The notes under the pieces: generated by a model
What the model was told of the DNA's origin: nothing
What the model saw: only the letters and a program-made list of their open reading frames with translations
Databases searched by the model: none
Part shown: piece by piece, positions 1-64,000 of the stretch
How the letters are laid out: each line of letters begins with the position of its first letter
How positions within the stretch are numbered: the stretch's first letter is position 1
Position numbers and translations under genes: made by a program
NCBI GenBank assembly: GCA_965278945.1
Contig: OZ257128.1
Span: 600,075-664,074 of the forward strand
Direction of reading: 5' to 3'
From: Actinomycetes bacterium
GTDB taxonomy: Bacteria > Actinomycetota > Actinomycetes > S36-B12
DNA: 64,000 bases

Positions 1-702
1 GCGCACGCGAACATTGGCTGCGATCGCCGCGGTTACGGGCATGCCGATGATGACGAGGAAGGCCAGCCCACCGCGCATGGGGATCATCAGCAGGCCGGCA
101 CCGATGATCGCGGCCGCGCCGGATAGGTAATGCTGCTTGTAGATGCGCACTGTGCCCCACAGGCCGATGCTGAGCAGGAGCCCGACGATTGCCTCACGCA
201 GCAGCAGTCCGCCCCACAGCACGCCGACGGGCCACAGTGCTACAAGCCAGGCGGCAGGCTTGATGGCCGGGTACCAGCCCATCTGGTAGCAGGTGGCCGC
301 CACGACGAGAACCGTCAGTCCGCCCGCGAGCGCGTTGACGAGGTAGCCGACCTCGGGCGCATGGCCGATGAGCGTGTAGATGACGGCCAGGATGGTCGGG
401 AAGCCGTCCTTGCCCAGCCATGATCCGGGGTCTGGGCCCATCTGCTGCCAGAAGCGAGCGAGTTCTTGTCCGTAGTTGTCGTAGTACGCCGCGTCGCTTG
501 CGTACCCGGACATCTGGACGTCGACTCCGCGAATTGCACGCGCGGCGAACGCGATGCAGGCGATCAGGACCACGCCGTGAATCCGGCCGAGGAACATGAG
601 AATCGCGAAGGAGAAGCAGATCAGGAGGAGTACGGCCAACAGTGCTGCCGAGGGATCCCGTTCCACTGCCCACCTACCTCTCGAAGGCCGATGATAGGTC
701 AT
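1..702 (-). CDS. Polytopic membrane protein of glycan locus (Wzy-like polymerase or GT-C-type transferase), runs off the window start
   Basis: Open minus-strand frame from ATG 702 (or GTG 666) to position 1, absent from the ORF track; many hydrophobic segments and a DAAYYD loop; sits next to sugar genes. Confidence 0.45.
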   Translation of the reverse strand, partial: MTYHRPSRGRWAVERDPSAALLAVLLLICFSFAILMFLGRIHGVVLIACIAFAARAIRGVDVQMSGYASDAAYYDNYGQELARFWQQMGPDPGSWLGKDGFPTILAVIYTLIGHAPEVGYLVNALAGGLTVLVVAATCYQMGWYPAIKPAAWLVALWPVGVLWGGLLLREAIVGLLLSIGLWGTVRIYKQHYLSGAAAIIGAGLLMIPMRGGLAFLVIIGMPVTAAIAANVRVR

Positions 703-738
703 CGAACACGGGCTGCGCGGAAGGCTAAAGTCAGCCGG

Positions 739-2013
739 GTGGTGCGACTTCGCAAGCCGGTAGCGGTCGTTGGCATCGGCTACGTCGGTCTGCCCCTCGC
801 TGCGGCCTTCGGCAGCGTTCGTCCGACCATCGGCTTCGACATCGACCGGGTCCGGATCGACGAACTCACGTCCGGGCTCGATCGGACTCTCGAGGTCGAC
901 GCGACGGAGTTGGCCAGGGCAACCCAGCTGACCTTCTCCAGCGACGTCGGCGACATCGCTGCAGCGGGCACGTACATCGTCACCGTCCCGACGCCCATCG
1001 ACGACGCGAAGGAGCCGGACCTCGGTCCGCTGCTCGCCGCCACTGAACTGATCGGCGGCCTGCTGTCGCCCGGTGATCTGGTCGTGTACGAGTCGACGGT
1101 GTACCCGGGGGCCACCGAGGAGGTCTGCGTGCCGATCCTCGAAGCGCGGTCAGGGCTGGTGCTGAATGTCGACTTCTTCGTGGGCTACAGCCCCGAGCGA
1201 ATCAACCCGGGCGATCGCGGCCATCGGCTCGCCGACATCGTCAAGGTGACATCCGGGTCTACTCCGCAGGTCGCGCAGGAGGTTGACGACCTGTATCGAG
1301 AGATCATCACCGCGGGCACTCACCGCGCAACGTCGATCCGGGTCGCGGAGGCGGCGAAGGTCATCGAGAACACTCAGCGCGATGTCAACATCGCCTTGGT
1401 CAACGAACTGGCGGTCCTGTTCAGCAAGCTCGACATCGACACTGCGGATGTGCTCGCCGCCGCGGGAACGAAGTGGAACTTCCTGCGGTTCGCGCCCGGA
1501 CTGGTTGGCGGGCACTGCATAGGCGTCGATCCGTACTACCTCACCCACAAGGCGCAGGCCGTCGGGCATGAGGCTGAGGTGATCCTCGCCGGGCGCCGCA
1601 TCAACGATGCGATGGGTGCGCACGTGGCCGAACGCGTGGTGCTTGCGCTTTCGCGACTCGGCGTCGCCGCTACGGGAGCACGCTGCCTGGTGATGGGGCT
1701 GGCGTTCAAGGAGAACTGCCCTGACCTGCGTAACACGGGAGTGATCAGCGTCGTCCGCGCGCTCACGGACTACGGCGTGGCCGTCGAGGTCTGCGACCCG
1801 CACGTTTCTGCCGTCGAGGCGAAGTCGCTGTACGGGCTCGATCTCGTGTCCGTTGACGACGCGCTCGCCGGCACCTACGACGCTGCTGTATTCGCGGTGG
1901 CGCACGACGACTTCCTCGAGCTGGGCCCACGACTGCGCACTGCGGTCGGTGACGGCGTCATCTTCGACGTGAAGTCGGCCCTGCCCAGGGAGATCGTCAC
2001 GGGGCGGCTCTGA
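739..2013 (+). CDS. Nucleotide-sugar dehydrogenase (UDP-GlcNAc/GalNAc 6-dehydrogenase, WbpO/TviB type)
   Basis: GIGYVGLP Rossmann motif, ESTVYPG, SPERINPG, GGHCIGVDPYYL, GLAFKENCPD; start trimmed to GTG 739/742. Confidence 0.9.
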   Translation: MVRLRKPVAVVGIGYVGLPLAAAFGSVRPTIGFDIDRVRIDELTSGLDRTLEVDATELARATQLTFSSDVGDIAAAGTYIVTVPTPIDDAKEPDLGPLLAATELIGGLLSPGDLVVYESTVYPGATEEVCVPILEARSGLVLNVDFFVGYSPERINPGDRGHRLADIVKVTSGSTPQVAQEVDDLYREIITAGTHRATSIRVAEAAKVIENTQRDVNIALVNELAVLFSKLDIDTADVLAAAGTKWNFLRFAPGLVGGHCIGVDPYYLTHKAQAVGHEAEVILAGRRINDAMGAHVAERVVLALSRLGVAATGARCLVMGLAFKENCPDLRNTGVISVVRALTDYGVAVEVCDPHVSAVEAKSLYGLDLVSVDDALAGTYDAAVFAVAHDDFLELGPRLRTAVGDGVIFDVKSALPREIVTGRL

Positions 2014-2014
2014 C

Positions 2015-3163
2015 GTGGGCAGCCAGCGTCGTCTCGTCCTCGCGGTCACGAGCCCACTGACCGTGAACCTCCTGCTTTCGCCCCAGCTGGCTGGCCTGCG
2101 CGATGCCGGATGGCAGGTGCATGTGGTCTGCTCGCCGGGAGCGATCGCCGACGAGGTGAGCCGCGACGTTCGCGCGCTGCACCAGATTCCCATGAGCCGG
2201 GCCATCTCACCGATCCGCGACGTCATCAGCACCGGGAGCATGGTTCGCCTGCTTCGCACGATCCGCCCGCAGGTGGTGGTGGGTAGCACGCCCAAGGCCG
2301 GGATGATCAGCATGACTGCTGCGCGTCTGGCCGGGGTTCCCGTTCGCGTGTTCCAGATTCGCGGTGCGCGCTGGGACAGCGAAGACGGTTCGCGAGCGAG
2401 CCTCATGAAGCTTGGCGACCGCGCGGCGGCACGAGCGGCAACGGACACGCTCGCGGTATCGCCGTCCCTTGCTCGACTGCTCGTCGCCGAGCACATCACC
2501 CGAACGCCGCCCACCGTGCTCGGCCGCGGCGGCAGCAAGGGCGTCGACACGAATCGATTCCGTCCCGATCCCGAGCGTATCTACGATCCGAGCGCCCCCG
2601 TGCTGGGCTTTGCCGGACGGCTGAGCATCGACAAGGGCATCGGGCAACTGCTCGACGTTGTCGCCATCCTTCGCAGGTCGATCCCAGGCCTGCGAGTGCA
2701 GATCGCGGGAGACCTGGATGAGGCGCAGCCGATTCCCGCCGCGATCATGGCCCATCTGCACAACGATCCGGCCATCGACTGGATCGGTGCGGTGAGTCAG
2801 GCCGAGCTCGCCGACCGGATGCGCGACTGGGACCTCTTGGTGTTCCCGAGCCATCGCGAGGGCCTGCCCAACGTGGTCATCGAGGCGGCGGCGAGTGGGG
2901 TCCCGGCGGTCGCGTGGGACGTCACCGGAGTACGGGATGCGATCGATGACGGATCGACCGGATGTCTCGTCGCCTTCGGTGACGTGCCGGCCATGGCCGA
3001 AGCGGCCAGCGGGATGCTCTCGATCAATGAGCACGCGCGCATGAGCGCACAATCGGTCGAGTGGGCGCGGGCCAACTTCGATGCGCGGGTCCTGCAGGAT
3101 CTATTCGTGCAGTTCCTTGAAGATGCATGCAGCCGAGTTCAGCGAAGGGAGCGAGCCCTATGA
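2015..3163 (+). CDS. Glycosyltransferase family 4
   Basis: FAGRL..DKG and FPSHREGLPNVVIEAAASGVP motifs. Confidence 0.9.
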   Translation: MGSQRRLVLAVTSPLTVNLLLSPQLAGLRDAGWQVHVVCSPGAIADEVSRDVRALHQIPMSRAISPIRDVISTGSMVRLLRTIRPQVVVGSTPKAGMISMTAARLAGVPVRVFQIRGARWDSEDGSRASLMKLGDRAAARAATDTLAVSPSLARLLVAEHITRTPPTVLGRGGSKGVDTNRFRPDPERIYDPSAPVLGFAGRLSIDKGIGQLLDVVAILRRSIPGLRVQIAGDLDEAQPIPAAIMAHLHNDPAIDWIGAVSQAELADRMRDWDLLVFPSHREGLPNVVIEAAASGVPAVAWDVTGVRDAIDDGSTGCLVAFGDVPAMAEAASGMLSINEHARMSAQSVEWARANFDARVLQDLFVQFLEDACSRVQRRERAL

Positions 3164-3807
3164 GCGGCTTCTATCGCAAGCGTGGCAAGCGTGTTGTCGA
3201 CGTCGTCGGGGCGGGCGCGGCGATCGTGGTGCTGTCTCCCGTGCTTGCCGCCACTGCGATCGGCGTCCGGTGGAGATTAGGCAAGCCCGTGTTGTTCGTG
3301 CAGGAGCGGGGCGGGCTGGACGGATCGTCATTCCGTCTCATGAAGTTCCGCACGCTGAGGGACGCGCGCGATGCGAACGGAGTGCCTCTTCCGGACGCCG
3401 ACCGCCTCACGTCCTTCGGCAATCGGCTGCGGGCACTGAGCCTCGACGAGCTACCCGGCCTGTTCAACGTGGTGCGCGGCGACATGAGCCTTGTCGGCCC
3501 GCGACCGCTCGTCGCCATCTACCTGCCGCGTTACAACGCACGGCAGGCGCGGCGGCACGAGGTGCGGCCAGGGCTTACCGGCTGGACGCAGGTCAATGGT
3601 CGCAACTCCCTGGACTGGGAGGCCAAGTTCGATCTCGACGTCTGGTACGTCGATCACGTCTCCCTGGGACTCGATGTGCGCATCCTCGTGCGCACAGTCA
3701 CCGAGATCCTGCGGCCCAGGGGAATCGCGTCGGCCGACCACGCGACGATGGAGGAGTTCACCGGCGACGTCACGCCTTCGGACGGGCCGGAACTCCAAAC
3801 GCCGTAA
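3160..3807 (+). CDS. Phosphoglycosyl (initiating sugar) transferase, PglC/WcaJ catalytic type
   Basis: KFRTL, RLTSFG, SLDELP, GDMSLVGPRP, RPGLTGWTQVNGR motifs; ATG overlaps upstream stop (ATGA). Confidence 0.9.
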   Translation: MSGFYRKRGKRVVDVVGAGAAIVVLSPVLAATAIGVRWRLGKPVLFVQERGGLDGSSFRLMKFRTLRDARDANGVPLPDADRLTSFGNRLRALSLDELPGLFNVVRGDMSLVGPRPLVAIYLPRYNARQARRHEVRPGLTGWTQVNGRNSLDWEAKFDLDVWYVDHVSLGLDVRILVRTVTEILRPRGIASADHATMEEFTGDVTPSDGPELQTP

Positions 3808-4426
3808 CGCCAGGCTGGATGTCGCGGGTGACGATCGCTCCCGAGGCGATGATCGCGCCCGCGCCGATCGTGCGGCCGCGATCGACGATGGCCTGGGTGT
3901 GCAGCGTCGCGTCGTCGCCGATGGTCACGTCGCCCGCGAGGTTCACGCCCTGCGACAAGGTGACGTAGTCGCCGATCCGTGCATCGTGAGCGACGACGCA
4001 GCCGATGTTGATCTGGGCGGACACGCCGATCCGGACATTGGTGGTCAGCACGGAGTGAGCGCAGATTGTCGTGCCCGCCCCGATGGTCACGTCATCGCCG
4101 ATGAGTGCGGTCGGGTGCACGAGAGTCGTCGCTTCGAGGCCGAGTCCGCTCATCGTGACGTCCATCGTCCGCCGATAGAGCGGATTGCCGATGCCGACGA
4201 CGAAGCACCAGCTCGCCGCATCGGGATTGTCGCCCAGAGCCGCCGTCGGATCACCGAGGAATCGCGCACCGAGACGCTCGAGCAGTCCGGGCTCCGGTTC
4301 GTGCGGAGCGACGAAGCCACGAAACTCCCAGACACCTGGTGTGGCGCGCTGGATGTCTCGGAGGAGAACGAGGGTCTCGCGAGCCGAGCCGCCGGTGCCC
4401 ACGATCACGATGCCGCGGGCGCTCAC
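3770..4426 (-). CDS. Sugar O/N-acetyltransferase, NeuD/PglD family
   Basis: IVGTGGSARE N-terminus, hexapeptide repeats, GVPARP C-terminus; GTG 4426 overlaps upstream stop. Confidence 0.88.
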   Translation of the reverse strand: MSARGIVIVGTGGSARETLVLLRDIQRATPGVWEFRGFVAPHEPEPGLLERLGARFLGDPTAALGDNPDAASWCFVVGIGNPLYRRTMDVTMSGLGLEATTLVHPTALIGDDVTIGAGTTICAHSVLTTNVRIGVSAQINIGCVVAHDARIGDYVTLSQGVNLAGDVTIGDDATLHTQAIVDRGRTIGAGAIIASGAIVTRDIQPGVTAFGVPARPKA

Positions 4427-6024
4427 TCCGCCCTCGCCTGGCGGGCCACGCCCGTGTCCTCGCCAAAGCCAACCTGCGACTCGAGGGACTGCAGCAGCAT
4501 GCGCCCGTCGGGCTGCAGGTGATTGCTGTCGAGGAGTTCCTTGAACCACTCGACGTTGCTGTTCTCCGACCGCTGGTAGTCAGCGATCTCGCCGCTGCGG
4601 ATCGCTTCGAGGATCTGGTCGATGCCCGTCTCGATGGTCCACGTGGTTCGGTAGCCCAGTTCCTTGCCGATGCGATCGAAGTTGACGCGGTAGTTGCGCG
4701 CGTCCTCGATGGAGTCGGTCTCCTCGATCCGGGCGCCTGGCACCTTGCTCGCAATCGCGCGGCCCAGATCGCCGAGAGTCATGTTCTGCTCGTTGCCGCC
4801 CACGTTGAAGATCCGGTTCTCGACGACCGCGGTGGTCGTCGTTGCCGCGAGGGCGAACGCAGCAGCAGCGTCGCCGACGTGGAGGAAGGGCCGCCACTGG
4901 CTGGGACCGAAGATCGGGATCACTCCCTCGACCGCAGCCTTGGCCGTCAGCAGGTTGACCACCAGGTCGAAGCGGGTCCGGCCGGACAGCCCGTACACCG
5001 TTCCCAGCCGCAGGATCGTCGGGCGCAGGTGCTCGTCGGCGAGCTGCTCCAGCACGATCTCGGACGCGACCTTGGACTTGGCATACAAGGAGACCGGGTT
5101 CAGCTGCGACCGCTCGTCGAGTACCTCGTCGTTGGCTCCGTAGACCGAGCAGGAACTGGCGAAGATGAAGCGACGGACCTGCTGCGCGCGCGCGATCTCG
5201 GCGACCGCGCGGTTGGCGGCAAGGTTCAGCTCGATCGTCAGGCCCTCGTCGAGTGCGCACGCCGGATCGCCGACGATGCCGCCGAGGTGGATCACGGTGT
5301 CGGCGTGCCGCATCGCGATCACCAGCTGATCGGTGCGGCGGAAGTCGGCGTCTTGAATCGTGAGTCGCGGATCGTCCGCGAAGGGGGCGATCGGCTCACG
5401 ACCGAAGATGAAGCGGTCGAGGAGCCGAACGTGCAGGCCTTGACCGAGCAGCTGTGGAACCAGGGCGGATCCGATGTATCCGGCGCCACCGATGACGAGG
5501 ACCTCTTGGCGTTCGGCCACCGCCACCCGGGCGACCAGCTGGCTCTCCGGATCGGCCGCGGTGACGAGGGACCGCGCCATGCGCTTCCAGACGAATCCGT
5601 ACAGCCGCAGCCCGAGGAGCAGGGCGGTCGCCATCACGCCCGTGATCGCGATCGCAATGGCCGAAGGGAACAGGATGTATGCGCGGAAGGTATAGGCGAT
5701 CGCCGCGTACGTCAGGAAGGTCAGGAGGCAGGCCTGGACGACGGCCTGGGCCTTGTGCAGGCCGCGATACGTGCGCTGCCTGGAATAGAACCCGCCAATG
5801 CTGAAGTAGATGAGAGCGACGACGATCAGTAGCGGCAGCGCGCCGAGGTAGTTGGCCTCGTACTCGCCGAGAGTCGGTGCCACCGGTTCGCGCTCGCGAC
5901 GGAAGAAGTAGTCGATCGCGATACCGACCACGAACGACAGGCTGATCACCAGGACGTCCGCCACGACCCGCAGCAGTCGGGCTGGGTAGGGCCGCGGTTG
6001 CGGAGTTGGTGCCGTGACCATCAT
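4423..6024 (-). CDS. NAD-dependent epimerase/dehydratase with N-terminal membrane domain
   Basis: About 4 TM segments followed by GGAGYIG, FASSCSVYG and YAKSK (extended SDR). Confidence 0.8.
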   Translation of the reverse strand: MMVTAPTPQPRPYPARLLRVVADVLVISLSFVVGIAIDYFFRREREPVAPTLGEYEANYLGALPLLIVVALIYFSIGGFYSRQRTYRGLHKAQAVVQACLLTFLTYAAIAYTFRAYILFPSAIAIAITGVMATALLLGLRLYGFVWKRMARSLVTAADPESQLVARVAVAERQEVLVIGGAGYIGSALVPQLLGQGLHVRLLDRFIFGREPIAPFADDPRLTIQDADFRRTDQLVIAMRHADTVIHLGGIVGDPACALDEGLTIELNLAANRAVAEIARAQQVRRFIFASSCSVYGANDEVLDERSQLNPVSLYAKSKVASEIVLEQLADEHLRPTILRLGTVYGLSGRTRFDLVVNLLTAKAAVEGVIPIFGPSQWRPFLHVGDAAAAFALAATTTTAVVENRIFNVGGNEQNMTLGDLGRAIASKVPGARIEETDSIEDARNYRVNFDRIGKELGYRTTWTIETGIDQILEAIRSGEIADYQRSENSNVEWFKELLDSNHLQPDGRMLLQSLESQVGFGEDTGVARQARAE

Positions 6025-7220
6025 CGGTACTCCGTCGTCGTGGCGTCGGCGAGGACGGTGCGCAGCGCAGTCGCGACGCCGTCCAGGGATTCAGCAGTCA
6101 GCCCGGGGTGCACGAGGAATGCCATCGCGGTAGCGCTCAGCGTGTGGGCATTCGGCAGGGCAGCGGCCGGCACCGAGTCGGTGCCGATGAAAGCGACCTC
6201 GCGGTAGATCTCCGAGCACGATCCGCTCAGCACGGGGATCGGCTGGAGCGCCGACGCTCTCTCCAGCACGCGATCGCGGGTCCATCCAGCGCCGAGGGCA
6301 TCGAGATCCAGATACGCGTAGAGGCGGTAGTAGGCATGGGTCAACGTCGGGTCGGGCACTGCGATGCGCACGCAGTCGATATCGGACAGTTTGCTCGACA
6401 GCAGCGCCGCATTCGCCGTTCGCTCCGCGCGCCACGCATCAAGTCGGCCGTACTGGATGCGTCCGAGCGCCGCCTCGATCTCGGTGCCGCGGAAGTTCGA
6501 TCCGAAGCTCTCGTGCAGCCACCGGAAGCCGGGCGGGTGGTCGCGCTGGTAGACGGCGTCCCACGACTTGCCGTGATCCTTGAGCGACCAGATTCGCTTC
6601 CCGAGTGCGTCATCGTTCGTGGCGACCATTCCGCCTTCGCCGCCGGTGGTGATGATCTTGTCCTGGCAGAACGACCATACGGACACGTCCGCGAACGCGC
6701 CCACGTGTCGGTCGCCGACCATCGCACCGTGCGCCTGCGAGCAGTCCTCGATGAGAATCAGGCCCCGCTCGTCGCATAGCCGGCGAATCTCGTGCATGTC
6801 GGCCGGCCACCCGCCCAGGTGGACGACGAGGACGGCGCGTGTCTCCGGCGTCAGTGCGTCCTTGATGGACGCGGCGGAGATGTTGCCCGAATCGAGTTCC
6901 ACGTCGGCGAATACGGGGCGCAGGCCGTTTCGGACGATCGCGGACGACGACGCGATGAATGTCCGTGGGGTGGTGACCATCTGTGCGCCGACGGGCAGGT
7001 CGAGGGCCTCGATTGCCGCCTCGAGTCCTACGGTCCCGTTCGCCACGAACACGGCGTGTGCGATGCCAGTGATCTCGGCGAACTCGCGTTCGAAGGCCCG
7101 GCCTTGGTCACCGGTCCAGTAGTTGACGCGTCCGCTGCGGAGCACCTCTGCGGCTGCATCGATCTGCTCCTGGTCGAACACTGGCCATGGCGCGTAGCCA
7201 CCGGCCGCGGAGTTAGTCAC
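6021..7220 (-). CDS. DegT/DnrJ/EryC1/StrS sugar aminotransferase
   Basis: LRSGRVNYWTG, EDCSQAHGA, SFCQDKIITTGGEGGM (PLP lysine); GGAGG upstream of GTG 7220. Confidence 0.92.
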   Translation of the reverse strand: MTNSAAGGYAPWPVFDQEQIDAAAEVLRSGRVNYWTGDQGRAFEREFAEITGIAHAVFVANGTVGLEAAIEALDLPVGAQMVTTPRTFIASSSAIVRNGLRPVFADVELDSGNISAASIKDALTPETRAVLVVHLGGWPADMHEIRRLCDERGLILIEDCSQAHGAMVGDRHVGAFADVSVWSFCQDKIITTGGEGGMVATNDDALGKRIWSLKDHGKSWDAVYQRDHPPGFRWLHESFGSNFRGTEIEAALGRIQYGRLDAWRAERTANAALLSSKLSDIDCVRIAVPDPTLTHAYYRLYAYLDLDALGAGWTRDRVLERASALQPIPVLSGSCSEIYREVAFIGTDSVPAAALPNAHTLSATAMAFLVHPGLTAESLDGVATALRTVLADATTTEYR

Positions 7221-7329
7221 GCCACCTCCACATAAGTGCACGTTGCCGTGCAGCGTCAGAGTAGTCCATGAGCACAGGCCCGCGAGTTCACGAAGATCCC
7301 GCGACACGGTGGTCTGTCAGACTGTCGGC

Positions 7330-9072
7330 GTGGCAATCCCGCGTCGCAGGCGACGTCTGCTCTTGGTGATTGGCGCGGTGATTCTCGGCGTCTTCGCCTT
7401 GGCGATCCTGCTCGGAGCGTCCTGGCTCAATACCTACCGACAGGCGCAGTCACTCCAGTCCAGCGTCACCGAGATGCGCGCGGCGCTCAGCGCGCAGGAC
7501 TGGCGCTCGGCCGCGGCGCAGCTGCCGACGGCGACCGAATCGGCTCGGGCTCTCGAGTCGAGCACTCACGGACTGCCGTGGCGGGTGCTGCAGAGCCTGC
7601 CTGTCATTGGTGACAACGCGTCGGCCGTCGCTGATGTCTCGACGTCCGCGCTCGCGCTCCTGGACGCGGCCGGGCCGCTCGCCCCGTACGCGGAGCGCAT
7701 CTCCCAGATCCGCCGCGAGGACGGCTCGATCGACCTCGACGCGATCGGTGCGGTCGCTCCGCTGCTTTCCACCCTCGCCGAGGTCATGAAGGTCGAGGAC
7801 TTCAGGCTCGGGCAGATTGACGCCAGTGGCCTGCGCCCCGAGATCGCAGGGCCGCTCGTGGACCTTCGCGACCAACTGCACGCGGTCAAGGCCGCCGCCG
7901 CGACCGCGGCCGAGCTCGCCGAGCGTGCGCCGGCACTGCTCGGCAGCGGAGGCGAGCGCACGTGGCTGGTACTCCTGCAGAATCCCGCCGAGGCCCGCGG
8001 CACGGGCGGATTCCCCGGTGGCTACGTCACGCTCGGCGCGGAAGACGGCAACGTGACGATCGGCTCGGCGGGCAAGAGCAACGACCTGCAGCGGATCCCG
8101 ATTCCGACCGACGGTGCCCCCGAGGACGCGCGTCTGCTCTGGGGCACGTATCTCGAGTCGTGGAACACCTTCAACCTGTCGGCCGACTTCCCGATGGTCG
8201 CCGGGCTGGCGAAGGCGGGCATGGATGTTCGCGGCGAGCCGGTCGATGGCGTTATCGCGGTGGACCCGCGTGCTGTGGCAGCGATGCTCGCCGTCACGGG
8301 CCCGGTCACCGTCGACGACCAGACGGTGACGGCCGAGAACGCCGAGCGCTTCTTCACCGTCGACGTCTATGACGTGCTCCCGGACTCCAACATCCGCGAC
8401 CCGTTCGTCCTCAAGCTGGTCGGCGAGATCCTCCAGCGGTTCCTCACCACGCCGTGGAACCCCAGCGTCCTTGCCGACGCGCTGAGCGGTCCCGTGTTGG
8501 ACGGTCGGATTCGCGTGTGGAGCGCGGACCCCGCCGAGGAGGCCTGGCTGGCCAGCACTGCGGTCGGCGGCGGCGTTCCCAACACTCCCGGATCCGTCGT
8601 GGCCGTCGCCTTCGACAACGCGGCCGGAAACAAGATGGATGCTTTCGTCGCCACCGGGGTCGACTATCGCCCCGGGCGCTGCCCGACCACATCGGTCCAG
8701 GAGTCGACACTGTCGGTCTCCTTGCGCAATGACGCACCGCTCGACCTGCCCGTCGAGAGCGGGAACTACGGTCGCGCGGATGACCCCGCGGGTCCGGCCG
8801 GGTCCACGAAGATGCTGGTCTACGTCTACGCACCCGTCGGGTCGACATTCGGAACCGCGGCGATGGACGGGGTCCCATTCGAGCTGTACTCCGGGACCGA
8901 GCGCAATCGCCCGGTGTGGTGGAACTACGTCACGCTTGAGCGCGGGCAGAGCAGGGTGCTCGACATCAGTTTCGCCGAGCCGACGGTGCTCGATGTCGAG
9001 CCGGCCGTCATCGCGCAGCCGATGGTGATCGACGAGACGGTCACCATCGAGCCGAATATCGCATGCAAATAG
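7330..9072 (+). CDS. DUF4012-domain membrane-anchored protein
   Basis: N-terminal TM, LVLLQNPAEARGTGG, N.SADFP, DGVIAVDP, NKMD; typical of actinobacterial polysaccharide loci. Confidence 0.8.
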   Translation: MAIPRRRRRLLLVIGAVILGVFALAILLGASWLNTYRQAQSLQSSVTEMRAALSAQDWRSAAAQLPTATESARALESSTHGLPWRVLQSLPVIGDNASAVADVSTSALALLDAAGPLAPYAERISQIRREDGSIDLDAIGAVAPLLSTLAEVMKVEDFRLGQIDASGLRPEIAGPLVDLRDQLHAVKAAAATAAELAERAPALLGSGGERTWLVLLQNPAEARGTGGFPGGYVTLGAEDGNVTIGSAGKSNDLQRIPIPTDGAPEDARLLWGTYLESWNTFNLSADFPMVAGLAKAGMDVRGEPVDGVIAVDPRAVAAMLAVTGPVTVDDQTVTAENAERFFTVDVYDVLPDSNIRDPFVLKLVGEILQRFLTTPWNPSVLADALSGPVLDGRIRVWSADPAEEAWLASTAVGGGVPNTPGSVVAVAFDNAAGNKMDAFVATGVDYRPGRCPTTSVQESTLSVSLRNDAPLDLPVESGNYGRADDPAGPAGSTKMLVYVYAPVGSTFGTAAMDGVPFELYSGTERNRPVWWNYVTLERGQSRVLDISFAEPTVLDVEPAVIAQPMVIDETVTIEPNIACK

Positions 9073-9127
9073 CCATGGACAGTGGCTCGCTCGGGGAGCC
9101 GGCCGGATGTTGTCGGCTAGCATCGGG

Positions 9128-10153
9128 ATGCATTCGCGTCAACGACCGGGAGCTCAGGTGCGCAGGTTTCGCGTCGCGGTAGCGGCCACAGCAGGGCTCG
9201 GCCTCGTTGCCGGCCTGCTCGCGATCGCCCCGTCGGCCTCGGCTGAGACGTATCCGCCTTCGCCCACGCCGACCGCCACCACGACTCCCACGGTCACGCC
9301 GACGCCGACGCCGAGCCCGTCAGTGACGCCGACTCCCTCGCCGACCCAGACGATCCTTCCGTCACCGCCGCCCCCTGGTGGGGCGATCGTCACGGTCGCC
9401 GGCAACGAGGTCGACGTCACCGTCACGGTGAACCGATTGGAGGGAACGGTCGAGGTCAGCGGCGGAGATCTCGACATCATCGTGGACCCGAAGGCACCCG
9501 ACGGCAGCAACCTGCCCATCGATGCAAACGGAACGCCGATCGTGAACTCCGGCGGCGACATCTTGTCGAACGGCCGCGGGTTCGCCTCGGGAACGCCGGT
9601 GAACTTCTACCTGATCCGCGACGGCGAAGCGATCTTCATCGGAACGCTCGATGTGCAAAGCGACGGAACATTCGCTGGCGCGGTGCCGATCCCGCAGGGC
9701 CTGGCACCGGGCAACTACACGCTCCAGGTCAACGGCCTGACGGAGTCGACCAGGTTCCGCGCGCTGGTCGTGCGCGTCATCTCCATCAACATCCTGGTCA
9801 AGGTAACGCCGCCGAAACGTCAGTCGGAGCTGAAGGCCGTCCGCACGATCGTCTACTTCGACGTCTTCTCGGCGAAGCTGCTGCCGTCGGCCAAGCGCCA
9901 GCTCGACACACTCGTCCAGCGGCTGCCGCGCAAGAAGTCGAACCTCGTGCGCGTCGTGGGCTTCGTCGGACCGGGCGGATCCGCCTTCCACGTCAAGGCG
10001 CTGTCCGCCGCTCGCGCTGCTTCCGTCGCCCGCTACCTGCGGACCAAGGGCGTGCGCGGCACGTACCGGCTGGAGATCGGCGGCAACGCGAAGATCAACG
10101 CGCCGTCGGCCAGACGAGCCAGCGTGCTCGTCGTGCCGAACAAGGGGAGATGA
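9128..10153 (+). CDS. Secreted Pro/Thr-rich surface protein with C-terminal OmpA-like peptidoglycan-binding domain
   Basis: Signal peptide ending ASA, PT-rich linker, VYFDVFSAKL..VRVVGF..LSAARAASVARYL; start may be GTG 9158. Confidence 0.7.
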   Translation: MHSRQRPGAQVRRFRVAVAATAGLGLVAGLLAIAPSASAETYPPSPTPTATTTPTVTPTPTPSPSVTPTPSPTQTILPSPPPPGGAIVTVAGNEVDVTVTVNRLEGTVEVSGGDLDIIVDPKAPDGSNLPIDANGTPIVNSGGDILSNGRGFASGTPVNFYLIRDGEAIFIGTLDVQSDGTFAGAVPIPQGLAPGNYTLQVNGLTESTRFRALVVRVISINILVKVTPPKRQSELKAVRTIVYFDVFSAKLLPSAKRQLDTLVQRLPRKKSNLVRVVGFVGPGGSAFHVKALSAARAASVARYLRTKGVRGTYRLEIGGNAKINAPSARRASVLVVPNKGR

Positions 10154-10165
10154 CGGTCCCCGACC

Positions 10166-11215
10166 GTGCTCAGCCCCTCGCTGGTCGGCGACATCGCCCA
10201 CGACTCGCTCACCCTTGACGACCTTTCCGGCGACGATGCGCGAGCACTGATCAGGCACGACCTGGCCTTCGCGGTCTGCAAAGCGATCGATGCGAACGGA
10301 GCATCGCTTCCCGAGGAGACCGACTCGCTCCTGCGCACGGCTGCCCGCCAGCAGTCCATGCGTAGCATCTCGGTCGCCGCGACCGCGACGAGCGTCGCGC
10401 AGCTCCTGACCAGTGCTGGCGTGCGCAGCATCGTCTACAAGGGTCCAGCCCTCGCGGTGCAGACGACCGGATCGTTCGTCGGGCGGGGAAGCGCGGACAT
10501 CGACGTGCTCATCGATTCGCGCGACACGACCACCACCGATCGTGCACTGCGTGCCGCTGACTGCGTCAGCCGCGCGGGTTACACCGGAGCCCCGTCGCGC
10601 TGGGAGAAGTACCACCGCCCCGAGCGCGCCTACTCCGGCCTTCCGGTGACGATCGACCTGCATTGGCGCGTCGACTCCAGCCCCGGCTACTTCAAGGGCA
10701 ACTTCGCACGGCAGTGGCTGCGCGGTGAGCGTCTTGATGTCGACGGGCTTCAGGTCATGACCTTCGAACGTCTGGACGCGCTGCTGGCCACCGCCGCGCA
10801 CGGCGCGAAGGAACGGTGGTGGAGGTGGTTCTGGGCTCTCGATGCCGTGCGTCAGGTCGAGCAGCTCGACGAGGCGCTGTGGCCGGAGGCCCGGTCTCGA
10901 TCGGTCGAGACCGGAACGTCGAAGGCGCTCGACCTGTGTCTTGCCGTCGCTGCCGAGTGCGGAGCGCGCATGCCTGCCGGTGTCGAGGCGTCCGCGGGGA
11001 TGCGCGATGTCGCGCGCGCGTGGTTCGAGCAGTCATCAGGAGCAACCTCAGTTGAGTGGAGCAACAGCGCGGCCCTGTCGCGGCGCAAGGCGCGCTGGAT
11101 CATCGCCGACTCGCGCATTGCGGCGGTCGACGGATTCCTGCGAGCAGCGGCACGACTGGTCGCGGACCGTCGCGCGCCCGGCGCTCCGCAACGAAAGCGA
11201 CCCGACGGTGGCTAG
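10166..11215 (+). CDS. Nucleotidyltransferase family protein of the type found in lasso clusters
   Basis: IVYKGPALA, GRGSADIDVLI, IDLHWR, AHGAKE.W..WALD motifs. Confidence 0.8.
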   Translation: MLSPSLVGDIAHDSLTLDDLSGDDARALIRHDLAFAVCKAIDANGASLPEETDSLLRTAARQQSMRSISVAATATSVAQLLTSAGVRSIVYKGPALAVQTTGSFVGRGSADIDVLIDSRDTTTTDRALRAADCVSRAGYTGAPSRWEKYHRPERAYSGLPVTIDLHWRVDSSPGYFKGNFARQWLRGERLDVDGLQVMTFERLDALLATAAHGAKERWWRWFWALDAVRQVEQLDEALWPEARSRSVETGTSKALDLCLAVAAECGARMPAGVEASAGMRDVARAWFEQSSGATSVEWSNSAALSRRKARWIIADSRIAAVDGFLRAAARLVADRRAPGAPQRKRPDGG

Positions 11216-11224
11216 GGTGCGTCC

Positions 11225-12151
11225 ATGACGGTGCTGGTAACCGGGGGCGCCGGCTTCATCGGGAGCAACCTCGTGCGTGCGCTGTCCGCGCGTGGTGACG
11301 AGGTGCGCGTCCTCGATGACCTGTCCACCGGGCTCGTCTCGAATCTCGCTGGCATCGACGTCGCTGCGGCCGAGGGATCGATCACGGACCCCGCAGCCGT
11401 TCAGATGGCGATGGACGGAGTGACGTCGGTCGTGCACCTCGCCGCCCGCGGTTCCGTGCCGCGGTCCGTCGCCGATCCGATCGGCAACCACTCGGCAAAC
11501 GACACGGGCACCCTCAACGTGCTCGAGGCAGCCCGCGCCGTCGGGGCGCATGTGGTCTTCTCGTCGTCCTCGTCGGTCTATGGCGTGAACACCGAGCTGC
11601 CCAAGCGCGAGGAGATGTGGACCCAGCCGATGTCTCCTTACGGCGCCAGCAAGCTGGCCGCCGAGTCGTACCTCATGGCGTACCGGGATGTGTATGGCCT
11701 GAGCGCGCTCGCGCTGCGCTTCTTCAACGTCTACGGGCCGTGGCAGCGACCCGACCATGACTACGCGGCGGCCATCCCGCGGTTCGCCGGGGCCGCACTG
11801 AACGATCAGCAGATCTCGGTGCACGGAGACGGGGAGCAGACGCGCGACTTCACGCATGTCGATGCCGTCGTGCGCGTGCTCATCGACGCGGTCGATCGGC
11901 GGGTCTCCTGGGACCGGCCGGTGAACCTCGCCTTCGGTGACCGCATCAGCATCAACGACGTCGTCACCGAACTGTCCCGCCAGCTCGACCGACCGCTGGA
12001 CGTCGTCCACACCGATGCGCGCGCTGGCGACGTGCGGCACAGTCAGAACGATCCCTCGCTGCTGAAGCGCGTGTTCCCGACTGCCGAGCCGGTCGGCTTC
12101 GCCGACGGGATCGCCTCGACCCTCGGCTGGCTGGTCTCCACGCGTGCCTGA
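11225..12151 (+). CDS. NAD-dependent sugar epimerase (UDP-Glc/GlcNAc 4-epimerase-like)
   Basis: TGGAGFIGSN, SSSSVYG, YGASK, RFFNVYGP, GDGEQTRDF. Confidence 0.9.
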   Translation: MTVLVTGGAGFIGSNLVRALSARGDEVRVLDDLSTGLVSNLAGIDVAAAEGSITDPAAVQMAMDGVTSVVHLAARGSVPRSVADPIGNHSANDTGTLNVLEAARAVGAHVVFSSSSSVYGVNTELPKREEMWTQPMSPYGASKLAAESYLMAYRDVYGLSALALRFFNVYGPWQRPDHDYAAAIPRFAGAALNDQQISVHGDGEQTRDFTHVDAVVRVLIDAVDRRVSWDRPVNLAFGDRISINDVVTELSRQLDRPLDVVHTDARAGDVRHSQNDPSLLKRVFPTAEPVGFADGIASTLGWLVSTRA

Positions 12152-12431
12152 GCTCGCGGGCTCCGCAGTGCCGCGTCGCGCCGATCGCGTGGTGCAGGCG
12201 GCGGTCGACGGCGAACTCGTGCTGATGAGCCCGAAGGACTTCGCCTACTTCGGCACCGCGGGCTCGGGCGATCCGGTGTGGGAGCTCATCGACGGGTCGC
12301 GGTCGGTCGACCAGATCGTCGCCGACCTGGAGTCGCGCTTCGCTGCAGAGCCCGGGGTGATCCGCACGCAGACGCTGGCCTTCCTCGATGCCCTCCAGGC
12401 CGCCGGCCTCGTCACGGTCTCCACCGCCTGA
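12144..12431 (+). CDS. PqqD-family RiPP recognition element (lasso B1 protein)
   Basis: 95 aa; VDGELVLM..YF...VWELIDG.RSVDQIV..L...F....FLDAL...GLV pattern. Confidence 0.85.
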   Translation: MPELAGSAVPRRADRVVQAAVDGELVLMSPKDFAYFGTAGSGDPVWELIDGSRSVDQIVADLESRFAAEPGVIRTQTLAFLDALQAAGLVTVSTA

Positions 12432-12461
12432 CCCACCTCCCAAACCCCCGCAAACCCGGTC

Positions 12462-12480
12462 GTTGAGTGGTGAGTTGTCG
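12462..12480. repeat. REP-like hairpin family A, left arm (interrupted by IS30)
   Basis: gttgagtggtgagttgtcg is the exact reverse complement of 13785-13803. Confidence 0.85.
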
Positions 12481-12493
12481 CGCGATCGCTGCG

Positions 12494-13771
12494 GGCAGGT
12501 TCAATCGGTGAGTGCAACGCCTGAGTGGTGGAGGCGTTGTGGCTGGTTCGGATCGGTATTACTCGTGGGAGCGGCGTAGGCCGTTCTTCGACGCGATTGC
12601 CCATGGTGCGTCGTTTCTGGAGGCGGTCGCGGTGGTGGGCGCGGCGGGGTCGGCGTGCCAGAAGTGGTGGCGGCAGTCTTCGGGCATGCAATTGACGTTG
12701 GGGGTGCGCGGGGGCTTGAGGATTGTTCCTGGCGGGGATGGGTTTGTCGGGGACAAGTTGACGGCGCTGGAGCGCGATCAGATCGGCACGGGTCTGGCGG
12801 CGGGCTTGTCGCAGGCGGCGATCGCGCGTGTGATCGGGCGTAGCGCGTCGACGGTGTCGCGGGAGGTCCGCCGTAATGCCGGGCCGGATGGGACGTATTA
12901 CGGGTCGCTGGCGCACGTGAAGGCGTTCCAGCGGGCTCGCCGGCCCAAGGGTTTCAAGCTGGATGGGCGCGCGGATCTGATCGCGGCCATCACCGGCTGG
13001 CTCGATGATGGGTGGAGTCCGCGGCTGATCGCCCTCGTGCTGGCCGAGCAGGGCGGCGGGGACAAGACTGCACGGGTGTCGCACGAGACGATCTACCAGT
13101 CCCTTTACGTGCAGGCGCGCGGGCATCTGCGCGCGGACCTGCATCGGGCCTTGTCCACGGGCCGTGCCCGGCGCCGATCACGGACCGCGACCCGACGTGG
13201 TCCCAGTCCGTTCTCCGATGCCCTGACGATCTCCCAGCGACCCTCCGAGGTCGATGACCGCGCCGTGCCAGGTCATTGGGAGGGCGACTTGATCCTGGGC
13301 ACCGGATGCGCCTCGGCGATCGGGACCCTGGTCGAGCGGTCGACCAGGTTCACGATCCTGCTGCACCTGCCGATCGATCACACCGCGGAGGAAGTCGCCA
13401 AGGCGATGATCACAGCGATGGGCGACCTGCCCGAGCACCTGCGCCGCTCGATCACCTGGGACCGCGGAAGCGAGCTGGCCCGCTGGCGCGACATCCAGAT
13501 CGCCCTGGACACGCAGTTGTTCTTCTGCGACCCGCACTCACCCTGGCAGCGTGGCAGCAACGAGAACACCAACCGGCTGCTACGGCACTGGTTCACCAAG
13601 GGCACCGACCTGTCCGTCCACGACGTCACCGAGCTACGCCGCGTGCAGGACAAACTCAACTCCAGACCACGCCCTACCCTTGGACTGAAGACCCCCGCCC
13701 AAGCACTCGCGGAATACCTCGAGCAGCAGGCGGCCTAGACAACCGCGTTGCACTCACCGATTGACATCGCC
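12494..13771 (+). mobile_element. IS30-family insertion sequence (type 1)
   Basis: Perfect 20-bp inverted repeats at 12501-12520 and 13745-13764, extendable imperfectly to 12494/13771; flanking GCG direct repeat at 12491-93 and 13772-74. Confidence 0.9.
12512..13738 (+). CDS. IS30-family transposase
   Basis: HTH STVSREVRRN, VSHETIYQ, GHWEGDLI, TWDRGSE, PWQRGSNENTN; true start may be slightly downstream. Confidence 0.95.
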   Translation: MQRLSGGGVVAGSDRYYSWERRRPFFDAIAHGASFLEAVAVVGAAGSACQKWWRQSSGMQLTLGVRGGLRIVPGGDGFVGDKLTALERDQIGTGLAAGLSQAAIARVIGRSASTVSREVRRNAGPDGTYYGSLAHVKAFQRARRPKGFKLDGRADLIAAITGWLDDGWSPRLIALVLAEQGGGDKTARVSHETIYQSLYVQARGHLRADLHRALSTGRARRRSRTATRRGPSPFSDALTISQRPSEVDDRAVPGHWEGDLILGTGCASAIGTLVERSTRFTILLHLPIDHTAEEVAKAMITAMGDLPEHLRRSITWDRGSELARWRDIQIALDTQLFFCDPHSPWQRGSNENTNRLLRHWFTKGTDLSVHDVTELRRVQDKLNSRPRPTLGLKTPAQALAEYLEQQAA

Positions 13772-13784
13772 GCGCGATCGGCGA

Positions 13785-13803
13785 CGACAACTCACCACTC
13801 AAC
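13785..13803. repeat. REP-like hairpin family A, right arm
   Basis: cgacaactcaccactcaac pairs with 12462-12480. Confidence 0.85.
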
Positions 13804-13812
13804 AAGGACGGG

Positions 13813-15489
13813 CTAGCGGAGGGTGACCACGTGGTCCGCCGCGGCGATCGTCGAGCGTCGGTGCGCTACCACGAGGACGGTCACCGCTGGGGTGAGCGAT
13901 CTGATGAGCGCGAGCACCTCGGCCTCGGTCGCATCGTCGAGAGCTGACGTCGGCTCGTCCAGCACGAGCAGGACAGGCCGTCGCAGCAGCGCTCGAGCAA
14001 GGGCCACGCGTTGGCGCTCGCCACCGGACAGGCGAAGGCCCCGATCGCCGAGGGGGGTGTCGAGTCCGTCGGGCAGAGTGCGCGCGAACGACGCGGACGC
14101 CTGGTCGAGTGCGCTCCATAACTCGTCATCGCTGCAGTCGCGCTGGACGGACCACGCCAGGTTGTCGCGCAGCGAGCCCGGGATCAGCACGCTCTCCTGC
14201 GGAACATAGGCGATATGCGCGCGCCACCATGCGAGATCCGCGTCGGGCAGTTCGGCTCCGTCGATGAGGATGCATCCGCTCGTCGGCACGAGGAGCCCCA
14301 GAACCAGGTCGACAGTCGTCGACTTGCCCGCCCCGGATGGTCCGACCAGGGCGGTGATCGCGCCGCGCGGGACGGTGAAGCTCTGGGCCTGCACTCCGCT
14401 TTCGGTGCCGGGGTAGGTGAAGGACACGTCGACGAACTCGGCGAGCGTCGATCCTGTCGACAGTGTCGAACGGCTCGACTCGGCACCCGCAGGGACCTCG
14501 ACCTCGCGACGTGCCTCGTCGGTGAGCGTGGTGAGGTCGCGGACGGCCGGCAGTGAGTTGGCCATGAGCGCAGACGCGCTGACCATCTGCCTAACGCTGA
14601 TGGCCAGGCGGAAGACCAGCAGCAGGACGACGACGATGGTCGCGGGCGGAACGTCGAGCGCGACGGCCACGAGCACGAGTACCGATGCGGCTATCGCCGT
14701 GCCAACCGACGTCAGCCCGGACACGAGCGACTGGCGGCGCACGTTCGACACCTGCACCTCGCGCGTGCCCGCGAATGCGTCCGCGAGCCGGTCGGTCCAT
14801 ACGACGGAAGCCGAATGCGCGCGAACCAGCCGAAGGGAGTCGAGGGAGTCGGTGATGACGGACTGCATGGTGCGCTGGCGCTCGCCCAGCTCGACGCCGA
14901 GCCGGTGGGCCGGGCGAACGGACAACGACTGAGCCGCGGCCATGAGGATCACTCCGAGGATCGCGATCAACGCGACGACGGGGGACACGAACAGCGCGAT
15001 GATCGCGGTAACCAGTGCGAGCACGCCGCTGACGCAGAACTGCAGCAGCTGGTTGTAGGCCATGCCCGCGCGAACGGCGCCGAGGCTGATCACGGCGATG
15101 ATGTCGCTGCGTCGCCTGCTGAGCAGGAAGGTCCACCGCGCTGCGAGCACGGCGGCGAATGCCTCGTGACGCAGTTGATCGACGAGCACCTGCTGCACGC
15201 GGGTGGTCGTCACCGACGACACCTGGGCGATCGCTGCCTGCACGACGATGACGAGGACGAAGGCGGCGAGGAGCGCCCACAGGGGAACCGAGCTCAGCTC
15301 GAAGTCGCCGAACAGCGGCACCGTCAACGTGGCCGTGCTATCGGCTATGGAGTTCACGATTGGTATGAGAAGCAGCAGGCTTGCGCCGCCGAGCACCGCG
15401 GTCGCAAGAAGCGCGAGGATCTGGATGACGACCCGACGAGGCGACAGCCGCCACGCCTGCGCAGCGAGAAGGCGCATGTCGCCGATCAC
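13813..15489 (-). CDS. ABC exporter, fused permease/ATPase (candidate lasso D)
   Basis: TM domain plus GPSGAGKST, LSGGERQR, LLVLDE; GTG 15489 overlaps upstream stop. Confidence 0.9.
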   Translation of the reverse strand: MIGDMRLLAAQAWRLSPRRVVIQILALLATAVLGGASLLLLIPIVNSIADSTATLTVPLFGDFELSSVPLWALLAAFVLVIVVQAAIAQVSSVTTTRVQQVLVDQLRHEAFAAVLAARWTFLLSRRRSDIIAVISLGAVRAGMAYNQLLQFCVSGVLALVTAIIALFVSPVVALIAILGVILMAAAQSLSVRPAHRLGVELGERQRTMQSVITDSLDSLRLVRAHSASVVWTDRLADAFAGTREVQVSNVRRQSLVSGLTSVGTAIAASVLVLVAVALDVPPATIVVVLLLVFRLAISVRQMVSASALMANSLPAVRDLTTLTDEARREVEVPAGAESSRSTLSTGSTLAEFVDVSFTYPGTESGVQAQSFTVPRGAITALVGPSGAGKSTTVDLVLGLLVPTSGCILIDGAELPDADLAWWRAHIAYVPQESVLIPGSLRDNLAWSVQRDCSDDELWSALDQASASFARTLPDGLDTPLGDRGLRLSGGERQRVALARALLRRPVLLVLDEPTSALDDATEAEVLALIRSLTPAVTVLVVAHRRSTIAAADHVVTLR

Positions 15490-17171
15490 GAGTCGGCCTC
15501 GATCGCGTCGAGCACGGCATCGAGCGTCCACGCGTCTCGCGGTCGCTCGACGAGAGTGATCGGCACGATGTCCGCGAGCTGGGCCACCTGCGCAAAGTAG
15601 CGCTCCTGGCCGAGCACGATCGGCGCGATGCCATCGCGCGTGGTGTGGGCCAGGAGTGCAGCCATCCGCTCTGCTCCGAAAATACGGCGGACCGTCACCA
15701 CCTGCTCGTCCGTCGACGTGAGGACGACGATGCCGTCGATGCGCCGCGGCTCGGCGGACGGAGCCTCGGCGCGGAATGCGACCTTCACGCGTCCGCGGCC
15801 CAGCGGAGCCAGCGAGTCGAAGTCGACGCCCACCGCTGCGGCAGCGTCCTCAAGGAGGTGGACGTTCCTCGAGTACGGAGTCGTCCATGCGCCGCCATCG
15901 CGGAACTCGACGAGAGTCACGTCATCGCACAGCAGGGCGTGGCCCCGCGATCGCAAACCCATTGCCGTTGTTGACTTTCCCGCGCCGCGGGCGCCTGCGA
16001 CGGCAACGACCCGATTGCCCACAAGAACCGTCGACGCGTGCAGGCTGAGCATTCCGCGCTGCAGCATCGCGAGGGTGACTGCCCAGCCCTGCACCATCCA
16101 GCCGACGTCGTCTGCCCCGGAGACGCCGCGGTCGACAACCACGTCAGTGCCATTCTCGACGAGCAGTCCCGCGCGACCGCGGAAGCGCAGGAGCGCGGCC
16201 GTGGGGGTGACCTCGATCCACGGCCGCGGCTGCTCGGCGCCCGGCAGCGAGACGGGAAGTCGGCCCTCGCGCACGCTGATACCCAGGCTCGGTGGCAGCC
16301 AGCGCCAGTCGCTCGCGTCGATCGTCACGGAGGGGGAGTAGCCCAGTCGCGCCATGAGCTCGGCGTGCTCGTCCTCGATCATCGCCGCCTGGTCGTCGGT
16401 GAGCTCGTCGCGCCATCCGCCCTCGATACCCCGACGGAAGAACTGCTCGGTATTCGGATGCGTGCCGCGGAACCCGCGGTCCGCCTCGGACTCCTGCAGG
16501 CGGTCGAACCTGGCCTGCTCGACCGCGACCGCGAGCTCCTCCTGCGAGCACTCGATGCCAATGGCGGTGAACACCGGATGCAGGGTCGCGACCGCATCGG
16601 ACACGAGGTCCTCGAAGCGCACGACATGCACGGGGAAGGGCACGTCCTCGCCGAGCCAGCTGCAGGCATGGCTGCTCCATGTTCCCCACGGCTGCGCGGT
16701 CTGCGATCTCGCCGCGTTCGCGACCTGCTCGCCACCGTTCGTGCCCATCGCGTCGATCGCCTCGTCGATCGTCGTGCCGAAGAAGGCCGCGGCCGAGCAC
16801 GCCACGTCGCGTGGATCGCGCACGACGAGGATTGCGGCCCGCGTCGCGTCTGCGGGGAATGGGGCACTCCCGCTACTGCCGGTTCTGTAGATCTCGTGCG
16901 TCTTGCGCAGGAGCGGCGCGCCGGTCTCGTCCGACTGTGCGAATCGTCGCGTCAGCGCGCTGCGCACTCCATCGTTCTCGTCATCGGTCAGCCATCGCGT
17001 GTCCAGGCCGTAGGCACCCAGTGCGGCCCCGACGTGGTGCGGCTGCGACCCCGACGACAGGTGGTCGACGCCGAACAGCTCCGGATGCGTGCCGAGCGCG
17101 GTGACGATCGCGCGAACCCAGGTGTTGCCGGACTTCGGATAGGACGCCAGCCACACCGTACGGGCGCTCAC
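15486..17171 (-). CDS. Fusion of PAPS-dependent sulfotransferase and HPr-kinase-like domain
   Basis: N-half WLASYPKSGNTW (5'-PSB) and VVRDPRDVACS (3'-PB); C-half LHAS..VAGARGAGKSTT..LLCDDV. Confidence 0.82.
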   Translation of the reverse strand: MSARTVWLASYPKSGNTWVRAIVTALGTHPELFGVDHLSSGSQPHHVGAALGAYGLDTRWLTDDENDGVRSALTRRFAQSDETGAPLLRKTHEIYRTGSSGSAPFPADATRAAILVVRDPRDVACSAAAFFGTTIDEAIDAMGTNGGEQVANAARSQTAQPWGTWSSHACSWLGEDVPFPVHVVRFEDLVSDAVATLHPVFTAIGIECSQEELAVAVEQARFDRLQESEADRGFRGTHPNTEQFFRRGIEGGWRDELTDDQAAMIEDEHAELMARLGYSPSVTIDASDWRWLPPSLGISVREGRLPVSLPGAEQPRPWIEVTPTAALLRFRGRAGLLVENGTDVVVDRGVSGADDVGWMVQGWAVTLAMLQRGMLSLHASTVLVGNRVVAVAGARGAGKSTTAMGLRSRGHALLCDDVTLVEFRDGGAWTTPYSRNVHLLEDAAAAVGVDFDSLAPLGRGRVKVAFRAEAPSAEPRRIDGIVVLTSTDEQVVTVRRIFGAERMAALLAHTTRDGIAPIVLGQERYFAQVAQLADIVPITLVERPRDAWTLDAVLDAIEADS

Positions 17172-17923
17172 GATGCCCACCACTCGAGCAACTGGCCGAC
17201 GGACGCGTCGTGCTCGGCGCCGATGCGTAGGACTGCCGACGGCAGGTCGGCCAGCCGTAGGTGCTCGCTGACCGCGGGCTCGTCGGACTCCGCGACCGGT
17301 GCGAGCGCGCCTCCCAGCATGAGGCTCGCGGCGCGCTCGAACTTGCGGTGGCCGGTCAGCTCGGTGAACGCGTCCTCGCTCGGCCGACGTCGCGTGACCT
17401 GCACCACGCGCGAGACGGTCGCCGGCACGACCGAACGCGGCAGGTCGACGCTGACCACGTTGGACTGGTCGCGAATCGCGGCCCCGTCGAATCCGGCGGC
17501 GACGGCTCGCTGCTTGGCGATCAGCAGCGGCGCGGACCTGGGGTGAGCGATCAGCCGGCTGTCGACCCAGCGCGTGGGCGTCGGCCGGTCGCTCAGGAGC
17601 AGCCAGCCATGACGGGACAAGGCGATAACGACAGTCGCGACCTCGGGAGCATCACCGCAGACGAGTAGGGCATGGTCTGCAGAGTCGGCAGGAACGACGG
17701 CGGCTCCCAGCGCCATCGAGTAGCCGCGACGGGCATGGGACAGCAGGTCGCCCCATCCGTGGTGGAGGGCGCGAGCCTTCTGCCCGAGCGGATCAGGCCC
17801 TTCGGCCTCGGTGAACACGTCGCCGTTTGCGCCAATGGCGACTGACCCGAGTCCTGCACACGTTCCGCGCCAGACCGGACCGGTGCGGTCAAGCACGACG
17901 GCCGGTGGATCCTGCGAGTTCAC
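17168..17923 (-). CDS. HPr-kinase-like paralog with degenerate P-loop
   Basis: Parallels the kinase half of the downstream gene (A.LVCG....LSRHGW.LLSD..T), but GDAPEVATV replaces Walker A. Confidence 0.5.
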   Translation of the reverse strand: MNSQDPPAVVLDRTGPVWRGTCAGLGSVAIGANGDVFTEAEGPDPLGQKARALHHGWGDLLSHARRGYSMALGAAVVPADSADHALLVCGDAPEVATVVIALSRHGWLLLSDRPTPTRWVDSRLIAHPRSAPLLIAKQRAVAAGFDGAAIRDQSNVVSVDLPRSVVPATVSRVVQVTRRRPSEDAFTELTGHRKFERAASLMLGGALAPVAESDEPAVSEHLRLADLPSAVLRIGAEHDASVGQLLEWWAS

Positions 17924-18022
17924 GTGGCTAGGTTCCCATGTCCGCGTCAAGCCGCGGGTGGGATGGCCGCGCTGAGTAATGTCCAACGCAGTTCCGGTCG
18001 AGTCAGTTTCCAGGAGACGTCA

Positions 18023-18757
18023 GTGACGACTGCCCCGCACGAGCGCACTCCGAGGCTCTGGCCGCTCGTGGTCGCGCTTGTCGCGGTCGTGCTGCTGGCC
18101 GGGGTGTTCTTCGCGTCCGAGGCCGCAACCGACCGCCCCGCATCGCCGCCTCTTGGCCCGACAGCATGCGTCACGACGGAGGACCCGCCGATAGGCGGCA
18201 CCGCGACGCAGGTCACGGAAAACGGGGTCGTTTACAACCTCTACACCTTCACCGGCAATGGCGTCCTGACCCCGACGAACTCCGTCACCTATCACTACGA
18301 ACTGATTGACGGATCCGGCGAGTTCGCCGGCACAGCGCAGGCCACCGCGGGAGTCGAGATCGCCGCGGACACGGTCCGGATTCGCTGGCCGAGGTTCTGC
18401 CAGAACATCTCGCAACCTACGGCGCCGTCGCTGACCGGCTCGACGTTCTCCTGGGCGCCCCCAGCGTTCGTCCCGAGCGGGCAGAGCATCGCCTCGTACA
18501 CCGTCATCTACAAGGAGACGGCCGACGACGGCGCCGGCCACGTCTATGCCATCAGCTCCAGTGGTCAGCCGAGGAGCATCAATCTCGACGGGACCACGAC
18601 GGAGCAATGCACGACGCAGAACCTGGCGGGCTGGACGTGCGATCTGGGCATTGACTTAGTGAGCGGGCGGACGTACGAGTTCCGCGTCTTCGCGAGGCCC
18701 TCGTCAGGAGTTCCGGCCGGCCAGCTGACCCCGGCGTTCGCTGTGCTCGCGCCATAG
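18023..18757 (+). CDS. Secreted protein, short paralog of the glycine-rich/FN3-like proteins
   Basis: Signal/TM segment, YTFTGNGVLTP, C-terminal SW..P..YTV.Y..WTC..L.SG.TYEFRVFA; AGGAG before GTG 18023. Confidence 0.65.
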   Translation: MTTAPHERTPRLWPLVVALVAVVLLAGVFFASEAATDRPASPPLGPTACVTTEDPPIGGTATQVTENGVVYNLYTFTGNGVLTPTNSVTYHYELIDGSGEFAGTAQATAGVEIAADTVRIRWPRFCQNISQPTAPSLTGSTFSWAPPAFVPSGQSIASYTVIYKETADDGAGHVYAISSSGQPRSINLDGTTTEQCTTQNLAGWTCDLGIDLVSGRTYEFRVFARPSSGVPAGQLTPAFAVLAP

Positions 18758-18782
18758 CGAATATCGCTGTAATGTCGCACTT

Positions 18783-20081
18783 GTGTCGCAGAAATGTCGC
18801 AGGACCGTCGCATTCGTGCTCGCGGGTGCCACCGCGCTGGCCGCGACCCTCGTGATGTATCCCGCGGGACCCGCGGCAGCGGCGGGTCCTGTGGTGTGCA
18901 CATCCACTGGTGGCTCGACCGTTGCGTCCACGATCGGCGGCATCAAGTACAACGTGGTTACTTTCACCGGCTCCGGCACATTCACCCCGGGCCAGGCCAC
19001 AAGGGCCGACTACCTGGTGGTCGGCGGTGGTGGTGGTGGCGGCGGATCCATTCGCCGAGTCGCGGGCGGCGGCGGTGGCGGGGGCGAGGTGCTGACCGGG
19101 TCGGTCTCCATTCCCGCGAGCGCCCAGACAATCACGATCGGAACCGGTGGGACCGCAGGAACGACATCGACGACCCGTGGCGGAACCGGCGTCGCGTCGA
19201 GCATCGCCGCGCTCGTTGTCGCGCAGGGCGGCACCGGCGGCGGAGCGGGAGTCACGAACCTGACGGGAGTTGCCGCGACGTCCGGCGCATCAGCGGGAGG
19301 CGGGGGAGGAGCGGCCAGTGGCACGGTCACTGGCGGTACCGCGACCGCGCCGGGATTCGCCGGAGGCAACGGAATAACGAGTGGTACCACCACGAATCCG
19401 TCGGGTGGTGGTGGCGGCGGGCAGGGAGCGATCGGTTCCAACGCGACGCTCGCCAACGGAGGTGCCGGTGGCGCCGGGCTGGGAAGCTCCATCACTGGAT
19501 CGCCCGTGACCTACTCGGGCGGTGGTGGCGGCGGCGGGAACGCGACCGGCGGAGCGGGGGCGAACGGCGGCGGCGCGGGCGGAACGTCCGCGGCTCAGAC
19601 GGGAGGCACCGGCACGGGGAACACCGGCAGTGGCGGCGGCGGAGCGGGCAACGGGACGGTGAACTCGAACCAGAGCGGGGGCGCTGGGGGCAGCGGGAAG
19701 ATCATCATTCGCTACCCGAAGTACTGCCTAAACGCATCGCCCCCGACCTCGGTGAGTTTCACCAGTCCGACAATGTCATGGGCGGCACCCGTGTACCTGC
19801 CCTCGGGCGCAACGGTGGCGGCGTACACGGTCACGTACCGGGTGTCGACGGACTCCACGGCCGGCAACATCTACGCCGTGAGCACCAGCGGCTCGGCGCT
19901 GTCGATCAACGTCACGGGCGTTGCCCAGGGAACATGCAATTCGAACAACCCGTCAGGTTGGACCTGCAATGCGGGAATCACCTTGACCTCGGGTAAGACC
20001 TACGAGTTCCGGGTCTTCGCGAAGTCGTCAACGGGAACGTTCGGGCAGATGGCCGCTGCGATCACCTACTCGGTTCCCTAA
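18783..20081 (+). CDS. Secreted glycine-rich-domain protein with C-terminal FN3-like domain
   Basis: Signal peptide, TFTGSGTFTP..YLVVGGGGGGG, GGSGKIIIRY, shared C-terminal domain. Confidence 0.75.
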   Translation: MSQKCRRTVAFVLAGATALAATLVMYPAGPAAAAGPVVCTSTGGSTVASTIGGIKYNVVTFTGSGTFTPGQATRADYLVVGGGGGGGGSIRRVAGGGGGGGEVLTGSVSIPASAQTITIGTGGTAGTTSTTRGGTGVASSIAALVVAQGGTGGGAGVTNLTGVAATSGASAGGGGGAASGTVTGGTATAPGFAGGNGITSGTTTNPSGGGGGGQGAIGSNATLANGGAGGAGLGSSITGSPVTYSGGGGGGGNATGGAGANGGGAGGTSAAQTGGTGTGNTGSGGGGAGNGTVNSNQSGGAGGSGKIIIRYPKYCLNASPPTSVSFTSPTMSWAAPVYLPSGATVAAYTVTYRVSTDSTAGNIYAVSTSGSALSINVTGVAQGTCNSNNPSGWTCNAGITLTSGKTYEFRVFAKSSTGTFGQMAAAITYSVP

Positions 20082-20267
20082 TCCGGACAATCTACGCACG
20101 CGCCGCCCGACAGGGCTGCCAAAGTCCCGAGTCGGCCGATAATTAGCCATAGAAAGCCCTCCGCCGTGGCAGTTGCAGGGAATGCGCGCTGATATCCTTC
20201 GATTGAGGCGAGTGTTATCCAGGATAATCCTGTCTAGCTCGCGACGGTGGCACCCGGGAGGACGAGC

Positions 20268-21587
20268 ATGACGGGTCGACGCACGACGACGCGTTTAGTC
20301 GCGCTCGCCGGCACGTCTGCCGCCGCGCTCGCGATGCTCGTCGCCGTGCCGGCATATGCCGCAGCGCCTGGCTCGCCCGCCTGCAACGCAACGGGCGGCA
20401 ATCTGATCACGAGCACCAGTGCGGAAAATGTCGCGGGCAACTTCGTCCACACGTTCACCGCGAGCGGGACCTTCACGCCCAAGCAGGCGATGACCATCAC
20501 CTACCTGATCGTCGCCGGTGGCGGTGGTGGTGGCGGAGCAGCAGCGAGCACGGCCGGTGGTGGTGGAGGCGCCGGAGAGATGATCACCGCATCTGTGGCC
20601 GTCACCGCGAATACCGCGTACACGATCACCGTGGGCGGTGGCGGCGCGGGAGGCGCATCGACGACGAGCCGCGGAACCGTCGGGAGCGTGAGCAGCATCG
20701 GCTCCCCGATCTCCGTCACCGCGCAGGGCGGCGGCGGCGGGTCTGCCGGAGTGACGAACTTTGCAGGCGTGAACGTGACGACCGGAGAATCCGCCGGAGG
20801 TGCCGGCGGAAACGCGGCCAATGGCACTCCCGCCGGAGGCACCGCGGTCGCGCCAGGCGGTAACGGCGGCAACGGGCGCGGTTCGACGACGACGTCGCGC
20901 CCGGCCGGTGGCGGCGGTGGCGGCGACGGTGCAGCTGGGGCGGCTAGTCCGTCCAATGGCGTCGGCGGCGCGGGCGGCGCGGGCACCGCGAGCTCGATCA
21001 CTGGCACCTCACTTACCTACGCCGCTGGTGGTGGTGGCGGCGGTCGCACCACGGGCGGCGCTGGCGTAAGTGGCGTCAGTGGCGCCGGAGGACTGGCGAT
21101 CGCAGGAACTGCTGCTCCCGGAAACCGTGGTGGCGGTGGAGGAGGAGCCGGAAACGGCACGAGCGGGACCAAGGCGGGAGGCAATGGCGGATCGGGAGTC
21201 GTCATCATCTCCTACGCCAAGAACGCTGGGTGCTTCTCTGCGCCCCAGTCACCGTCGTTCTCCAACCCCACCTTCAGTTGGACCGCTCCGGCGACCACGC
21301 CCACGGGCCAGACGGTGTCGTCATACACGGTGATGTACAAGAGGTCCACGGACACGACCTACGGCAACATCTATGCGCGGCGAGTCGCCGGACAGACGGC
21401 GACAAGCTTGAATATCACTGGCGTTGACAACGCTGCCTGTGCGACCAACAACAGTGCCTTGATCTGGACGTGCGTCTCGGTCCAACTCGTCAGCGGTCAG
21501 ACTTACGACTTCAAGGTATTCGCGAGGGGAAGCGCGACGAGTTCCTTTGGAAGGCTTTCGACCGCAGTTCAGTACACGGTTCCGTAA
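20268..21587 (+). CDS. Secreted glycine-rich-domain protein with C-terminal FN3-like domain (paralog)
   Basis: TFTASGTFTP..YLIVAGGGGGG, GGSGVVIISY; GGAGGA before ATG 20268. Confidence 0.75.
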   Translation: MTGRRTTTRLVALAGTSAAALAMLVAVPAYAAAPGSPACNATGGNLITSTSAENVAGNFVHTFTASGTFTPKQAMTITYLIVAGGGGGGGAAASTAGGGGGAGEMITASVAVTANTAYTITVGGGGAGGASTTSRGTVGSVSSIGSPISVTAQGGGGGSAGVTNFAGVNVTTGESAGGAGGNAANGTPAGGTAVAPGGNGGNGRGSTTTSRPAGGGGGGDGAAGAASPSNGVGGAGGAGTASSITGTSLTYAAGGGGGGRTTGGAGVSGVSGAGGLAIAGTAAPGNRGGGGGGAGNGTSGTKAGGNGGSGVVIISYAKNAGCFSAPQSPSFSNPTFSWTAPATTPTGQTVSSYTVMYKRSTDTTYGNIYARRVAGQTATSLNITGVDNAACATNNSALIWTCVSVQLVSGQTYDFKVFARGSATSSFGRLSTAVQYTVP

Positions 21588-21616
21588 TGATCGAGGACAT
21601 GGAAGGAGGCGAGCAC

Positions 21617-21751
21617 GTGGACAGTCAACTCCAGACGTGGGTGACCCCGCGCCTGGTTCCGCTTGCTGCCTCTGGCGACTCGAAAAACAATCTCTCCGGC
21701 ACTGGTGACATCGACCAGACCTACAGCGGGTTCCCGTACGGCTATAGCTGA
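21617..21751 (+). CDS. Lasso peptide precursor (44 aa: MDSQLQTWVTPRLVPLAASGDSKNNLSGTGDIDQTYSGFPYGYS)
   Basis: GGAAGGAGG RBS at 21601-09, WxxPxL leader motif, two Asp candidates in core, C-terminal Ser, stop 4 nt before the cyclase start; alternative ATG 21587 gives 54 aa. Confidence 0.8.
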   Translation: MDSQLQTWVTPRLVPLAASGDSKNNLSGTGDIDQTYSGFPYGYS

Positions 21752-21755
21752 TCCC

Positions 21756-23339
21756 ATGCACGGACTAACCGCGCGACTGGGTCCGTCTGGCTTCGTGGTC
21801 GACACGCCTGCGGCCGATGCCCCGACGATTGCCACGGAAGTCCTTGCTCCCGACGGCACCATGGCGGGCGCGGTCTACGGCTCGGTCTCGCAGCGGGAGG
21901 CCGACGCACTCGTCATGCGCCTGTCGCTCGGGGGTGACCCGGGAGGACCGGACGTGCCTTGGATCGCGGTCGCGCGATTCGGGTCTGACGGGCTCGCGGG
22001 CGCGGCTTCCATGATGATGCCGAGCGGTCTGTTCTGGTCCGTGGCTAACGACGAGCTGGTCGTCTCGTCGGACCCGGTGTCGGCGACGACAGATCACACC
22101 CTCGACCCCCAATACGTCCGTGACTATGTCGCGGGCAAGACGCGTCCGGTCACCGCTGCGTTCGTTGGCGTACGTCGTGCGACCGCCGGGTCGACTGTGA
22201 CCTGGGCGACGCCGACGTCGCCGGTCGGCTCGCACGTGTGGTGCGGTCCCAGTGTGTGGTCGCAGCCGAGCCTTGACGGCCTGGCGGCCATGACGACCTA
22301 TCTCGAGGTGTTCGACGCGGTCATCGCGGATCTTGCTCGACGATCGCGTCCGCTCGTGACCACCGTGTCGGGCGGTCTCGACTCGACTTTCGTCGCCGCC
22401 AGCCTTGTCAGGGGCTCAGACGGTCCGGTACGCGGCCTCACGTACGCGCCCGTTCCTGGTGCGATGGTCGACGCCGATGCTGACGAGTCCGCTCTCGCCA
22501 TGCTCATGGCGGACGAGTACCCGGGCCGACTGACGGTCGAGCGAGTCGGAAACGCAGGAATGGTCAGGCCGCTGGCGGCCGCGGCAGAGATCTCGCGCCG
22601 CGCGGGAGTTCCGACGTTCACGCCGGCGAACCAGCCCTGGTTGTCGCGGATGCGCGAGATCGCTGCGAGTGGCGGTTCATCGATGTGGTTCGTCGGTTCG
22701 AACGGCAACGCCGCGTTCAGCTATCACCATCCCTACGCGGCCGACTACTACCTTCGTCGGGCGCGAATCCACGGTCTCGCGGAGCTGGCCCGTGATGGCG
22801 GACTGCGCACCCGGGTGCTCGGTCCGTTGAGGCGAAAGTATCTGGGCGGGCCGACGGACTCGTCGGCAGCAATGGACCGAGCCACGTACCTGCGTTGGCT
22901 GGCCCGTTCGGTCACGGGACTGCCTGCTGCCGGCAACCCCGCGGCGATGCAGGGCGTGCTGATGGCAGACCCCTTTGCTTCGCGGGCGGTCATCGAGGTC
23001 GCGGCGGCCATCACCCCGGCCGAGTGGGCCCGCGGGGGAGTTGCCCGAGGGTTTGCGAGGAGAGCGAGCATTGGACGGGTCCCCGACGCGATCCGGCTAC
23101 GAAGCGGACGGGGCCTCCAGGGCAGGGATGCGTGGTTCGTCATCCGCAACGACAAGGACGACTACCTGGACCGGATCTCCACCCTGCCGGGCCTTGCGGG
23201 TCTCGAGGAAGTCGACCACAAGGAAATGCACGCGCAGGTTGCCGCGTGGCCGTGGGGCCAGACGCAGGGACCGCCCTGGTTGGATCAGATCGCCGTGGAC
23301 CGAGTTCTCGGCGTGGCCGAGTTTGTAAGCATTTGGTAG
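21756..23339 (+). CDS. Asparagine-synthetase-like lasso cyclase (C protein)
   Basis: VSGGLDST PP-loop, G.NGN, DPFASRAVIE, ARRA..GRVPDAIRLR.GRGLQ; no N-terminal catalytic Cys of the glutaminase domain. Confidence 0.85.
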   Translation: MHGLTARLGPSGFVVDTPAADAPTIATEVLAPDGTMAGAVYGSVSQREADALVMRLSLGGDPGGPDVPWIAVARFGSDGLAGAASMMMPSGLFWSVANDELVVSSDPVSATTDHTLDPQYVRDYVAGKTRPVTAAFVGVRRATAGSTVTWATPTSPVGSHVWCGPSVWSQPSLDGLAAMTTYLEVFDAVIADLARRSRPLVTTVSGGLDSTFVAASLVRGSDGPVRGLTYAPVPGAMVDADADESALAMLMADEYPGRLTVERVGNAGMVRPLAAAAEISRRAGVPTFTPANQPWLSRMREIAASGGSSMWFVGSNGNAAFSYHHPYAADYYLRRARIHGLAELARDGGLRTRVLGPLRRKYLGGPTDSSAAMDRATYLRWLARSVTGLPAAGNPAAMQGVLMADPFASRAVIEVAAAITPAEWARGGVARGFARRASIGRVPDAIRLRSGRGLQGRDAWFVIRNDKDDYLDRISTLPGLAGLEEVDHKEMHAQVAAWPWGQTQGPPWLDQIAVDRVLGVAEFVSIW

Positions 23340-23367
23340 GCCACATGACCCGGCGTAACCTCTACTC

Positions 23368-24378
23368 GTGAGAGGCAATCGAGTTCGCGCGCGTCGTGCC
23401 CTCGTCATCGCTAGTATCTCGGGCCTCGGGCTCGGTGCCGCGCTGATCTCTCCTACGCCGGCCCACGCGGCCGACGCCTCGATAGGGGTCAGTCTCTACA
23501 GCGTCGGCGGAGCACAGATCCAGTTCAGCATCTGCCTCAACGAGGGTGACGCTCTGCCCGCTCGCGTGAACGGGACGTACACGGTGACGGGTGGTGCCGG
23601 CACTGTCGGCCCGGTCGATTGGTCCGACGCCGATCCGACTTCGATTCTCATCGGCACAGAACCCTGCCCGAGTTCGCTCGTGACGATCGCGGTGGACGAC
23701 CTCCTTCCGTCGACGAGCTACACGATCAACGTCCACGTCAACCTCGTTCCCAAGACCGAGGACGACGACGACAATTTCGTTGACGACACGTCGCGCTCGA
23801 CAGTGTCGCTTGATGCATCGCTCGTAGCGTCGACCACGGACGGGACCTCACCTGACAATGGGCCTGGCGCCGGGGAGTCGGGCGGCGAGACAGGTACGAC
23901 CGACGGGTCTACGGATGCGGGCACTGGGGGTACCTCACCTGGAAATGCCGGCACATCGACCGGTGGTGCCGTCACACCCGTCGTCATCAGCAATCCCGCT
24001 GCGTTCACGTCCTCCCAGTTCTCGGCGCTGACGCCAGCACAAGTGGCGACCATTGCGCCGTCGGCCTTCGGTCAGTTGCCTCCGGCCACGTTCAAGGCGA
24101 TGACCGCGACCCAGGCCGCCGCAATCACGGTCGAGCAGGCATCGAGCATTCGCGCAGCACGTGCCGCAGAACTCCGGCCGTCGGCAGTTGCCGCACTGAC
24201 ACCTAACGCCATCGCTGCGATGCGTCCGTCCGCGATCAAGTTCCTGACGCCGGCGGCCGTAGGAGCCATGACCACCGCCCAGCTACGCGCGCTCACCCCG
24301 CGCCAGATCGCCGCGCTGCGTCCGCTTCAGATCGCCGAGCTCACGGCCGCCGAGAAGGCCTTGCTCCGGGTCAGATGA
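23368..24378 (+). CDS. Secreted protein with C-terminal octapeptide repeats
   Basis: Signal peptide ending AHA, beta-rich domain, G/T linker, about 14-15 eight-residue units (LTPAQVAT..LTPRQIAA). Confidence 0.7.
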   Translation: MRGNRVRARRALVIASISGLGLGAALISPTPAHAADASIGVSLYSVGGAQIQFSICLNEGDALPARVNGTYTVTGGAGTVGPVDWSDADPTSILIGTEPCPSSLVTIAVDDLLPSTSYTINVHVNLVPKTEDDDDNFVDDTSRSTVSLDASLVASTTDGTSPDNGPGAGESGGETGTTDGSTDAGTGGTSPGNAGTSTGGAVTPVVISNPAAFTSSQFSALTPAQVATIAPSAFGQLPPATFKAMTATQAAAITVEQASSIRAARAAELRPSAVAALTPNAIAAMRPSAIKFLTPAAVGAMTTAQLRALTPRQIAALRPLQIAELTAAEKALLRVR

Positions 24379-24905
24379 GCATGCCGAGCGAGCATCCCGC
24401 GCAGAGCGCCGCATCGCGGCGTTGGCGGGGTCGCGCCCGCGTCGCGCAGGCGATGGCGCTCATGACCGTCACCGGTGCTGCGCAGAAGATCGTTCCGATG
24501 ACCCGCTGGTCCCGCGTGATCGGCGAGCACTCCGGCGTGCCGACCGCATGGGAGGCGAAGCCCGATCGTCCCGTGCCGTTGCGCAGCGCAGACCTCGACG
24601 AGGAGCGCGTGCGTCGCGCGATTCAACGTGCCGCCGATCGCCTGCCCTGGACGCCGAGCTGCCTGGCGGAGGCGGCGGCGGGCCAGATCATGCTGCGCCG
24701 TCGCGGCAAGCCCGGCGTCGTCGTCATCGGCCTGCGTCCGGCCGCCGGTGAGTGGGATGCGCATGCCTGGCTGCTCGGCGCGCGTGGCGCGCTGACCGGC
24801 GGGCCCGCGGCCGAGGGCTTCACGCCGACGACGGTGTTCGAGGTACCGGACGGACTGAAGGCCTCGGACGTCGACCTGTCCGAGCCCACCCCGCACCACG
24901 CCTAG
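24375..24905 (+). CDS. Lasso B2 leader peptidase (transglutaminase-like)
   Basis: WTPSCLAEA (Cys), VVIGL, AHAWL (His); ATG overlaps upstream stop. Confidence 0.88.
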   Translation: MSMPSEHPAQSAASRRWRGRARVAQAMALMTVTGAAQKIVPMTRWSRVIGEHSGVPTAWEAKPDRPVPLRSADLDEERVRRAIQRAADRLPWTPSCLAEAAAGQIMLRRRGKPGVVVIGLRPAAGEWDAHAWLLGARGALTGGPAAEGFTPTTVFEVPDGLKASDVDLSEPTPHHA

Positions 24906-24924
24906 CCCACCCACCCACCCCCCG

Positions 24925-24938
24925 CGAGTGGGCAGTTG
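24925..24938. repeat. REP-like hairpin family A, left arm (interrupted)
   Basis: cgagtgggcagttg, identical to the arms at 31458, 33192 and 41313. Confidence 0.75.
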
Positions 24939-24955
24939 ATGCTGCATTTCCGGCG

Positions 24956-26216
24956 CTTGGGTTCAAGGGATCGATGCAACACCTGAGGTGAAGAGGTGTT
25001 GTGATGCTTGGTCCTCCGGGGTTGCCGCCAGCGGTGCGGCTCGGGTTTTGGCAGTGGGTGCGGTCGGGGTTGTCGGTCGCGGAGGCGGCTGCTGCGGCGG
25101 GCGTGTCCGAGCGCACGGGTGCGGGGTGGTTCGGTGAGGCTGGCGGAGTGATGCCTTCATCGGTGACGCCCGGCAAGGTCAGGCCTCGGTTGACGTTCGA
25201 TCAGCGTGAGGAGATCGCGGTCCTGCGTGGGTCGGGGGCGTCGAACGCGGAGATCGCGCGGGCGGTGGGCTGTCACCGGTCCACGATCGGGCGTGAGCTG
25301 GCGATGAACTCCACGTTCTTCGCCGACCGGCACCTGCCTAGGTATCGGGCGTCGATGGCGCAGAAGCGCTCCGACTGGCGGGCTCGCCGGCCGAAGGCGT
25401 CCGCGCTCAAGGCCAACGACCGGCTGCGGCAGGTGGTGCAAGATCACTTGGAGGACGAACTCAGCCCGGAGCAGATCTCAGGTCGGCTGAGGATCGATTT
25501 CCCTGATGATCCGGAGATGCGCGTGAGTCACGAGGCGATCTACCAGGCGTTGTTCGTCCAGGGCCGCGGCGCGTTGCGCCGTGACCTGCACCAACGGCTG
25601 CGCACGGGCCGGGCGATCCGCAAGACCCGGAGGACCGCAGGTGAGCGCCGTGGCCGGATCCCGGGGATGGTCTCCATCACCGAGCGCCCGCCCGAGGTCG
25701 CCGACCGTGCTGTTCCTGGCCATTGGGAGGGCGACCTGATCGTGGGGAAGAACTCCGGCTCGGCGATCGGGACCTTGGTCGAGCGGGCAACCGGGTTCTG
25801 CCTGCTGCTGCACCTTCCCGGCAACCACGGCGCGGACGCGGTAGCCGACGCGATGATCACCGCGATGAGCCAGCTGCCGGCGACCTTGCGACGCACGCTG
25901 ACCTGGGACCAGGGATCGGAGATGGCCAACCACGTCCAGATCGCCGCAGCCACGGACCTGGACATCTACTTCTGCGATCCCCACTCACCATGGCAGCGCG
26001 GATCCAACGAGAACACCAACGGCCTGCTGCGTCAGTACTTCGCCAAAGGCTCCGACCTGTCGGTCTATGCCCCGGACTATCTCGAGCACGTCAGCCGAAA
26101 ACTGAACAACCGGCCACGCAAACGCCACGGCTTCAAGACACCAGCCGAAATGCTCGACCACCTACTGTCAGAACCGGTCAATCCAACCGATGTTGCATCC
26201 ACCGCTTGAATCCACC
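24956..26216 (+). mobile_element. IS30-family insertion sequence (type 2, copy 1)
   Basis: 1261 bp shared with 41344-42604; imperfect ttcaag..gatgcaac terminal inverted repeats; no clean target-site duplication seen. Confidence 0.9.
25001..26209 (+). CDS. IS30-family transposase
   Basis: VSHEAIYQ, GHWEGDLI, TWDQGSEM, PWQRGSNENTNG. Confidence 0.95.
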   Translation: MMLGPPGLPPAVRLGFWQWVRSGLSVAEAAAAAGVSERTGAGWFGEAGGVMPSSVTPGKVRPRLTFDQREEIAVLRGSGASNAEIARAVGCHRSTIGRELAMNSTFFADRHLPRYRASMAQKRSDWRARRPKASALKANDRLRQVVQDHLEDELSPEQISGRLRIDFPDDPEMRVSHEAIYQALFVQGRGALRRDLHQRLRTGRAIRKTRRTAGERRGRIPGMVSITERPPEVADRAVPGHWEGDLIVGKNSGSAIGTLVERATGFCLLLHLPGNHGADAVADAMITAMSQLPATLRRTLTWDQGSEMANHVQIAAATDLDIYFCDPHSPWQRGSNENTNGLLRQYFAKGSDLSVYAPDYLEHVSRKLNNRPRKRHGFKTPAEMLDHLLSEPVNPTDVASTA

Positions 26217-26232
26217 TCGATTTCGGCCGCGA

Positions 26233-26246
26233 CAACTCACCACTCG
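26233..26246. repeat. REP-like hairpin family A, right arm (variant)
   Basis: caactcaccactcg, matching the variant arm seen at 13785-13803. Confidence 0.7.
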
Positions 26247-26372
26247 ACGAGGTTTCCGTGCCGGGATTGGGGGTGATTCCGGGTCACCGATCCGACACTC
26301 CTAGGGAAGGTCTCGTTCGGCATGGTCGAGCCCGCTTGCCAGCCGGCTCGACTGAACCGAAGGAGGCATCCC

Positions 26373-27767
26373 GTGACCCCGAGAGTCCCTGCGTTCGTCC
26401 CCCGCGGGCGTAGGGACTCCTCGGCGGAGGCGGGCTTCACGCTGGTCGAGGTCATGGCGGCCGTCGTCATCTTCGTGATCATCTCCACGGCGACCGTCGC
26501 GATCCTCATCCAGGCCCTGCGCGTCGTGCGCGACAACTCCGATCGGGTGATGGCCGCGAGCATCGCCCGCTCAGAGGTCGAGTACCTGCGGACGATCGGC
26601 ACGACCGCCATCCCGATCGGCCTGACCGTCGGGCCGTACCCGGCCGGCCAGAGCGCGTCCTTGCGCGTGGACCCGCGGATGCTCGACCCGAAGTTCACCA
26701 TCAGGACCACGAGTAACTGGGTCGGCCTGAACCAGACGCAGACGGCCTGTGCCGCGTCGTCGCCCGGCCAGGCGTACATGCGGGTGACCGTGGAGGTGAG
26801 CAGCCAGAACCTGGGTCGCCCGGTCACGGTCGACACGGTGATCTTCCCGGAGACCACCTACCAGGTGACCGGCTCGGGCTCGGCGACGGTCGCGCTCATC
26901 GACCAGGTCGGATCGCCGGTCAGCGACGTGCTCGTGCGCGGCATCGACGCGATCCACCCGACCAACAACTTCACCGTGACGAGCGGCACCGACGGCTGTC
27001 TGTACATCCCGAACCTCGTGGCCACCGGATCGCTGGGCGTCACCGTCTCGCGAGCCGGGTACGTCTCGCAGACGCCGACCGGAACGCAGGCGGTCATCCA
27101 GATCACCTCCGGCAACGTCTCGCGCTCATCGTTCAAGCTCGCCGCGGCCGCGACCGTGCAGTTCGCGAGCGCGGACGCGACGTACTCGATCCCGGCCTCG
27201 ATGCCGGTGCAATGGCAGTTCAACACGACCGGCGCGAGCGCCACGGCGGGCGAGGTCGGCACTCCCGCGACCGGTCTGTGGCCTGAGCCGAGCGGGATCT
27301 CCGTCTACCCGGGCTCCTGCGCGGACGCCGACCCGATCTCCTACGGCGTGAGCCGCCAGTCGTTCTCCCTCGACGCGGGCGGGACGTCGGTCGCGACGTT
27401 GCACTCGGCCCCGGTGCGGGTGCGCGGCCTGTCCGCCGACATCCCCGTGACGGCGCGGTATGTCGGTACCGACACCGCCTGCTCGTTCACTCCGTTCGTC
27501 GTGGGCAGGTCGAACAACCAGGGCATCCTGCGCGTCGGGCTGCCCTACGGAGACTGGGAGTTCGTCGCCGGGGGCCAGACTCATCGGCTCGACACGCCGC
27601 TGCGCCCGCTCGGGGACGGCACCCCGCCCGAGCCCTCGGTCGTCGCCTTCACTCTCGCCGACCTGGACAACCCGTGCCCCACTGCGTCGCCCACGCCGAG
27701 CGGCTCGCCAAGTCCCAGCCCCACGCCTACCGGGACGACGTGCCCCAGTCCGTCGTCGACGCCATGA
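26373..27767 (+). CDS. Type IV minor pilin (PilV-like) with large C-terminal domain
   Basis: AEAG|FTLVEVM class III signal; AGGAGG before GTG 26373. Confidence 0.85.
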   Translation: MTPRVPAFVPRGRRDSSAEAGFTLVEVMAAVVIFVIISTATVAILIQALRVVRDNSDRVMAASIARSEVEYLRTIGTTAIPIGLTVGPYPAGQSASLRVDPRMLDPKFTIRTTSNWVGLNQTQTACAASSPGQAYMRVTVEVSSQNLGRPVTVDTVIFPETTYQVTGSGSATVALIDQVGSPVSDVLVRGIDAIHPTNNFTVTSGTDGCLYIPNLVATGSLGVTVSRAGYVSQTPTGTQAVIQITSGNVSRSSFKLAAAATVQFASADATYSIPASMPVQWQFNTTGASATAGEVGTPATGLWPEPSGISVYPGSCADADPISYGVSRQSFSLDAGGTSVATLHSAPVRVRGLSADIPVTARYVGTDTACSFTPFVVGRSNNQGILRVGLPYGDWEFVAGGQTHRLDTPLRPLGDGTPPEPSVVAFTLADLDNPCPTASPTPSGSPSPSPTPTGTTCPSPSSTP

Positions 27768-28438
27768 CCGGGCCAACGACGTCGCCCGACGACCTCCGCG
27801 AACCCGACTCCGGCTTCACCCTTGTCGAGCTCATGGTGGCGATGGGGGTCTTCGCGATCCTCATGACGATCGTCGGCGCCGCCATGCTGACGGGCTTCGT
27901 CGGCGTGCACGATGTAATGGCCCGTTCCGAGACCGGCGCGAGCGCGCGCATCGCGGGGGAGTGGACCAGCAAGCTGCTCCGCTACGCGGACCTGCCCGAG
28001 GGCCAGGCCGCCGCGATCACCGAGGCCAGCCCGACGTCGATCACCTTCTATACGTACTCGGGGACCGGCGCGAAGCACGACGTGCCGTACCGCGCACGTA
28101 TATATAGCGTGATCAATCCCGATGCGACCCGCTCGCTCATGAGCCAGGTGTGGACGCCGACCGCGATCACCGGGGGATGGACCTGGACGGGGACTCCCGT
28201 GACCAGGTCGATGCTCACCCTTCCGAGCACTGCGCTCGGGCCGCTGCTCGTCGAGGTGTGGGTGCGCAATCCCCTCGCCATGCCGGCCGCCGTCGCGCGC
28301 ATCGCCACCCCGACGACCTCAGGGCCCGTGCTACTGGGGGTCGGCGAAGTCCCGGAGTCGGTCGTCCTGCAGATCGGCGACCGGAACGACCCGCGCAACC
28401 TGATCACGCAGCAGATCCGCCTCGGGAACCTCTCGTGA
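27764..28438 (+). CDS. Type IV minor pilin (PilW-like)
   Basis: PDSG|FTLVELM; ATGA overlap. Confidence 0.85.
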   Translation: MTGPTTSPDDLREPDSGFTLVELMVAMGVFAILMTIVGAAMLTGFVGVHDVMARSETGASARIAGEWTSKLLRYADLPEGQAAAITEASPTSITFYTYSGTGAKHDVPYRARIYSVINPDATRSLMSQVWTPTAITGGWTWTGTPVTRSMLTLPSTALGPLLVEVWVRNPLAMPAAVARIATPTTSGPVLLGVGEVPESVVLQIGDRNDPRNLITQQIRLGNLS

Positions 28439-30597
28439 CCAGGCTGCGGATCGCGTGGCGTCGTGCGGAGGGCGACGAGGGCGTCGCGATGCTCCTGGTG
28501 ATCGCGTGGAGCATGGCGCTGATGGCGCTCGCGCTGATCGTTACCCAGGCGGCCATCAACCAGATTCGGCCTTCCGACCAGCCCGAGCAGTCCAGCGCGG
28601 CCTTGGCCGCGGCCGAGGCCGGGATCGACGACTACCGCGCGCGGCTGCTCGCGTCTCCCGCGTACTACCTCAGCCCCGATCCGACGAACGCCGCTCTCAC
28701 CGGGTGGGCGCCAGTCCCAGGAGGCAACACCGACAGCGAGTTCACCTACGCGGTCGACGCCAGCCGCGCCGGGGTCGGCGGTCAGGTGCGACTGATCTCG
28801 ATGGGCCGCTCCGGCGGCGTGACGCGAACGCTCGAGGCGATGATGTCCAAGCGGTCGACTCTCGACTACGTGTACATGAGCGACGTCGAGTCACCGTCGG
28901 CCGACCTGCCGGGTGCGTACAGCACCGCGGCCAACTCCGGCGGCGCCACCGGGATCACCGCGCAGCAGCTCGCCAGGCTCGTCTGCACGCACCGGTTCTA
29001 CGAGACCGGCCAGGTGTCCCCGACCGGGGTCACCCCGCTCACGGGCAAGCAGCGAAACCTGAACTTCTGCCAGTGGGCGGGCATCTACGCCACGGAAAGA
29101 CTGCGCGGCGCGATCCACACCAATGACGTGTGGCGGCTGGACGATGTCAGCCTCGTGAACTCGATCGACGCGAACGCCATCACGTCGTCGTGCCGCAGCA
29201 CGGCGGAGGGGCTGCAGCCCGGTGAGGCGGGATGCTCGGCGACCCACCGCTACATCGAGACGGACTACGGATACGGCAACAACGCGGCCAACGCCACGTG
29301 GTCGTCGAACACCAGGTACCAGGGCGACGCGGCGAATCCCGCGTCCGGCACCGACTACACGGGCCGCAACCCTCGCTATGACTCGGTGCTCGATCTCCCG
29401 CCATCGCCCGCCACCTTGAAGAAGCACGCGAGCGATCTCGGCTGCGTGTTCACCGGCCCGACCCGTATCAGGTTCGCCCAGGAGAGCGGCGTGGGCGTCA
29501 TGTACGTGACGAGCCCCAATACCAAGGAGACCGCGCCGGCCTGCGACGGTGCGGACGGCACGACACTCGACAACGGGACGCCGACCGCGCAGACGACCAA
29601 GCGCATCGTGCTGACCGACCTCACCGGAATCGTCATCTACGTGCAGAACGTCCGACGGGCAACAGAGTCCGACGACCCCGACAATGCGTTCGACCTCACC
29701 AATCGCTGGGCCGTGGGCGCGGAGCCGACCTGCCAGAACAAGTCCGGCACGCGCAAGTACCCCTACGTCATCCCCAACGATGCGACCGACGCCGGCTACT
29801 TCGCAGGAGGCTCCACGTACAAGGGCTTCCCCTCCGAGCTCGCCGATCCCGCCTCGCCCTGGTACGGATCCAGCTGCAGCAGCGGTGACCTGTACGTGCA
29901 GGGCGCGTTCCGCGGGCAGGTGACCTTGGCCACGGAGAACAACGTGATTCTCACGAGCAGCCTCATCGACTCCCAGCAGACACCGGCAACGACCACGGGC
30001 CAGCCCCTCGCCTCGTCGCAGAGCACGATCGGCGTGGTGTCGAGCAAGTTCACCTACATCTACCGGCCGTTCACCGCGTCGAACGCGTGGGTCGGGGACT
30101 GGCGGGTCGCGAACGCGACCGACGTGAAGTTCAACTTCGCGATGCTCGCCATCGACCAGTGCTTCGCGACCCAGGATCCGTACTACGGCGCACGCAACGG
30201 CAACCTGTACCTGTGGGGCTCGATCGCGCAGAAGTACCGATGCGTCGTCGGCTCCACGGGCGGCTACAACAAGCAGTACTCCTATGACACGCGCCTGGCC
30301 CGTCGAACTCCGCCCTACATGCTCGAGCTGTCCAACGAGCCGTGGCAGGACAACCGGATCGGCGAGGTCTCGCCCCTCACGCAGCCCGTCGGCATGACAA
30401 CGTGGCCGCTGCTCTATGCCGACGACATCGGAGCGACGGTCAGCAATGTCGCCGTCGCGGCCGGACCGGCGACCGTCGCGGCCGTCGGCACGTCGGCGAG
30501 GGTCACCGCCACCGGGCCGGGGCTCGTCATCGTCTCGTACACGATCACGACCAGCGGCCTGGCGGACTACCGCCGTTTGGTCATCCATGTCGAGTAG
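28435..30597 (+). CDS. PilX-like minor pilin with large extracellular domain
   Basis: GDEG|VAMLLVI without Glu5, A..AAEAGI motif; GTGA overlap. Confidence 0.75.
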   Translation: MTRLRIAWRRAEGDEGVAMLLVIAWSMALMALALIVTQAAINQIRPSDQPEQSSAALAAAEAGIDDYRARLLASPAYYLSPDPTNAALTGWAPVPGGNTDSEFTYAVDASRAGVGGQVRLISMGRSGGVTRTLEAMMSKRSTLDYVYMSDVESPSADLPGAYSTAANSGGATGITAQQLARLVCTHRFYETGQVSPTGVTPLTGKQRNLNFCQWAGIYATERLRGAIHTNDVWRLDDVSLVNSIDANAITSSCRSTAEGLQPGEAGCSATHRYIETDYGYGNNAANATWSSNTRYQGDAANPASGTDYTGRNPRYDSVLDLPPSPATLKKHASDLGCVFTGPTRIRFAQESGVGVMYVTSPNTKETAPACDGADGTTLDNGTPTAQTTKRIVLTDLTGIVIYVQNVRRATESDDPDNAFDLTNRWAVGAEPTCQNKSGTRKYPYVIPNDATDAGYFAGGSTYKGFPSELADPASPWYGSSCSSGDLYVQGAFRGQVTLATENNVILTSSLIDSQQTPATTTGQPLASSQSTIGVVSSKFTYIYRPFTASNAWVGDWRVANATDVKFNFAMLAIDQCFATQDPYYGARNGNLYLWGSIAQKYRCVVGSTGGYNKQYSYDTRLARRTPPYMLELSNEPWQDNRIGEVSPLTQPVGMTTWPLLYADDIGATVSNVAVAAGPATVAAVGTSARVTATGPGLVIVSYTITTSGLADYRRLVIHVE

Positions 30598-30603
30598 GCG
30601 AGA

Positions 30604-31428
30604 GTGAGCGCGGCCGTGGCTATCCTGCGAAGCGTGGACAAGACGGGCCCGAGCTCGGCAGAGGAGTTCTTCAGCCGACGCCTCGGCGATGCGCAGACGC
30701 TGCTCGCCGCCTCTCGTCGGCATGCGGCCGAGGGGGATGCGGTCGGTGCGCTCGCGACGGCGATCGGCTCTGACCTGGCAACTCTGCAGGCCCTGCTGTG
30801 GGAGCGGATCAACATGGCGCCGCGCGCTCCCCAGCGGCAGATGTTCCAGGCGGCGGAGGCTCTCACCGCGGAGATGTCCGGGTTCGCAGCCGAGGAGACA
30901 CTCCCGGGCGCTTCGCTGGCCGAGCTCATCATCGAGACCCGACGTCGCATGATGTCCGCGCTCGACGAGGCACTCGTCGCCGAGGTCGCCAGCCGCTGGT
31001 CGGACGTCGGGTTCTTGTCGACCTTCGCCGCGCCGACGTCCGACGACCTCGCCGAGTCCCTTGCCCGCCGCACCGGCGACCTGCCGGTATCGGAGTTCAT
31101 CCTGCAGCGCCGGTCGGCTGCGGCGCGAAGCATGCAGCAGGCCCAGGCCAGTCGAGTGCGCGGGGCGACCTCGGAGGCGATCACCGCGGCGTACGACAGC
31201 GACTTCCTGTCCCTCGAGGCGTACCTGGCCGAGTCGGCGTGGGTGCTGGGGGACACGTGGCTGTTCACCGCGGTGTCGCGATGGGACCTGGTCACCAGCG
31301 CGGTGGCGGAGATCACCCGACTGCCCGACGGCTTCGTCGACGCGGTCGCCCTGGTGCGGCGCTCGATGACGGCGGCGCTCGGAGATGCCGACGGCGGCCG
31401 CCTGGCCGAGGTCTTCGAGCCGGTCTAA
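30604..31428 (+). CDS. Hypothetical alpha-helical protein at the end of the minor pilin operon
   Basis: 6-nt gap from the PilX-like gene; GC3-rich coding pattern; no motif recognised. Confidence 0.6.
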   Translation: MSAAVAILRSVDKTGPSSAEEFFSRRLGDAQTLLAASRRHAAEGDAVGALATAIGSDLATLQALLWERINMAPRAPQRQMFQAAEALTAEMSGFAAEETLPGASLAELIIETRRRMMSALDEALVAEVASRWSDVGFLSTFAAPTSDDLAESLARRTGDLPVSEFILQRRSAAARSMQQAQASRVRGATSEAITAAYDSDFLSLEAYLAESAWVLGDTWLFTAVSRWDLVTSAVAEITRLPDGFVDAVALVRRSMTAALGDADGGRLAEVFEPV

Positions 31429-31457
31429 CCCCGCCCCGTTCCGCCCCAGACCCCCCG

Positions 31458-31515
31458 CGAGTGGGCAGTTGTCGGGGTCGAAACCGCAGGTTTCACCCCG
31501 ACAACTGCCCACTCG
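31458..31515. repeat. Intact REP-like hairpin family A (possible terminator)
   Basis: cgagtgggcagttgtcgggg..gaaacc-gca-ggtttc..ccccgacaactgcccactcg, between convergent genes. Confidence 0.9.
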
Positions 31516-32107
31516 GGTGGGCGTTCAGCTCCCAGTACTCGATGTCGACGTACGACGTCAGTCCGGGCATCTTCAGCCGGTACCGGTACTCGCCGTCGCA
31601 CCACGACTGGTTCGCGCAATAGGGGTCGATCGGGATGATCGCGGTGCCGTCCGCGTCTGGACGGGCGACCCACTCGGCATTCCACTCGCCCTCCTGCTCG
31701 AACTCCAGGTACAGCAGTCCGGCCTGATCCGGCCCAACGTTGACCTTCATCGTCGGCAATCGCTTCCCGCTCGCATACGTACTCGACTCGAAGACCCGGT
31801 CGAGGTCGGTGCCGGTGTCGCTCCATTTCCAGTCGAGCTCGCCGGCCGCAGCCCTCTTGCCTTCGGAGAGCTGCTTCTTGTCAGCGGTGCCAATGTTTGA
31901 GGCCGCGACAACGAGAGTGGTGGGGAGGATGACGGCGATCAAAGTTGCTGCGAGAGTCGCGCCGATAGTTACCAGCGGACGGCTGCGGTACGAGAGCCGG
32001 ACGGCCCGCTCCGGGTTGCTCCACCGGCGCACTCGGTTGCCCTCTGCGTCGTAGTCCTTCGATCGTCTGAGGGGATGGTCGGGACTTCGACGTTCGTGCG
32101 TATTCAT
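31493..32107 (-). CDS. Hypothetical membrane-anchored/secreted protein
   Basis: Hydrophobic segment followed by a beta-rich domain with a Cys pair; stop codon lies inside the hairpin. Confidence 0.55.
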   Translation of the reverse strand: MNTHERRSPDHPLRRSKDYDAEGNRVRRWSNPERAVRLSYRSRPLVTIGATLAATLIAVILPTTLVVAASNIGTADKKQLSEGKRAAAGELDWKWSDTGTDLDRVFESSTYASGKRLPTMKVNVGPDQAGLLYLEFEQEGEWNAEWVARPDADGTAIIPIDPYCANQSWCDGEYRYRLKMPGLTSYVDIEYWELNAHPSGQLSG

Positions 32108-32228
32108 TTGTGGACGTCCAGACCGGCATGGTTCGCGAACGAGCGCGGATCTTGAAAGTAACCCTGATTCGCCGTTCTGAACCAGTTTGGCTCCAAACCG
32201 TTACGTGCCGCCGATTACGACCCTGGGG

Positions 32229-33098
32229 TCAACGACGAGTGAACGCGGCGTTCACCAGATCGACCATGCGCTCGGGGTTCTTCAGGTCCGCCGCGGTGAA
32301 CACGACGATCGTCCATCCCGCGGCCTGGAGCAGGTTACGTCGTAATGCATCTTTTCGACGTTGCTCCTCCGGGAGGTGCACGATTCCGTCGTACTCCGCG
32401 ATCACGCGTTCGCGCCGCCACACCAAGTCGGGACGGGCAAGCCACTCCCCGTTCTCAACGATGTTCACGTTGCACTCGGGCTTGGGCACTCTGCGAAGGA
32501 CGAGCACACAGCGCGCCTGCGATTCCCCCGGCGACTCTGAGTCCGGATCGAGGATCGGCAATGCCACCCGGGCCGACTTCACGCCTCGACGCCCGCGCGC
32601 CCAGCGGATGATCGAGTCGAGTTCAGCAGCCGTGGCGAGCCTCCTTCGAAATAGCACGTCACCCATCGCAACGAGATGCTCGATCGGTACGAGCTCGGCG
32701 CAGTCGATCCAGGTCCGCGCCGGAGTAGTGACTCGCCGACCTTCATGCACGACGAGGTGCCGCGCAGGGAGCTCCAATCGACGGCCGCGGACGCCATTCC
32801 TGCGTTGGCGGGAGCCTCCGCGGACAACGGCCACGCCGACCGCGCGATTCTCCAGTTCAAGGCCGATCCACGGCGGCAAGGGCAGTCCCCAATGCTGAGC
32901 AGCGGAGACGTCACAGAGAACGGAAACGTCTGCCTTGGTGAGTAGCGCGGCGTCAGTCAGCGCGTCGAGTCGGTCTGGTTCATCGACTCGGAATCGCACC
33001 CCTCGCGATGGTGCAACGAATCGAGGGCCCCGAAGCTCGTCCGGGGATAGTCCGGGTGCGCCAGCCGCAGTGACGAGGAATGCTGATCTCGGTTCCAT
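32229..33098 (-). CDS. AbiEi-like/DUF559 (Vsr-like PD-(D/E)xK) endonuclease-family protein
   Basis: TTPARTWIDC, ESPGESQAR, PDLVW..VIAEYDG..H, D..R.N.L...GW. Confidence 0.78.
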   Translation of the reverse strand: MEPRSAFLVTAAGAPGLSPDELRGPRFVAPSRGVRFRVDEPDRLDALTDAALLTKADVSVLCDVSAAQHWGLPLPPWIGLELENRAVGVAVVRGGSRQRRNGVRGRRLELPARHLVVHEGRRVTTPARTWIDCAELVPIEHLVAMGDVLFRRRLATAAELDSIIRWARGRRGVKSARVALPILDPDSESPGESQARCVLVLRRVPKPECNVNIVENGEWLARPDLVWRRERVIAEYDGIVHLPEEQRRKDALRRNLLQAAGWTIVVFTAADLKNPERMVDLVNAAFTRR

Positions 33099-33191
33099 CC
33101 TCGAATTGAGCCGCGACGGGGCCGTCGCGGCGAGGGCTCATCTGCGGCCTGTGGTGCTCCGGCGGAGGCTGTGGATACCCGGAACGCCGAT

Positions 33192-33248
33192 CGAGTGGGC
33201 AGTTGTCGGGCTGAAACCGCAGGTTTCACCCCGACAACTGCCCACTCG
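33192..33248. repeat. Intact REP-like hairpin family A
   Basis: cgagtgggcagttgtcggg.tgaaacc-gca-ggtttcaccccgacaactgcccactcg, nearly identical to 31458-31515. Confidence 0.9.
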
Positions 33249-33279
33249 CGGAAGGGGCGAGGAGCGGGGGAGGACGGGG

Positions 33280-33981
33280 CTAGACGCCCGCGTCGTCGAT
33301 GACCTGCTGCACCGCGGCGACGAGGTCGGGCAGCTTGGACTGCAGGACGAACATCGAACCGGTCACGTCCAGGCTCTGCCCGGCTCCGCTGGCGGTGGGC
33401 GCATTCTCCGGCCCACCGTTGGCCGACTGACTCAGGTCGGTGAGACCGGTCGCGGTCACGAGCACCGCGCGATCGAGACCCTGCAGGTTGTCGAGGAAGG
33501 CAAGCAGGCTAGCCCGGTCTCCGTTGACGGTTACGTCGATATCGAGTTGGGCCAGCTCGACGCCGAGCCCCTTCGCCGCAGCGCCAGCCGCCGACTCCGG
33601 ATCGGCGCCGGTCGTCTCGTCGCCAGTGAGGGAGCGGGGAACGGACGCGTTGATGACGGAGATCTGGTTCGCCCCGATGCCGGCGCGACTCGCTGCGTCG
33701 ATGATGCTCAGCAGGACATCGGGAAGCTCGGCCTGCTGCGGCATCGACTCGAACAATGCCTGCGCATCGGCCGCCGCCTGGGTTGCCGACGCCGCCTGCT
33801 CGACGGTCTGCCGGTAGCGCCCCTGCATCGCGGTCGTCGCCGAATCGACCTGCTCAGCCTGCGCGGCAATGTCCGTCGCGTTGGCGATGCGCGGTGAAAG
33901 GACGAGGAACCACGAGACTGCCGCGAATACGAGCAGGATCAAGACTCCCAAGGCGACGTGAGTGCGCACGCGGGTCGTCAC
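33280..33981 (-). CDS. pilO: Type IV pilus assembly protein PilO
   Basis: Single N-terminal TM, coiled coil, MPQQAELP, FLDNLQGLDRAVLV; follows pilN. Confidence 0.75.
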   Translation of the reverse strand: MTTRVRTHVALGVLILLVFAAVSWFLVLSPRIANATDIAAQAEQVDSATTAMQGRYRQTVEQAASATQAAADAQALFESMPQQAELPDVLLSIIDAASRAGIGANQISVINASVPRSLTGDETTGADPESAAGAAAKGLGVELAQLDIDVTVNGDRASLLAFLDNLQGLDRAVLVTATGLTDLSQSANGGPENAPTASGAGQSLDVTGSMFVLQSKLPDLVAAVQQVIDDAGV

Positions 33982-34763
33982 GGCGACTCCTCCTCGGCAG
34001 GGGCAGGCGGAGCGATGATCGCCGCGATCTGCTCGTCGGTCAGGTCAGTCTTGAGGGCGTCGATGGACAGCCCCGCTGTCCCGGTGAAGGTGATGCCGCT
34101 CGCCGAATCATCGCTGGACTCGGTGACGGTCGAGCTGTTGACGTACGGTCCGACGAACAGCGGGTCAGCAGCCATTGCATTGAGCATCGCGGATACCTGG
34201 TCGCGCGTGTTCGCCGCTCCGCTGAAGGTGACGCAGCCGATAGTGATGTCCGTCGCGAAGGGATCCGGATTGGGGCACGGGTTGATCTCCTCGCCTACCG
34301 ACGGAACACCCCTGTACTCGATCGCGATGCTGGTGAACTCCACAGGAGCACCACCTCCGCCCGTGCCGGTCGCGACCATGCGGTTGATCACCAGGGCCGC
34401 CTGCGGCTCGGAGGCCAAGGTGGTCGCCACCAGTTCCTGCTCGTTCGTGATCTGGTCGTACATCTGCTTGATGGGCGCGAGCGCCTCGACGCGAGCGCTG
34501 ACGGACGCGCTCGCCGCCTGCGCTTCGTCGAGCTTCGCCTGCGCGTCTGCGATCTGGTTGCTCTGCATGTACCAGATCGCAGAGAAGCCAAGAACGAGGA
34601 GGACGGCGACCGCGATGAAGTAGCGGTGGATGCGCCGGAGGGTGAACGACTCGGCAACCGATGCAGGCAGGAGGTTGACGCGCGGCAGAGTGCGCGCGAA
34701 TGGCGGGTGGTCGACCTCGTCGTCGCGCGTGGTCGGGCGGGTTCCCTCGGCAGTGGCAGTCAC
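33978..34763 (-). CDS. pilN: Type IV pilus assembly protein PilN
   Basis: VNLLP motif before TM; follows pilM. Confidence 0.8.
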   Translation of the reverse strand: MTATAEGTRPTTRDDEVDHPPFARTLPRVNLLPASVAESFTLRRIHRYFIAVAVLLVLGFSAIWYMQSNQIADAQAKLDEAQAASASVSARVEALAPIKQMYDQITNEQELVATTLASEPQAALVINRMVATGTGGGGAPVEFTSIAIEYRGVPSVGEEINPCPNPDPFATDITIGCVTFSGAANTRDQVSAMLNAMAADPLFVGPYVNSSTVTESSDDSASGITFTGTAGLSIDALKTDLTDEQIAAIIAPPAPAEEESP

Positions 34764-34765
34764 GT

Positions 34766-35908
34766 TCAGGCCCCCATCGCCAGGCCCGCGGCCACGACGA
34801 GCCGGCTGTCGGAGCCGTAGCGCTTGGACACCTTGCGACTGGCAGGCAGGCCGAGGAGCGGATCGAGCGTGCGCACGGGAAGCGGAATCTGCGAGGCGAT
34901 CCGCTCGAGCATCCCGGTCAGCAGGCAGCTGCGGCCCGTCAGCGTGAGCGACTGGATAGGCGACGACGGATCCGACGCCTGGAAGTAGTCAAGGGAGTTG
35001 CGCACCTCGCCGATAACCCGAGTCGCCCACGCGCCGAGAGCCTCGACCGTGGCTGCATCGCGAGGGTTCGCGGCGTGCCCGCTCGCCGATGCAGCGTCGG
35101 TGAACACGCTCGACTCCGCGATCGACGCGATAACGGGCGCCGGCCCGTTCAGTCCGCTTTCGCGCTTGAGTCGCTCGGCATCGGTCGCGGACACGTGAAG
35201 TCGCTCGATGAGCACCGTTGTCGCGACCTCGCCGCCGAGACTGGAGATCGTGCGGACAAAGCGAGGCTGCCCGCCCTGATGGATCGCGACGGTCAACTGG
35301 TCTGCACCGAGGTCGGCAACTGCGTGGACGCCGTCGTCCTGGGGCAGCTGGCCGCCGCACGCGGCGCGGATCAGGGCGAATGCGATCGTGTCGGCGACCA
35401 TCGGCTGAAGCCTCGCCTTGCGTGCGACCTCGGCCTCAGCGGTCACCGCATCGGTGGCGGCAGCAACGATGAGGATGCGGTTGACGTCGACGGGCTGGCC
35501 GTGATCATCGGTGCGCTCCACCTCGCCGAGCAGGTGGTAGTCGAGCTCGACGGTCGACAGGTCGACGGGCAGTGCTTCGCTGACCTGGTAGCGAAGAGCG
35601 GCCCGGAAGTCGTCGGGCGGCATCCACGGCAGGTCGACCTGACGGGTCAGCACGCTGCCGTCGGCGAGCCCGATGACTACCTTGCGCGTGGAGAAGCGGC
35701 CCTTGCGCCAGAGCTGACGCAGCGCCTTGACCACCGCGGCCTGGTCCGTGACCGTGCCGTTGTGGACAGCCCCGCGCGGCAGGTCGACGCTGGCGGCCTT
35801 CGTGATGCGATACGCCCCGGACCGCCGGTGCCTCTTCAACTGCACGCCGCGCACGCCGCTGGCCCCGATATCCACGCCGACAAAAGTGGACGCGGTCGTA
35901 TCCACCAT
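34766..35908 (-). CDS. pilM: Type IV pilus assembly protein PilM
   Basis: VGVDIGASGVR actin-like fold, VADLGA..TV, EVRNSLDYF; GGAGG before ATG 35908. Confidence 0.9.
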   Translation of the reverse strand: MVDTTASTFVGVDIGASGVRGVQLKRHRRSGAYRITKAASVDLPRGAVHNGTVTDQAAVVKALRQLWRKGRFSTRKVVIGLADGSVLTRQVDLPWMPPDDFRAALRYQVSEALPVDLSTVELDYHLLGEVERTDDHGQPVDVNRILIVAAATDAVTAEAEVARKARLQPMVADTIAFALIRAACGGQLPQDDGVHAVADLGADQLTVAIHQGGQPRFVRTISSLGGEVATTVLIERLHVSATDAERLKRESGLNGPAPVIASIAESSVFTDAASASGHAANPRDAATVEALGAWATRVIGEVRNSLDYFQASDPSSPIQSLTLTGRSCLLTGMLERIASQIPLPVRTLDPLLGLPASRKVSKRYGSDSRLVVAAGLAMGA

Positions 35909-36013
35909 CTGTTCGCCTCCAGTCGGTCCGGTCTCAGCCCGAATATCGGCCCGATCCGTCGGCGGATGACCGTGCCGGGGCCGAAAGGGCGTTCGTGAGC
36001 CGAAACCCTCGGT

Positions 36014-37159
36014 ATGGCTCTCTCCAGCGTGTCCGCCGACGACTCGGTAGACGTCGAGACGGCTTCCGCCCCGTGGTCCCCCTTGGAACTGCGCGACATC
36101 CTTGAGGCCGCGGTGGCTTACGGGGCGTCCGATGTCCACATCCGCGCGGGCTCCCCGCCCCTCGTGCGCGTCGCCGGCCAGCTCTGGCCCCTCGACGTTC
36201 CGGCATTCAGCGCCGAGGACACGGCAGCTCTCGTGCAGGCGGCGCTGCCCACGGCGCAGGACCGCGCAGCGTTTGCCGCGGACCACGAGTGCGACTTCGC
36301 GCTGAGTGCTGACGACATCGGCAGGTTCCGCGGCAACGCGTACCTGTCACGCGGCAGCGCGGCGATGGTCCTGCGGCACGTCAAGGAGAAGATCCCGACC
36401 TTCGAGGAGCTTGGCCTTCCTCAGCTGCTCAGGGATCTGGCGCTCTGCACGAGCGGCCTGGTCCTCGTCTGCGGGCCGACCGGCTCGGGCAAGACGACGA
36501 CGCTCGCCGCGATGATCGATGCGATCAACAGCGAGCGCCGATGCCACGTGCTGACCATCGAGGACCCCATCGAGTTCCTCCACCACGACAAGATGGCCGC
36601 GATCAGCCAGCGCGAGCTTCACACCGACACCCTCGACTTCGCCCGCGCGCTCCGCTCCGGCATGCGCCAGGACCCCGACGTCATCCTCATCGGCGAGATC
36701 CGCGACGTCGAGACGATGCGCACGGCGCTGCAGGCCGCGGAGACCGGTCACCTCGTGCTCGCGACGCTGCATGCGCGCACGGTCGTGGATGCGATCAATC
36801 GCGCCGTCGACGTGTTCCCGCTCGACGAGCAGCGTCAGGCGCGCACCTCGATAGCCGAGTCGCTGCAGGGCGTGCTGTGCCAGCACCTCGTGCTGTCCGC
36901 GAAGGGTCCGGGGCGTGTCGTAGTGGTAGAGGCCGCGGTGAGCACGCCTCGAGTGCGCGAGGCGATTCTCGATCCTGAGAAGACCGGAACGCTCCAGGAC
37001 ATCGTCGCCGAGGGCGAGTTCTACGGGATGAGCACGTTCGAGCAGGACGCGGTGCGCCTCGTCCTGGCTGGCGACATCACGGTCGAGGAGGCCGAGAAGG
37101 TCGTCAGTCGGGCCTCCGACCTTCACGTAGCGCTGCGTCGCGCGGGCTATCGGCGCTAG
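36014..37159 (+). CDS. pilT: PilT/PilU-family retraction ATPase
   Basis: GPTGSGKTTT, TIEDPIEF, MRQDPDVILIGE, ETGHLVLATLH. Confidence 0.88.
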   Translation: MALSSVSADDSVDVETASAPWSPLELRDILEAAVAYGASDVHIRAGSPPLVRVAGQLWPLDVPAFSAEDTAALVQAALPTAQDRAAFAADHECDFALSADDIGRFRGNAYLSRGSAAMVLRHVKEKIPTFEELGLPQLLRDLALCTSGLVLVCGPTGSGKTTTLAAMIDAINSERRCHVLTIEDPIEFLHHDKMAAISQRELHTDTLDFARALRSGMRQDPDVILIGEIRDVETMRTALQAAETGHLVLATLHARTVVDAINRAVDVFPLDEQRQARTSIAESLQGVLCQHLVLSAKGPGRVVVVEAAVSTPRVREAILDPEKTGTLQDIVAEGEFYGMSTFEQDAVRLVLAGDITVEEAEKVVSRASDLHVALRRAGYRR

Positions 37160-37167
37160 GGGATCTC

Positions 37168-38838
37168 ATGACCGCATCAGTTGCCGACGTCCTGGTCGCC
37201 GAAGGTCTCATCACCGCGGACCAGTTCGCTGCCGCGCAAACCACGGCCGGCGTTATGGGAACGCCGGTGCTCACCGTGCTGGTCCAGCAGGGCGCTATCG
37301 GCAAGAAGGATGTCGTGCGGTGCACCGTCGAGGCGGCGGGTCTGCAGTTCGTCGAGGTGATGGACGTCGTCATCGACCCACAGGCAGCGCGTCTGCTCAC
37401 CGGTGACCAGGCGCGCAAGTACGAGGTGATCCCGTTCGCGTTCAAGCATGACGTCGTCGTCGTGGTGGCCGATCCGCAGACCGCGATGGACTGGCAGGCG
37501 CGCGACGACCTGCAGGCCATCACTCGTCATCCCGTGCGGTTCGCCTGCGGCATGAAGTCAGAGATCCAGGCGCGGATCAACATGGTCTATCGCGCCGAGG
37601 CCGAGCTCGGCGAGCTCGTGCGTGACATGCTCGACGACGATCCGGCGATCGACATCCTCGCCCCTGTCGCATCGACGACCGATGCGCCGCTCGTGCGCTA
37701 CGTCAACCTCCTGCTCAAGCAGGCGATCTCCGACAACGCATCCGACATCCACGTCGAGCCGAGCGAGAACAACATCCGCATCCGGTTCCGCATCGACGGC
37801 GTGCTCAAGGAGATGGCTCCAGCGCCGAAGGAGATCCAGTCCGCGGTCATCTCGCGCCTGAAGATCATGAGCGACATGGACATCGCCGAGCGGCGCATCC
37901 CGCAGGACGGCCGGCTCAGCATCGTGTCGGCCGGTCGCAAGATCGACCTTCGCGTGAGCTGCCTGCCAACGGTGTGGGGCGAGAAGATCGTCATGCGAAT
38001 CCTCGACAACACGGCCGCGACGATGGCGCTTCCTGACCTCGGCTTCTCACCGCAGAACCTCGTGAAATGGCGTGATGCCTACGAGCGGCCGTACGGGATG
38101 CTGATCGTCAGCGGCCCGACGGGATCGGGCAAGTCGACGTCGCTGTACGCGACGCTCAACGCGGTGGCCAGGCCCGAGGTCAACATCGTGACCGTCGAGG
38201 ACCCGGTCGAGTACCGCATCCCGGGCATCAACCAGGTGCAGACGCACGCGAAGGCCGGCCTGACGTTCGCTGCCGCGCTGCGCTCCATCCTTCGCGCCGA
38301 CCCCGACATCATTCTCATCGGCGAGATCCGCGACCACGAGACCGCGCAGATCGCGATCGAGTCGGCTCTCACAGGTCACCTCGTGCTCACGACACTCCAC
38401 ACGAATGACGCGCCGAGCGTCATCACCCGTCTCACGGAGATGGGCATCGAGCCCTTCCTCGTCGGCTCTGCTCTCGCATGCGCGACCGGGCAGCGCCTGG
38501 CCCGTCGTCTGTGCCTGATCTGCCGGCGTCAGGTGGAGAAGTCGGCCGAGGAGCTCAACGCCGTCGACTTCGAGCGGCCGCCGGGGATGACGCCGACGTT
38601 CTTTGAACCGGTCGGCTGCTCCAGTTGCGCGGGCACCGGATACCGCGGCCGCCTTGCCATGCACGAGGTCATGCCGATGAACGAGGAGCTGTCAAAGCTC
38701 GCGGTGCGCAACGCGTCGTCCGACGACGTGCGCCGCGAGGCGGTTGCCCAGGGCATGCGAACCCTTCGACAGGACGGCTGGCTGAAGGTCTCGCAGGGAC
38801 TGACCACGATCGCGGAGGTGCTGCGTGTCGTCGCCTAG
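37168..38838 (+). CDS. pilB: PilB/GspE extension ATPase
   Basis: ASDIHVEP, RIPQDGR, GPTGSGKS, tetracysteine CLIC..CSSC, GYRGR. Confidence 0.93.
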   Translation: MTASVADVLVAEGLITADQFAAAQTTAGVMGTPVLTVLVQQGAIGKKDVVRCTVEAAGLQFVEVMDVVIDPQAARLLTGDQARKYEVIPFAFKHDVVVVVADPQTAMDWQARDDLQAITRHPVRFACGMKSEIQARINMVYRAEAELGELVRDMLDDDPAIDILAPVASTTDAPLVRYVNLLLKQAISDNASDIHVEPSENNIRIRFRIDGVLKEMAPAPKEIQSAVISRLKIMSDMDIAERRIPQDGRLSIVSAGRKIDLRVSCLPTVWGEKIVMRILDNTAATMALPDLGFSPQNLVKWRDAYERPYGMLIVSGPTGSGKSTSLYATLNAVARPEVNIVTVEDPVEYRIPGINQVQTHAKAGLTFAAALRSILRADPDIILIGEIRDHETAQIAIESALTGHLVLTTLHTNDAPSVITRLTEMGIEPFLVGSALACATGQRLARRLCLICRRQVEKSAEELNAVDFERPPGMTPTFFEPVGCSSCAGTGYRGRLAMHEVMPMNEELSKLAVRNASSDDVRREAVAQGMRTLRQDGWLKVSQGLTTIAEVLRVVA

Positions 38839-40081
38839 TGGGTTCTCGCTGCCGCTGATGCCGCCCGATGGCGCATCGCTGTCCCCGATGCTCGCGGAGG
38901 TGCCCAGGCTTCCCGTCGAGCTCCATCCGGTTGCGCCCCCTGCTGCGGACGAGGAGGGGATCGTCAGCGTCCTTCGCTCAGCCTTGGACGGACACGACCC
39001 GGACATCGCGATCGACGAGGTGCTGCTCTACCTGCTCGAGCGCGGGGGATCGGACCTCCATCTCAGCGTGAATGCGCCGCCCATGATCCGCGTGCACGGC
39101 GATCTCGAGCCGGTGCCCGGCTACTCCGCACTGACACCGAACCAGCTGCAGCAGACCGTGTATGCGCTCCTCACCGACCGGCAGAAGCAGCGCTTCGAGG
39201 AGACGAAGGAACTCGACTTCGCGTACGCGCTGCCCGGTGCCGCGCGCTTCCGCGTGAACCTGTTCCAGCAGCAGGGTTCGGTCGGCGCGGTGCTTCGCTC
39301 GATTCCGTGGGAGATCCTGCCCCTGGAGGCGCTGCGCCTTCCTCCGGCACTCGGTGACTTCGCCGCGCTCCCGCGCGGTCTCGTGCTCGTCACCGGCCCG
39401 ACCGGCTCGGGCAAGTCGACGACGCTGGCCGCAATCATTGACCGGGCAAACCGCACGAGGCAGGGTCACATCGTCACGATCGAGGACCCGATCGAGTTCG
39501 TGCACCAGCACCGCCTGTGCGTCGTCAACCAGCGCGAGGTCGGCACGGACACGCTGTCCTTCGCGAACGCGCTCAAGCATGCGTTGCGCCAGGACCCCGA
39601 CATCGTCCTCGTCGGCGAGATGCGCGATCTCGAGACGATCTCCACCGCCCTCACGGCGGCCGAGACCGGACACCTCGTCTTTGGCACGTTGCACACGAGT
39701 TCGTCCGCGACAACGATTGACCGAATAGTCGACGTGTTCCCGCCCGAGCAACAGGCGCAGATCCGCACGCAGCTCGCCGCATCCGTACAGGCGATCGTCT
39801 GTCAGACGCTCTGCAAGACGACCGACGGTTCTGGGCGAGTCGCCGCGACCGAGGTGCTGATCGCGACACCCGCAGTACGGAACCTGATCCGCGAGGGGAA
39901 GTTGCAGTCGATCCCGTCAGCGCTGCAGACCGGTTCGCGATTCGGCATGCATACGCTCAACCAGAATCTCGCCGAGCTCGTCAAGGCCGGGACGATCGAG
40001 TACGGCACGGCCGTCGAGAAGTGCTCAGACCTGTCCGAGCTTCAGCAACTGCTGGGAGTCAGCCCCGATGCCGCAGAATGA
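38825..40081 (+). CDS. pilT: PilT retraction ATPase
   Basis: GSDLHL, GPTGSGKSTT, ALRQDPDIVLVGEMRD, GTLHTSS; start uncertain (ATG 38858 possible). Confidence 0.92.
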   Translation: MSSPSGFSLPLMPPDGASLSPMLAEVPRLPVELHPVAPPAADEEGIVSVLRSALDGHDPDIAIDEVLLYLLERGGSDLHLSVNAPPMIRVHGDLEPVPGYSALTPNQLQQTVYALLTDRQKQRFEETKELDFAYALPGAARFRVNLFQQQGSVGAVLRSIPWEILPLEALRLPPALGDFAALPRGLVLVTGPTGSGKSTTLAAIIDRANRTRQGHIVTIEDPIEFVHQHRLCVVNQREVGTDTLSFANALKHALRQDPDIVLVGEMRDLETISTALTAAETGHLVFGTLHTSSSATTIDRIVDVFPPEQQAQIRTQLAASVQAIVCQTLCKTTDGSGRVAATEVLIATPAVRNLIREGKLQSIPSALQTGSRFGMHTLNQNLAELVKAGTIEYGTAVEKCSDLSELQQLLGVSPDAAE

Positions 40082-41285
40082 CTACCTCGTCAAGGCACGC
40101 TCGCGGTCCGGCCGGCTGGTCGAGTCGAAGATGCGCGCGCTCAGCGAGGCCGATGCCCTGACGCGCGTTCGTCAGCAGGGAATGACGCCGATCGCGGTCG
40201 AGCCCGCGAACACCGGGCTGAAGAAGGAGATCACGTTCGGCAAGGGACGCGTCAAGTCCAAGGATCTCGCCATCTTCTCCCGGCAGTTCGCGACGATGCT
40301 GTCGTCGGGTTTGCCGATCCTGCGATGCCTGTCGATCCTGTCGGACCAGACGCAGAGCACGCGGTTGCGTGACGTCCTCCTGGAGGTGCGTGACGAGGTC
40401 GAGAAGGGCGATGCCCTCTCGGAGGCGTTCGCGAAGCACAAGGAGTTTCCCTCCTTGTTCGTGAGCATGGTGCGCGCCGGCGAGATCGGTGGCTTCCTGG
40501 ACTCAACGATGATCCAGATCGCCGACTCGCTCGAGGCCGATGTCCGGCTGCGCGGCAAGATCAAGAGCGCACTGACCTATCCGATCGCCGTCGGCGTGAT
40601 CGCGGTCATCATCGTCACGGGCATGCTCATCTTCGTCGTGCCGGTGTTCTCTGAGCTTTTCGCCTCGTTCGGCGGCCAATTGCCCTTGCCCACGCAGATC
40701 CTTGTCGCGTTCTCGAATCTGGTGAAGAACCCGCTGTTCTTCGTCCCGGTTCTCACGCTGATCATCGGTGGTTCCATCTGGTACCGCAGGAAGAAGGACA
40801 CCCTCGCGGTACGCCAGGTGGTCGATCCGCTCAAGTTCCGCCTTCCGGTGTTCGGCAAGCTGTTCCAGAAGGTCGCGCTCGCGCGATTCACGCGGAACTT
40901 CTCGACGCTCATGCATGCCGGCGTGCCCATCCTCAGCGCTCTTGACATCGTTGGCGAGACTGCGGGCAACGTTGTGATCTCGCGCGCCGTTGTAGCGGTG
41001 AAGGAGAGCGTGCGCCAGGGCACGGGAATCGCGAAGCCGCTGTCGGAGCATCCGGTGTTCCCCGAGATGGTCGTGCAGATGATCGCCGTTGGCGAGGACA
41101 CGGGCGCGCTCGACTCCATGCTCGAGAAGATTGCCGACTTCTACGATCAGGAGGTCGAAGCGACGACCGAGCAGCTCATGGCGCTCATCGAGCCGATCAT
41201 GATCATGGTGCTTGGCGTGCTCGTCGGCGGCATGATCATCGCCCTGTACCTGCCGATCTTCAAGATCTTCGAACTGGTCAAGTAG
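40068..41285 (+). CDS. pilC: PilC/GspF platform protein
   Basis: FSRQFATM, GEIGG.L, KIKSALTYP, GEDTGALD, IEPIM..LYLPIF. Confidence 0.93.
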   Translation: MPQNDYLVKARSRSGRLVESKMRALSEADALTRVRQQGMTPIAVEPANTGLKKEITFGKGRVKSKDLAIFSRQFATMLSSGLPILRCLSILSDQTQSTRLRDVLLEVRDEVEKGDALSEAFAKHKEFPSLFVSMVRAGEIGGFLDSTMIQIADSLEADVRLRGKIKSALTYPIAVGVIAVIIVTGMLIFVVPVFSELFASFGGQLPLPTQILVAFSNLVKNPLFFVPVLTLIIGGSIWYRRKKDTLAVRQVVDPLKFRLPVFGKLFQKVALARFTRNFSTLMHAGVPILSALDIVGETAGNVVISRAVVAVKESVRQGTGIAKPLSEHPVFPEMVVQMIAVGEDTGALDSMLEKIADFYDQEVEATTEQLMALIEPIMIMVLGVLVGGMIIALYLPIFKIFELVK

Positions 41286-41310
41286 ACGCAGCACGCACCC
41301 ACAACCTCCA

Positions 41311-41343
41311 CGCGAGTGGGCAGTTGGTGTCGTGAAAACAACC
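41311..41343. repeat. REP-like hairpin family A, left arm (interrupted)
   Basis: 33 bp, exact reverse complement of 42605-42637. Confidence 0.9.
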
Positions 41344-42604
41344 CTTGGGTTCAAGGGATCGATGCAACACCTGAGGTGAAGAGGTGTTGTGATGCTTGGT
41401 CCTCCGGGGTTGCCGCCAGCGGTGCGGCTCGGGTTTTGGCAGTGGGTGCGGTCGGGGTTGTCGGTCGCGGAGGCGGCTGCTGCGGCGGGCGTGTCCGAGC
41501 GCACGGGTGCGGGGTGGTTCGGTGAGGCTGGCGGAGTGATGCCTTCATCGGTGACGCCCGGCAAGGTCGGGCCTCGGTTGACGTTCGATCAGCGTGAGGA
41601 GATCGCGGTCCTGCGTGGGTCGGGGGCGTCGAACGCGGAGATCGCGCGGGCGGTGGGCTGTCACCGGTCCACGATCGGGCGTGAGCTGGCGATGAACTCC
41701 ACGTTCTTCGCCGACCGGCACCTGCCTAGGTATCGGGCGTCGATGGCGCAGAAGCGCTCCGACTGGCGGGCTCGCCGGCCGAAGGCGTCCGCGCTCAAGG
41801 CCAACGACCGGCTGCGGCAGGTGGTGCAAGATCACTTGGAGGACGAACTCAGCCCGGAGCAGATCTCAGGTCGGCTGAGGATCGATTTCCCTGATGATCC
41901 GGAGATGCGCGTGAGTCACGAGGCGATCTACCAGGCGTTGTTCGTCCAGGGCCGCGGCGCGTTGCGCCGTGACCTGCACCAACGGCTGCGCACGGGCCGG
42001 GCGATCCGCAAGACCCGGAGGACCGCAGGTGAGCGCCGTGGCCGGATCCCGGGGATGGTCTCCATCACCGAGCGCCCGCCCGAGGTCGCCGACCGTGCTG
42101 TTCCTGGCCATTGGGAGGGCGACCTGATCGTGGGGAAGAACTCCGGCTCGGCGATCGGGACCTTGGTCGAGCGGGCAACCGGGTTCTGCCTGCTGCTGCA
42201 CCTTCCCGGCAACCACGGCGCGGACGCGGTAGCCGACGCGATGATCACCGCGATGAGCCAGCTGCCGGCGACCTTGCGACGCACGCTGACCTGGGACCAG
42301 GGATCGGAGATGGCCAACCACGTCCAGATCGCCGCAGCCACGGACCTGGACATCTACTTCTGCGATCCCCACTCACCATGGCAGCGCGGATCCAACGAGA
42401 ACACCAACGGCCTGCTGCGTCAGTACTTCGCCAAAGGCTCCGACCTGTCGGTCTATGCCCCGGACTATCTCGAGCACGTCAGCCGAAAACTGAACAACCG
42501 GCCACGCAAACGCCACGGCTTCAAGACACCAGCCGAAATGCTCGACCACCTACTGTCAGAACCGGTCAATCCAACCGATGTTGCATCCACCGCTTGAATC
42601 CACC
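41344..42604 (+). mobile_element. IS30-family insertion sequence (type 2, copy 2)
   Basis: Near-identical to 24956-26216; one difference seen (A25181 vs G41569, R/G in the protein). Confidence 0.9.
41389..42597 (+). CDS. IS30-family transposase
   Basis: Same protein as 25001-26209 apart from one residue. Confidence 0.95.
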   Translation: MMLGPPGLPPAVRLGFWQWVRSGLSVAEAAAAAGVSERTGAGWFGEAGGVMPSSVTPGKVGPRLTFDQREEIAVLRGSGASNAEIARAVGCHRSTIGRELAMNSTFFADRHLPRYRASMAQKRSDWRARRPKASALKANDRLRQVVQDHLEDELSPEQISGRLRIDFPDDPEMRVSHEAIYQALFVQGRGALRRDLHQRLRTGRAIRKTRRTAGERRGRIPGMVSITERPPEVADRAVPGHWEGDLIVGKNSGSAIGTLVERATGFCLLLHLPGNHGADAVADAMITAMSQLPATLRRTLTWDQGSEMANHVQIAAATDLDIYFCDPHSPWQRGSNENTNGLLRQYFAKGSDLSVYAPDYLEHVSRKLNNRPRKRHGFKTPAEMLDHLLSEPVNPTDVASTA

Positions 42605-42637
42605 GGTTGTTTTCACGACACCAACTGCCCACTCGCG
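42605..42637. repeat. REP-like hairpin family A, right arm
   Basis: ggttgttttcacgacaccaactgcccactcgcg. Confidence 0.9.
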
Positions 42638-42780
42638 GTGTGTGGACTGGGCCGCCTGGCTTATCCCGGAGGAAACGTTGCGAATTCGGTACATCCGGGA
42701 CTGATCGGGCCGAAACCCCATATGTCACACCACGGTGGTGCGACACCCCCAGACGAGGGACAGCAGATCAGGAGAAGCAG

Positions 42781-43212
42781 ATGCTCACTCGCATCATGAA
42801 GCCGCGGGAGGATGGCGACAAGGGTTTCACCCTCATCGAGCTCCTCGTCGTGGTCGCAATCATCGGCATTCTTGCCGCCATCGCCATTCCCGTATTCCTG
42901 AGCCAGCGCAACAGCGCACGAGATGCCTCGGTCAAGTCCGACATCAACGGCATCGCCAAGGTCATGGAGACGCTGTACGTCGAGACCAATGCGTACCCGA
43001 CGACCACAATCCTGCTCGACGAAGGCAACCCCCAGGTGTCGCCAGGAAACCAGATCACCGTCACGGTGACCGGCGGCGGAACCGGCTACACGATCGCAGG
43101 CTGCAACCAGGACGCCGATGTCATGTACACGTATGACTCGACTGCTGGTGGACTCGACCCAACTGGCGTTGCAACCGCGACGTGCACCGCGCCTGGATAC
43201 TCGGTCGCATAG
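42781..43212 (+). CDS. pilA: Major type IVa pilin
   Basis: DKG|FTLIELLVVVAIIGILAAIAIP, C-terminal Cys pair, AGGAG RBS, own terminator. Confidence 0.9.
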   Translation: MLTRIMKPREDGDKGFTLIELLVVVAIIGILAAIAIPVFLSQRNSARDASVKSDINGIAKVMETLYVETNAYPTTTILLDEGNPQVSPGNQITVTVTGGGTGYTIAGCNQDADVMYTYDSTAGGLDPTGVATATCTAPGYSVA

Positions 43213-43242
43213 CGACATGTGAATCCAATAGGACCCAAGAAG

Positions 43243-43278
43243 CGATGAGGCCGCAGTCACCAGACTGCGGCCTCATCG
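43243..43278 (+). terminator. Stem-loop downstream of pilA
   Basis: Perfect 16-bp stem cgatgaggccgcagtc / gactgcggcctcatcg with a 4-nt loop. Confidence 0.8.
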
Positions 43279-43343
43279 TCTTCGTAACGCGGAGTTCACA
43301 CAGCACGACGCTTTAGTTCACATGGCTTCATGGATAGGCCACG

Positions 43344-43394
43344 CATATCCGCAAGATCAGCCAGACATATCCCGAAGATCAGCCAGAGATATCC
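43344..43394. promoter_or_regulatory. 22-bp tandem direct repeat (2.3 copies) upstream of the sigma-factor operon
   Basis: catatccgcaagatcagccaga / catatcccgaagatcagccaga / gatatcc. Confidence 0.55.
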
Positions 43395-43468
43395 AAACGT
43401 GTCCAACTCGCAACGTCATTGTTTGCTTCGCGCGGTTCGACACTCATAAACAGGGGAACGGGGGAGTA

Positions 43469-43846
43469 ATGGCAGTCGAAGAACACGCAGGTCTTCATCG
43501 GCAGTTCGACGTCGGCCTCCGTTTCGCACCGACGCGTGCCTGCGCAGCGATGGCTGCGCGATCGGTTGCTGCCGTTCTCGAGATGCACCCGTTGGTGACC
43601 GTTCGCCTCGTCGAGCTGTCGTCCGAGGGTTCGCGGGTCCACTTCACTCTGGCTGTGTGCCTGGGTTCGATCGAATCGGTCAAGGCGTCCGCCCCTGAAT
43701 CACGGGAAGCGATCGCGCTCCTGCAGAAGCTCGTGGACGGGTTCGCGTCGTACGATCCCGCCTTCGTCCAACTGCCGGTTGATCGAGATGGCCGTCGCTC
43801 GTCGATGGTCGATGCTGACATGCGCAACCTCGCGACGGCGGTGTAG
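43469..43846 (+). CDS. Hypothetical protein
   Basis: GGGGAG RBS before ATG 43469; 2 nt from the next gene. Confidence 0.6.
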   Translation: MAVEEHAGLHRQFDVGLRFAPTRACAAMAARSVAAVLEMHPLVTVRLVELSSEGSRVHFTLAVCLGSIESVKASAPESREAIALLQKLVDGFASYDPAFVQLPVDRDGRRSSMVDADMRNLATAV

Positions 43847-43848
43847 TC

Positions 43849-44970
43849 ATGGACGCTGTCGCGAGCCGCCCCGACGAATGGGTGATCGCCAGCACTCATC
43901 GGATCGGCCACCGACTCCCGAACCTGGTCGTGCGCGGACTCGATGAGCGCGAGATCTTCGACTTCGCCCCGACTCTCGTCTGCGATCGCGTCCACTGGGA
44001 CACGGTCGACGAGTTCGACGCCCGGACTGTGCTTCCGGCACTCGGGCCTGACGCGTACACGCGGCAGTGGAGCGATGGCCAGCATCGGGTGTGGGTTCCC
44101 GCGGGCACCGGGCATGAGGCACGCGAAACGATCCGCGCGTGGTGCGCCGACCACGACATCGAGCCCGTGAACTTGCGCGTCGAGTCGAAGGTTGTCTTCC
44201 GCGACGTCGACCTGATTCCAGAGGGCCTGCTTCCCGAACTGGTTGCCGCGACCGTCGACTGGCTGTATCCGCGCAGCTATGCGATCCGCCGCAAGATCGT
44301 CGCCGACCTGGAGCTCGTCGAGGACGAGGACGTGCGTTCGATGATGTTCCTGTTCATCTACGACCACGTCGACCGCTTCGACTCCGGCCGGCAGGGCGCG
44401 AACGGAACGCTGAACTTCACCGCATTCATGATGGGCAAGCTGCGCACGTGGCCCCAGGACGCAGCGCGCACAGCGTATGGTCGCGCGATCGTGAGCGACC
44501 GCGTCGCCGTCAGTCGCGCCGCGGAGTCCATCGCCATCAACGAGATGCGATCGTCCACCGAGATCGATCGCGCGAACGCACTCGGCACCTCGGTCACGGA
44601 TCTGCGTCGACGCGAGGCCGCGATCGCGACGTTGTCGAGTCTGCGCAACCACCAGTCGCTTGCCGTTGGCAGCCACGGTTCCGATGACATGGACACGGTG
44701 GAGGTGTCGAGCGACGTCGACGTCGAGGCCGACGCCACCAGCTATGACCACTGCGCAGCGATCACGCGGGCGGTGATGGCCGCGGTGAACGACCCGTCGG
44801 GCCGCGGTCGGCGCGCGCAGGATCCCCTCGCACTCGCTGCTGTCTACCTGTCGTTCTGGGAGGGTCTCTCACGCCCGCAGGTCGCCCGAGAACTCGAAGT
44901 GCTGCCGAAGACCGCGAATGCGGCGGTGAACCGCGTGCTCGAGCAGGTGAAGGCGGCGGATCTGCTGTGA
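43849..44970 (+). CDS. Divergent group-3 (FliA/WhiG/SigB-like) sigma factor with N-terminal extension
   Basis: EDEDVRSM..VDRFDSGR..F.AF (region 2), RSSTEIDRANALGTS (region 3), LSFWEGLSRPQVARELEV (region 4 HTH). Confidence 0.65.
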   Translation: MDAVASRPDEWVIASTHRIGHRLPNLVVRGLDEREIFDFAPTLVCDRVHWDTVDEFDARTVLPALGPDAYTRQWSDGQHRVWVPAGTGHEARETIRAWCADHDIEPVNLRVESKVVFRDVDLIPEGLLPELVAATVDWLYPRSYAIRRKIVADLELVEDEDVRSMMFLFIYDHVDRFDSGRQGANGTLNFTAFMMGKLRTWPQDAARTAYGRAIVSDRVAVSRAAESIAINEMRSSTEIDRANALGTSVTDLRRREAAIATLSSLRNHQSLAVGSHGSDDMDTVEVSSDVDVEADATSYDHCAAITRAVMAAVNDPSGRGRRAQDPLALAAVYLSFWEGLSRPQVARELEVLPKTANAAVNRVLEQVKAADLL

Positions 44971-45692
44971 GCGTCGAACTCATCGAGCCACTGCCGTGGA
45001 CCTATACGGATTCCCCGGGCGTGCTGCTGTGGACGTGGCTGACCCCGCACTTCGTCGCCCGGATCACGGGTGCGGAGGTCACTGACGATGACGCACCGGC
45101 CGATGACGGCCGTCGGCTGATTCGCTCCTATACGTGGGACGTGTCCGATCTGGTCCGCACGTCACAGGGGCTACCTAGGCCGCTCGTCAGCGGCGTGTCG
45201 TCGGACTTCGATGCAGCCGAGCTGATGATCCGCGAGCACGTCGGCAAGTGCTACGACCCGCGCCTGGGCTATCGCAAGTTCTCCGGTCCGCTGGCCTACA
45301 CCTTCATGCTCAGCACGGGTGAGACGGTCGACGTGAGCGAGTTCATCGGCACCAAGTGCGCGGTCACCGTTCTCATGCCCGACCGCAACGAACGCACGGT
45401 CACCGGCGACTTCGAGGTGACTCACTACAAGTGGCGCATCGCTGCACCCGATCGGGTAATGGAGATTGTTCCCGAGCACGTCCTGCGGATCACGAACAGG
45501 TCCGAGGCTGCCGAACGCGCGGCGCTGATCATCCGCAGCGACCTGTACTCCGGGATCGGCCGGATGTACCGCGAGGATCCGCGGCCCGGATGCACGGGTC
45601 GACCGGGGTTCGTCGTGGGCACGGTCGACCATGCGGGCGCCCATCGATGCCCAGTTCATGAAGCGGGACTTCCCGAGCACCTACTTCGCTGA
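44967..45692 (+). CDS. Hypothetical protein
   Basis: GTGA overlap with the sigma gene; C-terminal C..H..C..H cluster. Confidence 0.6.
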   Translation: MSVELIEPLPWTYTDSPGVLLWTWLTPHFVARITGAEVTDDDAPADDGRRLIRSYTWDVSDLVRTSQGLPRPLVSGVSSDFDAAELMIREHVGKCYDPRLGYRKFSGPLAYTFMLSTGETVDVSEFIGTKCAVTVLMPDRNERTVTGDFEVTHYKWRIAAPDRVMEIVPEHVLRITNRSEAAERAALIIRSDLYSGIGRMYREDPRPGCTGRPGFVVGTVDHAGAHRCPVHEAGLPEHLLR

Positions 45693-45723
45693 TAGACCTT
45701 TCGACGAACAGGAGGGAGATGCC

Positions 45724-46884
45724 ATGAGCCTCATGGCCCCACGTCGGCACGTTGAGGATTCCTCGGCGGCCGTCATCAACGACGAACTGGCCAGCGAGCT
45801 CTCCGCGCTGGGTGCGAAGGGGTTCACCGGAGCCGTGGAGGTCCTCGACCGCGGCACCCGCAACCGCGCGCGCCTGTTCTTGTACGACGGCGGGCTGTAC
45901 GCGATCGACCTCGAGGGCTACCCGCGCTCGGTCTTCGGGCGCCTGCGCACCTCCGGGGCATTCGCCTCGCGTACCGCCACCGAGCTCACCGCCCTCGCCG
46001 GCCTGGACGTCCCCGACCCCGCGGTGATCACCCACGCTGTCGACGCAGGCTGGGTCTCGATCGACGAGCTCGCGAACGTGCACCAGGAGCTGCTGCTTGC
46101 CTCGCTCGGTGCCGTGCTCGCCCTGGCGAAGGTGAAGACGCGACCGCGCAAGGGCCAGACAAGCGCCGAGTTCTGCACGCTGCCGCTGCCGGTCGACCCG
46201 CTATTCGACACCGTGCGGATGCGCTCGGACCGACTGCAGGGGACGTGGGCGATGCTCGCCCCCGCCGTGGCGCCCGGCCAGGCCGTCCTCAGTCGCACGC
46301 TTGTTCCGCTCGACCGCACCGCCCTGACCCCCGAGGTCCTTGCGCTTGCCGGCGCAGTCGACGGCGAGCGCTCTTTGGATGCAGTCGCGCACGCGCTCGG
46401 GCTCACCCGGGCCGAGGTCGTGCATGTCGCGTCCGCCCTCATCCGCTCGGGCATGGCCCGGGTCGAGGTCGACGTCCCCGAGGCGCCCGAACCGGCGCAC
46501 TACCTCGTGCCCGAGGCATTCGGCTCCCACCGCGTCGTCGCTGTCGTCCCCGAGCGCGTGCCCGCGTTGAAGCAGACGCCGGCAAAGCCCGCAGAGCCGG
46601 AGGTTCCCGCCGCAGCCCCGGTTCTCGCCGTTGTCCCGCCCGCGATCGCGCCGCCGACGCTGCCGACCACGCTTCCGCTGCGTCCGGTCGGCGAGGTCGA
46701 GGAGCGCGAGCGCGGCCTGGAGAGCGCACGCGCCGACGTCGCGCGCCTGCACACGGAACTGCAGGCCTGCGTGCGAGCCGAGCAGGAGGCGATCAACGCG
46801 ACAGCAGAGGTAAGCCAGAGGCTGCGCGACGCGCGAGTGATCCTCGCAACGCTGGAGATGACGGAATCCGTCGGGCTCTCCTGA
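45724..46884 (+). CDS. DUF4388/PATAN-like domain protein with C-terminal coiled coil
   Basis: GFTGAVEV....ARLFLYDGGLYA pattern, DGERSLDAVA..LGLT winged-helix-like segment; AGGAGG RBS. Confidence 0.55.
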   Translation: MSLMAPRRHVEDSSAAVINDELASELSALGAKGFTGAVEVLDRGTRNRARLFLYDGGLYAIDLEGYPRSVFGRLRTSGAFASRTATELTALAGLDVPDPAVITHAVDAGWVSIDELANVHQELLLASLGAVLALAKVKTRPRKGQTSAEFCTLPLPVDPLFDTVRMRSDRLQGTWAMLAPAVAPGQAVLSRTLVPLDRTALTPEVLALAGAVDGERSLDAVAHALGLTRAEVVHVASALIRSGMARVEVDVPEAPEPAHYLVPEAFGSHRVVAVVPERVPALKQTPAKPAEPEVPAAAPVLAVVPPAIAPPTLPTTLPLRPVGEVEERERGLESARADVARLHTELQACVRAEQEAINATAEVSQRLRDARVILATLEMTESVGLS

Positions 46885-46894
46885 CGGTGGCCCG

Positions 46895-47713
46895 ATGAGC
46901 GATGATGCGGCGCTGCTCGTCGTCTACTACGTGCTGCTCGGTGGTCTTGGCCTGATCGTCGGGTCCTTCCTCAACGTCGTGATCTACCGCGTGCCGCTGG
47001 GCCTTTCCGTAGTCCGTCCACCCTCGTCATGCCCGTCCTGCCACCACCACATCGCGGCGCGCGACAACATCCCCGTGATCTCCTGGCTACTGCTTCGCGG
47101 CCGCTGCCGGTCGTGCGGGGCGCCCGTGTCGTCGCGATATCCGCTGGTCGAGGCAGCGACCGGGCTTGTTTGGCTCGGTCTGGGCTGGTGGGCGATCACC
47201 CATGGCGACGGTGGCATCGATCCGCTGCTGCCACTGCTGCTGGTCCTCGGCAGTGCGGGCGTCGCACTCGCACTCATCGACCTGGATCACCATCGACTTC
47301 CCGACGCGATCGTGATTCCCCTCTATCCCGTGACGCTGGCCGGGCTGGTCTTCGCCGGGCTGCTCGACTCGCACTGGCCCCTGGTGCCGGCACTTTCCGG
47401 CGGCGCGCTGTGGCTGCTCCTGATCGGGGGCATCTGGCTGGCCACCGGCGGACGGGGCATGGGGTTCGGCGACGTGAAGCTCGCGCCAGTCCTCGGCGTG
47501 ACTCTCGGGTGGGTCTCCTTCGGCTCGTCAGTCGTCGGCCTGTTCTCGGCGTTCATTCTCGGCTCGCTCGTCGGATTGATCCTCATGGTCACTGGGCGGG
47601 CGGGGCGGCGCAGCCACGTGCCATTCGGACCGTTCCTCCTCGCGGGATCGGCCATCGGCCTCGTGGTCGGCTCCGCAATAGCGGGGGCGTACGCGGACTG
47701 GATCGGTGGCTGA
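46895..47713 (+). CDS. pilD: Prepilin peptidase/N-methyltransferase
   Basis: GSFLNVVIYRVP, CPSC..CRSC, IDLDHHRLPD, MGFGDVKL, PFGPFL. Confidence 0.93.
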   Translation: MSDDAALLVVYYVLLGGLGLIVGSFLNVVIYRVPLGLSVVRPPSSCPSCHHHIAARDNIPVISWLLLRGRCRSCGAPVSSRYPLVEAATGLVWLGLGWWAITHGDGGIDPLLPLLLVLGSAGVALALIDLDHHRLPDAIVIPLYPVTLAGLVFAGLLDSHWPLVPALSGGALWLLLIGGIWLATGGRGMGFGDVKLAPVLGVTLGWVSFGSSVVGLFSAFILGSLVGLILMVTGRAGRRSHVPFGPFLLAGSAIGLVVGSAIAGAYADWIGG

Positions 47714-47809
47714 CCTCTTGGTCCTGCGAAGAGGCGCGAGTCTGGAAGATCCTGCCGATACTCCCTGTACCGACCTCGCTGAGGCTCGGCGGCGGCCAGG
47801 AGGAGACGA

Positions 47810-48220
47810 ATGATGCGCGCGTGGGTTGAAGCCGATGACCAAGACCGCGAGTTCCTCGTCAGGACCGGCACCGGCCTCGTGACCGCGGTCGTCCCCGTTG
47901 GCATCGTCGGACCGGACAACGCGCACACCTTCTATCGAGTCGAGATCTACTGCGATGCGCCCGGCGGACGGCCCGGAGCGATCCGGTACAGCGTGCATCC
48001 AGTGGTCGCCGCCGACGACGAACTGTTCGAGGTCGCGTCGGGCGCGCAGAAGGACATGTGGCCCGTCGTCTGGTCGGCGCAATGGCATCGTCACGACTGG
48101 ATTCCCGTGGACCTGCCGGTGAGCTCGCTCAATCTCGCAACCGACGCGCGCTGCATACTCGCCGCCCTCGATCGCATCGTCGCTCCCGAGCTGGCCACGA
48201 TCTTGGACCGATCCGAGTGA
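47810..48220 (+). CDS. Hypothetical protein
   Basis: AGGAGGAG RBS; coding-like codon pattern. Confidence 0.55.
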   Translation: MMRAWVEADDQDREFLVRTGTGLVTAVVPVGIVGPDNAHTFYRVEIYCDAPGGRPGAIRYSVHPVVAADDELFEVASGAQKDMWPVVWSAQWHRHDWIPVDLPVSSLNLATDARCILAALDRIVAPELATILDRSE

Positions 48221-48600
48221 CCGGCGACGACATTGGGCTGAGCTTCTTCACCGAGCAGACGCCGCCACGCCCGCCCGCCAATGTCTCGGCGTTCGGCCCG
48301 GTCGACCAGGACGCACTGATCGCCCGTATCGACGCGGTCGAGGAGGACGACCTCACGAGCTCCTTCTTCGGGGACTCGATCCTCGACGTGGAGAACGCGG
48401 CGACGCGCGCCTTCGATATCGGCATCCGAATGCATCACCCGTCGACGCCGTCGGCGAGCGCAGCAGAGCCGATGACGACGGTGGGCATCGATGCGAGCCC
48501 GGCGCTTGCCGCCGATCCGATCGAGGAGCCGATGGTCGGTGGTGTCGCGGAGGGATCGCGGACCGCCTTCATCCTCGGCGGCCCGGCCGGACTCTCGTAG
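48217..48600 (+). CDS. Hypothetical acidic protein
   Basis: GTG 48217 overlaps the upstream stop; same frame as track ORF 48058-48600. Confidence 0.45.
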   Translation: MTGDDIGLSFFTEQTPPRPPANVSAFGPVDQDALIARIDAVEEDDLTSSFFGDSILDVENAATRAFDIGIRMHHPSTPSASAAEPMTTVGIDASPALAADPIEEPMVGGVAEGSRTAFILGGPAGLS

Positions 48601-48639
48601 CTCCTGAACCGCCCGATTGCTGACGCTACAGTTGCCAAT

Positions 48640-50193
48640 GTGACTAGAGAGGCTGACGAGGTGCCTGCTTCCCCGCGGGTCATCGTGGTCGCCGAGCGGC
48701 CGCTGAGTGACCTCCTGAGTGAGTCCGGCGTGGACTGGGTCGTGCAGGAACGGCAGCCCAGCGTGGCCGCGATGTGGGACGCGCTATCCGGCGGTCGCCT
48801 CGACCAGCAGTCCCGCGTCCTGGTCTTCTCCGACTCGCTCATGCTCGGTACCACGGGCGCCGACGGCGAGCTCGAGCAGACGGCCCGAGCGATCGTCGCG
48901 ATGGCCAATGCCGGCGCGTTCGTCTTCGTCGCCAACTGGCGACCCGATGGCATGGACGATCTGCAGCCGCTGATCGACAGTGCCGCCGCGGTTCAGGGCC
49001 TTGACTCGGCAGCACTCGTCTTCCACGTCCTGCCGATGCACAAGGGAGGTCGCGCGGTTCTCGAGACGTTCCGGCAGGTGCTCGGTTCGGAGGTGTCATT
49101 CCCTGGCGTTCTTCCTGCTCGCGTGGACGCTCCCATCGCGCGGGAAATCGCCGCGGCTGCCTCGGGATGGCAGCCGACCCTCAGCGCCGCGTCGTCACGG
49201 CGGCCCGACCTGCCGCCGATCGGCGGGCTTCCGGCGATGCCGCCGCCCAGCACCGTGGTCGACTCGACCTTGAACCTTCCGTCCGCCGCGTCGCAGGAGC
49301 TGCTCTCGCGCCCGAAGGTGCCTGGCCAGGTCACGATCACCGTGACGTCGAGCAAGGGCGGCTCAGGCAAGTCGACTGCATCGATCCTGCTCGCGGGGTC
49401 GATCGCCCGCGCATCGCGCGACGCGGGTCATCCGCTGTCGGTATGCCTCGTCGACCTCGACACCCGCGACGGCCAGGTCGCCTCGCTCATCGGAAAGTTC
49501 ATGCCGACCGCGCTGAACATTCGCGTGCAGCCGGTCTGGGACGAGGAGCGCATCCGTCGCAACCTGGTCCATGCACCCGGCCTGGGAATCGACACACTCC
49601 TGGCGCCGATCAGGCCGCGAACCGCGGACACCGTCGGCCCGGACTTCTACCGGACGATCATCCGCAGCCTGCAGCGCATGTTCGACGTCGTGATCATGGA
49701 CACGAGCGTTCAGTACCTCGATCCGCTCATTGCCCAGGTTGCGCTGCCGGAGGCGGAGGAGGTCATCTTCGTCACGACCCTCGCGTCGACCGCCGTGCAG
49801 GGCATGGCGCGTGCGCTTCGTGAGATCACCGCTCCTGTCGACGAGTCGGGGCTGGGAATCCCGCGCGAGAAGATCGGCATCCTGGTCAACCAGTCGGTCG
49901 CCAACGTCGGCATGGAGCGCGACCAGGTGCTCGCCGCAGGCCTGGGCGTGCCGGTCGTCGGCGTGATCCCGCTCGCGACGAAGGACGTGCTGACCGCGAC
50001 CAACCTCAACCGGATGCACTCCCTTCTCGATCACCCGCTGATCGGGCCGGCTTACAACGAACTGGCGAAGGCCTGCCTGCCTGGTCGCACGCTCGCGACC
50101 TGGCGACCGCTCGAGGAGCCCATCACCGAGGTGCCGTTGTCTCCTGACCTGCTCGACGACGCCAGCCGTCGACGCGGCCTGTTCAGGAGATAG
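48640..50193 (+). CDS. MinD/ParA/CpaE-like ATPase with N-terminal extension
   Basis: Deviant Walker A SSKGGSGKST, LVDLDTRDGQ, FDVVIMDT; TACAGT -10 hexamer 7 nt upstream. Confidence 0.82.
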   Translation: MTREADEVPASPRVIVVAERPLSDLLSESGVDWVVQERQPSVAAMWDALSGGRLDQQSRVLVFSDSLMLGTTGADGELEQTARAIVAMANAGAFVFVANWRPDGMDDLQPLIDSAAAVQGLDSAALVFHVLPMHKGGRAVLETFRQVLGSEVSFPGVLPARVDAPIAREIAAAASGWQPTLSAASSRRPDLPPIGGLPAMPPPSTVVDSTLNLPSAASQELLSRPKVPGQVTITVTSSKGGSGKSTASILLAGSIARASRDAGHPLSVCLVDLDTRDGQVASLIGKFMPTALNIRVQPVWDEERIRRNLVHAPGLGIDTLLAPIRPRTADTVGPDFYRTIIRSLQRMFDVVIMDTSVQYLDPLIAQVALPEAEEVIFVTTLASTAVQGMARALREITAPVDESGLGIPREKIGILVNQSVANVGMERDQVLAAGLGVPVVGVIPLATKDVLTATNLNRMHSLLDHPLIGPAYNELAKACLPGRTLATWRPLEEPITEVPLSPDLLDDASRRRGLFRR

Positions 50194-50212
50194 CGACGAT
50201 GGACGGTCGACG

Positions 50213-50617
50213 ATGACCACCGCACGTGAGTCGATCGCGTCCGCCTCGTACGCGTTGTTCGCTCTAGAGCAGCCGATCTCGCTCTTCGAACTCGCCGCCG
50301 CGGCCCGCGATTCGCGCTTCCCGCTTGCTGCGACGCTGACGCCCGGCTGGTTCGCGGCTGCCGCGCAGGACGACTACAGCCTGCTCGACACCGCACCCGA
50401 GCTACTCGTGCTGCCGCGTGATCTGGAGACGGCTGCGCAGGTCGACGTCACCGGCATCGACCTGATTCACGTCTATGCGCCCGAACTCGCGCCCGACGCG
50501 CCACGACCGGTGGTCGTCGCGGCAGCGCCGGCCCCCGAGCCAGAGCCCGAGCCCGACATGCCGAGCACGTCGACGCAGCTCGGACTGCTGAAGGAGCTGT
50601 CGAACCTCGACGGCTGA
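50213..50617 (+). CDS. Hypothetical protein
   Basis: Follows the ATPase and converges on valS; Pro/Glu linker. Confidence 0.55.
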   Translation: MTTARESIASASYALFALEQPISLFELAAAARDSRFPLAATLTPGWFAAAAQDDYSLLDTAPELLVLPRDLETAAQVDVTGIDLIHVYAPELAPDAPRPVVVAAAPAPEPEPEPDMPSTSTQLGLLKELSNLDG

Positions 50618-50618
50618 A

Positions 50619-53177
50619 CTACACCTCGGCGAGAACGACGCTGACATCGATCGGTCCGTCGCCTTCGACGAACGTGAGATCCGCAATGCGTCCAACCGCC
50701 GTGAGATCCGCTGCGGCCGACTGCAGGCGCGCGACCTGATCGGCTGACGCGGTGATGACCGCGGTGGCGACATCGGCGCGCATGGATGCCTTGGCCTCGG
50801 ACTTCACCTTGCGCACGAGCGTGAGCACCGCGGCGGCGTCATCGACCAGCGCAGCATCAGCATCGCCCGCGAGCGTGGCAAGTGCCGCGTGGTCCGGCCA
50901 CGGACTGCGATGGATCGAGCCCTCCTGCCACCACGACCACACTTCCTCGGTCGTGAACGGGAGCACCGGTGCGAACAGCCGGAGCTGCACGCTCAGCGCT
51001 GTGGCGAGCGTGGCCTTGGCCGACGCGGCCGCGGCCTCGCCCTGCGCTCCATAAGCGCGGTCCTTGACCAGTTCCACGTAGTCATCGGTGAAGTTCCAGA
51101 AGAACGCCTCGGCGACCTCGAGGGCCTTCGCGTACTGGTATCCCTCGAATGCCTCGGTGGCCTGACGGACCACGTCGGCAAGCCGCGCGAGCAGTGCTCG
51201 ATCGAGGGGGTGCGTCACCGCCGCGTCGTCGATCGTGGATCCGTGACCGAGCACGAACTTGCTCGCGTTGAGCACCTTGATCGCCAGGCGGCGGCCGTTC
51301 TTCATCTGGCCGACGTCGAACGCCGTGTCGGTGCCGGGGCGTCCGCTCGCGGCCCAGTAGCGCAGTGCGTCGGAGCTGTGCTCCTCGAGCAGGTCCATCG
51401 GCGTGACGACATTGCCCTTGGACTTGCTCATCTTCTTGCGGTCCGGATCGAGGATCCATCCGGAGATCGCTGCGTTCGACCACGGCACGCAGTCGTTCTC
51501 CAGGTGCGAGCGCACGACGGACGAGAACAGCCAGGTGCGGATGATGTCGTGTCCCTGGGGGCGAAGGTCCATCGGGAAGACTCGCTCCCACAAGTCGGTG
51601 TCGCGCTCCCAGCCTCCGACGATCTGCGGGGTGAGCGAGCTCGTCGCCCACGTGTCCATGACATCGGGATCGCCCATGAAGCCACCGGCGACGCCGCGCT
51701 GATCGGCCGTGTAGCCGGGCGGGACGTCGCTGCTCGGGTCCATCGGCAGCGTGTTCTCGTCGGGCACGAGCGGCTGGTCGTAGACGGGATTGCCTGCGGC
51801 GTCGATGGGGTACCAGAGCGGCAGGGGCACGCCGAAGAAGCGCTGACGCGAGATGAGCCAGTCGCCGTTGAGGCCCTCGACCCAGTTCTCGTAGCGCACG
51901 CGCATGTGCGCGGGGTGCCAGGTGATCTCGCTGCCGCGGGCGACGAGCTTCGCGCGGAGCTCGGGGTCGCGGCCGCCGTTGGCGATGTACCACTGGCGGG
52001 TGGTGACGATCTCGAGCGGCTTGTCGCCTCGCTCGTAGAACTTCACTGGATGCGTGATCTGCTTCGGCTCGCCGACGAGGTCGCCGCTCGCGGTGAGGAT
52101 CTCGGCCATACGCTCCTTCGCGGTATGGCTCGTGGCGCCGGCGATCGCGGCGTAGGCCTCGCGCGCGGTGTCCGTGACGATCCATTCGGGGACCTCGGGG
52201 ATGATCCGCCCGTCCCAGCCGATGATCGGACGCGTAGGCAGTTGCAGTTCGCGCCACCACGTCACGTCGTTGAGATCGCCGAAGGTGCAGATCATCGCGA
52301 TGCCCGAACCCTTGTCGGGGTCGGCAAGGGCGTGCGCGAGGACGGGCACTTCGACGTCGAAGATCGGCGTGCGGACCGTCGAGCCGAACAGCGGCTGGTA
52401 GCGCTCGTCATCGGGATGCGCGACAAGCGCGACGCATGCGGCCAGCAGCTCGGGCCTGGTCGTCTCGATGAACACCTTTGTCGACGGATCGGCGGAGGAG
52501 GGAAAGCCGATGCGGTGGTACGCGCCCGGGCGTTCGCGATCCTCGAGCTCGGCCTGCGCGACGGCGGTGCGATACGTGACATCCCACAGCGTCGGGGCTT
52601 CCGACTGGTACGCCTCGCCTCGCGCCAGGTTGCGCAGGAACCCGAGCTGGCTGACGCGCTGGGAGTTGGCGTCGATCGTCTGGTACGTCTGCGTCCAGTC
52701 GACCGAGAGGCCGACCCGACGCCACACCGACTCGAAGATCGCCTCGTCCTCGACCGTCAGCTTCAGGCACAGCTCGACGAAGTTCCGGCGCGAGATCGGG
52801 ATCTGGCGCTTCGGGTCAGGCTCGGCCGGGGGAGTGAAATCGGCTTCGTACCGCAGGCTCGGGTCGCAGCGGACGCCGTAGTAGTTCTGCACGCGGCGCT
52901 CGGTCGGAAGCCCGTTGTCGTCCCAGCCGATCGGATAGAACACCTCGCGACCGGACATGCGCTGGAACCGCGCGATGCAGTCGGTGTGCGTGTACGAGAA
53001 GACATGTCCCATGTGCAGCGATCCGCTGGCGGTCGGCGGGGGAGTGTCGATCGAGAAGACCTGCGCTCGTGACTTCGTCCGGTCGAAGAGATAGGTGCCC
53101 TGCTCCTCCCATACGGCAGCCCATTTGTCCTCGATGCCTTCGAGGGTGGGCTTGTCGGGCAGGAGGTTCGCGGTCAT
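50619..53177 (-). CDS. valS: Valyl-tRNA synthetase
   Basis: [34 protein letters not shown]; start trimmed to ATG 53177. Confidence 0.96.
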
Positions 53178-53227
53178 GGGGCAGGAGTCTATTTGGGCTC
53201 GTGAAGGGCCAGAACCACCCCGCACGC

Positions 53228-53294
53228 CCCGCCGACCTTGAGGTTGGCGTGGCTCTGACGTGGCGTTTCCCACGCCAACCTCAAGGTCGGCGGG
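53228..53294. repeat. REP-like hairpin family B
   Basis: Perfect 25-bp arms cccgccgaccttgaggttggcgtgg with a 17-nt loop. Confidence 0.88.
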
Positions 53295-53313
53295 CAGCGG
53301 CGGTTGGGCCGGA

Positions 53314-53868
53314 CTAGACGAGCCCGGGAAGGCCCGGCAGTCCGTCGAGGCTGACGGCGTTCTTCTTGGCGCGGTACTCGACGAGCCCCTCGGCACCTCG
53401 CTTTGCGTCGCTCAGATCGAGCACAGCACGCTCGCTTTCAAGGCTCATGAGGGGTACCGCGTAGCCGCAGGAATCCGATGTGCGCTGCACGTCGACGACG
53501 ATGATCGAACGAGTGCCGAGATGCTCCGCAAACCGGCCGATCAGCCGGTCGAACTCGTCGGTACCCGGCATGACCACGCGACCTTGCCCATGGAGGCGGA
53601 TGATGCTCGGCCGGCCGTCGAAGGCGCAGAACATCACGACGATGCGACCGTTCTCGCGAATGTGGGCCACCGTCTCGATGCCGCTTCCCGTCAGGTCGAG
53701 ATAGGCGACGGTGTGCTCGTCGATCACGGCGAACGATCCGGCGAGACCCTTCGGCGACAAGTTGATGAGGCCCTCGTCGGACCGGGGAGCGGTCGCGACG
53801 AAGAACATCGGCTGAGCCTCCAGCCACGTCGCGAGCTTGCCGTCGATTCCGTCGAGGACTGTTCCCAT
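53314..53868 (-). CDS. Pyridoxamine 5'-phosphate oxidase-like FMN-binding protein
   Basis: [42 protein letters not shown]. Confidence 0.85.
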
Positions 53869-53890
53869 GCGCCAACCGTAGACTCACGCT
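53869..53890. promoter_or_regulatory. Overlapping divergent leaderless promoters
   Basis: TAGACT (53879-84, +) 6 nt before folC GTG; TACGGT (53880-75, -) 6 nt before ATG 53868. Confidence 0.55.
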
Positions 53891-55234
53891 GTGCACCTCG
53901 GCGAACCGGACGATCGACTCACGGCCCTGTGGGATCACCTCAACACGCGCTGGCCGGAGAATCGCATCGAGCCGACTCTCGCACGCATCGCAGCGCTGAC
54001 CGACCTGCTCGGAGATCCTCAACGGACCTACCCGGTCGTGCATGTCACGGGCACGAACGGCAAGACGTCGACCGCGCGCATGATCGAGTCGCTCCTGCGT
54101 GTGTGCGGCCTGCGAACCGGCCTGTTCACGTCTCCGCACCTGGTCGACCCGCGCGAGCGCATCTGCTTCGACGGCCAGCCGATCGAGACCGAGCGCCTTC
54201 TCGGCGTCTGGGACGAGGTGCGTCCGCTCGTCGAGGTCGTCGACGCGAATTCGGTGGCCGACGGCGGCGTCCCGATGTCCTACTTCGAGGTGATGACGGG
54301 ACTGGCGTTCGCCGCGTTTGCCGATGCGCCCGTCGACGTCGCGATCGTCGAGGTCGGACTCGGCGGAGGGTGGGACTCGACGAACGTCGCGGATGGCACC
54401 GTCTGCGTCGTCACGCCGATCGGTCTTGATCACCGCGACTATCTCGGCGACACGCTGACGGACATCGCGCGCGAGAAGGCCGGGATCATCAAGCCCGGGT
54501 CGATCGCGATCCTTGGCCAGCAGGAACTTGAGGTCGCCGAGGTGCTGCTCGCCCGCTGCCTCGAGGTCGAGGCAACCGTGGCGCGCGAGGGCCTGGAGTT
54601 CGGCGTGGCATCACGCGGGGTTGCTCTCGGCGGCCAGATCCTCGTGCTGCGCGGACTGAACTCGGAGTTCGACGACGTGTTCCTCCCGCTGTTCGGGGAG
54701 CATCAGGCGCAGAACGCGGCGGTCGCACTCGCGGCAGCCGAGGCGTTCCTCGGCGGCTCCGGTCCGCTCGACATGGACCTCGTCCGCACGGGCTTCGCCA
54801 TGGTGACCTCGCCAGGACGACTCGAGGTTGCGCGACGCAATCCGACGGTGCTGCTCGATGCGGCTCACAACCCGCACGGCGCGACCGCGCTCGCGAAGGC
54901 GATCGACGACTCCTTCGACTTCGCGTCGCTGGTCGGTGTCGTCGGCGTGCTGTCCGACAAGGATGCCGCTGGCGTTCTAGAAGCACTCGAGACGACGCTC
55001 GACCGGGTTGTGATCACCGAGTCGTCGTCCGCGCGCTCGATGGATGCCGAGACACTCGCGACGATCGCGCGCACGGTGTTCGGTGATGACCGCGTGTTCG
55101 TCGAGCCCAAGCTGCCCAACGCGCTCGACCGTGCGATCAACCTCGCCGAGGATGCGAGCACGTACGGCGGGGTAGGCGTCCTCATCACGGGGTCAGTAGT
55201 TCTCGTCGGTGACGCGAAGCGGATGCTCACGTGA
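53891..55234 (+). CDS. folC: Folylpolyglutamate synthase/dihydrofolate synthase
   Basis: HVTGTNGKTS, TSPHL..RERI, EVGLGGGWDSTN, LDAAHNP. Confidence 0.95.
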   Translation: MHLGEPDDRLTALWDHLNTRWPENRIEPTLARIAALTDLLGDPQRTYPVVHVTGTNGKTSTARMIESLLRVCGLRTGLFTSPHLVDPRERICFDGQPIETERLLGVWDEVRPLVEVVDANSVADGGVPMSYFEVMTGLAFAAFADAPVDVAIVEVGLGGGWDSTNVADGTVCVVTPIGLDHRDYLGDTLTDIAREKAGIIKPGSIAILGQQELEVAEVLLARCLEVEATVAREGLEFGVASRGVALGGQILVLRGLNSEFDDVFLPLFGEHQAQNAAVALAAAEAFLGGSGPLDMDLVRTGFAMVTSPGRLEVARRNPTVLLDAAHNPHGATALAKAIDDSFDFASLVGVVGVLSDKDAAGVLEALETTLDRVVITESSSARSMDAETLATIARTVFGDDRVFVEPKLPNALDRAINLAEDASTYGGVGVLITGSVVLVGDAKRMLT

Positions 55235-55566
55235 GAGTCCTCGGCTCGTCGGTTCTCGCATTCGAGGCGATCATCGTCCTGCTCGCGACCGCCCTGGCGT
55301 CGTCGACCGGCTCGGTGTCGAACGTCGCGCTCGCCTGGACGGTCGGCCTGATCCTCATGGTCCTGCTTGTCCTGGGCATCGGGACGCTCGGGCGTCCGCA
55401 GGGCATCGTGATCGGCTGGATCCTGCAGGTCCTCGTCCTCGCTACGAGCATCGTCGTCGGCTGGATGATGCTCGTCAGCGGCGTGATCTTCGCGATCCTC
55501 TGGTTCTTCGCCGTCCGCTTCGGCACTCGGGTCGACACATTGCGTGCGAGCGCCCCGGGGGAGTGA
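55231..55566 (+). CDS. DUF4233 membrane protein
   Basis: Small 3-4 TM protein in the conserved actinobacterial position after folC. Confidence 0.75.
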   Translation: MRVLGSSVLAFEAIIVLLATALASSTGSVSNVALAWTVGLILMVLLVLGIGTLGRPQGIVIGWILQVLVLATSIVVGWMMLVSGVIFAILWFFAVRFGTRVDTLRASAPGE

Positions 55567-55582
55567 TACCACGGTGGTATCA
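55564..55582. promoter_or_regulatory. Palindromic operator overlapping the toxin-antitoxin -10 element
   Basis: tgataccac-g-gtggtatca (9-1-9); TATCAT at 55578-83 lies 6 nt before ATG 55590. Confidence 0.7.
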
Positions 55583-55589
55583 TCTGCCT

Positions 55590-55787
55590 ATGGCTATGAC
55601 CCTGCGTTTGTCGGATGAGCAGACGGCCGCGCTGCGCGCGAGAGCGGAGTCCGAGGGCCGCTCGATGCAGGAGGTTGCACTCACTGCGGTCGAGGAGTAC
55701 CTGGATCTCCGGCCTTCTCGGCTTCAGGATGCCATTGCTCGTGTCTCGAGAGAAGATGCCGAATTGCTTGACCGACTCTCGCGTTGA
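55590..55787 (+). CDS. Ribbon-helix-helix antitoxin
   Basis: MAMTLRLSDEQTAALRARAESEGRSMQEV RHH pattern; overlaps the toxin gene. Confidence 0.8.
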   Translation: MAMTLRLSDEQTAALRARAESEGRSMQEVALTAVEEYLDLRPSRLQDAIARVSREDAELLDRLSR

Positions 55788-56176
55788 CGATGGATCCGGA
55801 CTTTCTCACGATCGAGGATTTACTCGAGATTGCTCGCGGTGTTCTCCCTGAGGTGGCGGTTCGCGACATCGGACTGCTGGAGTCGGCTGCGGCGCGGCCG
55901 ATGACGTCAGTGTTCGGCGAGCTGGCCTACCCGACATTCCTTGAGCAGGCCGCAGCCCTGATGCATTCGCTCGCGCGCAACCATCCATTAGTCGATGGCA
56001 ACAAGAGACTTGCCTGGGCGGCCACCCGCGTCTTCTTCCTTATGAATGGGCAGGATCTGTCCTACACGGTTGACGACGCAGAGACATTCGTCCTCCTCGT
56101 CGCGCAGGGGGACCTCGACGTCGGTGAAATCTCTGCTTGGCTCGGGGCGCATCAACTCGGCCCAGGCGCTCGGTAG
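55784..56176 (+). CDS. Doc-family (Fic-fold) toxin
   Basis: RDIGLLESA..RP, HPLVDGNKR Doc-type motif. Confidence 0.88.
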   Translation: MTMDPDFLTIEDLLEIARGVLPEVAVRDIGLLESAAARPMTSVFGELAYPTFLEQAAALMHSLARNHPLVDGNKRLAWAATRVFFLMNGQDLSYTVDDAETFVLLVAQGDLDVGEISAWLGAHQLGPGAR

Positions 56177-56218
56177 GCTTCGGCGAGCATCCCTTCCCCG
56201 TATCTACAGGAGTAATTC

Positions 56219-56629
56219 GTGTCTGAGCGCACCCTCGTCCTCATCAAGCCCGACGGCGTGGCCCGTGGCCTCGTCGGCGAGGTCCTCGGCCGCATCGAGC
56301 GCAAGGGTTACCGCATCGTCGCCCTCGAGCAGCGCACCCTCGAGGCCTCGGTCGCCGAGGAGCACTACGGGGAGCACAAGGACAAGCCGTTCTTCGCTGA
56401 CCTCGTCGCCTTCATCACGTCCGGCCCGCTCGTCGCGGCCGTCATCGAGGGACCCGACGCGATCTTGTCCTGGCGCTCGATGATGGGCGCCACCAATCCG
56501 GCGAGCGCGGCTCCAGGAACGATTCGCGGAGACCTCGCCACCGAGATGCAGAACAACGTGACGCACGGCTCGGACTCGGTGGAGTCCGCGGCCCGCGAGG
56601 TTGCGCTGTTCTTCCCCGGACTGGCCTAG
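56219..56629 (+). CDS. ndk: Nucleoside diphosphate kinase
   Basis: [31 protein letters not shown]. Confidence 0.97.
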
Positions 56630-56631
56630 CC

Positions 56632-58005
56632 ATGAAGCCGGTGGCGGTTGGCGTAGTTGCTGGCGCTGCCGCCGGCACCGTCGTTGCGGTTGCTGCGCGG
56701 GGCGAGACTCTCGTGCCCTGGCCGGGTCGCATTCGCACGGCGTTCCCGTTCATCCTCGGGACGCTGGTCGGCAAGGCAGTCGCGATCGACGTGGCGCTCG
56801 TCTCGTCGACTCTGCGCGCGACGGCGGGCCGCGGACGCGGTCCGCTCGTTCCCGTGCTCGTCGGTGCGGGTGCGATCGGTGCGCTTGCTGTCGGCGGCAA
56901 GGTCGCGTCGCGTCGGATGCTCGGCAAGCTCGAGCAGCAAAGTCGCGACATCGAGCCCGGCTTCGCAACACCTCCGACCGATCCCGACGTGTCCGCTGGG
57001 CCGGGATCGGCTGTCGCGCTGGCCGAGCTTGGTCGCGAGGGCGCACGCTATGTCGGCACCGTATCTACCCCGGACGAGATCCGCGAAGTCACCGGCCTGG
57101 ACCCCGTGGCGTCGCCCGTGCGCGTGTTCATCGGACTCGACAGTGCCGAGACGCCTGAGCAGCGCGTCGGACTCGCGATGGCAGAACTGAGGCGTACCAA
57201 GGCTTTTGACCGAGCGAACCTGCTCATTCAGGCGCCTGCGGGCACGGGTTACGCGAACTCCACGCCGGTCGATGTGCTTGAGGTGCTCACGCGCGGGGAC
57301 TGCGCGTCGGTCGCCGTCGGGTATGGACTGCTGCCGTCCTTCCTGTCGCTGAACAAGGTCGACGTCGCGAAGCACACCCAGAAGCTGCTCCTCGACGCGA
57401 TCCTCGAGGAGCTCTCATCGCGCGCAACGAAGCCTCGGCTGCTGCTGTATGGCGAGAGCCTCGGTGCGAAGGTGCAGGAGTACGCGATTCCCGACGGCCC
57501 CGTGGACCTGGACCACTACGGCGTAGCGGCGGCATTGTGGGTCGGCACCCCTGGCGGTGCGATCGCCGATCAGTTCCACGCGCTGTGCGCGGGGGAGTCG
57601 ATCACCATCGACCGTCCCGAGCAGATTCCCGCATCGTTCCCGGGCGTGCGTCCGCGCGTGTGGTTCCTCGAGCACGACGGTGATCCCGTCGTGCGCTTCC
57701 GCCCCGAGCTGCTCGGGCACCGTCCCGCCTGGCTGCCGACCGACGGATCGCGCGGACGCAACATCCCGACGACCATGACGTGGAAGCCGGGCATCACGTG
57801 GGCGCAGGTGCTCGTCGACACGTTGTTCGCCACCAACGTCAAGCCCGGCGACTTCAAGAGCGAAGGCCATGACTACCGCGCCGATCTTGGTGCCGCGGTG
57901 ACCGCAGCGTTCGACCTGCCGGCCGACGCCGCGACCGCCGAGCGCCTGGAGGCGTACCTGCGCAAGGCCGAGGTCGCCCGCGCCGAGCGCATCGCCGCCC
58001 CCTAG
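56632..58005 (+). CDS. Membrane-anchored alpha/beta-hydrolase family protein
   Basis: LGREGARYV, PVRVFIGL, P.GTGY, LYGESLG nucleophile elbow, HDGDPV. Confidence 0.75.
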   Translation: MKPVAVGVVAGAAAGTVVAVAARGETLVPWPGRIRTAFPFILGTLVGKAVAIDVALVSSTLRATAGRGRGPLVPVLVGAGAIGALAVGGKVASRRMLGKLEQQSRDIEPGFATPPTDPDVSAGPGSAVALAELGREGARYVGTVSTPDEIREVTGLDPVASPVRVFIGLDSAETPEQRVGLAMAELRRTKAFDRANLLIQAPAGTGYANSTPVDVLEVLTRGDCASVAVGYGLLPSFLSLNKVDVAKHTQKLLLDAILEELSSRATKPRLLLYGESLGAKVQEYAIPDGPVDLDHYGVAAALWVGTPGGAIADQFHALCAGESITIDRPEQIPASFPGVRPRVWFLEHDGDPVVRFRPELLGHRPAWLPTDGSRGRNIPTTMTWKPGITWAQVLVDTLFATNVKPGDFKSEGHDYRADLGAAVTAAFDLPADAATAERLEAYLRKAEVARAERIAAP

Positions 58006-58040
58006 CTCCGCGCTCCGCGCTCCGCGCTCCGCGCTCCGCG
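58006..58040 (+). repeat. Tandem heptamer (ctccgcg)x5
   Basis: Five exact copies directly after the stop codon. Confidence 0.9.
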
Positions 58041-58049
58041 AGACCCTCT

Positions 58050-58112
58050 CGCCGACCTTGAGGTTGGCGTGGAAATCGGGTGGTCAAACCCACGCCAACC
58101 TCAAGGTCGGCG
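58050..58112. repeat. REP-like hairpin family B
   Basis: Perfect 23-bp arms identical to 53228-53294; different 17-nt loop. Confidence 0.88.
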
Positions 58113-58237
58113 GACTTGGGGGATATCGGTGCAAAGTGGCGTATAGCGGGGTAATTCGGTCAGACGATGTCGTTTCCCGCGTGAGGGTGGCCTAAGATAA
58201 GCGTTCCCTGCACCCGTTCGGAAGGCACTCTTCCCTC

Positions 58238-59269
58238 ATGGCAGCTTCCTCGTCCTTCGTCGGCCGCGACATGGCAGTCGACCTGGGCACCGCCAACACC
58301 CTCGTCTACGTGCGCGGTCGTGGCATCGTCCTGAATGAGCCCTCCGTCGTCGCGATCAACAACAACACCGGCGGCATCCTCGCCGTCGGTTCAGAGGCCA
58401 AGCGGATGATCGGGCGCACGCCCGGCAACATCGTCGCGATCCGTCCGCTCAAGGACGGCGTCATCGCCGACTTCGACACCACCGAGCGCATGCTGCGCTA
58501 CTTCATCCAGAAGGTGCATCGCAGGCGCCACCTCGCCAAGCCGCGCCTGATCGTGTGCGTTCCGTCCGGCATCACGGGCGTCGAGCAGCGCGCGGTCAAG
58601 GATGCCGGCTACGCGGCCGGCGCGCGCAAGGTGTTCATCATCGAAGAGCCCATGGCAGCAGCAATCGGTGCCGGTCTTCCGGTGCACGAGCCAACCGGCA
58701 ACATGGTCGTCGACATCGGCGGTGGCACGTCCGAGGTCGCCGTCATCTCGCTCGGTGGCATTGTCTGCTCGCTCAGCGTTCGTGTCGGTGGCGACGAGCT
58801 CGACAACGCGATCATCCAGTACGTGAAGAAGGAGTACTCGCTGATGCTCGGCGAGCGCACCGCCGAGGAGATCAAGGTCGCCATCGGTTCCGCGTTCCCG
58901 ATGCCCGACGAGCCGCACGCGGAGATCCGTGGTCGCGACCTCATCACCGGACTTCCGCGCACGATCGTCGTATCGGCCGAGGAGATCCGTCGCGCCATTG
59001 ACGAGCCGGTGCACGCCATTGTCGACGCGGTGAAGGCAACCCTCGACCGCACTCCTCCCGAGCTGTCCGGCGACATCATGGACCGCGGCATCGTCCTCAC
59101 CGGCGGCGGCGCGCTCCTGCGCGGCCTCGACGAGCGGCTTCGCCACGAGACTGGAATGCCCATCCTCATCGCCGATCGTCCGCTTGATTGCGTAGCGCTC
59201 GGCTCCGGGAAGTGCGTCGAGGAGTTCGAGGCCCTGCAGCAGGTCCTCATCTCGGAGCCTCGCCGCTAA
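58238..59269 (+). CDS. mreB: Rod shape-determining protein MreB
   Basis: [40 protein letters not shown]. Confidence 0.97.
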
Positions 59270-59342
59270 GAGCCCTGGATCGCCGACACCCGCCGCGAGG
59301 CGGGTGTTAACGCGCTGACCCGCCAGAGGGGACACTGTTGTC

Positions 59343-60350
59343 ATGCTGTCGCGCCGAACCCGTGTCGTCCTCACGGTGCTCGTTCTCCTGGCGCTGACTT
59401 TCGTCATCCTCGACCTGCGCGGCGGCCAGGGTCCGCTGACCGGCGTGCGCAACGTCGGCGCCAACATCATTGGCGGCGTCGAACGCGTCGCGGCCACGAT
59501 CTTCTCGCCGATCACTGGTGCGAGCAGCTGGTGGGGCACCATGCGCGACCAGGCCGGTCAGATCGAGGCGCTCACTGCTGAGAACGAGAAGCTTCGCGGC
59601 GAGGCCCAGACCACTGCCAACGATCGGGCGCGCGTGAAGGCACTCGATGAGCTGCTCGGAGTCGCAAGCGTCGGCCAGTACCGGATCGTTCCTGCCGAGG
59701 TCATCGCGGTCGGACCGGCGCAGGACTTCTCGTGGACCGTCACGATCGACGCGGGCAAGGCCGACGGTATCGAGCCGGACATGACCGTGATGAACGGACA
59801 GGGACTGGTCGGTCGTGTCCTGAAGACGACGAGCAACACCTCGACCGTCGTCCTCGTCGTCGACTCGTCGTCCGCAGTCGGCGGCCGCGTCGCCGGCACC
59901 GAGGAGATCGGCATCGTGTCCGGCACCGGTCGCCAGGACTCGCTCTCGTTCCAGTTGCTTGACCCCACCGCCGACCTCCGTGTTGGCGATGCGCTTGTCA
60001 CGTTCGGCTCGAAGGGCGGACGTCCGTACGCGCCGGGCCTGCCCATTGGCGAGGTCGTCGAAGTTGGCGGGACGCCGGGGCAGCTGACTCGCATCGCGAC
60101 CATCCGCCCCTACGTTGACGTGTCGACGCTGTCGATCGTTGCCGTCGTGACGAAGCCGCCGCGCGTTGATCCGCGCGACTCGGTGCTGCCCCGCGTCGGG
60201 TTCGTCGACCCGTCGCCATCACCCGTGCCACTTGGCCAGGGCGCGTCGCAGGCGCCGACCACGGAGTCCGTCCCCACGCCGTCGCCGTCCATCACGACGG
60301 AGAAGGAGACCGCTGCGAGCCTGCAGCCGTCGCCAGAAAGCAACCCATGA
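59343..60350 (+). CDS. mreC: Rod shape-determining protein MreC
   Basis: N-terminal TM, coiled coil, IDAGKADGI..DMTV..GLVGRV, PGLPIG. Confidence 0.92.
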   Translation: MLSRRTRVVLTVLVLLALTFVILDLRGGQGPLTGVRNVGANIIGGVERVAATIFSPITGASSWWGTMRDQAGQIEALTAENEKLRGEAQTTANDRARVKALDELLGVASVGQYRIVPAEVIAVGPAQDFSWTVTIDAGKADGIEPDMTVMNGQGLVGRVLKTTSNTSTVVLVVDSSSAVGGRVAGTEEIGIVSGTGRQDSLSFQLLDPTADLRVGDALVTFGSKGGRPYAPGLPIGEVVEVGGTPGQLTRIATIRPYVDVSTLSIVAVVTKPPRVDPRDSVLPRVGFVDPSPSPVPLGQGASQAPTTESVPTPSPSITTEKETAASLQPSPESNP

Positions 60351-60865
60351 TCTGGCGGCAGGCGGTGGTGATCTTCGTCGTGGTGTTCTCCGCGGTGATC
60401 ATCCAGATCACCCTGCTCTCGCGTCTGGGCCTGCCCGGCGCGACCCCGGACCTCGTGGTTGTCAGCGTCGTCGCACTCGCCCTGGCGATGGGCCCGACGC
60501 AGGGCGCTACCGCGGGATTCGCGGCGGGCATCCTGCTCGACATGTCGCCGCCCGCGGACACCCTTCTTGGTGTCAACGCGATCGTGTATCTCGCGGTCGG
60601 CTTCGTGACCGGCTTCGTCATCGATCCACGCGATCGGACCGTGCCGGTGATGATCGGCATCGTCGGCCTGGCGACCGCGGCAGCGACGCTGGCCACGGCC
60701 GCTCTGGACACCCTGCTCGGCAGCGGACGCGTGCTGTGGGACCAGATGCCGTCCATGGTGCTGAGCAGCACGGTGTACGCGGTGATCATGGCGCCGGTGG
60801 TCGTTCTCGGCGTCGCCTGGATCGTGCGTCGCGTGACGCCCGAGGTTTCTGTCATTACCGGGTAA
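60347..60865 (+). CDS. mreD: Rod shape-determining protein MreD
   Basis: Hydrophobic, PDLVV..GFAAGILLD; position after mreC. Confidence 0.88.
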   Translation: MIWRQAVVIFVVVFSAVIIQITLLSRLGLPGATPDLVVVSVVALALAMGPTQGATAGFAAGILLDMSPPADTLLGVNAIVYLAVGFVTGFVIDPRDRTVPVMIGIVGLATAAATLATAALDTLLGSGRVLWDQMPSMVLSSTVYAVIMAPVVVLGVAWIVRRVTPEVSVITG

Positions 60866-61013
60866 AGATCTCGTCCGGATTTCGGGGCATAAATGGGCAA
60901 ATCGGGCGCCGGGAACCGCCGCCGGCGCGCGGACGTCGTACCGTCATACCCACGGATGGTCCCGTTTGGCATGCGCCGAGGCGGTTCCGCACAGCGAATG
61001 AAGGGAGCACGCG

Positions 61014-63170
61014 GTGAGTGAGCGCTCCAATCTGCGCCTGCTCGTCCTCGCTGTCCTCGTCGCTTCGCTCCTGGGAACGCTGATCATCCGCACGTTCTAC
61101 CTGCAGGTCATGACGGGCGAGACGTATCGCGTTGCCGCGGAGAACAACACCATCCGCGAGGTCGTCGAGCCGGCGGTGCGCGGGCTTGTTCTCGACCAGG
61201 CCGGACGCCCGCTCGTGTCGAACCGGACGTCGGTCGTTGTCACCGTCGATCGGCAGACCCTCTACAAGGAGAAGGACAACGGCGCGGCCGTCGTCGTGCG
61301 GCTGGCGAAGATCCTGGACATCCCGGTGGAGAAGATCACCGAGCGCCTGGACAACTGCGGAACCGAGGGCGCGAAGCCGCCGCCCGTGTGCTGGAACGGG
61401 TCGAACTACCAGGCCATCCCGGTCGCGACCGACGTCGACACCCAGACCGCGCTGACGATCATGGAACGTCGCTCGGACTTCCCCGGCATCTCCGCGAAGC
61501 TGCAGGCGATCCGCGAGTACCCGTCGCCGTTCAACGTCAATGCCGCGCATCTCCTCGGCTACCTCGGCCCGGTGACGCAGGAGCAGATCGCCGCTGAGAC
61601 CGACTCGACGGATCCCGACCGACTGCGCATCACCGACGTCGTCGGGCGAACCGGCCTCGAGCGCGAGTACGACGCGGAGCTTCGCGGCACCCCGGGCATC
61701 ACCGAGCTCGCGGTCGACACCGCGGGCAACGTGACCGGGACGCTCGGCAGCAAGGCGCCCGTCGCCGGCAACTACGTCGTCACGTCGATCGATGCGCACC
61801 TGCAGTCCGTCGTCGAGAAGCAGCTCGTCGCAGCAGTCGAGCGCGCGCGGGGGCAGGACTACCCGGGCAAGTCGGGTGCGGCTGTCGTCATCGACGTGCA
61901 GACCGGGCAGGTCCTCGCGATGGCGAGCTACCCGACGTATGACCCGTCGATCTGGATCGGCGGTGTCACCAAGAAGCAGTACAAGGAGCTGATCAGCAGC
62001 GAGGCGCTGTCGTCGAACGCGTACCAGGGCCTCTTCGCGCCCGGATCGACGTTCAAGGTGGTGAGCACAGCCGCCGCGGGCAAGGAGGGCTACAGCCTGT
62101 ACGGCGACTACTCGTGCCCCAGCCAGGTCAAGGTCGGCGGCCAGACGTTCCGCAACTACGAGTCGTCGTCATACGGACGCATCAGCCTCGGACGCGCCAT
62201 CGAGGTCTCGTGCAACACCGTCTTCTACGGACTGGCCGAGCGCATGTGGCTCGCCGCGGGCGGCCCCGATGCGGGCAAGGATGCACCGGACCCCGTCGCC
62301 GAGACCGCGCACCTGTTCGGTCTCGGCTCCGCGACCGGAATCGACCTGCCCGGCGAGGCGGTCGGGCGCGTGTCCAGCCGCGAGTTCAAGGCGTCCAACT
62401 GGGAGGCCATGCGCGATACCTGGTGCGCGAACGCGGCAGCGGGATACCCGGAGACGCGCAAGACCGACCCGAAGCTCGCCGACTACTACACGGCACTCGA
62501 CAAGGAGAACTGCACGGACGGTGATCAGTGGCGCGCAGGCGATGCGCTCAACGCGGTCATCGGACAGGGCGACACGGCTGTCACTCCGCTGCAGATGGCC
62601 ATGGTCTACGCCGCGGTTGCCAACGGCGGCCGGCTCTACCAGCCGCAGGTGGCTAAGGCGATCGTCAGTGCGTCGGGCGAGGTCATCAAGGAGTTCCAGC
62701 CGGTGCTCAAGTCGCGCGTCACGGTGCCGAAGGCGACGATGACGTTCCTGCGGCGCACGCTGCCCGGCGTGACGACCGAGGGCTCTGCCGAGACCCCGTT
62801 CGCGGGCTTCCCGCTCAACCAGATCCCGATCGCGTCGAAGACCGGTTCGGCGCAGGTCACGGGTAGCGACGTCTCGACCTCGTGGTTCGCGTCCTACGCG
62901 CCAGCGAACGACCCCAAGTACGCCGTCGTGATGATGGTGACCGAGGGCGGCACCGGTTCGAAGACCTCGGGCCCGAGCGTGCGCAAGATCTACGAGGCAC
63001 TGTTCGGCGTGAGCGGCACGACGGTCAATCCGAGCAAGAGCGTGCTCGTCGGCGGATCGCCGGAGACCGAACTGCCCGTGGTGCACACCGATGGCACTGT
63101 CGTCGGCCCCACGGGCAAGAAGGCGGGCATCGCCACGGGGCGTACCGTCGCGCTCGGAGGTTCCCCATGA
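61014..63170 (+). CDS. mrdA: Penicillin-binding protein 2 (class B)
   Basis: RGLVLDQAG, PGSTFK (SxxK), SCN (SxN), KTGSAQ (KTG). Confidence 0.94.
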   Translation: MSERSNLRLLVLAVLVASLLGTLIIRTFYLQVMTGETYRVAAENNTIREVVEPAVRGLVLDQAGRPLVSNRTSVVVTVDRQTLYKEKDNGAAVVVRLAKILDIPVEKITERLDNCGTEGAKPPPVCWNGSNYQAIPVATDVDTQTALTIMERRSDFPGISAKLQAIREYPSPFNVNAAHLLGYLGPVTQEQIAAETDSTDPDRLRITDVVGRTGLEREYDAELRGTPGITELAVDTAGNVTGTLGSKAPVAGNYVVTSIDAHLQSVVEKQLVAAVERARGQDYPGKSGAAVVIDVQTGQVLAMASYPTYDPSIWIGGVTKKQYKELISSEALSSNAYQGLFAPGSTFKVVSTAAAGKEGYSLYGDYSCPSQVKVGGQTFRNYESSSYGRISLGRAIEVSCNTVFYGLAERMWLAAGGPDAGKDAPDPVAETAHLFGLGSATGIDLPGEAVGRVSSREFKASNWEAMRDTWCANAAAGYPETRKTDPKLADYYTALDKENCTDGDQWRAGDALNAVIGQGDTAVTPLQMAMVYAAVANGGRLYQPQVAKAIVSASGEVIKEFQPVLKSRVTVPKATMTFLRRTLPGVTTEGSAETPFAGFPLNQIPIASKTGSAQVTGSDVSTSWFASYAPANDPKYAVVMMVTEGGTGSKTSGPSVRKIYEALFGVSGTTVNPSKSVLVGGSPETELPVVHTDGTVVGPTGKKAGIATGRTVALGGSP

Positions 63171-64000
63171 GCGTCATCTTCACCAGTGAGCGGTCGGTAC
63201 GGCCCTTCCAGCGCGGAGCGGTCGGCGGCTACTGGCGCGACCTGGACTGGATCCTCCTGGTCGCCGCGCTCGCGATCACGATCTTCGGCTCCATGCTCGT
63301 GTGGTCGGCAAGCAAGGCAGACATGGCCTCGGAGAGCGATCCGCAGTCGTATCTCAAGCGCCACCTGATCAACGTCGTCATCGGTATCGGCCTGGGCTTG
63401 TTCGCATCGCGCCTGGACTACCGGTGGCTGCGCGCCTACACGCCGATCATCTACGGCCTGTCGATGTTCATGCTGCTGCTGCCCTTCGTCCCGGGACTTG
63501 GAACGCGCGTTGCCGGTGCCCGCGCGTGGATCGACCTTCCCGGCGGCATGACGATCCAGCCTTCTGAGTTCGCGAAGGTCGCCGTCATCTTGATGATGGC
63601 GGTCCTGCTGTCGGAGAAGCGCGACGTCGGCGACGAGCCGCGGGATCGCGACGTGCTGATGTCATTGGGCGTCGCCGTACTGCCGATCCTCGTCATCCTC
63701 GTGCAGAACGACACCGGCACGGTTCTGATTCTCGGCTCGGTGGCGCTGTCGATCATCGCGGTGTCGGGTGCCAAGACCCGATGGGTCATCGGGCTGATCG
63801 GCGGCGGTGCAATCTCGCTGATGCTGGCCATCCAGCTCGGGTTGCTGCAGTCGTACCAGATTCAGCGGCTGACGACATTCCTTGACCCCTCGGGCACGGG
63901 GACGGACGCGGGGTACAACGCGAACCAGGCCCGCATCGCCATCGGCGGCGGCGGCATGTTCGGCTACGGGCTGTTCCAGGGCCCGCAGACGCAGGGCAAG
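63167..64000 (+). CDS. rodA: Rod shape-determining protein RodA (partial, runs off the window end)
   Basis: ATG 63167 overlaps the mrdA stop; GARAWI, IQPSEFAK, NDTGT, YQIQRL..FLDP, GYNANQARIAIG.GG..G.G. Confidence 0.92.
   Translation, partial: MSVIFTSERSVRPFQRGAVGGYWRDLDWILLVAALAITIFGSMLVWSASKADMASESDPQSYLKRHLINVVIGIGLGLFASRLDYRWLRAYTPIIYGLSMFMLLLPFVPGLGTRVAGARAWIDLPGGMTIQPSEFAKVAVILMMAVLLSEKRDVGDEPRDRDVLMSLGVAVLPILVILVQNDTGTVLILGSVALSIIAVSGAKTRWVIGLIGGGAISLMLAIQLGLLQSYQIQRLTTFLDPSGTGTDAGYNANQARIAIGGGGMFGYGLFQGPQTQGK

Follow-up and report, generated by a model that had tools for sequence, protein, structure and literature searches.

A probable lasso-type peptide system of the phosphorylated kind, spread over three gene blocks in an uncultured actinomycete

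The closest described systems are those of paeninodin (pade of Paenibacillus dendritiformis) and pseudomycoidin (psm of Bacillus pseudomycoides), which are phosphorylated or phosphoglycosylated class II lasso peptides. The C-terminal Ser of the precursor is the established target of these HprK-like lasso kinases (PMC8498205, PMC9266682), hexose addition to the phospho-Ser of pseudomycoidin requires PsmN (PMC6993621), and the WxxP motif is near-invariant in paeninodin-like leaders (PMC13381572). Papers of 2014-2016 (PMC4289311, PMC8498205) noted that lasso clusters can carry sulfotransferase, kinase and nucleotidyltransferase genes, and the enzyme set itself is thus not new. For Bacillota, published work already covers such genes and their location within polysaccharide loci, and a biofilm role has been speculated for paeninodin-like clusters in capsular-polysaccharide loci (PMC13381572). 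Lasso peptides of the phosphorylated Bsf type come from Bradymonas sediminis and also from Acidobacteriaceae and Sphingomonadales; their kinase and B2 both require B1, and some of the clusters carry N genes (PMC10368454). The LPPs of Bacillota lie in capsular-polysaccharide loci too, and their function is unknown (PMC13381572). Here we describe a locus in a window of 64 kb (the whole stretch of DNA that was analysed) from an uncultured high-GC actinomycete, whose genes probably belong to a single pathway; its product would be a ribosomal lasso-type peptide, phosphorylated and paeninodin/pseudomycoidin-like.

Gene content, layout and linkage in relatives

A preliminary description had proposed that the lasso-type gene set is complete, with a split B and tailoring genes as in paeninodin and pseudomycoidin clusters. 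A profile search against Pfam and NCBIfam found all the genes named there present and intact, in or near the places assigned to them, and on inspection the catalytic motifs of the kinase, sulfotransferase, nucleotidyltransferase, B2 and C are intact. The features are:

7243-9072, + strand, DUF4012 protein (Pfam), upstream neighbour of the nucleotidyltransferase block
9107-10153, + strand, OmpA-like secreted protein (Pfam), upstream neighbour of the same block
10166-11215, + strand, NTP_transf_5 nucleotidyltransferase (PF14907, 113.7 bits, cut-off 31.2)
11225-12151, + strand, NAD-dependent sugar-nucleotide epimerase/dehydratase (PF01370, 193.7 bits)
12144-12431, + strand, B1, PqqD-family RRE (PF05402, 54.5 bits, cut-off 23.4)
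12487-13775, + strand, IS30-like insertion sequence (transposase 12512-13738; Pfam HTH_38 and rve)
13813-15531, - strand, ABC exporter (Pfam ABC_tran and ABC_membrane)
15486-17183, - strand, sulfotransferase-HprK-like kinase fusion (PF00685, 83 bits; PF07475, 24 bits, below cut-off)
17168-17923 as called, ORF to 17986, - strand, HprK-fold pseudokinase (profile comparison and AF2 fold)
17924-18757, + strand, fn3 protein (Pfam)
18783-20081, + strand, Gly_rich_2 and fn3 protein (Pfam)
20247-21587, + strand, Gly_rich_2 and fn3 protein (Pfam)
21617-21751, + strand, precursor A, 44 aa, GTG start (Shine-Dalgarno GGAAGGAGG 7 nt upstream)
21756-23339, + strand, C, Asn_synthase, ATG start (PF00733, 59 bits)
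23368-24378, + strand, ALTTAQ-repeat secreted protein (PF20080, 47.7 bits)
24375-24905, + strand, B2 leader peptidase (NF033537, 62.4 bits, cut-off 33; PF13471, 64 bits)
24956-26217, + strand, second IS30-like element (transposase 25001-26209), downstream cluster edge

The genes of the system occupy 14.7 kb in three blocks, among which four genes for secreted proteins are interspersed. It had been feared that cluster miners could split or miss such a locus, but A, C and B2 span 3.3 kb, and miners should still detect this core. B1 and the tailoring block alone lie apart from it, 9.2 kb from A/C in the window and ~7.9 kb if the insertion sequence is removed. The 64-kb window holds one precursor gene, with no second one found, and no PAPS-synthesis gene was found within it; the flanking loci carry polysaccharide synthesis and type IV pilus genes.

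The relatives compared are throughout metagenome-assembled genomes or metagenome contigs. Uncultured relatives keep the three-block order, without the insertion sequences, at cyclase identities from 83% down to 51%, so the dispersed layout is not accidental. In locus L017 the ABC exporter, PqqD, pseudokinase, fusion, C, A and nucleotidyltransferase are adjacent, and in L031 the pseudokinase, fusion, B2, ABC exporter, PqqD, A, C and nucleotidyltransferase stand together. These compact clusters set the same enzymes side by side, which argues that the scattered genes of the window are one system, as had been suggested. Chlorobium-type loci combine C, PqqD, B2, kinase, nucleotidyltransferase, a sulfotransferase of another Pfam family and an APS kinase. 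Two loci, L007 and L026, have a member of the cyclase clade with B1, B2 and kinase absent within 10 kb.

Precursor, enzymes and a possible pathway

Precursor A reads VDSQLQTWVTPRLVPLAASGDSKN followed by NLSGTGDIDQTYSGFPYGYS, with the predicted leader/core junction between the two. It starts 30 nt past the end of the Gly-rich gene, has a WxxPxL leader and ends in Ser, a residue common to the precursors of the window family, L017a and L031. It is strongly conserved: an A-like peptide upstream of C is kept in L001-L006 and L011, and five more small-protein clusters related to A were found in a library of 1.84 billion proteins. For the register, the core was placed 17 residues past the leader Trp, following YxxPxL at -17 to -12 (PMC10368454). 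With this offset (W+17) an Asp or Glu falls on core positions 7-9 in 21 of 21 related peptides, a set that is non-independent since seven belong to the window family and selection was by leader motif and proximity to C. Offsets beyond W+15 to W+19 give such a residue in 2-7 of the 21, and W+15 (as in PbaA), W+16 and W+17 each place an Asp at position 7-9 of A. The core is predicted to be residues 25-44, with a start possibly at 23-25, and the ring acceptor to be Asp31 or Asp33. The leader has no Thr at -2; the best register has Lys/Arg-Asn at -2/-1, and the core is predicted to begin, unusually, with Asn.

The PP-loop of C, SGGLDS205, is invariant among 45 homologues, and the N-terminal catalytic Cys is absent. 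The AF2 model (pLDDT 93.5), with carbapenam synthetase and beta-lactam synthetase as nearest folds and then AsnB, points to an ATP-dependent lactam synthetase of the Asn-synthetase fold, predicted to act as a lasso cyclase. C scores 15 bits against 525 with the NCBIfam lasso-cyclase models, far below their thresholds, and no solved lasso cyclase was found among its fold or sequence matches. Given a non-canonical precursor and a cyclase missed by these models, we can only infer a lariat. B2 is a transglutaminase-like cysteine leader peptidase with Cys96 and His130. B1 scores below the lasso-specific NCBIfam cut-offs, and its nearest solved relatives are lasso B1 proteins, TbiB1 (5v1u, E 2e-5) and 9x90_B. 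It is the sole RRE and sits in the nucleotidyltransferase-epimerase block, overlapping the epimerase gene.

The product could instead be a linear peptide carrying phosphate, sugar and sulfate, an LPP analogue, with C for example amidating or ligating an Asp side chain and no lariat formed. The blindness of the lasso-cyclase models to C and the non-canonical junction in A would fit this, as would the locus L029, which has the fusion and no detectable cyclase, and LPPs from a near-identical enzyme set are documented (PMC13381572). We find it unlikely all the same: A, C and B2 are adjacent and jointly conserved, an acidic residue fits a 7-9-membered ring in every one of the 21 peptides, and C is closest in fold to intramolecular lactam synthetases. 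LPP systems moreover pair a YxxPxVLxHQ leader with an SpI-type peptidase (PMC13381572), whereas the leader here is WxxP and a Pfam scan of the cluster genes gave no match to a signal-peptidase family.

Among the tailoring enzymes, the fusion has an N-terminal PAPS-type sulfotransferase half (PKSGNTW16, RKTHE93, RDPRDVACS122, RRGIEGGW250) and a C-terminal kinase with His in LHAS381, Walker A GARGAGKST397 and Asp-Asp in LLCDD417. Its sequence matches in the PDB are SULTs, Teg12/14, StaL and HprK; there are at least 282 homologues, all metagenomic, and the best 120 are nearly all full-length fusions. The gene directly upstream, overlapping that of the fusion, encodes a protein of 251 aa as called that had been described as a kinase paralog. 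The homology is real: no Pfam or NCBIfam model matches it, but hhalign aligns it with the fusion kinase domain (91.5% probability, E 8.5e-7, 218 columns), and the nearest folds of its AF2 model (pLDDT 84) are HprK/P (2qmh, 3tqf, 1kkm) and PEPCK. Since it has lost the Lys of Walker A, the His and one Asp, it is a pseudokinase, and a second active kinase is rejected. L001, L002, L006, L011, L017, L029 and L031 likewise have a homologue directly before the fusion gene.

The nucleotidyltransferase is PsmN-type, with D-I-D at residues 111-113 as its metal-binding motif, and its homologues adjoin the cyclase in L017, L028 and L031. The epimerase and PqqD genes overlap by 8 nt and are therefore probably co-translated; the order nucleotidyltransferase-epimerase-PqqD is kept in L002, L003 and L006, in the last two with DUF4012 and OmpA-like genes in front. 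The compact clusters L017 and L031 lack the latter two genes, and it is uncertain that they are part of the system. The exporter is a fused TMD-NBD half-transporter, MsbA/McjD-like; its gene likely starts at 15489, where it overlaps the fusion's stop codon. Homologues in relatives have 558-560 aa, and its NCBIfam matches are exporters, all below equivalog cut-offs.

From the genes, their motifs and linkage, and the precursor with its register, we infer the chemical steps and their order, a threaded topology and what is sulfated. The PqqD-type B1 would bind the 44-aa precursor through the WxxPxL leader, whereupon the kinase half of the fusion would phosphorylate the C-terminal Ser of the still linear precursor. 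The PsmN-like nucleotidyltransferase might then put a sugar on that phosphate, using a sugar nucleotide from the co-translated epimerase, and the sulfotransferase half could sulfate a hydroxyl of the peptide tail or of the added sugar, with the catalytically dead paralog as a possible adaptor or scaffold. B2 would cut off the leader after about residue 22-24, C would adenylate Asp31 or Asp33 and close a macrolactam of 7-9 residues on the new N-terminus, and the ABC transporter would export the product. No characterised sulfated lasso peptide was found in the literature searched, in agreement with the preliminary description.

Secreted-protein genes, neighbours and insertion sequences

The genes at 17924-18757, 18783-20081 and 20247-21587 encode three paralogs with a common C-terminal fn3-like domain, and the signal peptides or TM segment read from their sequences mark them as secreted or membrane proteins. 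A signal peptide was likewise read in the ALTTAQ protein, whose gene lies between C and B2, also in L001-L004 and L006, and overlaps the B2 start by 4 nt. The Gly-rich gene at 20247-21587, A, C, ALTTAQ and B2 are co-oriented, with gaps of at most 30 nt or overlaps, and the Gly-rich/fn3/ALTTAQ genes are probably co-expressed with A, C and B2.

This arrangement raises the thought that peptide and cyclase act on or with the secreted proteins, for example by ligation or in the assembly of a surface fibre or coat, the phospho-sugar-sulfate tail then being an envelope anchor and not the decoration of a free antibiotic. In all relatives whose cyclase is at least 43% identical, L007 and L026 included, the gene immediately before A-C is of the fn3 or Gly-rich type; the two gene types that flank A-C recur as an extra adjacent pair elsewhere in the L002 locus; a second copy of A precedes a Gly-rich gene in L004; and the flanks encode polysaccharide synthesis and type IV pili. 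All of this is synteny, however, and the compact L017, L031 and Chlorobium clusters have no such secreted-protein genes, so the core pathway does not need them. A dedicated ABC exporter suggests that the product is exported in free form, inspection of the secreted proteins by eye showed no sortase, LPXTG or other anchor signal, and no similarity was found between them and peptide A. We regard this reading as quite unlikely, and for the lasso-type product a place in the cell envelope is speculation from synteny.

It is very improbable that a minimal lasso cassette of A, C and B2 merely neighbours envelope-polysaccharide genes, with the nucleotidyltransferase, epimerase, sulfotransferase-kinase and ABC exporter working on glycans. 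The nucleotidyltransferase-epimerase block does follow the DUF4012 and OmpA-like genes and adjoins a sugar transferase/DegT/epimerase locus. But that block holds the only RRE; the kinase, an HprK-type enzyme as in lasso tailoring, has all four catalytic residues, and the precursor keeps its C-terminal Ser; and in L017 and L031 no polysaccharide genes separate these genes from A and C, with which they are contiguous.

Insertion sequence genes had been described as interleaved with the cluster; they are present, but as window-specific insertions that the relatives lack, other genes following B2 there. The first IS30-like element, with approximate boundaries, sits within a REP-like palindrome where the PqqD and ABC genes converge, a gap of only ~80-105 bp in L001 and L002, and the second has a near-identical copy at 41344-42605. 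Both are outside the lasso system. That the cluster is a decaying remnant without product is hardly credible: there are two insertions in or beside it, and the fusion and pseudokinase genes of L003 are fragmented, but both copies are intergenic, in REP-like palindromes between convergent genes or past the last gene, and the window ORFs are full-length compared with relatives, catalytic motifs all intact.

Comparison with described systems

The locus shares with paeninodin and pseudomycoidin the split B1/B2, an Asn-synthetase-like C and the ABC exporter, as well as an HprK-like kinase with a His-Lys-Asp-Asp motif and a PsmN-type NTP_transf_5 enzyme. The precursor likewise has WxxP in its leader and Ser as its last residue; some Firmicutes clusters also have a sulfotransferase gene, and polysaccharide loci are frequent surroundings (PMC8498205, PMC9266682, PMC6993621, PMC13381572). 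It differs in its host, an uncultured actinomycete, where a 2026 paper limits paeninodins to Bacillota, in the fusion of sulfotransferase and kinase with an extra HprK-fold pseudokinase, in a precursor without Thr(-2) and with Asn, not Ala, as predicted residue 1, in the three blocks with four secreted-protein genes between, and in a C too divergent for the NCBI models.

Like Bsf, it would be a non-Firmicutes phosphorylated lasso system whose penultimate leader residue is not Thr (PMC10368454). Bsf has YxxPxL, Ile(-2), a Gly1-Asp8 ring and phosphorylation on Ser3, whereas the window system has WxxP, Lys/Arg-Asn before the predicted core, a conserved C-terminal Ser and the sulfotransferase fusion that Bsf lacks. 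LPP loci have an SpI-type signal peptidase, no cyclase or B2, and the leader YxxPxVLxHQxIxFET; the window has B2, C and a WxxP leader, and no signal-peptidase gene was found in its cluster. The fusion kinase domain (TIGR04352) and PqqD also give weak matches among the models of the HprK-related kinase A/B and HPr-rel-A PqqD families (TIGR04352, TIGR04355, TIGR04353) and the ScmC/ScmD cassette, in which two HprK-like kinases accompany a chaperone of the PqqD type; scores of 35.6 against a cut-off of 200 and 17.4 against 35 are so far below the curated limits that the window proteins are not members of those equivalogs.

The cluster extends an already known kind of system, and what is new is the actinobacterial and Chlorobium range, the pair of fusion and pseudokinase, and the conserved interleaving with secreted Gly-rich/fn3/ALTTAQ proteins.

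Gene set and layout of the cluster

Genes in the window, which has a GC content of about 67%, were called from third-position GC together with Pfam and NCBIfam scans, and every gene named in the preliminary description was recovered in this way. NCBIfam gave no match for the nucleotidyltransferase, the pseudokinase, the ALTTAQ protein or peptide A, and only sub-threshold matches for C and PqqD. The cluster and its insertion sequences (IS) are made up as follows.

10166-11215, plus strand: NTP_transf_5 nucleotidyltransferase
11225-12151, plus strand: NAD-dependent sugar epimerase
12144-12431, plus strand: PqqD (B1), overlapping the epimerase gene by 8 nt
12512-13738: IS30-like transposase of the first IS
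13813-15531, minus strand: ABC exporter
15486-17183, minus strand: fusion of Sulfotransfer_1 and HprK_C
17168-17986, minus strand: unannotated small ORF (pseudokinase)
17924-18757, plus strand: fn3 protein
18783-20081 and 20247-21587, plus strand: two Gly_rich_2 proteins
21617 (GTG start), plus strand: 44-aa ORF of precursor A, with the Shine-Dalgarno sequence GGAAGGAGG 7 nt 5' of the start
21756-23339 (ATG start), plus strand: Asn_synthase homologue, the predicted cyclase C
23368-24378, plus strand: ALTTAQ-repeat protein
24375-24905, plus strand: lasso B2 protease (NF033537, 62.4 bits against a cut-off of 33)
25001-26209: IS30-like transposase of the second IS

Neighbouring ORFs overlap throughout the minus-strand block. 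Promoter and terminator consensus sites were no commoner in 9000-26500 than in shuffled sequence, and the transcription blocks are therefore defined by gene spacing and orientation only.

Cyclase C has 71 detectable homologues, all derived from metagenomes or metagenome-assembled genomes (MAGs), and the only reference genomes in which a scan turned up its clade were MAGs of uncultured Actinomycetes/Actinomycetota, Nanopelagicales and Chlorobium. Four comparison loci (L001, L002, L003 and L006, with C identities of 83, 73, 69 and 51%) have the gene order and orientation of the window: nucleotidyltransferase, epimerase and PqqD, then on the opposite strand the ABC exporter, fusion and small ORF, and then the fn3/Gly-rich genes, A, C, ALTTAQ and B2. 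None of the four has an IS in the cluster. The L004 contig (57%) begins at the fn3 gene and covers only the part from there to B2. The fusion and the small ORF of L003 (5600-8300) are fragments, seen as partial tblastn matches and short called ORFs, which suggests that the tailoring block is decaying or that this contig, of 2.7x coverage, is misassembled. The three-block layout is a conserved one, to which the IS elements are incidental; of the interleaved arrangement first described, the order of the blocks is kept in relatives but the IS genes are absent from them. The distance of B1 from A and C, put at 9 kb, is 9.2 kb to A in the window and about 7.9 kb in the IS-free relatives.

Synteny in relatives, which the preliminary description had named as a check on its reading, is kept at C identities from 83 to 51%, and in L017 the genes are contiguous (ABC, PqqD, small ORF, fusion, C, a 41-aa peptide and nucleotidyltransferase, followed by a kinase that stands alone and another C). 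Another compact cluster, L031, holds the small ORF, fusion, B2, ABC, PqqD, precursor, an Asn-synthase of another clade and a nucleotidyltransferase. Such compact clusters are without the fn3, Gly-rich and ALTTAQ genes. In the Chlorobium-type loci L027 and L028, C, PqqD and B2 occur together with a P-loop kinase of HprK/ScmC-like type and a sulfotransferase that belongs to another Pfam family, and L028 has NTP_transf_5 genes and an APS kinase in addition. From the compact clusters and the Chlorobium-type loci it follows that the enzyme set recurs across phyla, with or without surface-protein genes. Judged by gene content, the scattered genes of the window are one system.

The first IS (about 12487-13775) lies within a REP-like palindrome in the gap separating PqqD from ABC, two convergent genes that are about 80-105 bp apart in L001 and L002. 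The second (24956-26217) comes after B2, and its near-identical twin is at 41344-42605. Each of these three IS30-like elements is centred in a REP-like palindrome (GAGTGG..CAGTTG ... CAACTG..CCACTC), and at the matching site of L001 the same palindrome is uninterrupted. The near-identical pair (2 mismatches in 1262 nt) encloses the type IV pilus genes in direct orientation. At the 24956 copy the flanking sequences pair imperfectly, which hints at an IS-mediated rearrangement 3' of B2. Directly past the twin the GC content is 0.62 (42000-44000), against about 0.67-0.70 elsewhere, and 42605-43849 has no confident gene call. A 64-nt palindromic element, CGCCGACCTTGAGGTTGGCGTGG...CCACGCCAACCTCAAGGTCGGCGG, has copies at 53229-53293 and 58050-58113, 83% identical and about 4.8 kb apart, in the region of folC-like and NDK genes.

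Core enzymes and precursor peptide

Cyclase C matches Pfam Asn_synthase with 59 bits, has a PP-loop SGGLDS that is invariant in 45 homologues, and starts with MHGL, without Cys2. The best fold matches of its AF2 model (pLDDT 93.5) are carbapenam synthetase and beta-lactam synthetase, with asparagine synthetase B behind them; the first two share the AsnB fold and catalyse intramolecular amide closure through an acyl-adenylate. Against the NCBIfam lasso cyclase model NF033535 it scores 15 bits, with a cut-off of 525, and a PDB sequence search with its profile gave a single weak match. B2 is a transglutaminase-like Cys protease that matches PF13471, with Cys96 and His130 present; an exact-sequence database look-up had nothing on record for it, and a PDB sequence search with B2 or the Gly-rich protein gave no match. 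B1 matches PF05402 with 54.5 bits (cut-off 23.4) while the lasso-specific NCBIfam exception models stay below cut-off, and the solved structures closest to it are those of lasso B1 proteins, the match to 9x90_B being weak (E 6e-4).

The full sequence of precursor A is VDSQLQTWVTPRLVPLAASGDSKNNLSGTGDIDQTYSGFPYGYS. The peptide is conserved 5' of C in L001-L006 and L011, and five further small proteins related to it were found in a library of 1.84 billion proteins; the window itself has no additional or degenerate copy. Some relatives have two precursor genes (L004, 765-899 and 2335-2469; L017, 6741-6866 and 12774-12905). One of the L004 copies lies 5' of a Gly-rich gene, and L017 has two cyclase genes and two differing precursors, with Ser at the end of one only. 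At 18384-20577 of L023 (the same as L026, a Nanopelagicales MAG) a second, different Asn-synthase adjoins a radical SAM gene, with another WxxP peptide alongside (…QQEPWVRPELVALSSGASSEG/GEALDPEAIGGILSS).

The leader of A contains W8-V-T-P11-R-L13, which fits the RRE-binding motif [Y/W]xxPx[L/V/I/F/A] 15-17 residues before the core (PMC10368454, PMC13381572), and the WxxP motif is kept in 21 related peptides. It is WxxP and not YxxP, as in the paeninodin-type subfamily. YxxPxL is placed at -17 to -12 in leaders (PMC10368454), and WxxP hardly varies among paeninodin-like leaders, its W being at -15 in PbaA (PMC13381572). We examined the register in 21 candidate peptides beside C homologues, anchored on Trp; these had been chosen by leader motif and position and are not independent. 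With the core starting at W+17, all 21 have D/E at core positions 7-9, compared with 20 at W+16, 14 at W+15 and 2-7 for starts outside W+15 to W+19. Cleavage of A is predicted at W+15, +16 or +17. From the register test the predicted core is NLSGTGDIDQTYSGFPYGYS, give or take two N-terminal residues, with Asp at core positions 7 and 9 when it starts at W+17, and Asp31 or Asp33 would be the ring acceptor.

In the W+17 register, residue 1 of the relatives is G, A, S or T, and the L031 precursor has G1, E8/D9 and a C-terminal Ser. The canonical lasso junction, with Thr penultimate in the leader and Gly, Ala, Ser or Cys as residue 1, does not describe A: in its family Asn1 is preceded by Lys/Arg-Asn instead of Thr-x, and its own predicted -2/-1 residues are Lys-Asn. 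A search by eye for a register with Thr(-2), Gly1 and an acid at 7-9 found none; exceptions with Ile/Val(-2) are on record (PMC10368454). The C-terminus ...GFPYGYS* is shared by the window and all seven close relatives, and Ser is also terminal in one L017 precursor (L017a), in L031 and in four of the library proteins (P0193, P0194, P0196 and P0197). The predicted core (N-x-SGTGDI...FP-x-G) resembles a motif, ...CPNASGTGDISETIATFPAGGSLTY..., of giant repeat-domain surface proteins, with 11 repeats in P0195 (2397 aa) and 4 in P0198 (549 aa), which is curious given the surface-protein neighbours of A; the likeness to these DUF11-like proteins is probably a short-motif coincidence amplified by repeats.

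Tailoring enzymes

The C-terminal Ser of linear paeninodin-type precursors is where HprK-like kinases add a phosphate, the addition of a hexose to that phosphate requires PsmN, and lasso clusters of Firmicutes were noted in 2014-2016 to contain sulfotransferase and nucleotidyltransferase genes (PMC4289311, PMC8498205, PMC9266682, PMC6993621). The kinase half of the fusion scores 24 bits against Pfam HprK_C, below the cut-off of 33.3, and has the complete His-Lys-Asp-Asp set (LHAS381, GAGKST with Lys403, LLCDD417-421), the residues defined for lasso-tailoring kinases (PMC9266682). The sulfotransferase half carries the PAPS-binding and catalytic motifs PKSGNTW, RKTHE, RDPRDVACS and RRGxxGGW and is similar in sequence to SULTs and to Teg12/14 and StaL, which are glycopeptide sulfotransferases. 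The nucleotidyltransferase has a DxD motif resembling the catalytic pair mutated in PsmN (PMC6993621).

The small ORF, described at first as a kinase paralog, is truly paralogous to the kinase domain by profile comparison (hhalign 91.5%, E 8.5e-7), and HprK/P and PEPCK are the best fold matches of its AF2 model (pLDDT 84), but its Walker-A, His and one Asp are replaced, which makes it a pseudokinase. In each of the seven actinobacterial loci that have both genes intact, a homologue lies directly 5' of the fusion. The 309-aa proteins of Chlorobium-type loci, considered as further relatives, have no detectable relationship to it.

At least 282 homologues of the fusion were found. The best 120 of these, all of metagenomic or MAG origin (Nanopelagicales, Acidimicrobiales, a Nocardioides MAG), are nearly all full-length sulfotransferase-kinase fusions (47-94% identity). 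Among uncultured Actinomycetota the fusion is thus a common gene, more widely spread than the cyclase clade of the window. At least one locus, L029 (6074-14226), has no cyclase detectable within 10 kb and no convincing WxxP precursor. It holds a pseudokinase, fusion, B2, PqqD and two ABC exporters, with three unannotated proteins (361, 411 and 371 aa) in place of cyclase and precursor. This locus is widespread in actinobacteria, its fusion protein being indexed in 46 assembly-collection blocks, of which 24 contigs were examined.

Surface-protein context and known systems

The cluster is preceded by genes for a sugar transferase, an epimerase, a DegT aminotransferase, a DUF4012 protein and an OmpA-like protein. 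The second IS is followed by a type IV pilus locus, and farther right are housekeeping genes, e.g. a class-I aminoacyl-tRNA synthetase and mreB-mreC-PBP2-rodA homologues.

26322-47713: type IV pilus locus of the actinomycete host
26322-30597: large ORFs with N-methyl (prepilin-type) motif
33280-36286, minus strand: PilM/N/O-like genes
36014-40081: one PilB-like and two PilT-like ATPases
40068-41285: PilC
43849-46884: three ORFs without Pfam match
46895-47713: prepilin peptidase

The three fn3/Gly-rich proteins and the ALTTAQ protein have signal peptides or a TM segment, and the genes from the second Gly_rich_2 gene over A, C and ALTTAQ to B2 are separated by at most 30 nt or overlap. An fn3 or Gly-rich gene lies immediately 5' of A-C in all relatives with at least 43% C identity, L007 and L026 included; in these two, B1, B2 and the kinase are absent within 10 kb. 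The synteny of secreted-protein genes with A-C is suggestive, and is in itself no functional evidence. The earlier proposal that the peptide is an envelope component is neither supported nor excluded. A bolder version, which we regard as rather improbable, would make the lasso-type peptide no free antibiotic but a partner dedicated to the secreted Gly-rich/fn3 and ALTTAQ proteins co-transcribed with it, anchored to the envelope by a phospho-sugar-sulfate tail. If true, an actinobacterial surface layer or fibre would have a ribosomal peptide among its structural or assembly elements. More narrowly, the locus could make the first sulfated lasso peptide, from a kinase-sulfotransferase fusion helped by a pseudokinase.

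The reading of the window as a split-B lasso system with tailoring is well supported at the level of genes and motifs, while the lariat and every modification are what we infer from them. The statement that no characterised sulfated lasso peptide is known agrees with the literature searched, the coverage of which is incomplete, and none of that literature connects lasso peptides with Nanopelagicales-type lineages. The paeninodin-type enzyme logic reaches well beyond Bacillota, and related sulfotransferase-kinase fusions number in the hundreds in uncultured Actinomycetota that are abundant in fresh water and soil. The locus adds a predicted, uncharacterised sulfation step, in one clade its peptide genes are physically interleaved with secreted-protein genes, and it is a concrete, compact gene set for learning what sulfation does to a lasso peptide and about any use at the cell surface.

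Phosphorylated lasso peptides and the linear polyphosphorylated peptides (LPP) of Bacillota have no known biological role, and their recurrent placement in capsule and polysaccharide loci is an open puzzle (PMC13381572). The same paper, from 2026, describes paeninodin-like lasso and LPP clusters within capsular-polysaccharide loci of Bacilli, co-induced with an EPS gene, speculates on a role in biofilms while stating that the function is unknown, and presents these clusters as confined to Bacillota. LPP clusters have an SpI-type (SipW-like) leader peptidase, a YxxPxVLxHQxIxFET leader and no cyclase; the cluster of the window differs from them in having a WxxP leader together with C and B2, and in that none of its genes matches Peptidase_S26 or a signal peptidase. 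With the paeninodin and pseudomycoidin type the window shares the His-Lys-Asp-Asp kinase, the Ser-ending precursor and the WxxP leader, but its host is an uncultured actinomycete, whereas the range stated for the monophyletic paeninodin RRE clade is Bacillota (PMC13381572). The window holds a paeninodin-like system in uncultured Actinomycetota, with relatives in Chlorobium, and is distinctive in its kinase-sulfotransferase fusion, the partner pseudokinase, the non-canonical leader/core junction and the clade-specific interleaving with secreted-protein genes.

Follow-up and report, generated by a model that had tools for sequence, protein, structure and literature searches.

A sulfotransferase–HPr-kinase-like fusion protein as a candidate bifunctional tailoring enzyme in an actinobacterial lasso peptide cluster

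Results

A lasso peptide cluster surrounds the fusion gene

We analyzed a stretch of 64,000 nucleotides of DNA from an uncultured actinomycete, called the window here. The following genes were assigned in it:

10166..11215, plus strand: NTP_transf_5 nucleotidyltransferase, PsmN-like (N); Pfam PF14907, 1.4e-32
11225..12151, plus strand: NAD-dependent sugar epimerase/dehydratase (E), between N and B1; Pfam Epimerase, 4e-57
12144..12431, plus strand: PqqD-type leader-binding protein (lasso B1); Pfam PqqD, 1.5e-14, and NCBIfam lasso_PqqD_Bac
13813..15531, minus strand: ABC exporter (lasso D); Pfam ABC_tran and ABC_membrane, likely GTG start at 15489
15486..17183, minus strand: sulfotransferase-kinase fusion (ST-K), 565 amino acids from the GTG at 17183; open reading frame, Pfam/NCBIfam domains, GC3, and homologues
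17168..17923, minus strand: catalytically dead HPr-kinase-fold paralogue (p272), 251 amino acids as called; hhalign, motif columns, and AlphaFold/Foldseek
21599..21751, plus strand: precursor peptide, 50 amino acids, MEGGEHVDSQLQTWVTPRLVPLAASGDSKNNLSGTGDIDQTYSGFPYGYS; W-x-x-P-x-L leader motif and C-terminal Ser
21756..23339, plus strand: Asn-synthase-like lasso cyclase (C); Pfam Asn_synthase, 6.6e-16, with its ATG (21756) after the precursor stop
24375..24905, plus strand: transglutaminase-like leader peptidase (lasso B2); Pfam Transglut_core3, 2.2e-17

A precursor with the leader motif, a PqqD/RRE protein (B1), a B2 peptidase, and an Asn-synthase-like cyclase mark this locus as a lasso cluster, and the cluster is complete, with A, B1, B2, C, D, N, and E all present. 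N, E, and B1 are arranged as a compact operon in the window and, in the same order, in two related loci, L001 and L087; B2 is 55% identical to its counterpart in locus L083 (tblastn). On the minus strand, the genes for p272, ST-K, and the exporter are joined by successive GTGA overlaps: the stop of p272 overlaps an ST-K start, and the ST-K stop overlaps the likely exporter start at 15489. Exact look-ups of the window's own proteins returned no match.

A polysaccharide locus adjoins at 0.4 to 10 kb; its sugar transferase, glycosyltransferase, UDP-sugar dehydrogenase, aminotransferase, and DUF4012 genes are found at 0.4 to 9 kb, and the same synteny is present in L087. We counted this neighborhood against a bifunctional peptide-tailoring role for ST-K.

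One reading frame encodes both halves

ST-K joins an N-terminal PAPS-type sulfotransferase (ST) to a C-terminal HPr-kinase-like kinase (K). A preliminary description of this DNA had reported a single open reading frame with both domains, intact PAPS-binding motifs, and an intact kinase P-loop and DD motif, and had called for exclusion of a frameshift artefact; each of these points was borne out. A single minus-strand frame runs from GTG 17183 (alternatively GTG 17180 or 17171) to the TGA at 15488-15486; the start at 17171 is plausible because its codon then overlaps the stop of p272 as GTGA. GC3 stays at 0.74-0.92 along the entire frame, domain junction included. Of the best 120 database matches, which came from JGI, ENA, NCBI, and Logan assemblies, nearly every one spanned the whole protein (98-99% coverage, 47-94% identity). 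The full-length fusion is present in more than 100 independent assemblies, and the fused frame recurs in related loci L001-L003 and L081-L087. Although ST and K lie in two overlapping frames in another related locus, L004, the continuous GC3 and the recurrence of the full-length fusion in these assemblies and related loci led us to reject a sequencing or assembly frameshift, or a pseudogene, as barely credible.

The catalytic motifs of both halves were invariant across a 31-sequence alignment reaching down to 50% identity. This conservation shows both halves to be intact and subject to purifying selection. The fusion is typical of a whole actinobacterial clade: one of several K/ST fusion architectures rather than a one-off. 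The AlphaFold model of ST-K has a pLDDT of 83.8 and a pTM of 0.54, with uncertain inter-domain geometry, which also weighed against a bifunctional role.

The sulfotransferase half

The features of the ST half, all on the minus strand, are as follows:

16344..17159: ST domain, residues 9-280; Pfam PF00685, invariant columns, and AlphaFold with Foldseek
17118-17141: YPKSGNTW, residues 15-22, PAPS 5'-phosphosulfate loop (K17)
16893-16907: RKTHE, with the catalytic His96
16794-16823: VRDPRDVACS, residues 121-130, 3'-phosphate motif (R122-D-P-R-D...S130)
Residues 248-259: FFRRGIEGGWRD, C-terminal RxGxxGxW-type motif (FFRRG..GGW257)

Sulfotransfer_1 (PF00685) matched residues 9-280 with an E value of 2.6e-23 and 83.2 bits against a cut-off of 22, whereas Sulfotransfer_3 fell short of its Pfam cut-off (20.8 versus 27 bits). 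The motif residues were invariant in the 31 homologues, and their conservation among 87 orthologues of other phyla was 0.86-0.98. In Foldseek, the AlphaFold model of the domain best matched Teg12, StaL, and the cytosolic SULTs (SULT1/2), with probability 1.0. By profile score, motifs, and fold, the ST half is of the SULT type, and sulfate transfer from PAPS is predicted. Pfam scans of roughly 50 open reading frames in the window detected neither an APS kinase nor an ATP sulfurylase domain, in agreement with the earlier remark that PAPS-synthesis genes are lacking there; this was counted against a bifunctional tailoring role.

The kinase half

The features of the K half, likewise on the minus strand, are as follows:

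15489..16298: K domain, residues 296-565; tetrad His382-Lys403-Asp420-Asp421 and P-loop GARGAGKSTT
Within the K domain: LHAST, with His382
15966-15995: GARGAGKSTT, residues 397-406, P-loop (K403)
15921-15935: LLCDD, residues 417-421 (D420, D421)

Family models recognized this half weakly. Pfam Hpr_kinase_C matched residues 380-427 alone (E 3e-5, 24 bits, below the cut-off of 33.3), and NCBIfam TIGR04352 HprK_rel_A matched residues 370-445 at 35.6 bits against a curated cut-off of 200; on these scores K is a relative, not a member, of the TIGR04352 equivalog. Scores below both cut-offs were also counted against bifunctional tailoring. Homologues of K bear precomputed matches, mostly weak, to PF07475 and PF27840 (ScmC), and K is 49% identical over 277 amino acids to the free-standing 284-amino-acid kinase of locus L082. 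The Walker-A P-loop and the His-Lys-Asp-Asp tetrad of lasso tailoring kinases are both present and invariant. This tetrad is reported to be indispensable to lasso kinases (PMC9266682); the residue that these enzymes phosphorylate is the C-terminal Ser of linear precursors (PMC8498205, PMC9266682). From its conserved residues, the K half is apparently an active kinase.

A dead kinase paralogue precedes every fusion examined

Directly upstream of ST-K lies p272, an HPr-kinase-fold paralogue that has lost every catalytic residue and that the preliminary description did not mention. Pfam and NCBIfam profile scans gave no match for p272. Aligned with the K domain by hhalign, it matched end to end over 241 columns (probability 82%, E 1e-5), and its AlphaFold model (pLDDT 86, pTM 0.84) best matched the HprK/P structures 2qmh, 3tqf, and 1kkm in Foldseek. 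In the motif columns, His is replaced by Gly, the P-loop reads G-DAPEVATV, and DD has become DR. We based all calls of dead kinases on such profile-aligned columns; a regular-expression P-loop test over-called them. The protein is kept directly upstream of every ST-K fusion examined and, given the overlapping codons, is translationally coupled to it. Its conservation offers a further lead, as p272 may represent an enzyme fold put to new use as a partner or adaptor.

Kinase and sulfotransferase genes are paired across phyla

Lasso clusters can encode both HPr-kinase homologues and sulfotransferases, each in a gene of its own (PMC8498205, PMC9266682, PMC4289311), as the preliminary description had stated. 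In the loci compared here, a kinase-fold gene lay directly upstream of 81 of 95 ST genes, and a further 8 of the 95 were fused to one. The typical order was K-ST-B1-B2 in Proteobacteria, Bacteroidota, Chloroflexota, Acidobacteriota, Cyanobacteria, and one archaeon. The best 150 representatives of 1.84 billion proteins included 9 further ST-K fusions, 21 in the order K-ST, and 1 cyclase-K fusion. The HKDD tetrad was kept in 8 of the 9 further ST-K representatives; the full tetrad was missing from 12 of the 21 K-ST fusions and 24 of the 81 upstream kinase-fold genes. In loci L005 and L006, ST is instead fused to a PqqD leader-binding domain, in a cluster with neither N nor an active kinase. A profile search detected N in 36 of 84 ST-containing loci, whereas the kinase-fold partner was nearly universal. 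Across phyla, the conserved neighbors of ST were K, B1, B2, and C, not polysaccharide genes. Together, these gene arrangements indicate that K and ST lie side by side as a conserved pair in the lasso clusters of many phyla and have been fused repeatedly, in both orders.

The precursor offers one conserved hydroxyl residue

The window precursor ends in ...YGYS, with Ser50 as its C-terminal residue; its core recurs unchanged in L001 and almost unchanged in L087. Inspection by eye gave no secure position for the leader/core boundary or the ring-forming Asp or Glu, as a Thr at position -2 is lacking. Precursors in 48 loci share the W-x-x-P-x-L leader motif and a C-terminal Ser, and Ser ended 75 of 270 W-x-x-P-x-[LVIM] candidate peptides (84 loci) against a background of 9%. 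These precursors are very diverse, and the terminal Ser is the only conserved hydroxyl residue among them. The lack of a conserved non-terminal hydroxyl was counted against bifunctional tailoring.

The precursor tail, with its three Tyr, several Ser/Thr, and terminal Ser, had been proposed as candidate substrate. The terminal Ser stands, being both conserved and the known target of lasso kinases. The Tyr residues fared worse: only 28 of 75 candidate precursors have a Tyr within the last 8 residues, and several from the fusion clade have none, so Tyr sulfation cannot be the general role and was rejected as such.

Discussion

A model for ST-K function

We consider it probable, if by a modest measure, that ST-K is a bifunctional tailoring enzyme of the lasso pathway that phosphorylates and sulfates the precursor, a mechanism drawn from homology and gene context. 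The K domain would phosphorylate the side chain of Ser50 with ATP, as characterized lasso kinases do, and the ST domain would O-sulfate a hydroxyl on the same linear, leader-bearing precursor with PAPS from general metabolism. ST-K would probably act in complex with p272, and probably also with the leader-binding B1. The B2 peptidase and cyclase would then form the lasso, the co-translated ABC transporter would export it, and the nucleotidyltransferase and epimerase may attach a sugar to the phosphate.

That the ST acts on a peptide rather than a polysaccharide is suggested by the ST-PqqD fusions in relatives. The GTGA coupling of p272, ST-K, and exporter, and the presence of Teg12 and StaL among the closest ST structures, were also counted as support for a peptide substrate. 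The searchable literature yielded no sulfated lasso peptide, so the predicted product is without precedent there, a point that we counted against the model.

Alternative assignments of the two active sites

The two halves might instead act on different acceptors: K on the peptide, and ST on a hexose that N, fed by E, has added to the phospho-Ser, giving Ser-O-phospho-hexose-sulfate. In the pseudomycoidin pathway, PsmN attaches hexose to the phospho-Ser (PMC8498205, PMC9266682), and the tight N-E-B1 operon of the window, L001, and L087 fits such a route. However, N accompanies fewer than half of the ST-containing loci while the kinase-fold partner is nearly universal, the ST-PqqD fusions of L005 and L006 occur with neither N nor an active kinase, and the closest ST structures are sulfotransferases of aryl/alcohol and peptide-aglycone acceptors, not of carbohydrates. 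We regard sulfation of the sugar as unlikely.

Both active sites could also share the C-terminal Ser, either by sulfate transfer onto a (poly)phosphate to give a peptide phosphosulfate or by direct sulfation of Ser while the kinase-fold partner presents the C terminus. No residue other than the terminal Ser is conserved across the precursors, a kinase-fold protein is linked to ST in almost every case, characterized lasso members of that fold recognize the C-terminal Ser, and the frequent loss of catalytic residues in the partner suggests a presenting rather than a catalytic role. Against a shared Ser, peptide ends would be removed in the cyanobactin-like L005 cluster, so that a terminal Ser could not be the target there, and we are aware of no member of the SULT family with a phosphate acceptor. 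This option is decidedly unlikely. Its bolder form is a long shot: the kinase-fold protein beside ST would be a substrate-presenting adaptor, ST and active kinase would share the C-terminal Ser, and the product would carry a PAPS-like phosphosulfate or a sulfo-Ser. If true, the pairing of kinase fold and ST would constitute a portable O-sulfation module for lasso, cyanobactin-like, and other ribosomal peptides.

Given the polysaccharide-type genes nearby and their shared synteny in L087, ST might have nothing to do with the peptide and sulfate the polysaccharide product or a small molecule, the fusion serving mere co-expression. This is very improbable in view of the lasso genes that neighbor ST across phyla, the existence of ST-PqqD, K-ST, and ST-K fusions, and the translational coupling of ST-K to the lasso exporter; polysaccharide sulfation in particular was judged unlikely on the first two of these grounds. 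It is just as hard to credit that only one half is catalytic and the other a binding or scaffolding domain, as p272 appears to be: kinase-fold domains beside ST are often degenerate, but every catalytic residue of both halves of ST-K is invariant down to 50% identity, and the tetrad persists in nearly all of the further ST-K representatives.

Significance and comparison with known systems

The first observations of sulfotransferase genes in lasso clusters date from 2014-2016, and none of these genes has been characterized. The repeated fusion of ST with a lasso kinase and with a PqqD domain is strong genomic evidence that ST tailors the peptide, and ST-K offers a single-polypeptide test case for this activity. 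The predicted product, a lasso scaffold bearing phosphate, sulfate, and perhaps sugar, would extend the chemistry known for these peptides and provide further enzymes for peptide engineering.

Teg12, Teg14, StaL, and the cytosolic SULTs, the best PDB sequence and structure matches of the ST half, share its fold and its PAPS-binding and catalytic residues; they differ from it in being single-domain enzymes, 15-22% identical, that act on non-ribosomal aglycones or small molecules. RaxX of Xanthomonas is a tyrosine-sulfated ribosomal peptide, and PAPS-dependent sulfation of a ribosomal peptide is likewise predicted here; however, its sulfotransferase RaxST belongs to a TPST-like family while the ST half is a Sulfotransfer_1 protein, and Tyr is not conserved in the present precursors. 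Also comparable are the uncharacterized ST genes of lasso clusters in Firmicutes and anaerobes (Zhu et al. 2016 as cited in PMC8498205; Letzel et al. 2014, PMC4289311), where a PAPS-type ST likewise accompanies an HPr-kinase homologue, PqqD, and nucleotidyltransferase. There, ST and kinase are separate genes, whereas here they form one polypeptide; the gene neighborhoods compared in this work also show K and ST as fixed neighbors in many phyla. Haft's "HPr-rel-A system" (TIGR04352 with TIGR04353 PqqD_rel_X) supplies the best NCBIfam match of K and a PqqD model that B1 matches weakly, both far below the equivalog cut-offs (35.6 versus 200 and 17.4 versus 35). The lasso kinases PadeK, ThcoK, SyanK, and PsmK share with K the HPr-kinase fold, the P-loop, and the His-Lys-Asp-Asp tetrad; they act on linear precursors in lasso clusters whose precursors end in Ser, as does that of the window. 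Unlike K, which is fused behind ST, paired with a dead paralogue, and so divergent in sequence that it falls below the cut-offs of the Pfam and NCBIfam models, these kinases are free-standing proteins of about 300 amino acids. The pseudomycoidin pathway also combines a kinase (PsmK) and an NTP_transf_5 protein (PsmN) in one lasso cluster and decorates its phospho-Ser further; no ST is involved there, whereas the window cluster adds both an epimerase and an ST.

A lasso-peptide cluster surrounds the fusion

The gene fusing a PAPS-type sulfotransferase (ST, N-terminal) to an HPr-kinase-like kinase (K, C-terminal) lies within a complete lasso-peptide cluster arranged in three operons.

Features of the cluster (window coordinates, strand, product)
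10166-11215, plus, NTP_transf_5 nucleotidyltransferase (N)
11225-12151, plus, NAD-dependent epimerase (E)
12144-12431, plus, PqqD leader-binding protein (B1)
12512-13738, IS30-like element between B1 and exporter, neither gene broken
13813-15531, minus, ABC exporter (D)
15486-17183, minus, ST-K fusion, single ORF, 565 aa
17168-17923, minus, 251-aa protein upstream of the fusion
21599-21751, plus, lasso precursor, 50 aa
ending at 23339, plus, Asn-synthase-like cyclase (C)
between cyclase and B2 in listed order, plus, ALTTAQ-repeat protein
24375-24905, plus, B2 peptidase

As previously described, the window shows no PAPS-synthesis genes: scans of ∼50 of its ORFs detected neither an APS kinase nor an ATP sulfurylase domain. 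Three IS30-like transposase genes are present (12512-13738, 24992-26209, and 41380-42597), the latter two being frames of equal length (∼405 aa) whose GC by codon position also matches. Comparison locus L001 lacks such an element between B1 and the exporter, which are ∼110 bp apart there. Interspersed among the lasso genes (17924-21587 and 23368-24378) are genes for three secreted proteins, one of fn3 and two of Gly_rich_2/PF21722 type, and for the ALTTAQ-repeat protein; homologues of all four are likewise interleaved in L001, and Gly_rich_2 and fn3 genes adjoin the fusion of locus L087. Two further loci occupy the flanks (424-10153 and 34766-47713): one of polysaccharide type (UDP-sugar dehydrogenase, GT4, Bac_transf, epimerase, DegT aminotransferase, DUF4012, and an OmpA-domain protein), the other for a type IV pilus (PilM, three T2SSE ATPases, T2SSF, prepilin peptidase, and N_methyl pilins). 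The valyl-tRNA synthetase encoded in the window, which shares 91% identity with that of a 3.46-Mb "Actinomycetes bacterium" MAG and ∼80% with those of Candidatus Nanopelagicales MAGs, assigns the host to uncultured Actinomycetota.

The fusion is an intact gene with a dead-kinase partner

The ST half (aa 9 to 280) is a clear PF00685 member (Sulfotransfer_1, 83 bits versus a cutoff of 22). In the C-terminal half, the Pfam match to Hpr_kinase_C (aa 380 to 427) was subthreshold (24 bits versus a cutoff of 33.3), and the top NCBIfam match, HprK-related kinase A, scored far under its cutoff. All sulfotransferase and kinase motifs quoted in the preliminary description were found in the 565-aa translation, together with catalytic His96 (RKTHE), S130, and FFRRG..GGW in ST and His382 in K. 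Any of three GTG codons (17183, 17180, or 17171) could be the start; the last, chosen previously, creates a GTGA overlap with the stop of the upstream gene. The fusion stop in turn overlaps a GTG able to start the ABC transporter gene.

Third-position GC was 0.74 to 0.92 along the entire ORF in one frame, including the ST/K junction. Database searching returned 281 relatives, the best 120 of which, drawn from four independent data sources, were nearly all full length (coverage, 98 to 99%; identity, 47 to 94%), and all catalytic residues of both halves were invariant in an alignment of 31 sequences. Continuous GC3, full-length relatives, and invariant catalytic residues together indicate that the fusion is real and under selection, leaving the frameshift artefact flagged for checking in the preliminary description with a negligible probability.

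The 251-aa upstream protein had no Pfam or NCBIfam match, and its 15 database relatives (a 16th match being the window's own protein) are all unnamed or labeled hypothetical. Profile-profile comparison aligned it end to end with the fusion K domain (probability, 82%; E = 1e-5; 241 columns), and its AlphaFold model (pLDDT, 86; pTM, 0.84) matched HprK/P crystal structures best, then PEPCK. At the motif columns, Gly replaces His, G-DAPEVATV the P-loop, and Asp-Arg the Asp-Asp pair. Sequence and model thus identify it as a putative dead kinase, a paralogue lacking the His-Lys-Asp-Asp catalytic tetrad of lasso kinases. Such a gene lies directly 5′ of every ST-K fusion examined, with a 4-nt overlap in most.

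ST and K are paired across phyla

Scanning one genome per species yielded 80 loci. Separate tblastn searches with each half showed that outside Actinomycetota ST and K are mostly two neighboring genes, K first; ST orthologues in other phyla retain all catalytic residues. Gene content was counted with iterated profiles over 84 loci, among which K-ST-B1-B2 was the usual arrangement.

Gene counts per locus (iterated profiles)
K-fold gene, 80/84
B1, 67/84
Cyclase, 59/84
B2, 47/84
Nucleotidyltransferase, 36/84
ABC exporter, 33/84

A K-fold gene stood immediately 5′ of 81 of 95 ST genes, its tetrad complete in 57 and altered in 24; ST was fused to K in 8 of the 95. When 1.84 billion representative proteins were searched exhaustively (E ≤ 1e-30), 565 matched, and the best 150 included 9 more ST-K fusions (tetrad intact in 8), 21 reverse-order K-ST fusions (tetrad degenerate in 12), and a single cyclase-K fusion. 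The ST and K families have therefore been joined repeatedly. Judging from these motifs, the kinase-fold unit before ST would often be noncatalytic and the unit behind it normally catalytic. By distance, the fused K clusters with free-standing, motif-active kinases of Actinomycetota (two of the three nearest sit directly 5′ of a cyclase gene), and the dead paralogue falls into a separate clade, a pattern that fits a putative origin of the pair from two kinase paralogues.

Other architectures were also seen. Library protein P0263 (799 aa) joins an Asn-synthase-like lasso cyclase (aa 1 to 494) to an HPr-kinase-like domain with intact tetrad (aa 527 to 798). In a MAG, L004 (9827-11783) carries ST and K in two overlapping frames; here an ST-K fusion has probably either been split by a frameshift error or recently become a pseudogene. 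Locus L082 (13558-19722) has two cyclases, a second free-standing, motif-active kinase (284 aa, 49% identical to the window K), and two small peptides, whose last residues are Ser and Leu, respectively.

The substrate of the sulfotransferase

Most loci encoded candidate precursors bearing a W-x-x-P-x-L leader motif. Terminal Ser was found in 75 of 270 motif matches (background, 9%), and the other matches were for the most part plainly noncoding frames. No other conserved precursor residue was detected among the candidates: Tyr fell within the final eight residues of only 28 of the 75 and is absent from the L081 and L082 precursors and from one L004 precursor, all of the fusion clade. The window (21599-21751), L001 (5402-5563), and L087 (2191-2349) share an identical or near-identical core peptide, NNLSGTGD(I/V)DQTYSGFPYGYS, although the L087 ST-K is only 58% identical to that of the window; all three precursors lack Thr at the usual −2 position.

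In two freshwater actinobacterial MAGs, ST carries a fused PqqD domain and is preceded by a dead kinase, inside a cyanobactin-like cluster. No lasso genes were found in this cluster, and L005 has no lasso cyclase over 19.7 kb.

Features of the cyanobactin-like cluster
L005 8084-10091 and L006 1448-3455, dead HPr-kinase-fold gene plus ST-PqqD fusion (409 aa)
L005 3738-5771, PatG-like S8 protease
L005 5768-8056, ThcOx/nitroreductase oxidase
L005 10109-12394, YcaO

Because ST is joined there to a leader-binding domain, this arrangement argues for a leader-bearing peptide as the ST substrate. The nearest solved structures to ST are the peptide aglycone sulfotransferases Teg12 and StaL and cytosolic SULTs.

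Domain identities, intact motifs, cluster context, and gene linkage are observed; what each half does, in which order, and where sulfate would be placed are inferred, and on balance we favor phosphorylation and sulfation of one linear precursor before lasso formation and export. K would phosphorylate Ser50, and ST would sulfate a hydroxyl on the same linear precursor, with the dead kinase and B1 helping to keep the substrate in place. Lasso formation by B2 and C would follow, then export by D; N and E may add a sugar to the phosphate. The sulfate acceptor might instead be a sugar that N and E, both encoded in the cluster, attach; with a nucleotidyltransferase in fewer than half of the loci, we regard this as unlikely. 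Somewhat less likely is sulfation of the phosphate or of the terminal Ser itself, the one conserved precursor residue. A nonpeptide acceptor sits poorly with the ST-PqqD fusions and is improbable. We give equally little credence to one half of the fusion being noncatalytic, as many kinase-fold units before ST appear to be, given the invariant catalytic residues.

Comparison with known systems

The components of the K+ST system and their co-occurrence are already known. Reviews describe lasso kinases as acting on the linear precursor, whose C-terminal Ser they phosphorylate, and as requiring the His-Lys-Asp-Asp motif, with PsmN putting a hexose onto the phosphate after the kinase step (PMC8498205, PMC9266682); separate, uncharacterized ST genes are on record in lasso clusters (PMC4289311, PMC8498205). 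The searchable literature yielded no mention of a sulfated lasso peptide or lasso sulfotransferase, and there is apparently no earlier description of the fusion, of the dead kinase that accompanies it, or of how widely the K+ST module occurs. By analogy, the K half may act in the manner of PadeK, ThcoK, SyanK, and PsmK; because it fell under the cutoffs of the Pfam and NCBIfam kinase models, it is a divergent relative rather than a scored member.

Follow-up and report, generated by a model that had tools for sequence, protein, structure and literature searches.

Organization of the gene cluster

The window analysed here is a 64-kb stretch of DNA from an uncultured high-GC actinobacterium. Judged from its sequence, the lasso cluster that it carries is complete but physically split. 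The genes and signals of the region are as follows:

10166–11215, + strand: NTP_transf_5 nucleotidyltransferase (PF14907, 113.7 bits), with a homologue in locus L007
11225–12151, + strand: NAD-dependent sugar-nucleotide epimerase/dehydratase (PF01370, 193.7 bits), overlapping the start of B1 by 8 nt
12144–12431, + strand: B1/RiPP recognition element (RRE), PqqD-like, 95 aa (PF05402), 9.2 kb upstream of the precursor gene
12512–13738: IS30-family gene between B1 and the rest of the cluster
13813–15531, − strand: ABC exporter (D) with ABC_tran and ABC_membrane domains, syntenic in L001 and L004
15486–17183, − strand: PAPS-type sulfotransferase domain fused to an HPr-kinase-like P-loop domain, 565 aa (PF00685, 83 bits)
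17168–17986, − strand: conserved protein of at most 272 aa, always adjoining the kinase or B1 gene in relatives
17924–18757, 18783–20081 and 20247–21587, + strand: three secreted fn3/Gly_rich_2 proteins, directly upstream of the precursor gene and syntenic with it
21603–21609, + strand: Shine-Dalgarno sequence AAGGAGG
21617–21751, + strand: lasso precursor gene (A), 44 codons and a stop
21756–23339, + strand: Asn-synthetase-like putative lasso cyclase (C), 527 aa, starting 4 nt after the precursor stop
23368–24378, + strand: secreted ALTTAQ-repeat protein, 336 aa, between C and B2 (PF20080, 47.7 bits)
24375–24905, + strand: lasso leader peptidase B2, a transglutaminase-like Cys protease, 176 aa (NF033537, PF13471)

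The cyclase matched PF00733 at 59.6 bits (cutoff 21). It carries the invariant PP-loop SGGLDS at residues 205–210 and has no N-terminal Cys. Its score against NF033535 was 15.6 bits (cutoff 525), and neither NCBIfam lasso-cyclase cutoff was reached. Among 20 cyclase relatives, weak matches to NF033535 were seen in 12 and to NF033561 in 9. A search of the PDB by sequence returned no lasso cyclase related to C, only generic Asn-synthetase-fold enzymes (7ylz, AsnB and beta-lactam synthetase). B2 scored 62.4 bits against NF033537 (cutoff 33) and 64 bits against PF13471. The ALTTAQ-repeat gene that separates C from B2 is syntenic in L001, L002, L004, and L010.

B1 is the last member of a tight gene string formed by the NTP_transf_5 gene, the epimerase gene, and B1 itself. 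It scored 54.5 bits against PF05402 (cutoff 23.4) and stayed below the cutoffs of the NCBIfam lasso_PqqD models; its best PDB match was the lasso RRE TbiB1 (5v1u). Its homologues are 73% identical in L004 and 50% identical in L007. The interval between C and B2 was also examined for a B1 in a different frame, and C and B2 themselves for a fused B1; neither was found, and B1 is the gene at 12144–12431. Because the IS30-family insertion splits B1 from the remaining genes, the cluster might not be expressed normally in this strain. The true start of the ABC exporter probably lies slightly 3′ of the listed start.

The order B1/ABC/sulfotransferase-kinase/272-aa protein/Gly-rich genes/A/C/ALTTAQ/B2 recurs wholly or partly in other loci. 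In L004 the gene order is the same and the PqqD gene directly adjoins the ABC gene, without the IS, while L001 and L010 preserve the order in part. In L002 and L031, additional precursor copies lie immediately 5′ of fn3/Gly_rich_2-type genes. No second precursor copy was detected by tblastn in the 64-kb window, and no Rfam family or tRNA was found there. Horizontal transfer was considered on compositional grounds and rejected, with the GC content flat at about 0.67 across the cluster. Attenuators occur in some lasso operons. Between A and C no significant RNA structure or terminator was detected (z = −0.5), which argues that no attenuator is present there.

The precursor gene and its reading frame

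Direct translation of 21617–21751 (GTG...TGA) gives VDSQLQTWVTPRLVPLAASGDSKNNLSGTGDIDQTYSGFPYGYS. The Shine-Dalgarno sequence, read directly, ends 7 nt before the GTG. The gene was divided into the following parts:

21617–21688, + strand: inferred leader, residues 1–24, with W8-x-x-P11-x-L13 and the conserved Asn24 as its last residue (position −1)
21638–21655, + strand: leader motif WVTPRL, residues 8–13, of which W8, P11, and L13 are invariant in the eight-sequence alignment A2
21689–21748, + strand: inferred core NLSGTGDIDQTYSGFPYGYS, 20 aa, with Asn25 as residue 1 according to the register analysis
21707–21709, + strand: Asp31, alternative ring acceptor (Asp7)
21713–21715, + strand: Asp33, favoured ring acceptor (Asp9)
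21746–21748, + strand: Ser44, C-terminal Ser of the core

An earlier note on this DNA had described an atypical lasso precursor hidden in a longer spurious ORF, and the ORF, the ribosome binding site, and the WVTPRL motif that it named are all present. The mechanically called ORF in this frame is 21470–21751 (93 aa), and the precursor is nested inside it. The additional 5′ part overlaps the 3′ end of the gene at 20247–21587 in a different frame. L001 does not preserve this part; there, only 6 codons of open frame precede the homologous GTG. The view of the longer ORF as spurious is supported. Several gene callers misplaced the start of the precursor gene or omitted the gene.

Conservation of the precursor

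The downstream enzyme, used as a query against GTDB genomes, recovered a single locus, L001, in an Actinomycetes MAG whose enzyme is 73% identical. Further relatives are metagenomic and came from protein and contig searches. Word-based and profile searches with the peptide added 14 more precursors (P0072–P0083, P0086, and P0087). About 20 homologous precursors were collected in this way from metagenomic Actinomycetota, most of them shown or inferred to adjoin cyclase homologues. The earlier note had asked for conserved equivalents beside orthologous cyclases, and such equivalents were found, for example in L001, L002, L004, and L010.

Six precursor copies from five loci (the window, L001, L002 with two copies, L004, and L010) start with ATG or GTG at the same codon, all behind a purine-rich Shine-Dalgarno sequence. 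Over the 20 core codons, synonymous differences outnumbered non-synonymous ones in every pair compared. The ratio was 2:0 between the window and L001 and 8:0 between the two L002 paralogues, and the remaining pairs showed 5–10 synonymous against 2–4 non-synonymous differences. From these counts, purifying selection is acting on the precursor reading frame.

The residues invariant in A2 are W8, P11, L13–A17, D21, N24, G28, G30, D33, and T35–S44 (TYSGFPYGYS). The core is better conserved than the enzyme beside it. In L002, L004, and L010, 17–18 of the 20 core residues are identical while the cyclases share 51–57% identity. P0077 and P0078 were paired, by the equal length of their contigs, with the cyclases P0026 (47% identity) and P0022 (41%), a pairing that is itself inferred. 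Near-identical cores are thus found with cyclases down to 41–57% identity. A core almost frozen while its cyclase drifts this far suggests that there is a conserved target molecule in the Actinomycetota of freshwater and wastewater.

The description as an atypical lasso precursor is backed by the conserved reading frame, by the WxxPxL leader, and by the B1, B2, C, and exporter genes of the cluster. We consider it very likely that 21617–21751 is a translated lasso precursor.

Core register and ring acceptor

All known lasso peptides have rings of 7–9 residues (PMC12214591), and the YxxPxL motif of the leader spans positions −17 to −12 (PMC10368454). The register was derived from the precursor family together with relatives lying beside cyclases of 33–45% identity (L005, L007a/b, L008, L013/L019, L016a/b, L017, L023, and L030/P0086). 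The W-x-x-P peptide L009b, encoded close to a cyclase of 40% identity, could not be fitted to any register and was excluded. Counted from the leader Trp (W), a core start at W+17 permits a 7–9-membered ring in 23 of 24 sequences, compared with 21 for W+16, 20 for W+18, and 15 for W+19; these counts assume a constant spacing between Trp and the cleavage site, and several of the anchor peptides are only predicted. The W+17 start, which corresponds to Asn25, places Trp at −17, in agreement with the published rule.

In the divergent relatives, the only or first suitable acidic residue lies at W+23 to W+25. Gly stands at position W+17 in L017 and in L023 (..SEN/GGGTQNTD.., directly 5′ of a cyclase homologue). 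P0086/L030 has Ala there (..SRN/ASAPGDSVD.., directly 5′ of a 45%-identical cyclase), and position 9 is its only acidic position within range. Among the anchors, the L017 peptide is incomplete, with its cyclase 2.6 kb away; L008, L013, and L016 would have Thr or Asp as their first core residue. Asn is found at W+16 in the window family, L007a, L013, L023, and P0086. The W+17 register puts this conserved Asn at −1 and not at the usual −2, and position −2 is then K, R, G, E, M, or A across the family. The conserved Asn at P1, next to a variable residue at P2, suggests a change in the specificity of B2 within this clade.

With Asn25 as position 1, Asp31 falls at position 7 and Asp33 at position 9, both inside the permitted range. 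Asp31 is replaced by Asn in two independent homologues (P0074 and P0079, both ..GTGNVD..) that keep the rest of the core including Asp33, and its position is shifted in P0086. P0083 is the sole family member without Asp33; its core contains no acidic residue, and this precursor may be decayed. Since Asp31 is replaced or displaced in homologues while Asp33 is kept in all but one, Asp33 appears to be the better acceptor. We therefore favour, at somewhat better than even chance, a leader of residues 1–24 ending in K-N and a core made of N25 followed by LSGTGDIDQTYSGFPYGYS, in which a ring would join Asn25 (position 1) to Asp33 (position 9). Tyr12, Phe15, Tyr17, and Tyr19 of the 11-residue tail are candidate plugs.

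The most serious rival register starts the core one residue later. The conserved Asn24 would then take the place of Thr(−2), cleavage would follow Asn25, and the core LSGTGDIDQTYSGFPYGYS would close an 8-membered Leu1–Asp8 ring on Asp33. Leu1 lassos exist, e.g., citrulassin. The arrangement is mechanistically tidy: around the junction no residue is more conserved than Asn24, W+18 would put it at −2, where the conserved junction residue of known systems sits (PMC10368454), and 20 of the 24 sequences are compatible. However, it would leave L013, L019, and L017 with 6-membered rings (Asn or Leu at W+16, sole acidic residue at W+23), give L005 a Pro at position 1, and move Trp to −18, so that we regard it as unlikely. 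The Asn25 start could instead be combined with closure on Asp31, which would give a 7-membered Asn1–Asp7 ring and a 13-residue tail. Asp31 does lie inside the 7–9 window from Asn25, and L013 and L017 would make 7-membered rings in the same register, but the two natural variants with Asn31 retain the rest of the core, Asp33 included, and make closure on Asp31 quite improbable. The alternative named in the earlier note, a core beginning at Ser27 (SGTGDIDQTYSGFPYGYS) after a leader ending ..NNL, would form a 7-membered Ser1–Asp7 ring. This ring would use the conserved Asp33, Ser and Ala are classic position-1 residues and occupy residue 27 in most close homologues, and L007a would have Thr at −2. 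Some family members nevertheless have Asn, Thr, Phe, or Gln as residue 27, the register fits only 15 of the 24 relatives, and Trp would stand at −19; we give this start little credence.

The preferred register of the earlier note, with Ser(−2)/Lys(−1), a core NNLSGTGD..., and an 8-membered Asn24–Asp31 ring, draws on the invariance of Asn24 in the close family and on the Asp or Glu at residue 31 in most members. The sequences P0074 and P0079 (Asn31) and P0086 (Asp31 displaced) argue against it, since an Asn24–Asp33 ring would be 10-membered and no other option is left to them; L007a also fails in this register. It is very improbable, and the note thus appears to have been one residue off at the N-terminus and to have chosen the wrong Asp. 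Its statement that the usual Thr(−2) is missing holds, with no Thr at −2 in any register that yields a 7–9-membered ring. A non-lasso reading would have the ORF untranslated, or used as a substrate by an Asn-synthetase-like enzyme of different chemistry, with coincidental lasso-like features. The cyclase scores below the curated lasso-cyclase cutoffs and the unusual secreted proteins embedded in the cluster would suit it. Purifying selection on the frame, the conserved start and Shine-Dalgarno sequence, the bona fide B2 and the PqqD RRE in the cluster, the invariant WxxPxL motif, and the acidic residue at positions 7–9 in nearly all relatives weigh against it, and we hold this reading to be hardly credible.

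Tailoring genes and the C-terminal serine

The sulfotransferase domain of the fusion protein has the motifs YPKSGNTW and RDPRD, and the Walker A motif of the kinase-like domain (GARGAGKST) is intact. The kinase-like domain stayed below the cutoffs for Hpr_kinase_C (24 bits, cutoff 33.3) and TIGR04352 (35.6 bits, cutoff 200). Homologues of the fusion with 49–79% identity were found in L001, L004, L007, and L010. The 272-aa protein has homologues in the same four loci and matched no Pfam or NCBIfam family. Its weak alignment with the HPrK-like domain was not significant (E = 0.6). No equivalent of the epimerase/dehydratase at 11225–12151 was seen in the other loci compared, and its membership in the cluster is uncertain.

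All 8 sequences of A2, and likewise those of L001, L002, L004, and L010, have Ser at the C-terminus of the precursor. The exceptions are P0079 (..GYSG) and L005 (..FSSG), and no kinase gene was seen in the L005 locus. The earlier note had matched the terminal Ser to kinase-modified lasso peptides, and the HPr-kinase-like domain with an intact Walker A motif in the cluster fits this match. In the paeninodin/pseudomycoidin-type clusters, kinase, nucleotidyltransferase, and sulfotransferase genes are described accessory genes; there the linear precursor receives a phosphate on its C-terminal Ser from the kinase and a hexose on that phosphate from the nucleotidyltransferase (PMC8498205). For the NTP_transf_5 gene, the N gene of the pseudomycoidin-type clusters offers a comparison (PMC8498205). 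By analogy with these systems, phosphorylation of Ser44 is about as probable as its absence, and the NTP_transf_5 gene is a candidate for the enzyme that would glycosylate phospho-Ser. The C-terminal Ser is possibly modified beyond phosphorylation. A literature search found no characterised sulfated lasso peptide, which does not prove that none exists.

Proposed biosynthetic pathway

The cleavage site, ring, and threading of the predicted product come from the comparison of related precursors, and the roles of the enzymes are assigned from their families. The PqqD-type B1 (12144–12431) would bind the leader through W8-x-x-P11-x-L13. The HPr-kinase-like half of the fusion (15486–17183) may phosphorylate Ser44 on the linear precursor, as in paeninodin-type systems. 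B2 (24375–24905) is predicted from the register analysis to cut after the conserved Asn24. The cyclase (21756–23339) would then adenylate the side chain of Asp33 and link it to the free Asn25 amine, closing the ring about the pre-folded tail. The product would be a 9-membered Asn1–Asp9 macrolactam whose 11-residue tail, QTYSGFPYGYS, is threaded and locked by Tyr and Phe. More speculatively, the product may also receive sulfate, a sugar on the phosphate, or both, through the action of the sulfotransferase domain and the NTP_transf_5 enzyme. The ABC transporter would export the product.

Comparison with known lasso peptides

The phosphorylated lassos of Bacillota and Proteobacteria (paeninodin, pseudomycoidin, and BsfA) are operationally the closest systems. 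Kinase-tailored lassos carry a phosphorylated C-terminal Ser, some of them with non-Thr(−2) leaders (PMC8498205, PMC10368454). The published exceptions at −2 are Ile, Val, and Ala (PMC10368454), with Ile(−2) in BsfA. The window cluster shares with this type the split B1/B2, the ABC exporter, the HPr-kinase-like gene, and the NTP_transf_5-type nucleotidyltransferase, and its precursor likewise ends in Ser and lacks Thr(−2), as leaders of this type may. Unlike these systems, the window cluster has an actinobacterial host and a kinase domain in fusion with a PAPS-type sulfotransferase domain. The junction also differs, with a conserved Asn(−1), a variable −2 residue, and, by comparative assignment, Asn as residue 1. 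In the window cluster B1 is 9 kb distant, and genes for secreted Gly-rich and ALTTAQ proteins stand among the others.

Canonical actinobacterial class II lassos with split B1/B2 include fusilassin and lariatin. The window precursor resembles them in the aromatic-xx-P-x-L motif at −17 to −12, in the A–C order with a tightly coupled cyclase, and in the predicted 7–9-membered ring closed by Asp or Glu with bulky aromatic plugs in the tail. It differs from them in lacking Thr(−2) and in having Trp in place of Tyr at −17. The window cyclase is shorter (527 aa) and too divergent for the curated lasso-cyclase models, a foreign gene stands between C and B2, and B1 is not adjacent.

The earlier note had called an Asn1 lasso unusual. 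This still holds, but its novelty was overstated, because metanodin (2025), from a soil-metagenome clone assigned to the Steroidobacterales (gammaproteobacterium), is an experimentally supported Asn1 lasso (PMC12670498). Thr(−2) is retained in metanodin, whose core was not reported to have significant similarity to others (PMC12670498). The window precursor would share with metanodin Asn as the ring-forming residue 1, here by comparative assignment. In both cases the gene was missed or mis-called by standard tools, and metanodin needed manual curation (PMC12670498). Unlike metanodin, the window precursor has no Thr(−2), and its Asn1 is a comparative and not an experimental assignment. A literature search returned no paper containing the core string GFPYGYS and none on lasso peptides in Nanopelagicales, although such a search does not prove absence. 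Asn1 is no longer unprecedented; the noteworthy features are the frozen core, the Asn(−1) junction that lacks Thr(−2), and the possible chemistry of the sulfotransferase-kinase fusion.

Implications

Lasso mining tools rely heavily on Thr(−2), on Gly, Ala, Ser, or Cys at position 1, and on adjacent B1 and B2 genes. The precursor family described here breaks all three expectations yet looks functional, which indicates that such rules miss real precursors. If the Asn1–Asp9 assignment is true, the predicted product would be the second Asn1 lasso, independent of metanodin, and the first that lacks Thr(−2). It would also provide a natural system for learning what the B2 peptidase reads at the cleavage site.

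Taken together, the observations allow a broader reading, which we put forward tentatively and which is unlikely to hold in all its parts. The cluster would represent a distinct lasso clade of uncultured Actinomycetota in which B2 has shifted from Thr(−2) to Asn(−1), giving an Asn1–Asp9 lasso. The sulfotransferase-kinase fusion and the NTP_transf_5 enzyme would install a new group on the tail, by sulfation or as a mixed phospho/sulfo or phospho-glycosyl modification. The frozen core and the recurrent Gly-rich/fn3 and ALTTAQ partners would point to a role at the cell surface and not to an antibiotic role.

For a tailoring reaction so far undemonstrated on lasso peptides, the sulfotransferase-kinase fusion offers a direct lead. 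The two additions in question, HPO3 (+79.9663) and SO3 (+79.9568), are separated by a mass gap of 9.5 mDa.

Homologous loci and precursors

The homologous locus L007 carries two cyclase homologues on one MAG contig (in the regions 3021-4926 and 7147-10965). A separate W-x-x-P precursor (..ANTDTIGPVPDAEFTNSPSLS and ..ALTDTGQGGDLGKFASVL) accompanies each cyclase homologue, as does a separate HPrK-like gene, and one of the two kinase genes is again fused to a sulfotransferase. The loci L008 and L009, together with L013, L016 and L018, form a related clade of lower identity, whose precursors contain Cys (..HDTLGGGGSDGLGCGSL, ..RNTCGSYGDGSGCSSAA). In the clusters of this clade, Sulfotransfer_2 and ScmC/HPrK-like genes are separate, and the L009 cluster additionally encodes an APS kinase. 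Based on these gene annotations, PAPS-dependent sulfation seems to be a recurring theme in lasso clusters of the L008/L009 type.

The core of the metagenomic precursor homologue P0083 (MSTQVQPWVQPRLVLLAASADAAKKVSGAGNIVFPYASGFPAGYS) has no Asp or Glu, so that the peptide as read would be unable to form the macrolactam. Either the P0083 copy has decayed, or its sequence contains an assembly error, or the peptide is of a different kind.

The cyclase homologue of L030, a Nanopelagicales-type MAG contig, is located at 6162-7916. It gave a single continuous tblastn alignment despite being called as two genes (199 and 379 aa), and the split may reflect either an incorrect gene call or a stop codon within the gene. 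No homologue of the leader peptidase B2 was detected within the L030 locus.

Conserved neighboring proteins

Synteny of the lasso genes with those for the secreted fn3/Gly_rich_2 proteins (17924-21587) and the ALTTAQ-repeat protein (23368-24378) extends to L001, L002, L004 and L010. In the regions 765-2212 of L002 and 255-1514 of L031, additional precursor copies are located directly 5′ of a Gly-rich gene and not of a cyclase gene. Together, the synteny and the extra precursors before Gly-rich genes suggest some kind of functional link to the lasso genes.

Another conserved protein is encoded beside the kinase gene:

17168-17986 (-), conserved protein, at most 272 aa

This protein had no match to any Pfam or NCBIfam family. 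Its homologues always adjoin kinase or PqqD genes (L001, L004, L007, L010). It aligned weakly with the HPrK-like domain, with GDAPEVAT at the position of the P-loop, and could on this basis represent a kinase-like partner that has degenerated.

Flanking genes and IS30-family elements

The following features are located around and within the lasso cluster:

466-9123, upstream sugar-nucleotide/polysaccharide gene set: UDP-glucose dehydrogenase, GT4 glycosyltransferase, epimerase, DegT-type aminotransferase
12512-13738, third IS30-family transposase gene, between B1 (PqqD-type RRE) and the ABC exporter
24908-26216, IS30-family element, copy 1
26322-27767, prepilin-like gene
37168-38838, PilB/T2SSE ATPase gene
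41296-42604, IS30-family element, copy 2

The epimerase at 11225-12151 could be part of the polysaccharide set at 466-9123 instead of a lasso tailoring enzyme.

Comparison of the window DNA showed that IS30-family copies 1 and 2 (1312 bp) are 98.8% identical, and they lie in direct orientation relative to each other. Copy 1 starts 3 bp after the stop codon of B2. The segment bracketed by the two copies (26217-41295) includes the prepilin-like and PilB/T2SSE ATPase genes, and the two copies with the type IV pilus-like cluster between them possibly represent a composite-transposon arrangement. The DNA of the third IS30-family gene is only ~75% identical to these copies. In the homologous L004 cluster, PqqD adjoins the ABC gene with no IS30-family gene between them. 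The insertion at 12512-13738 may uncouple B1 from the remaining cluster in this strain.
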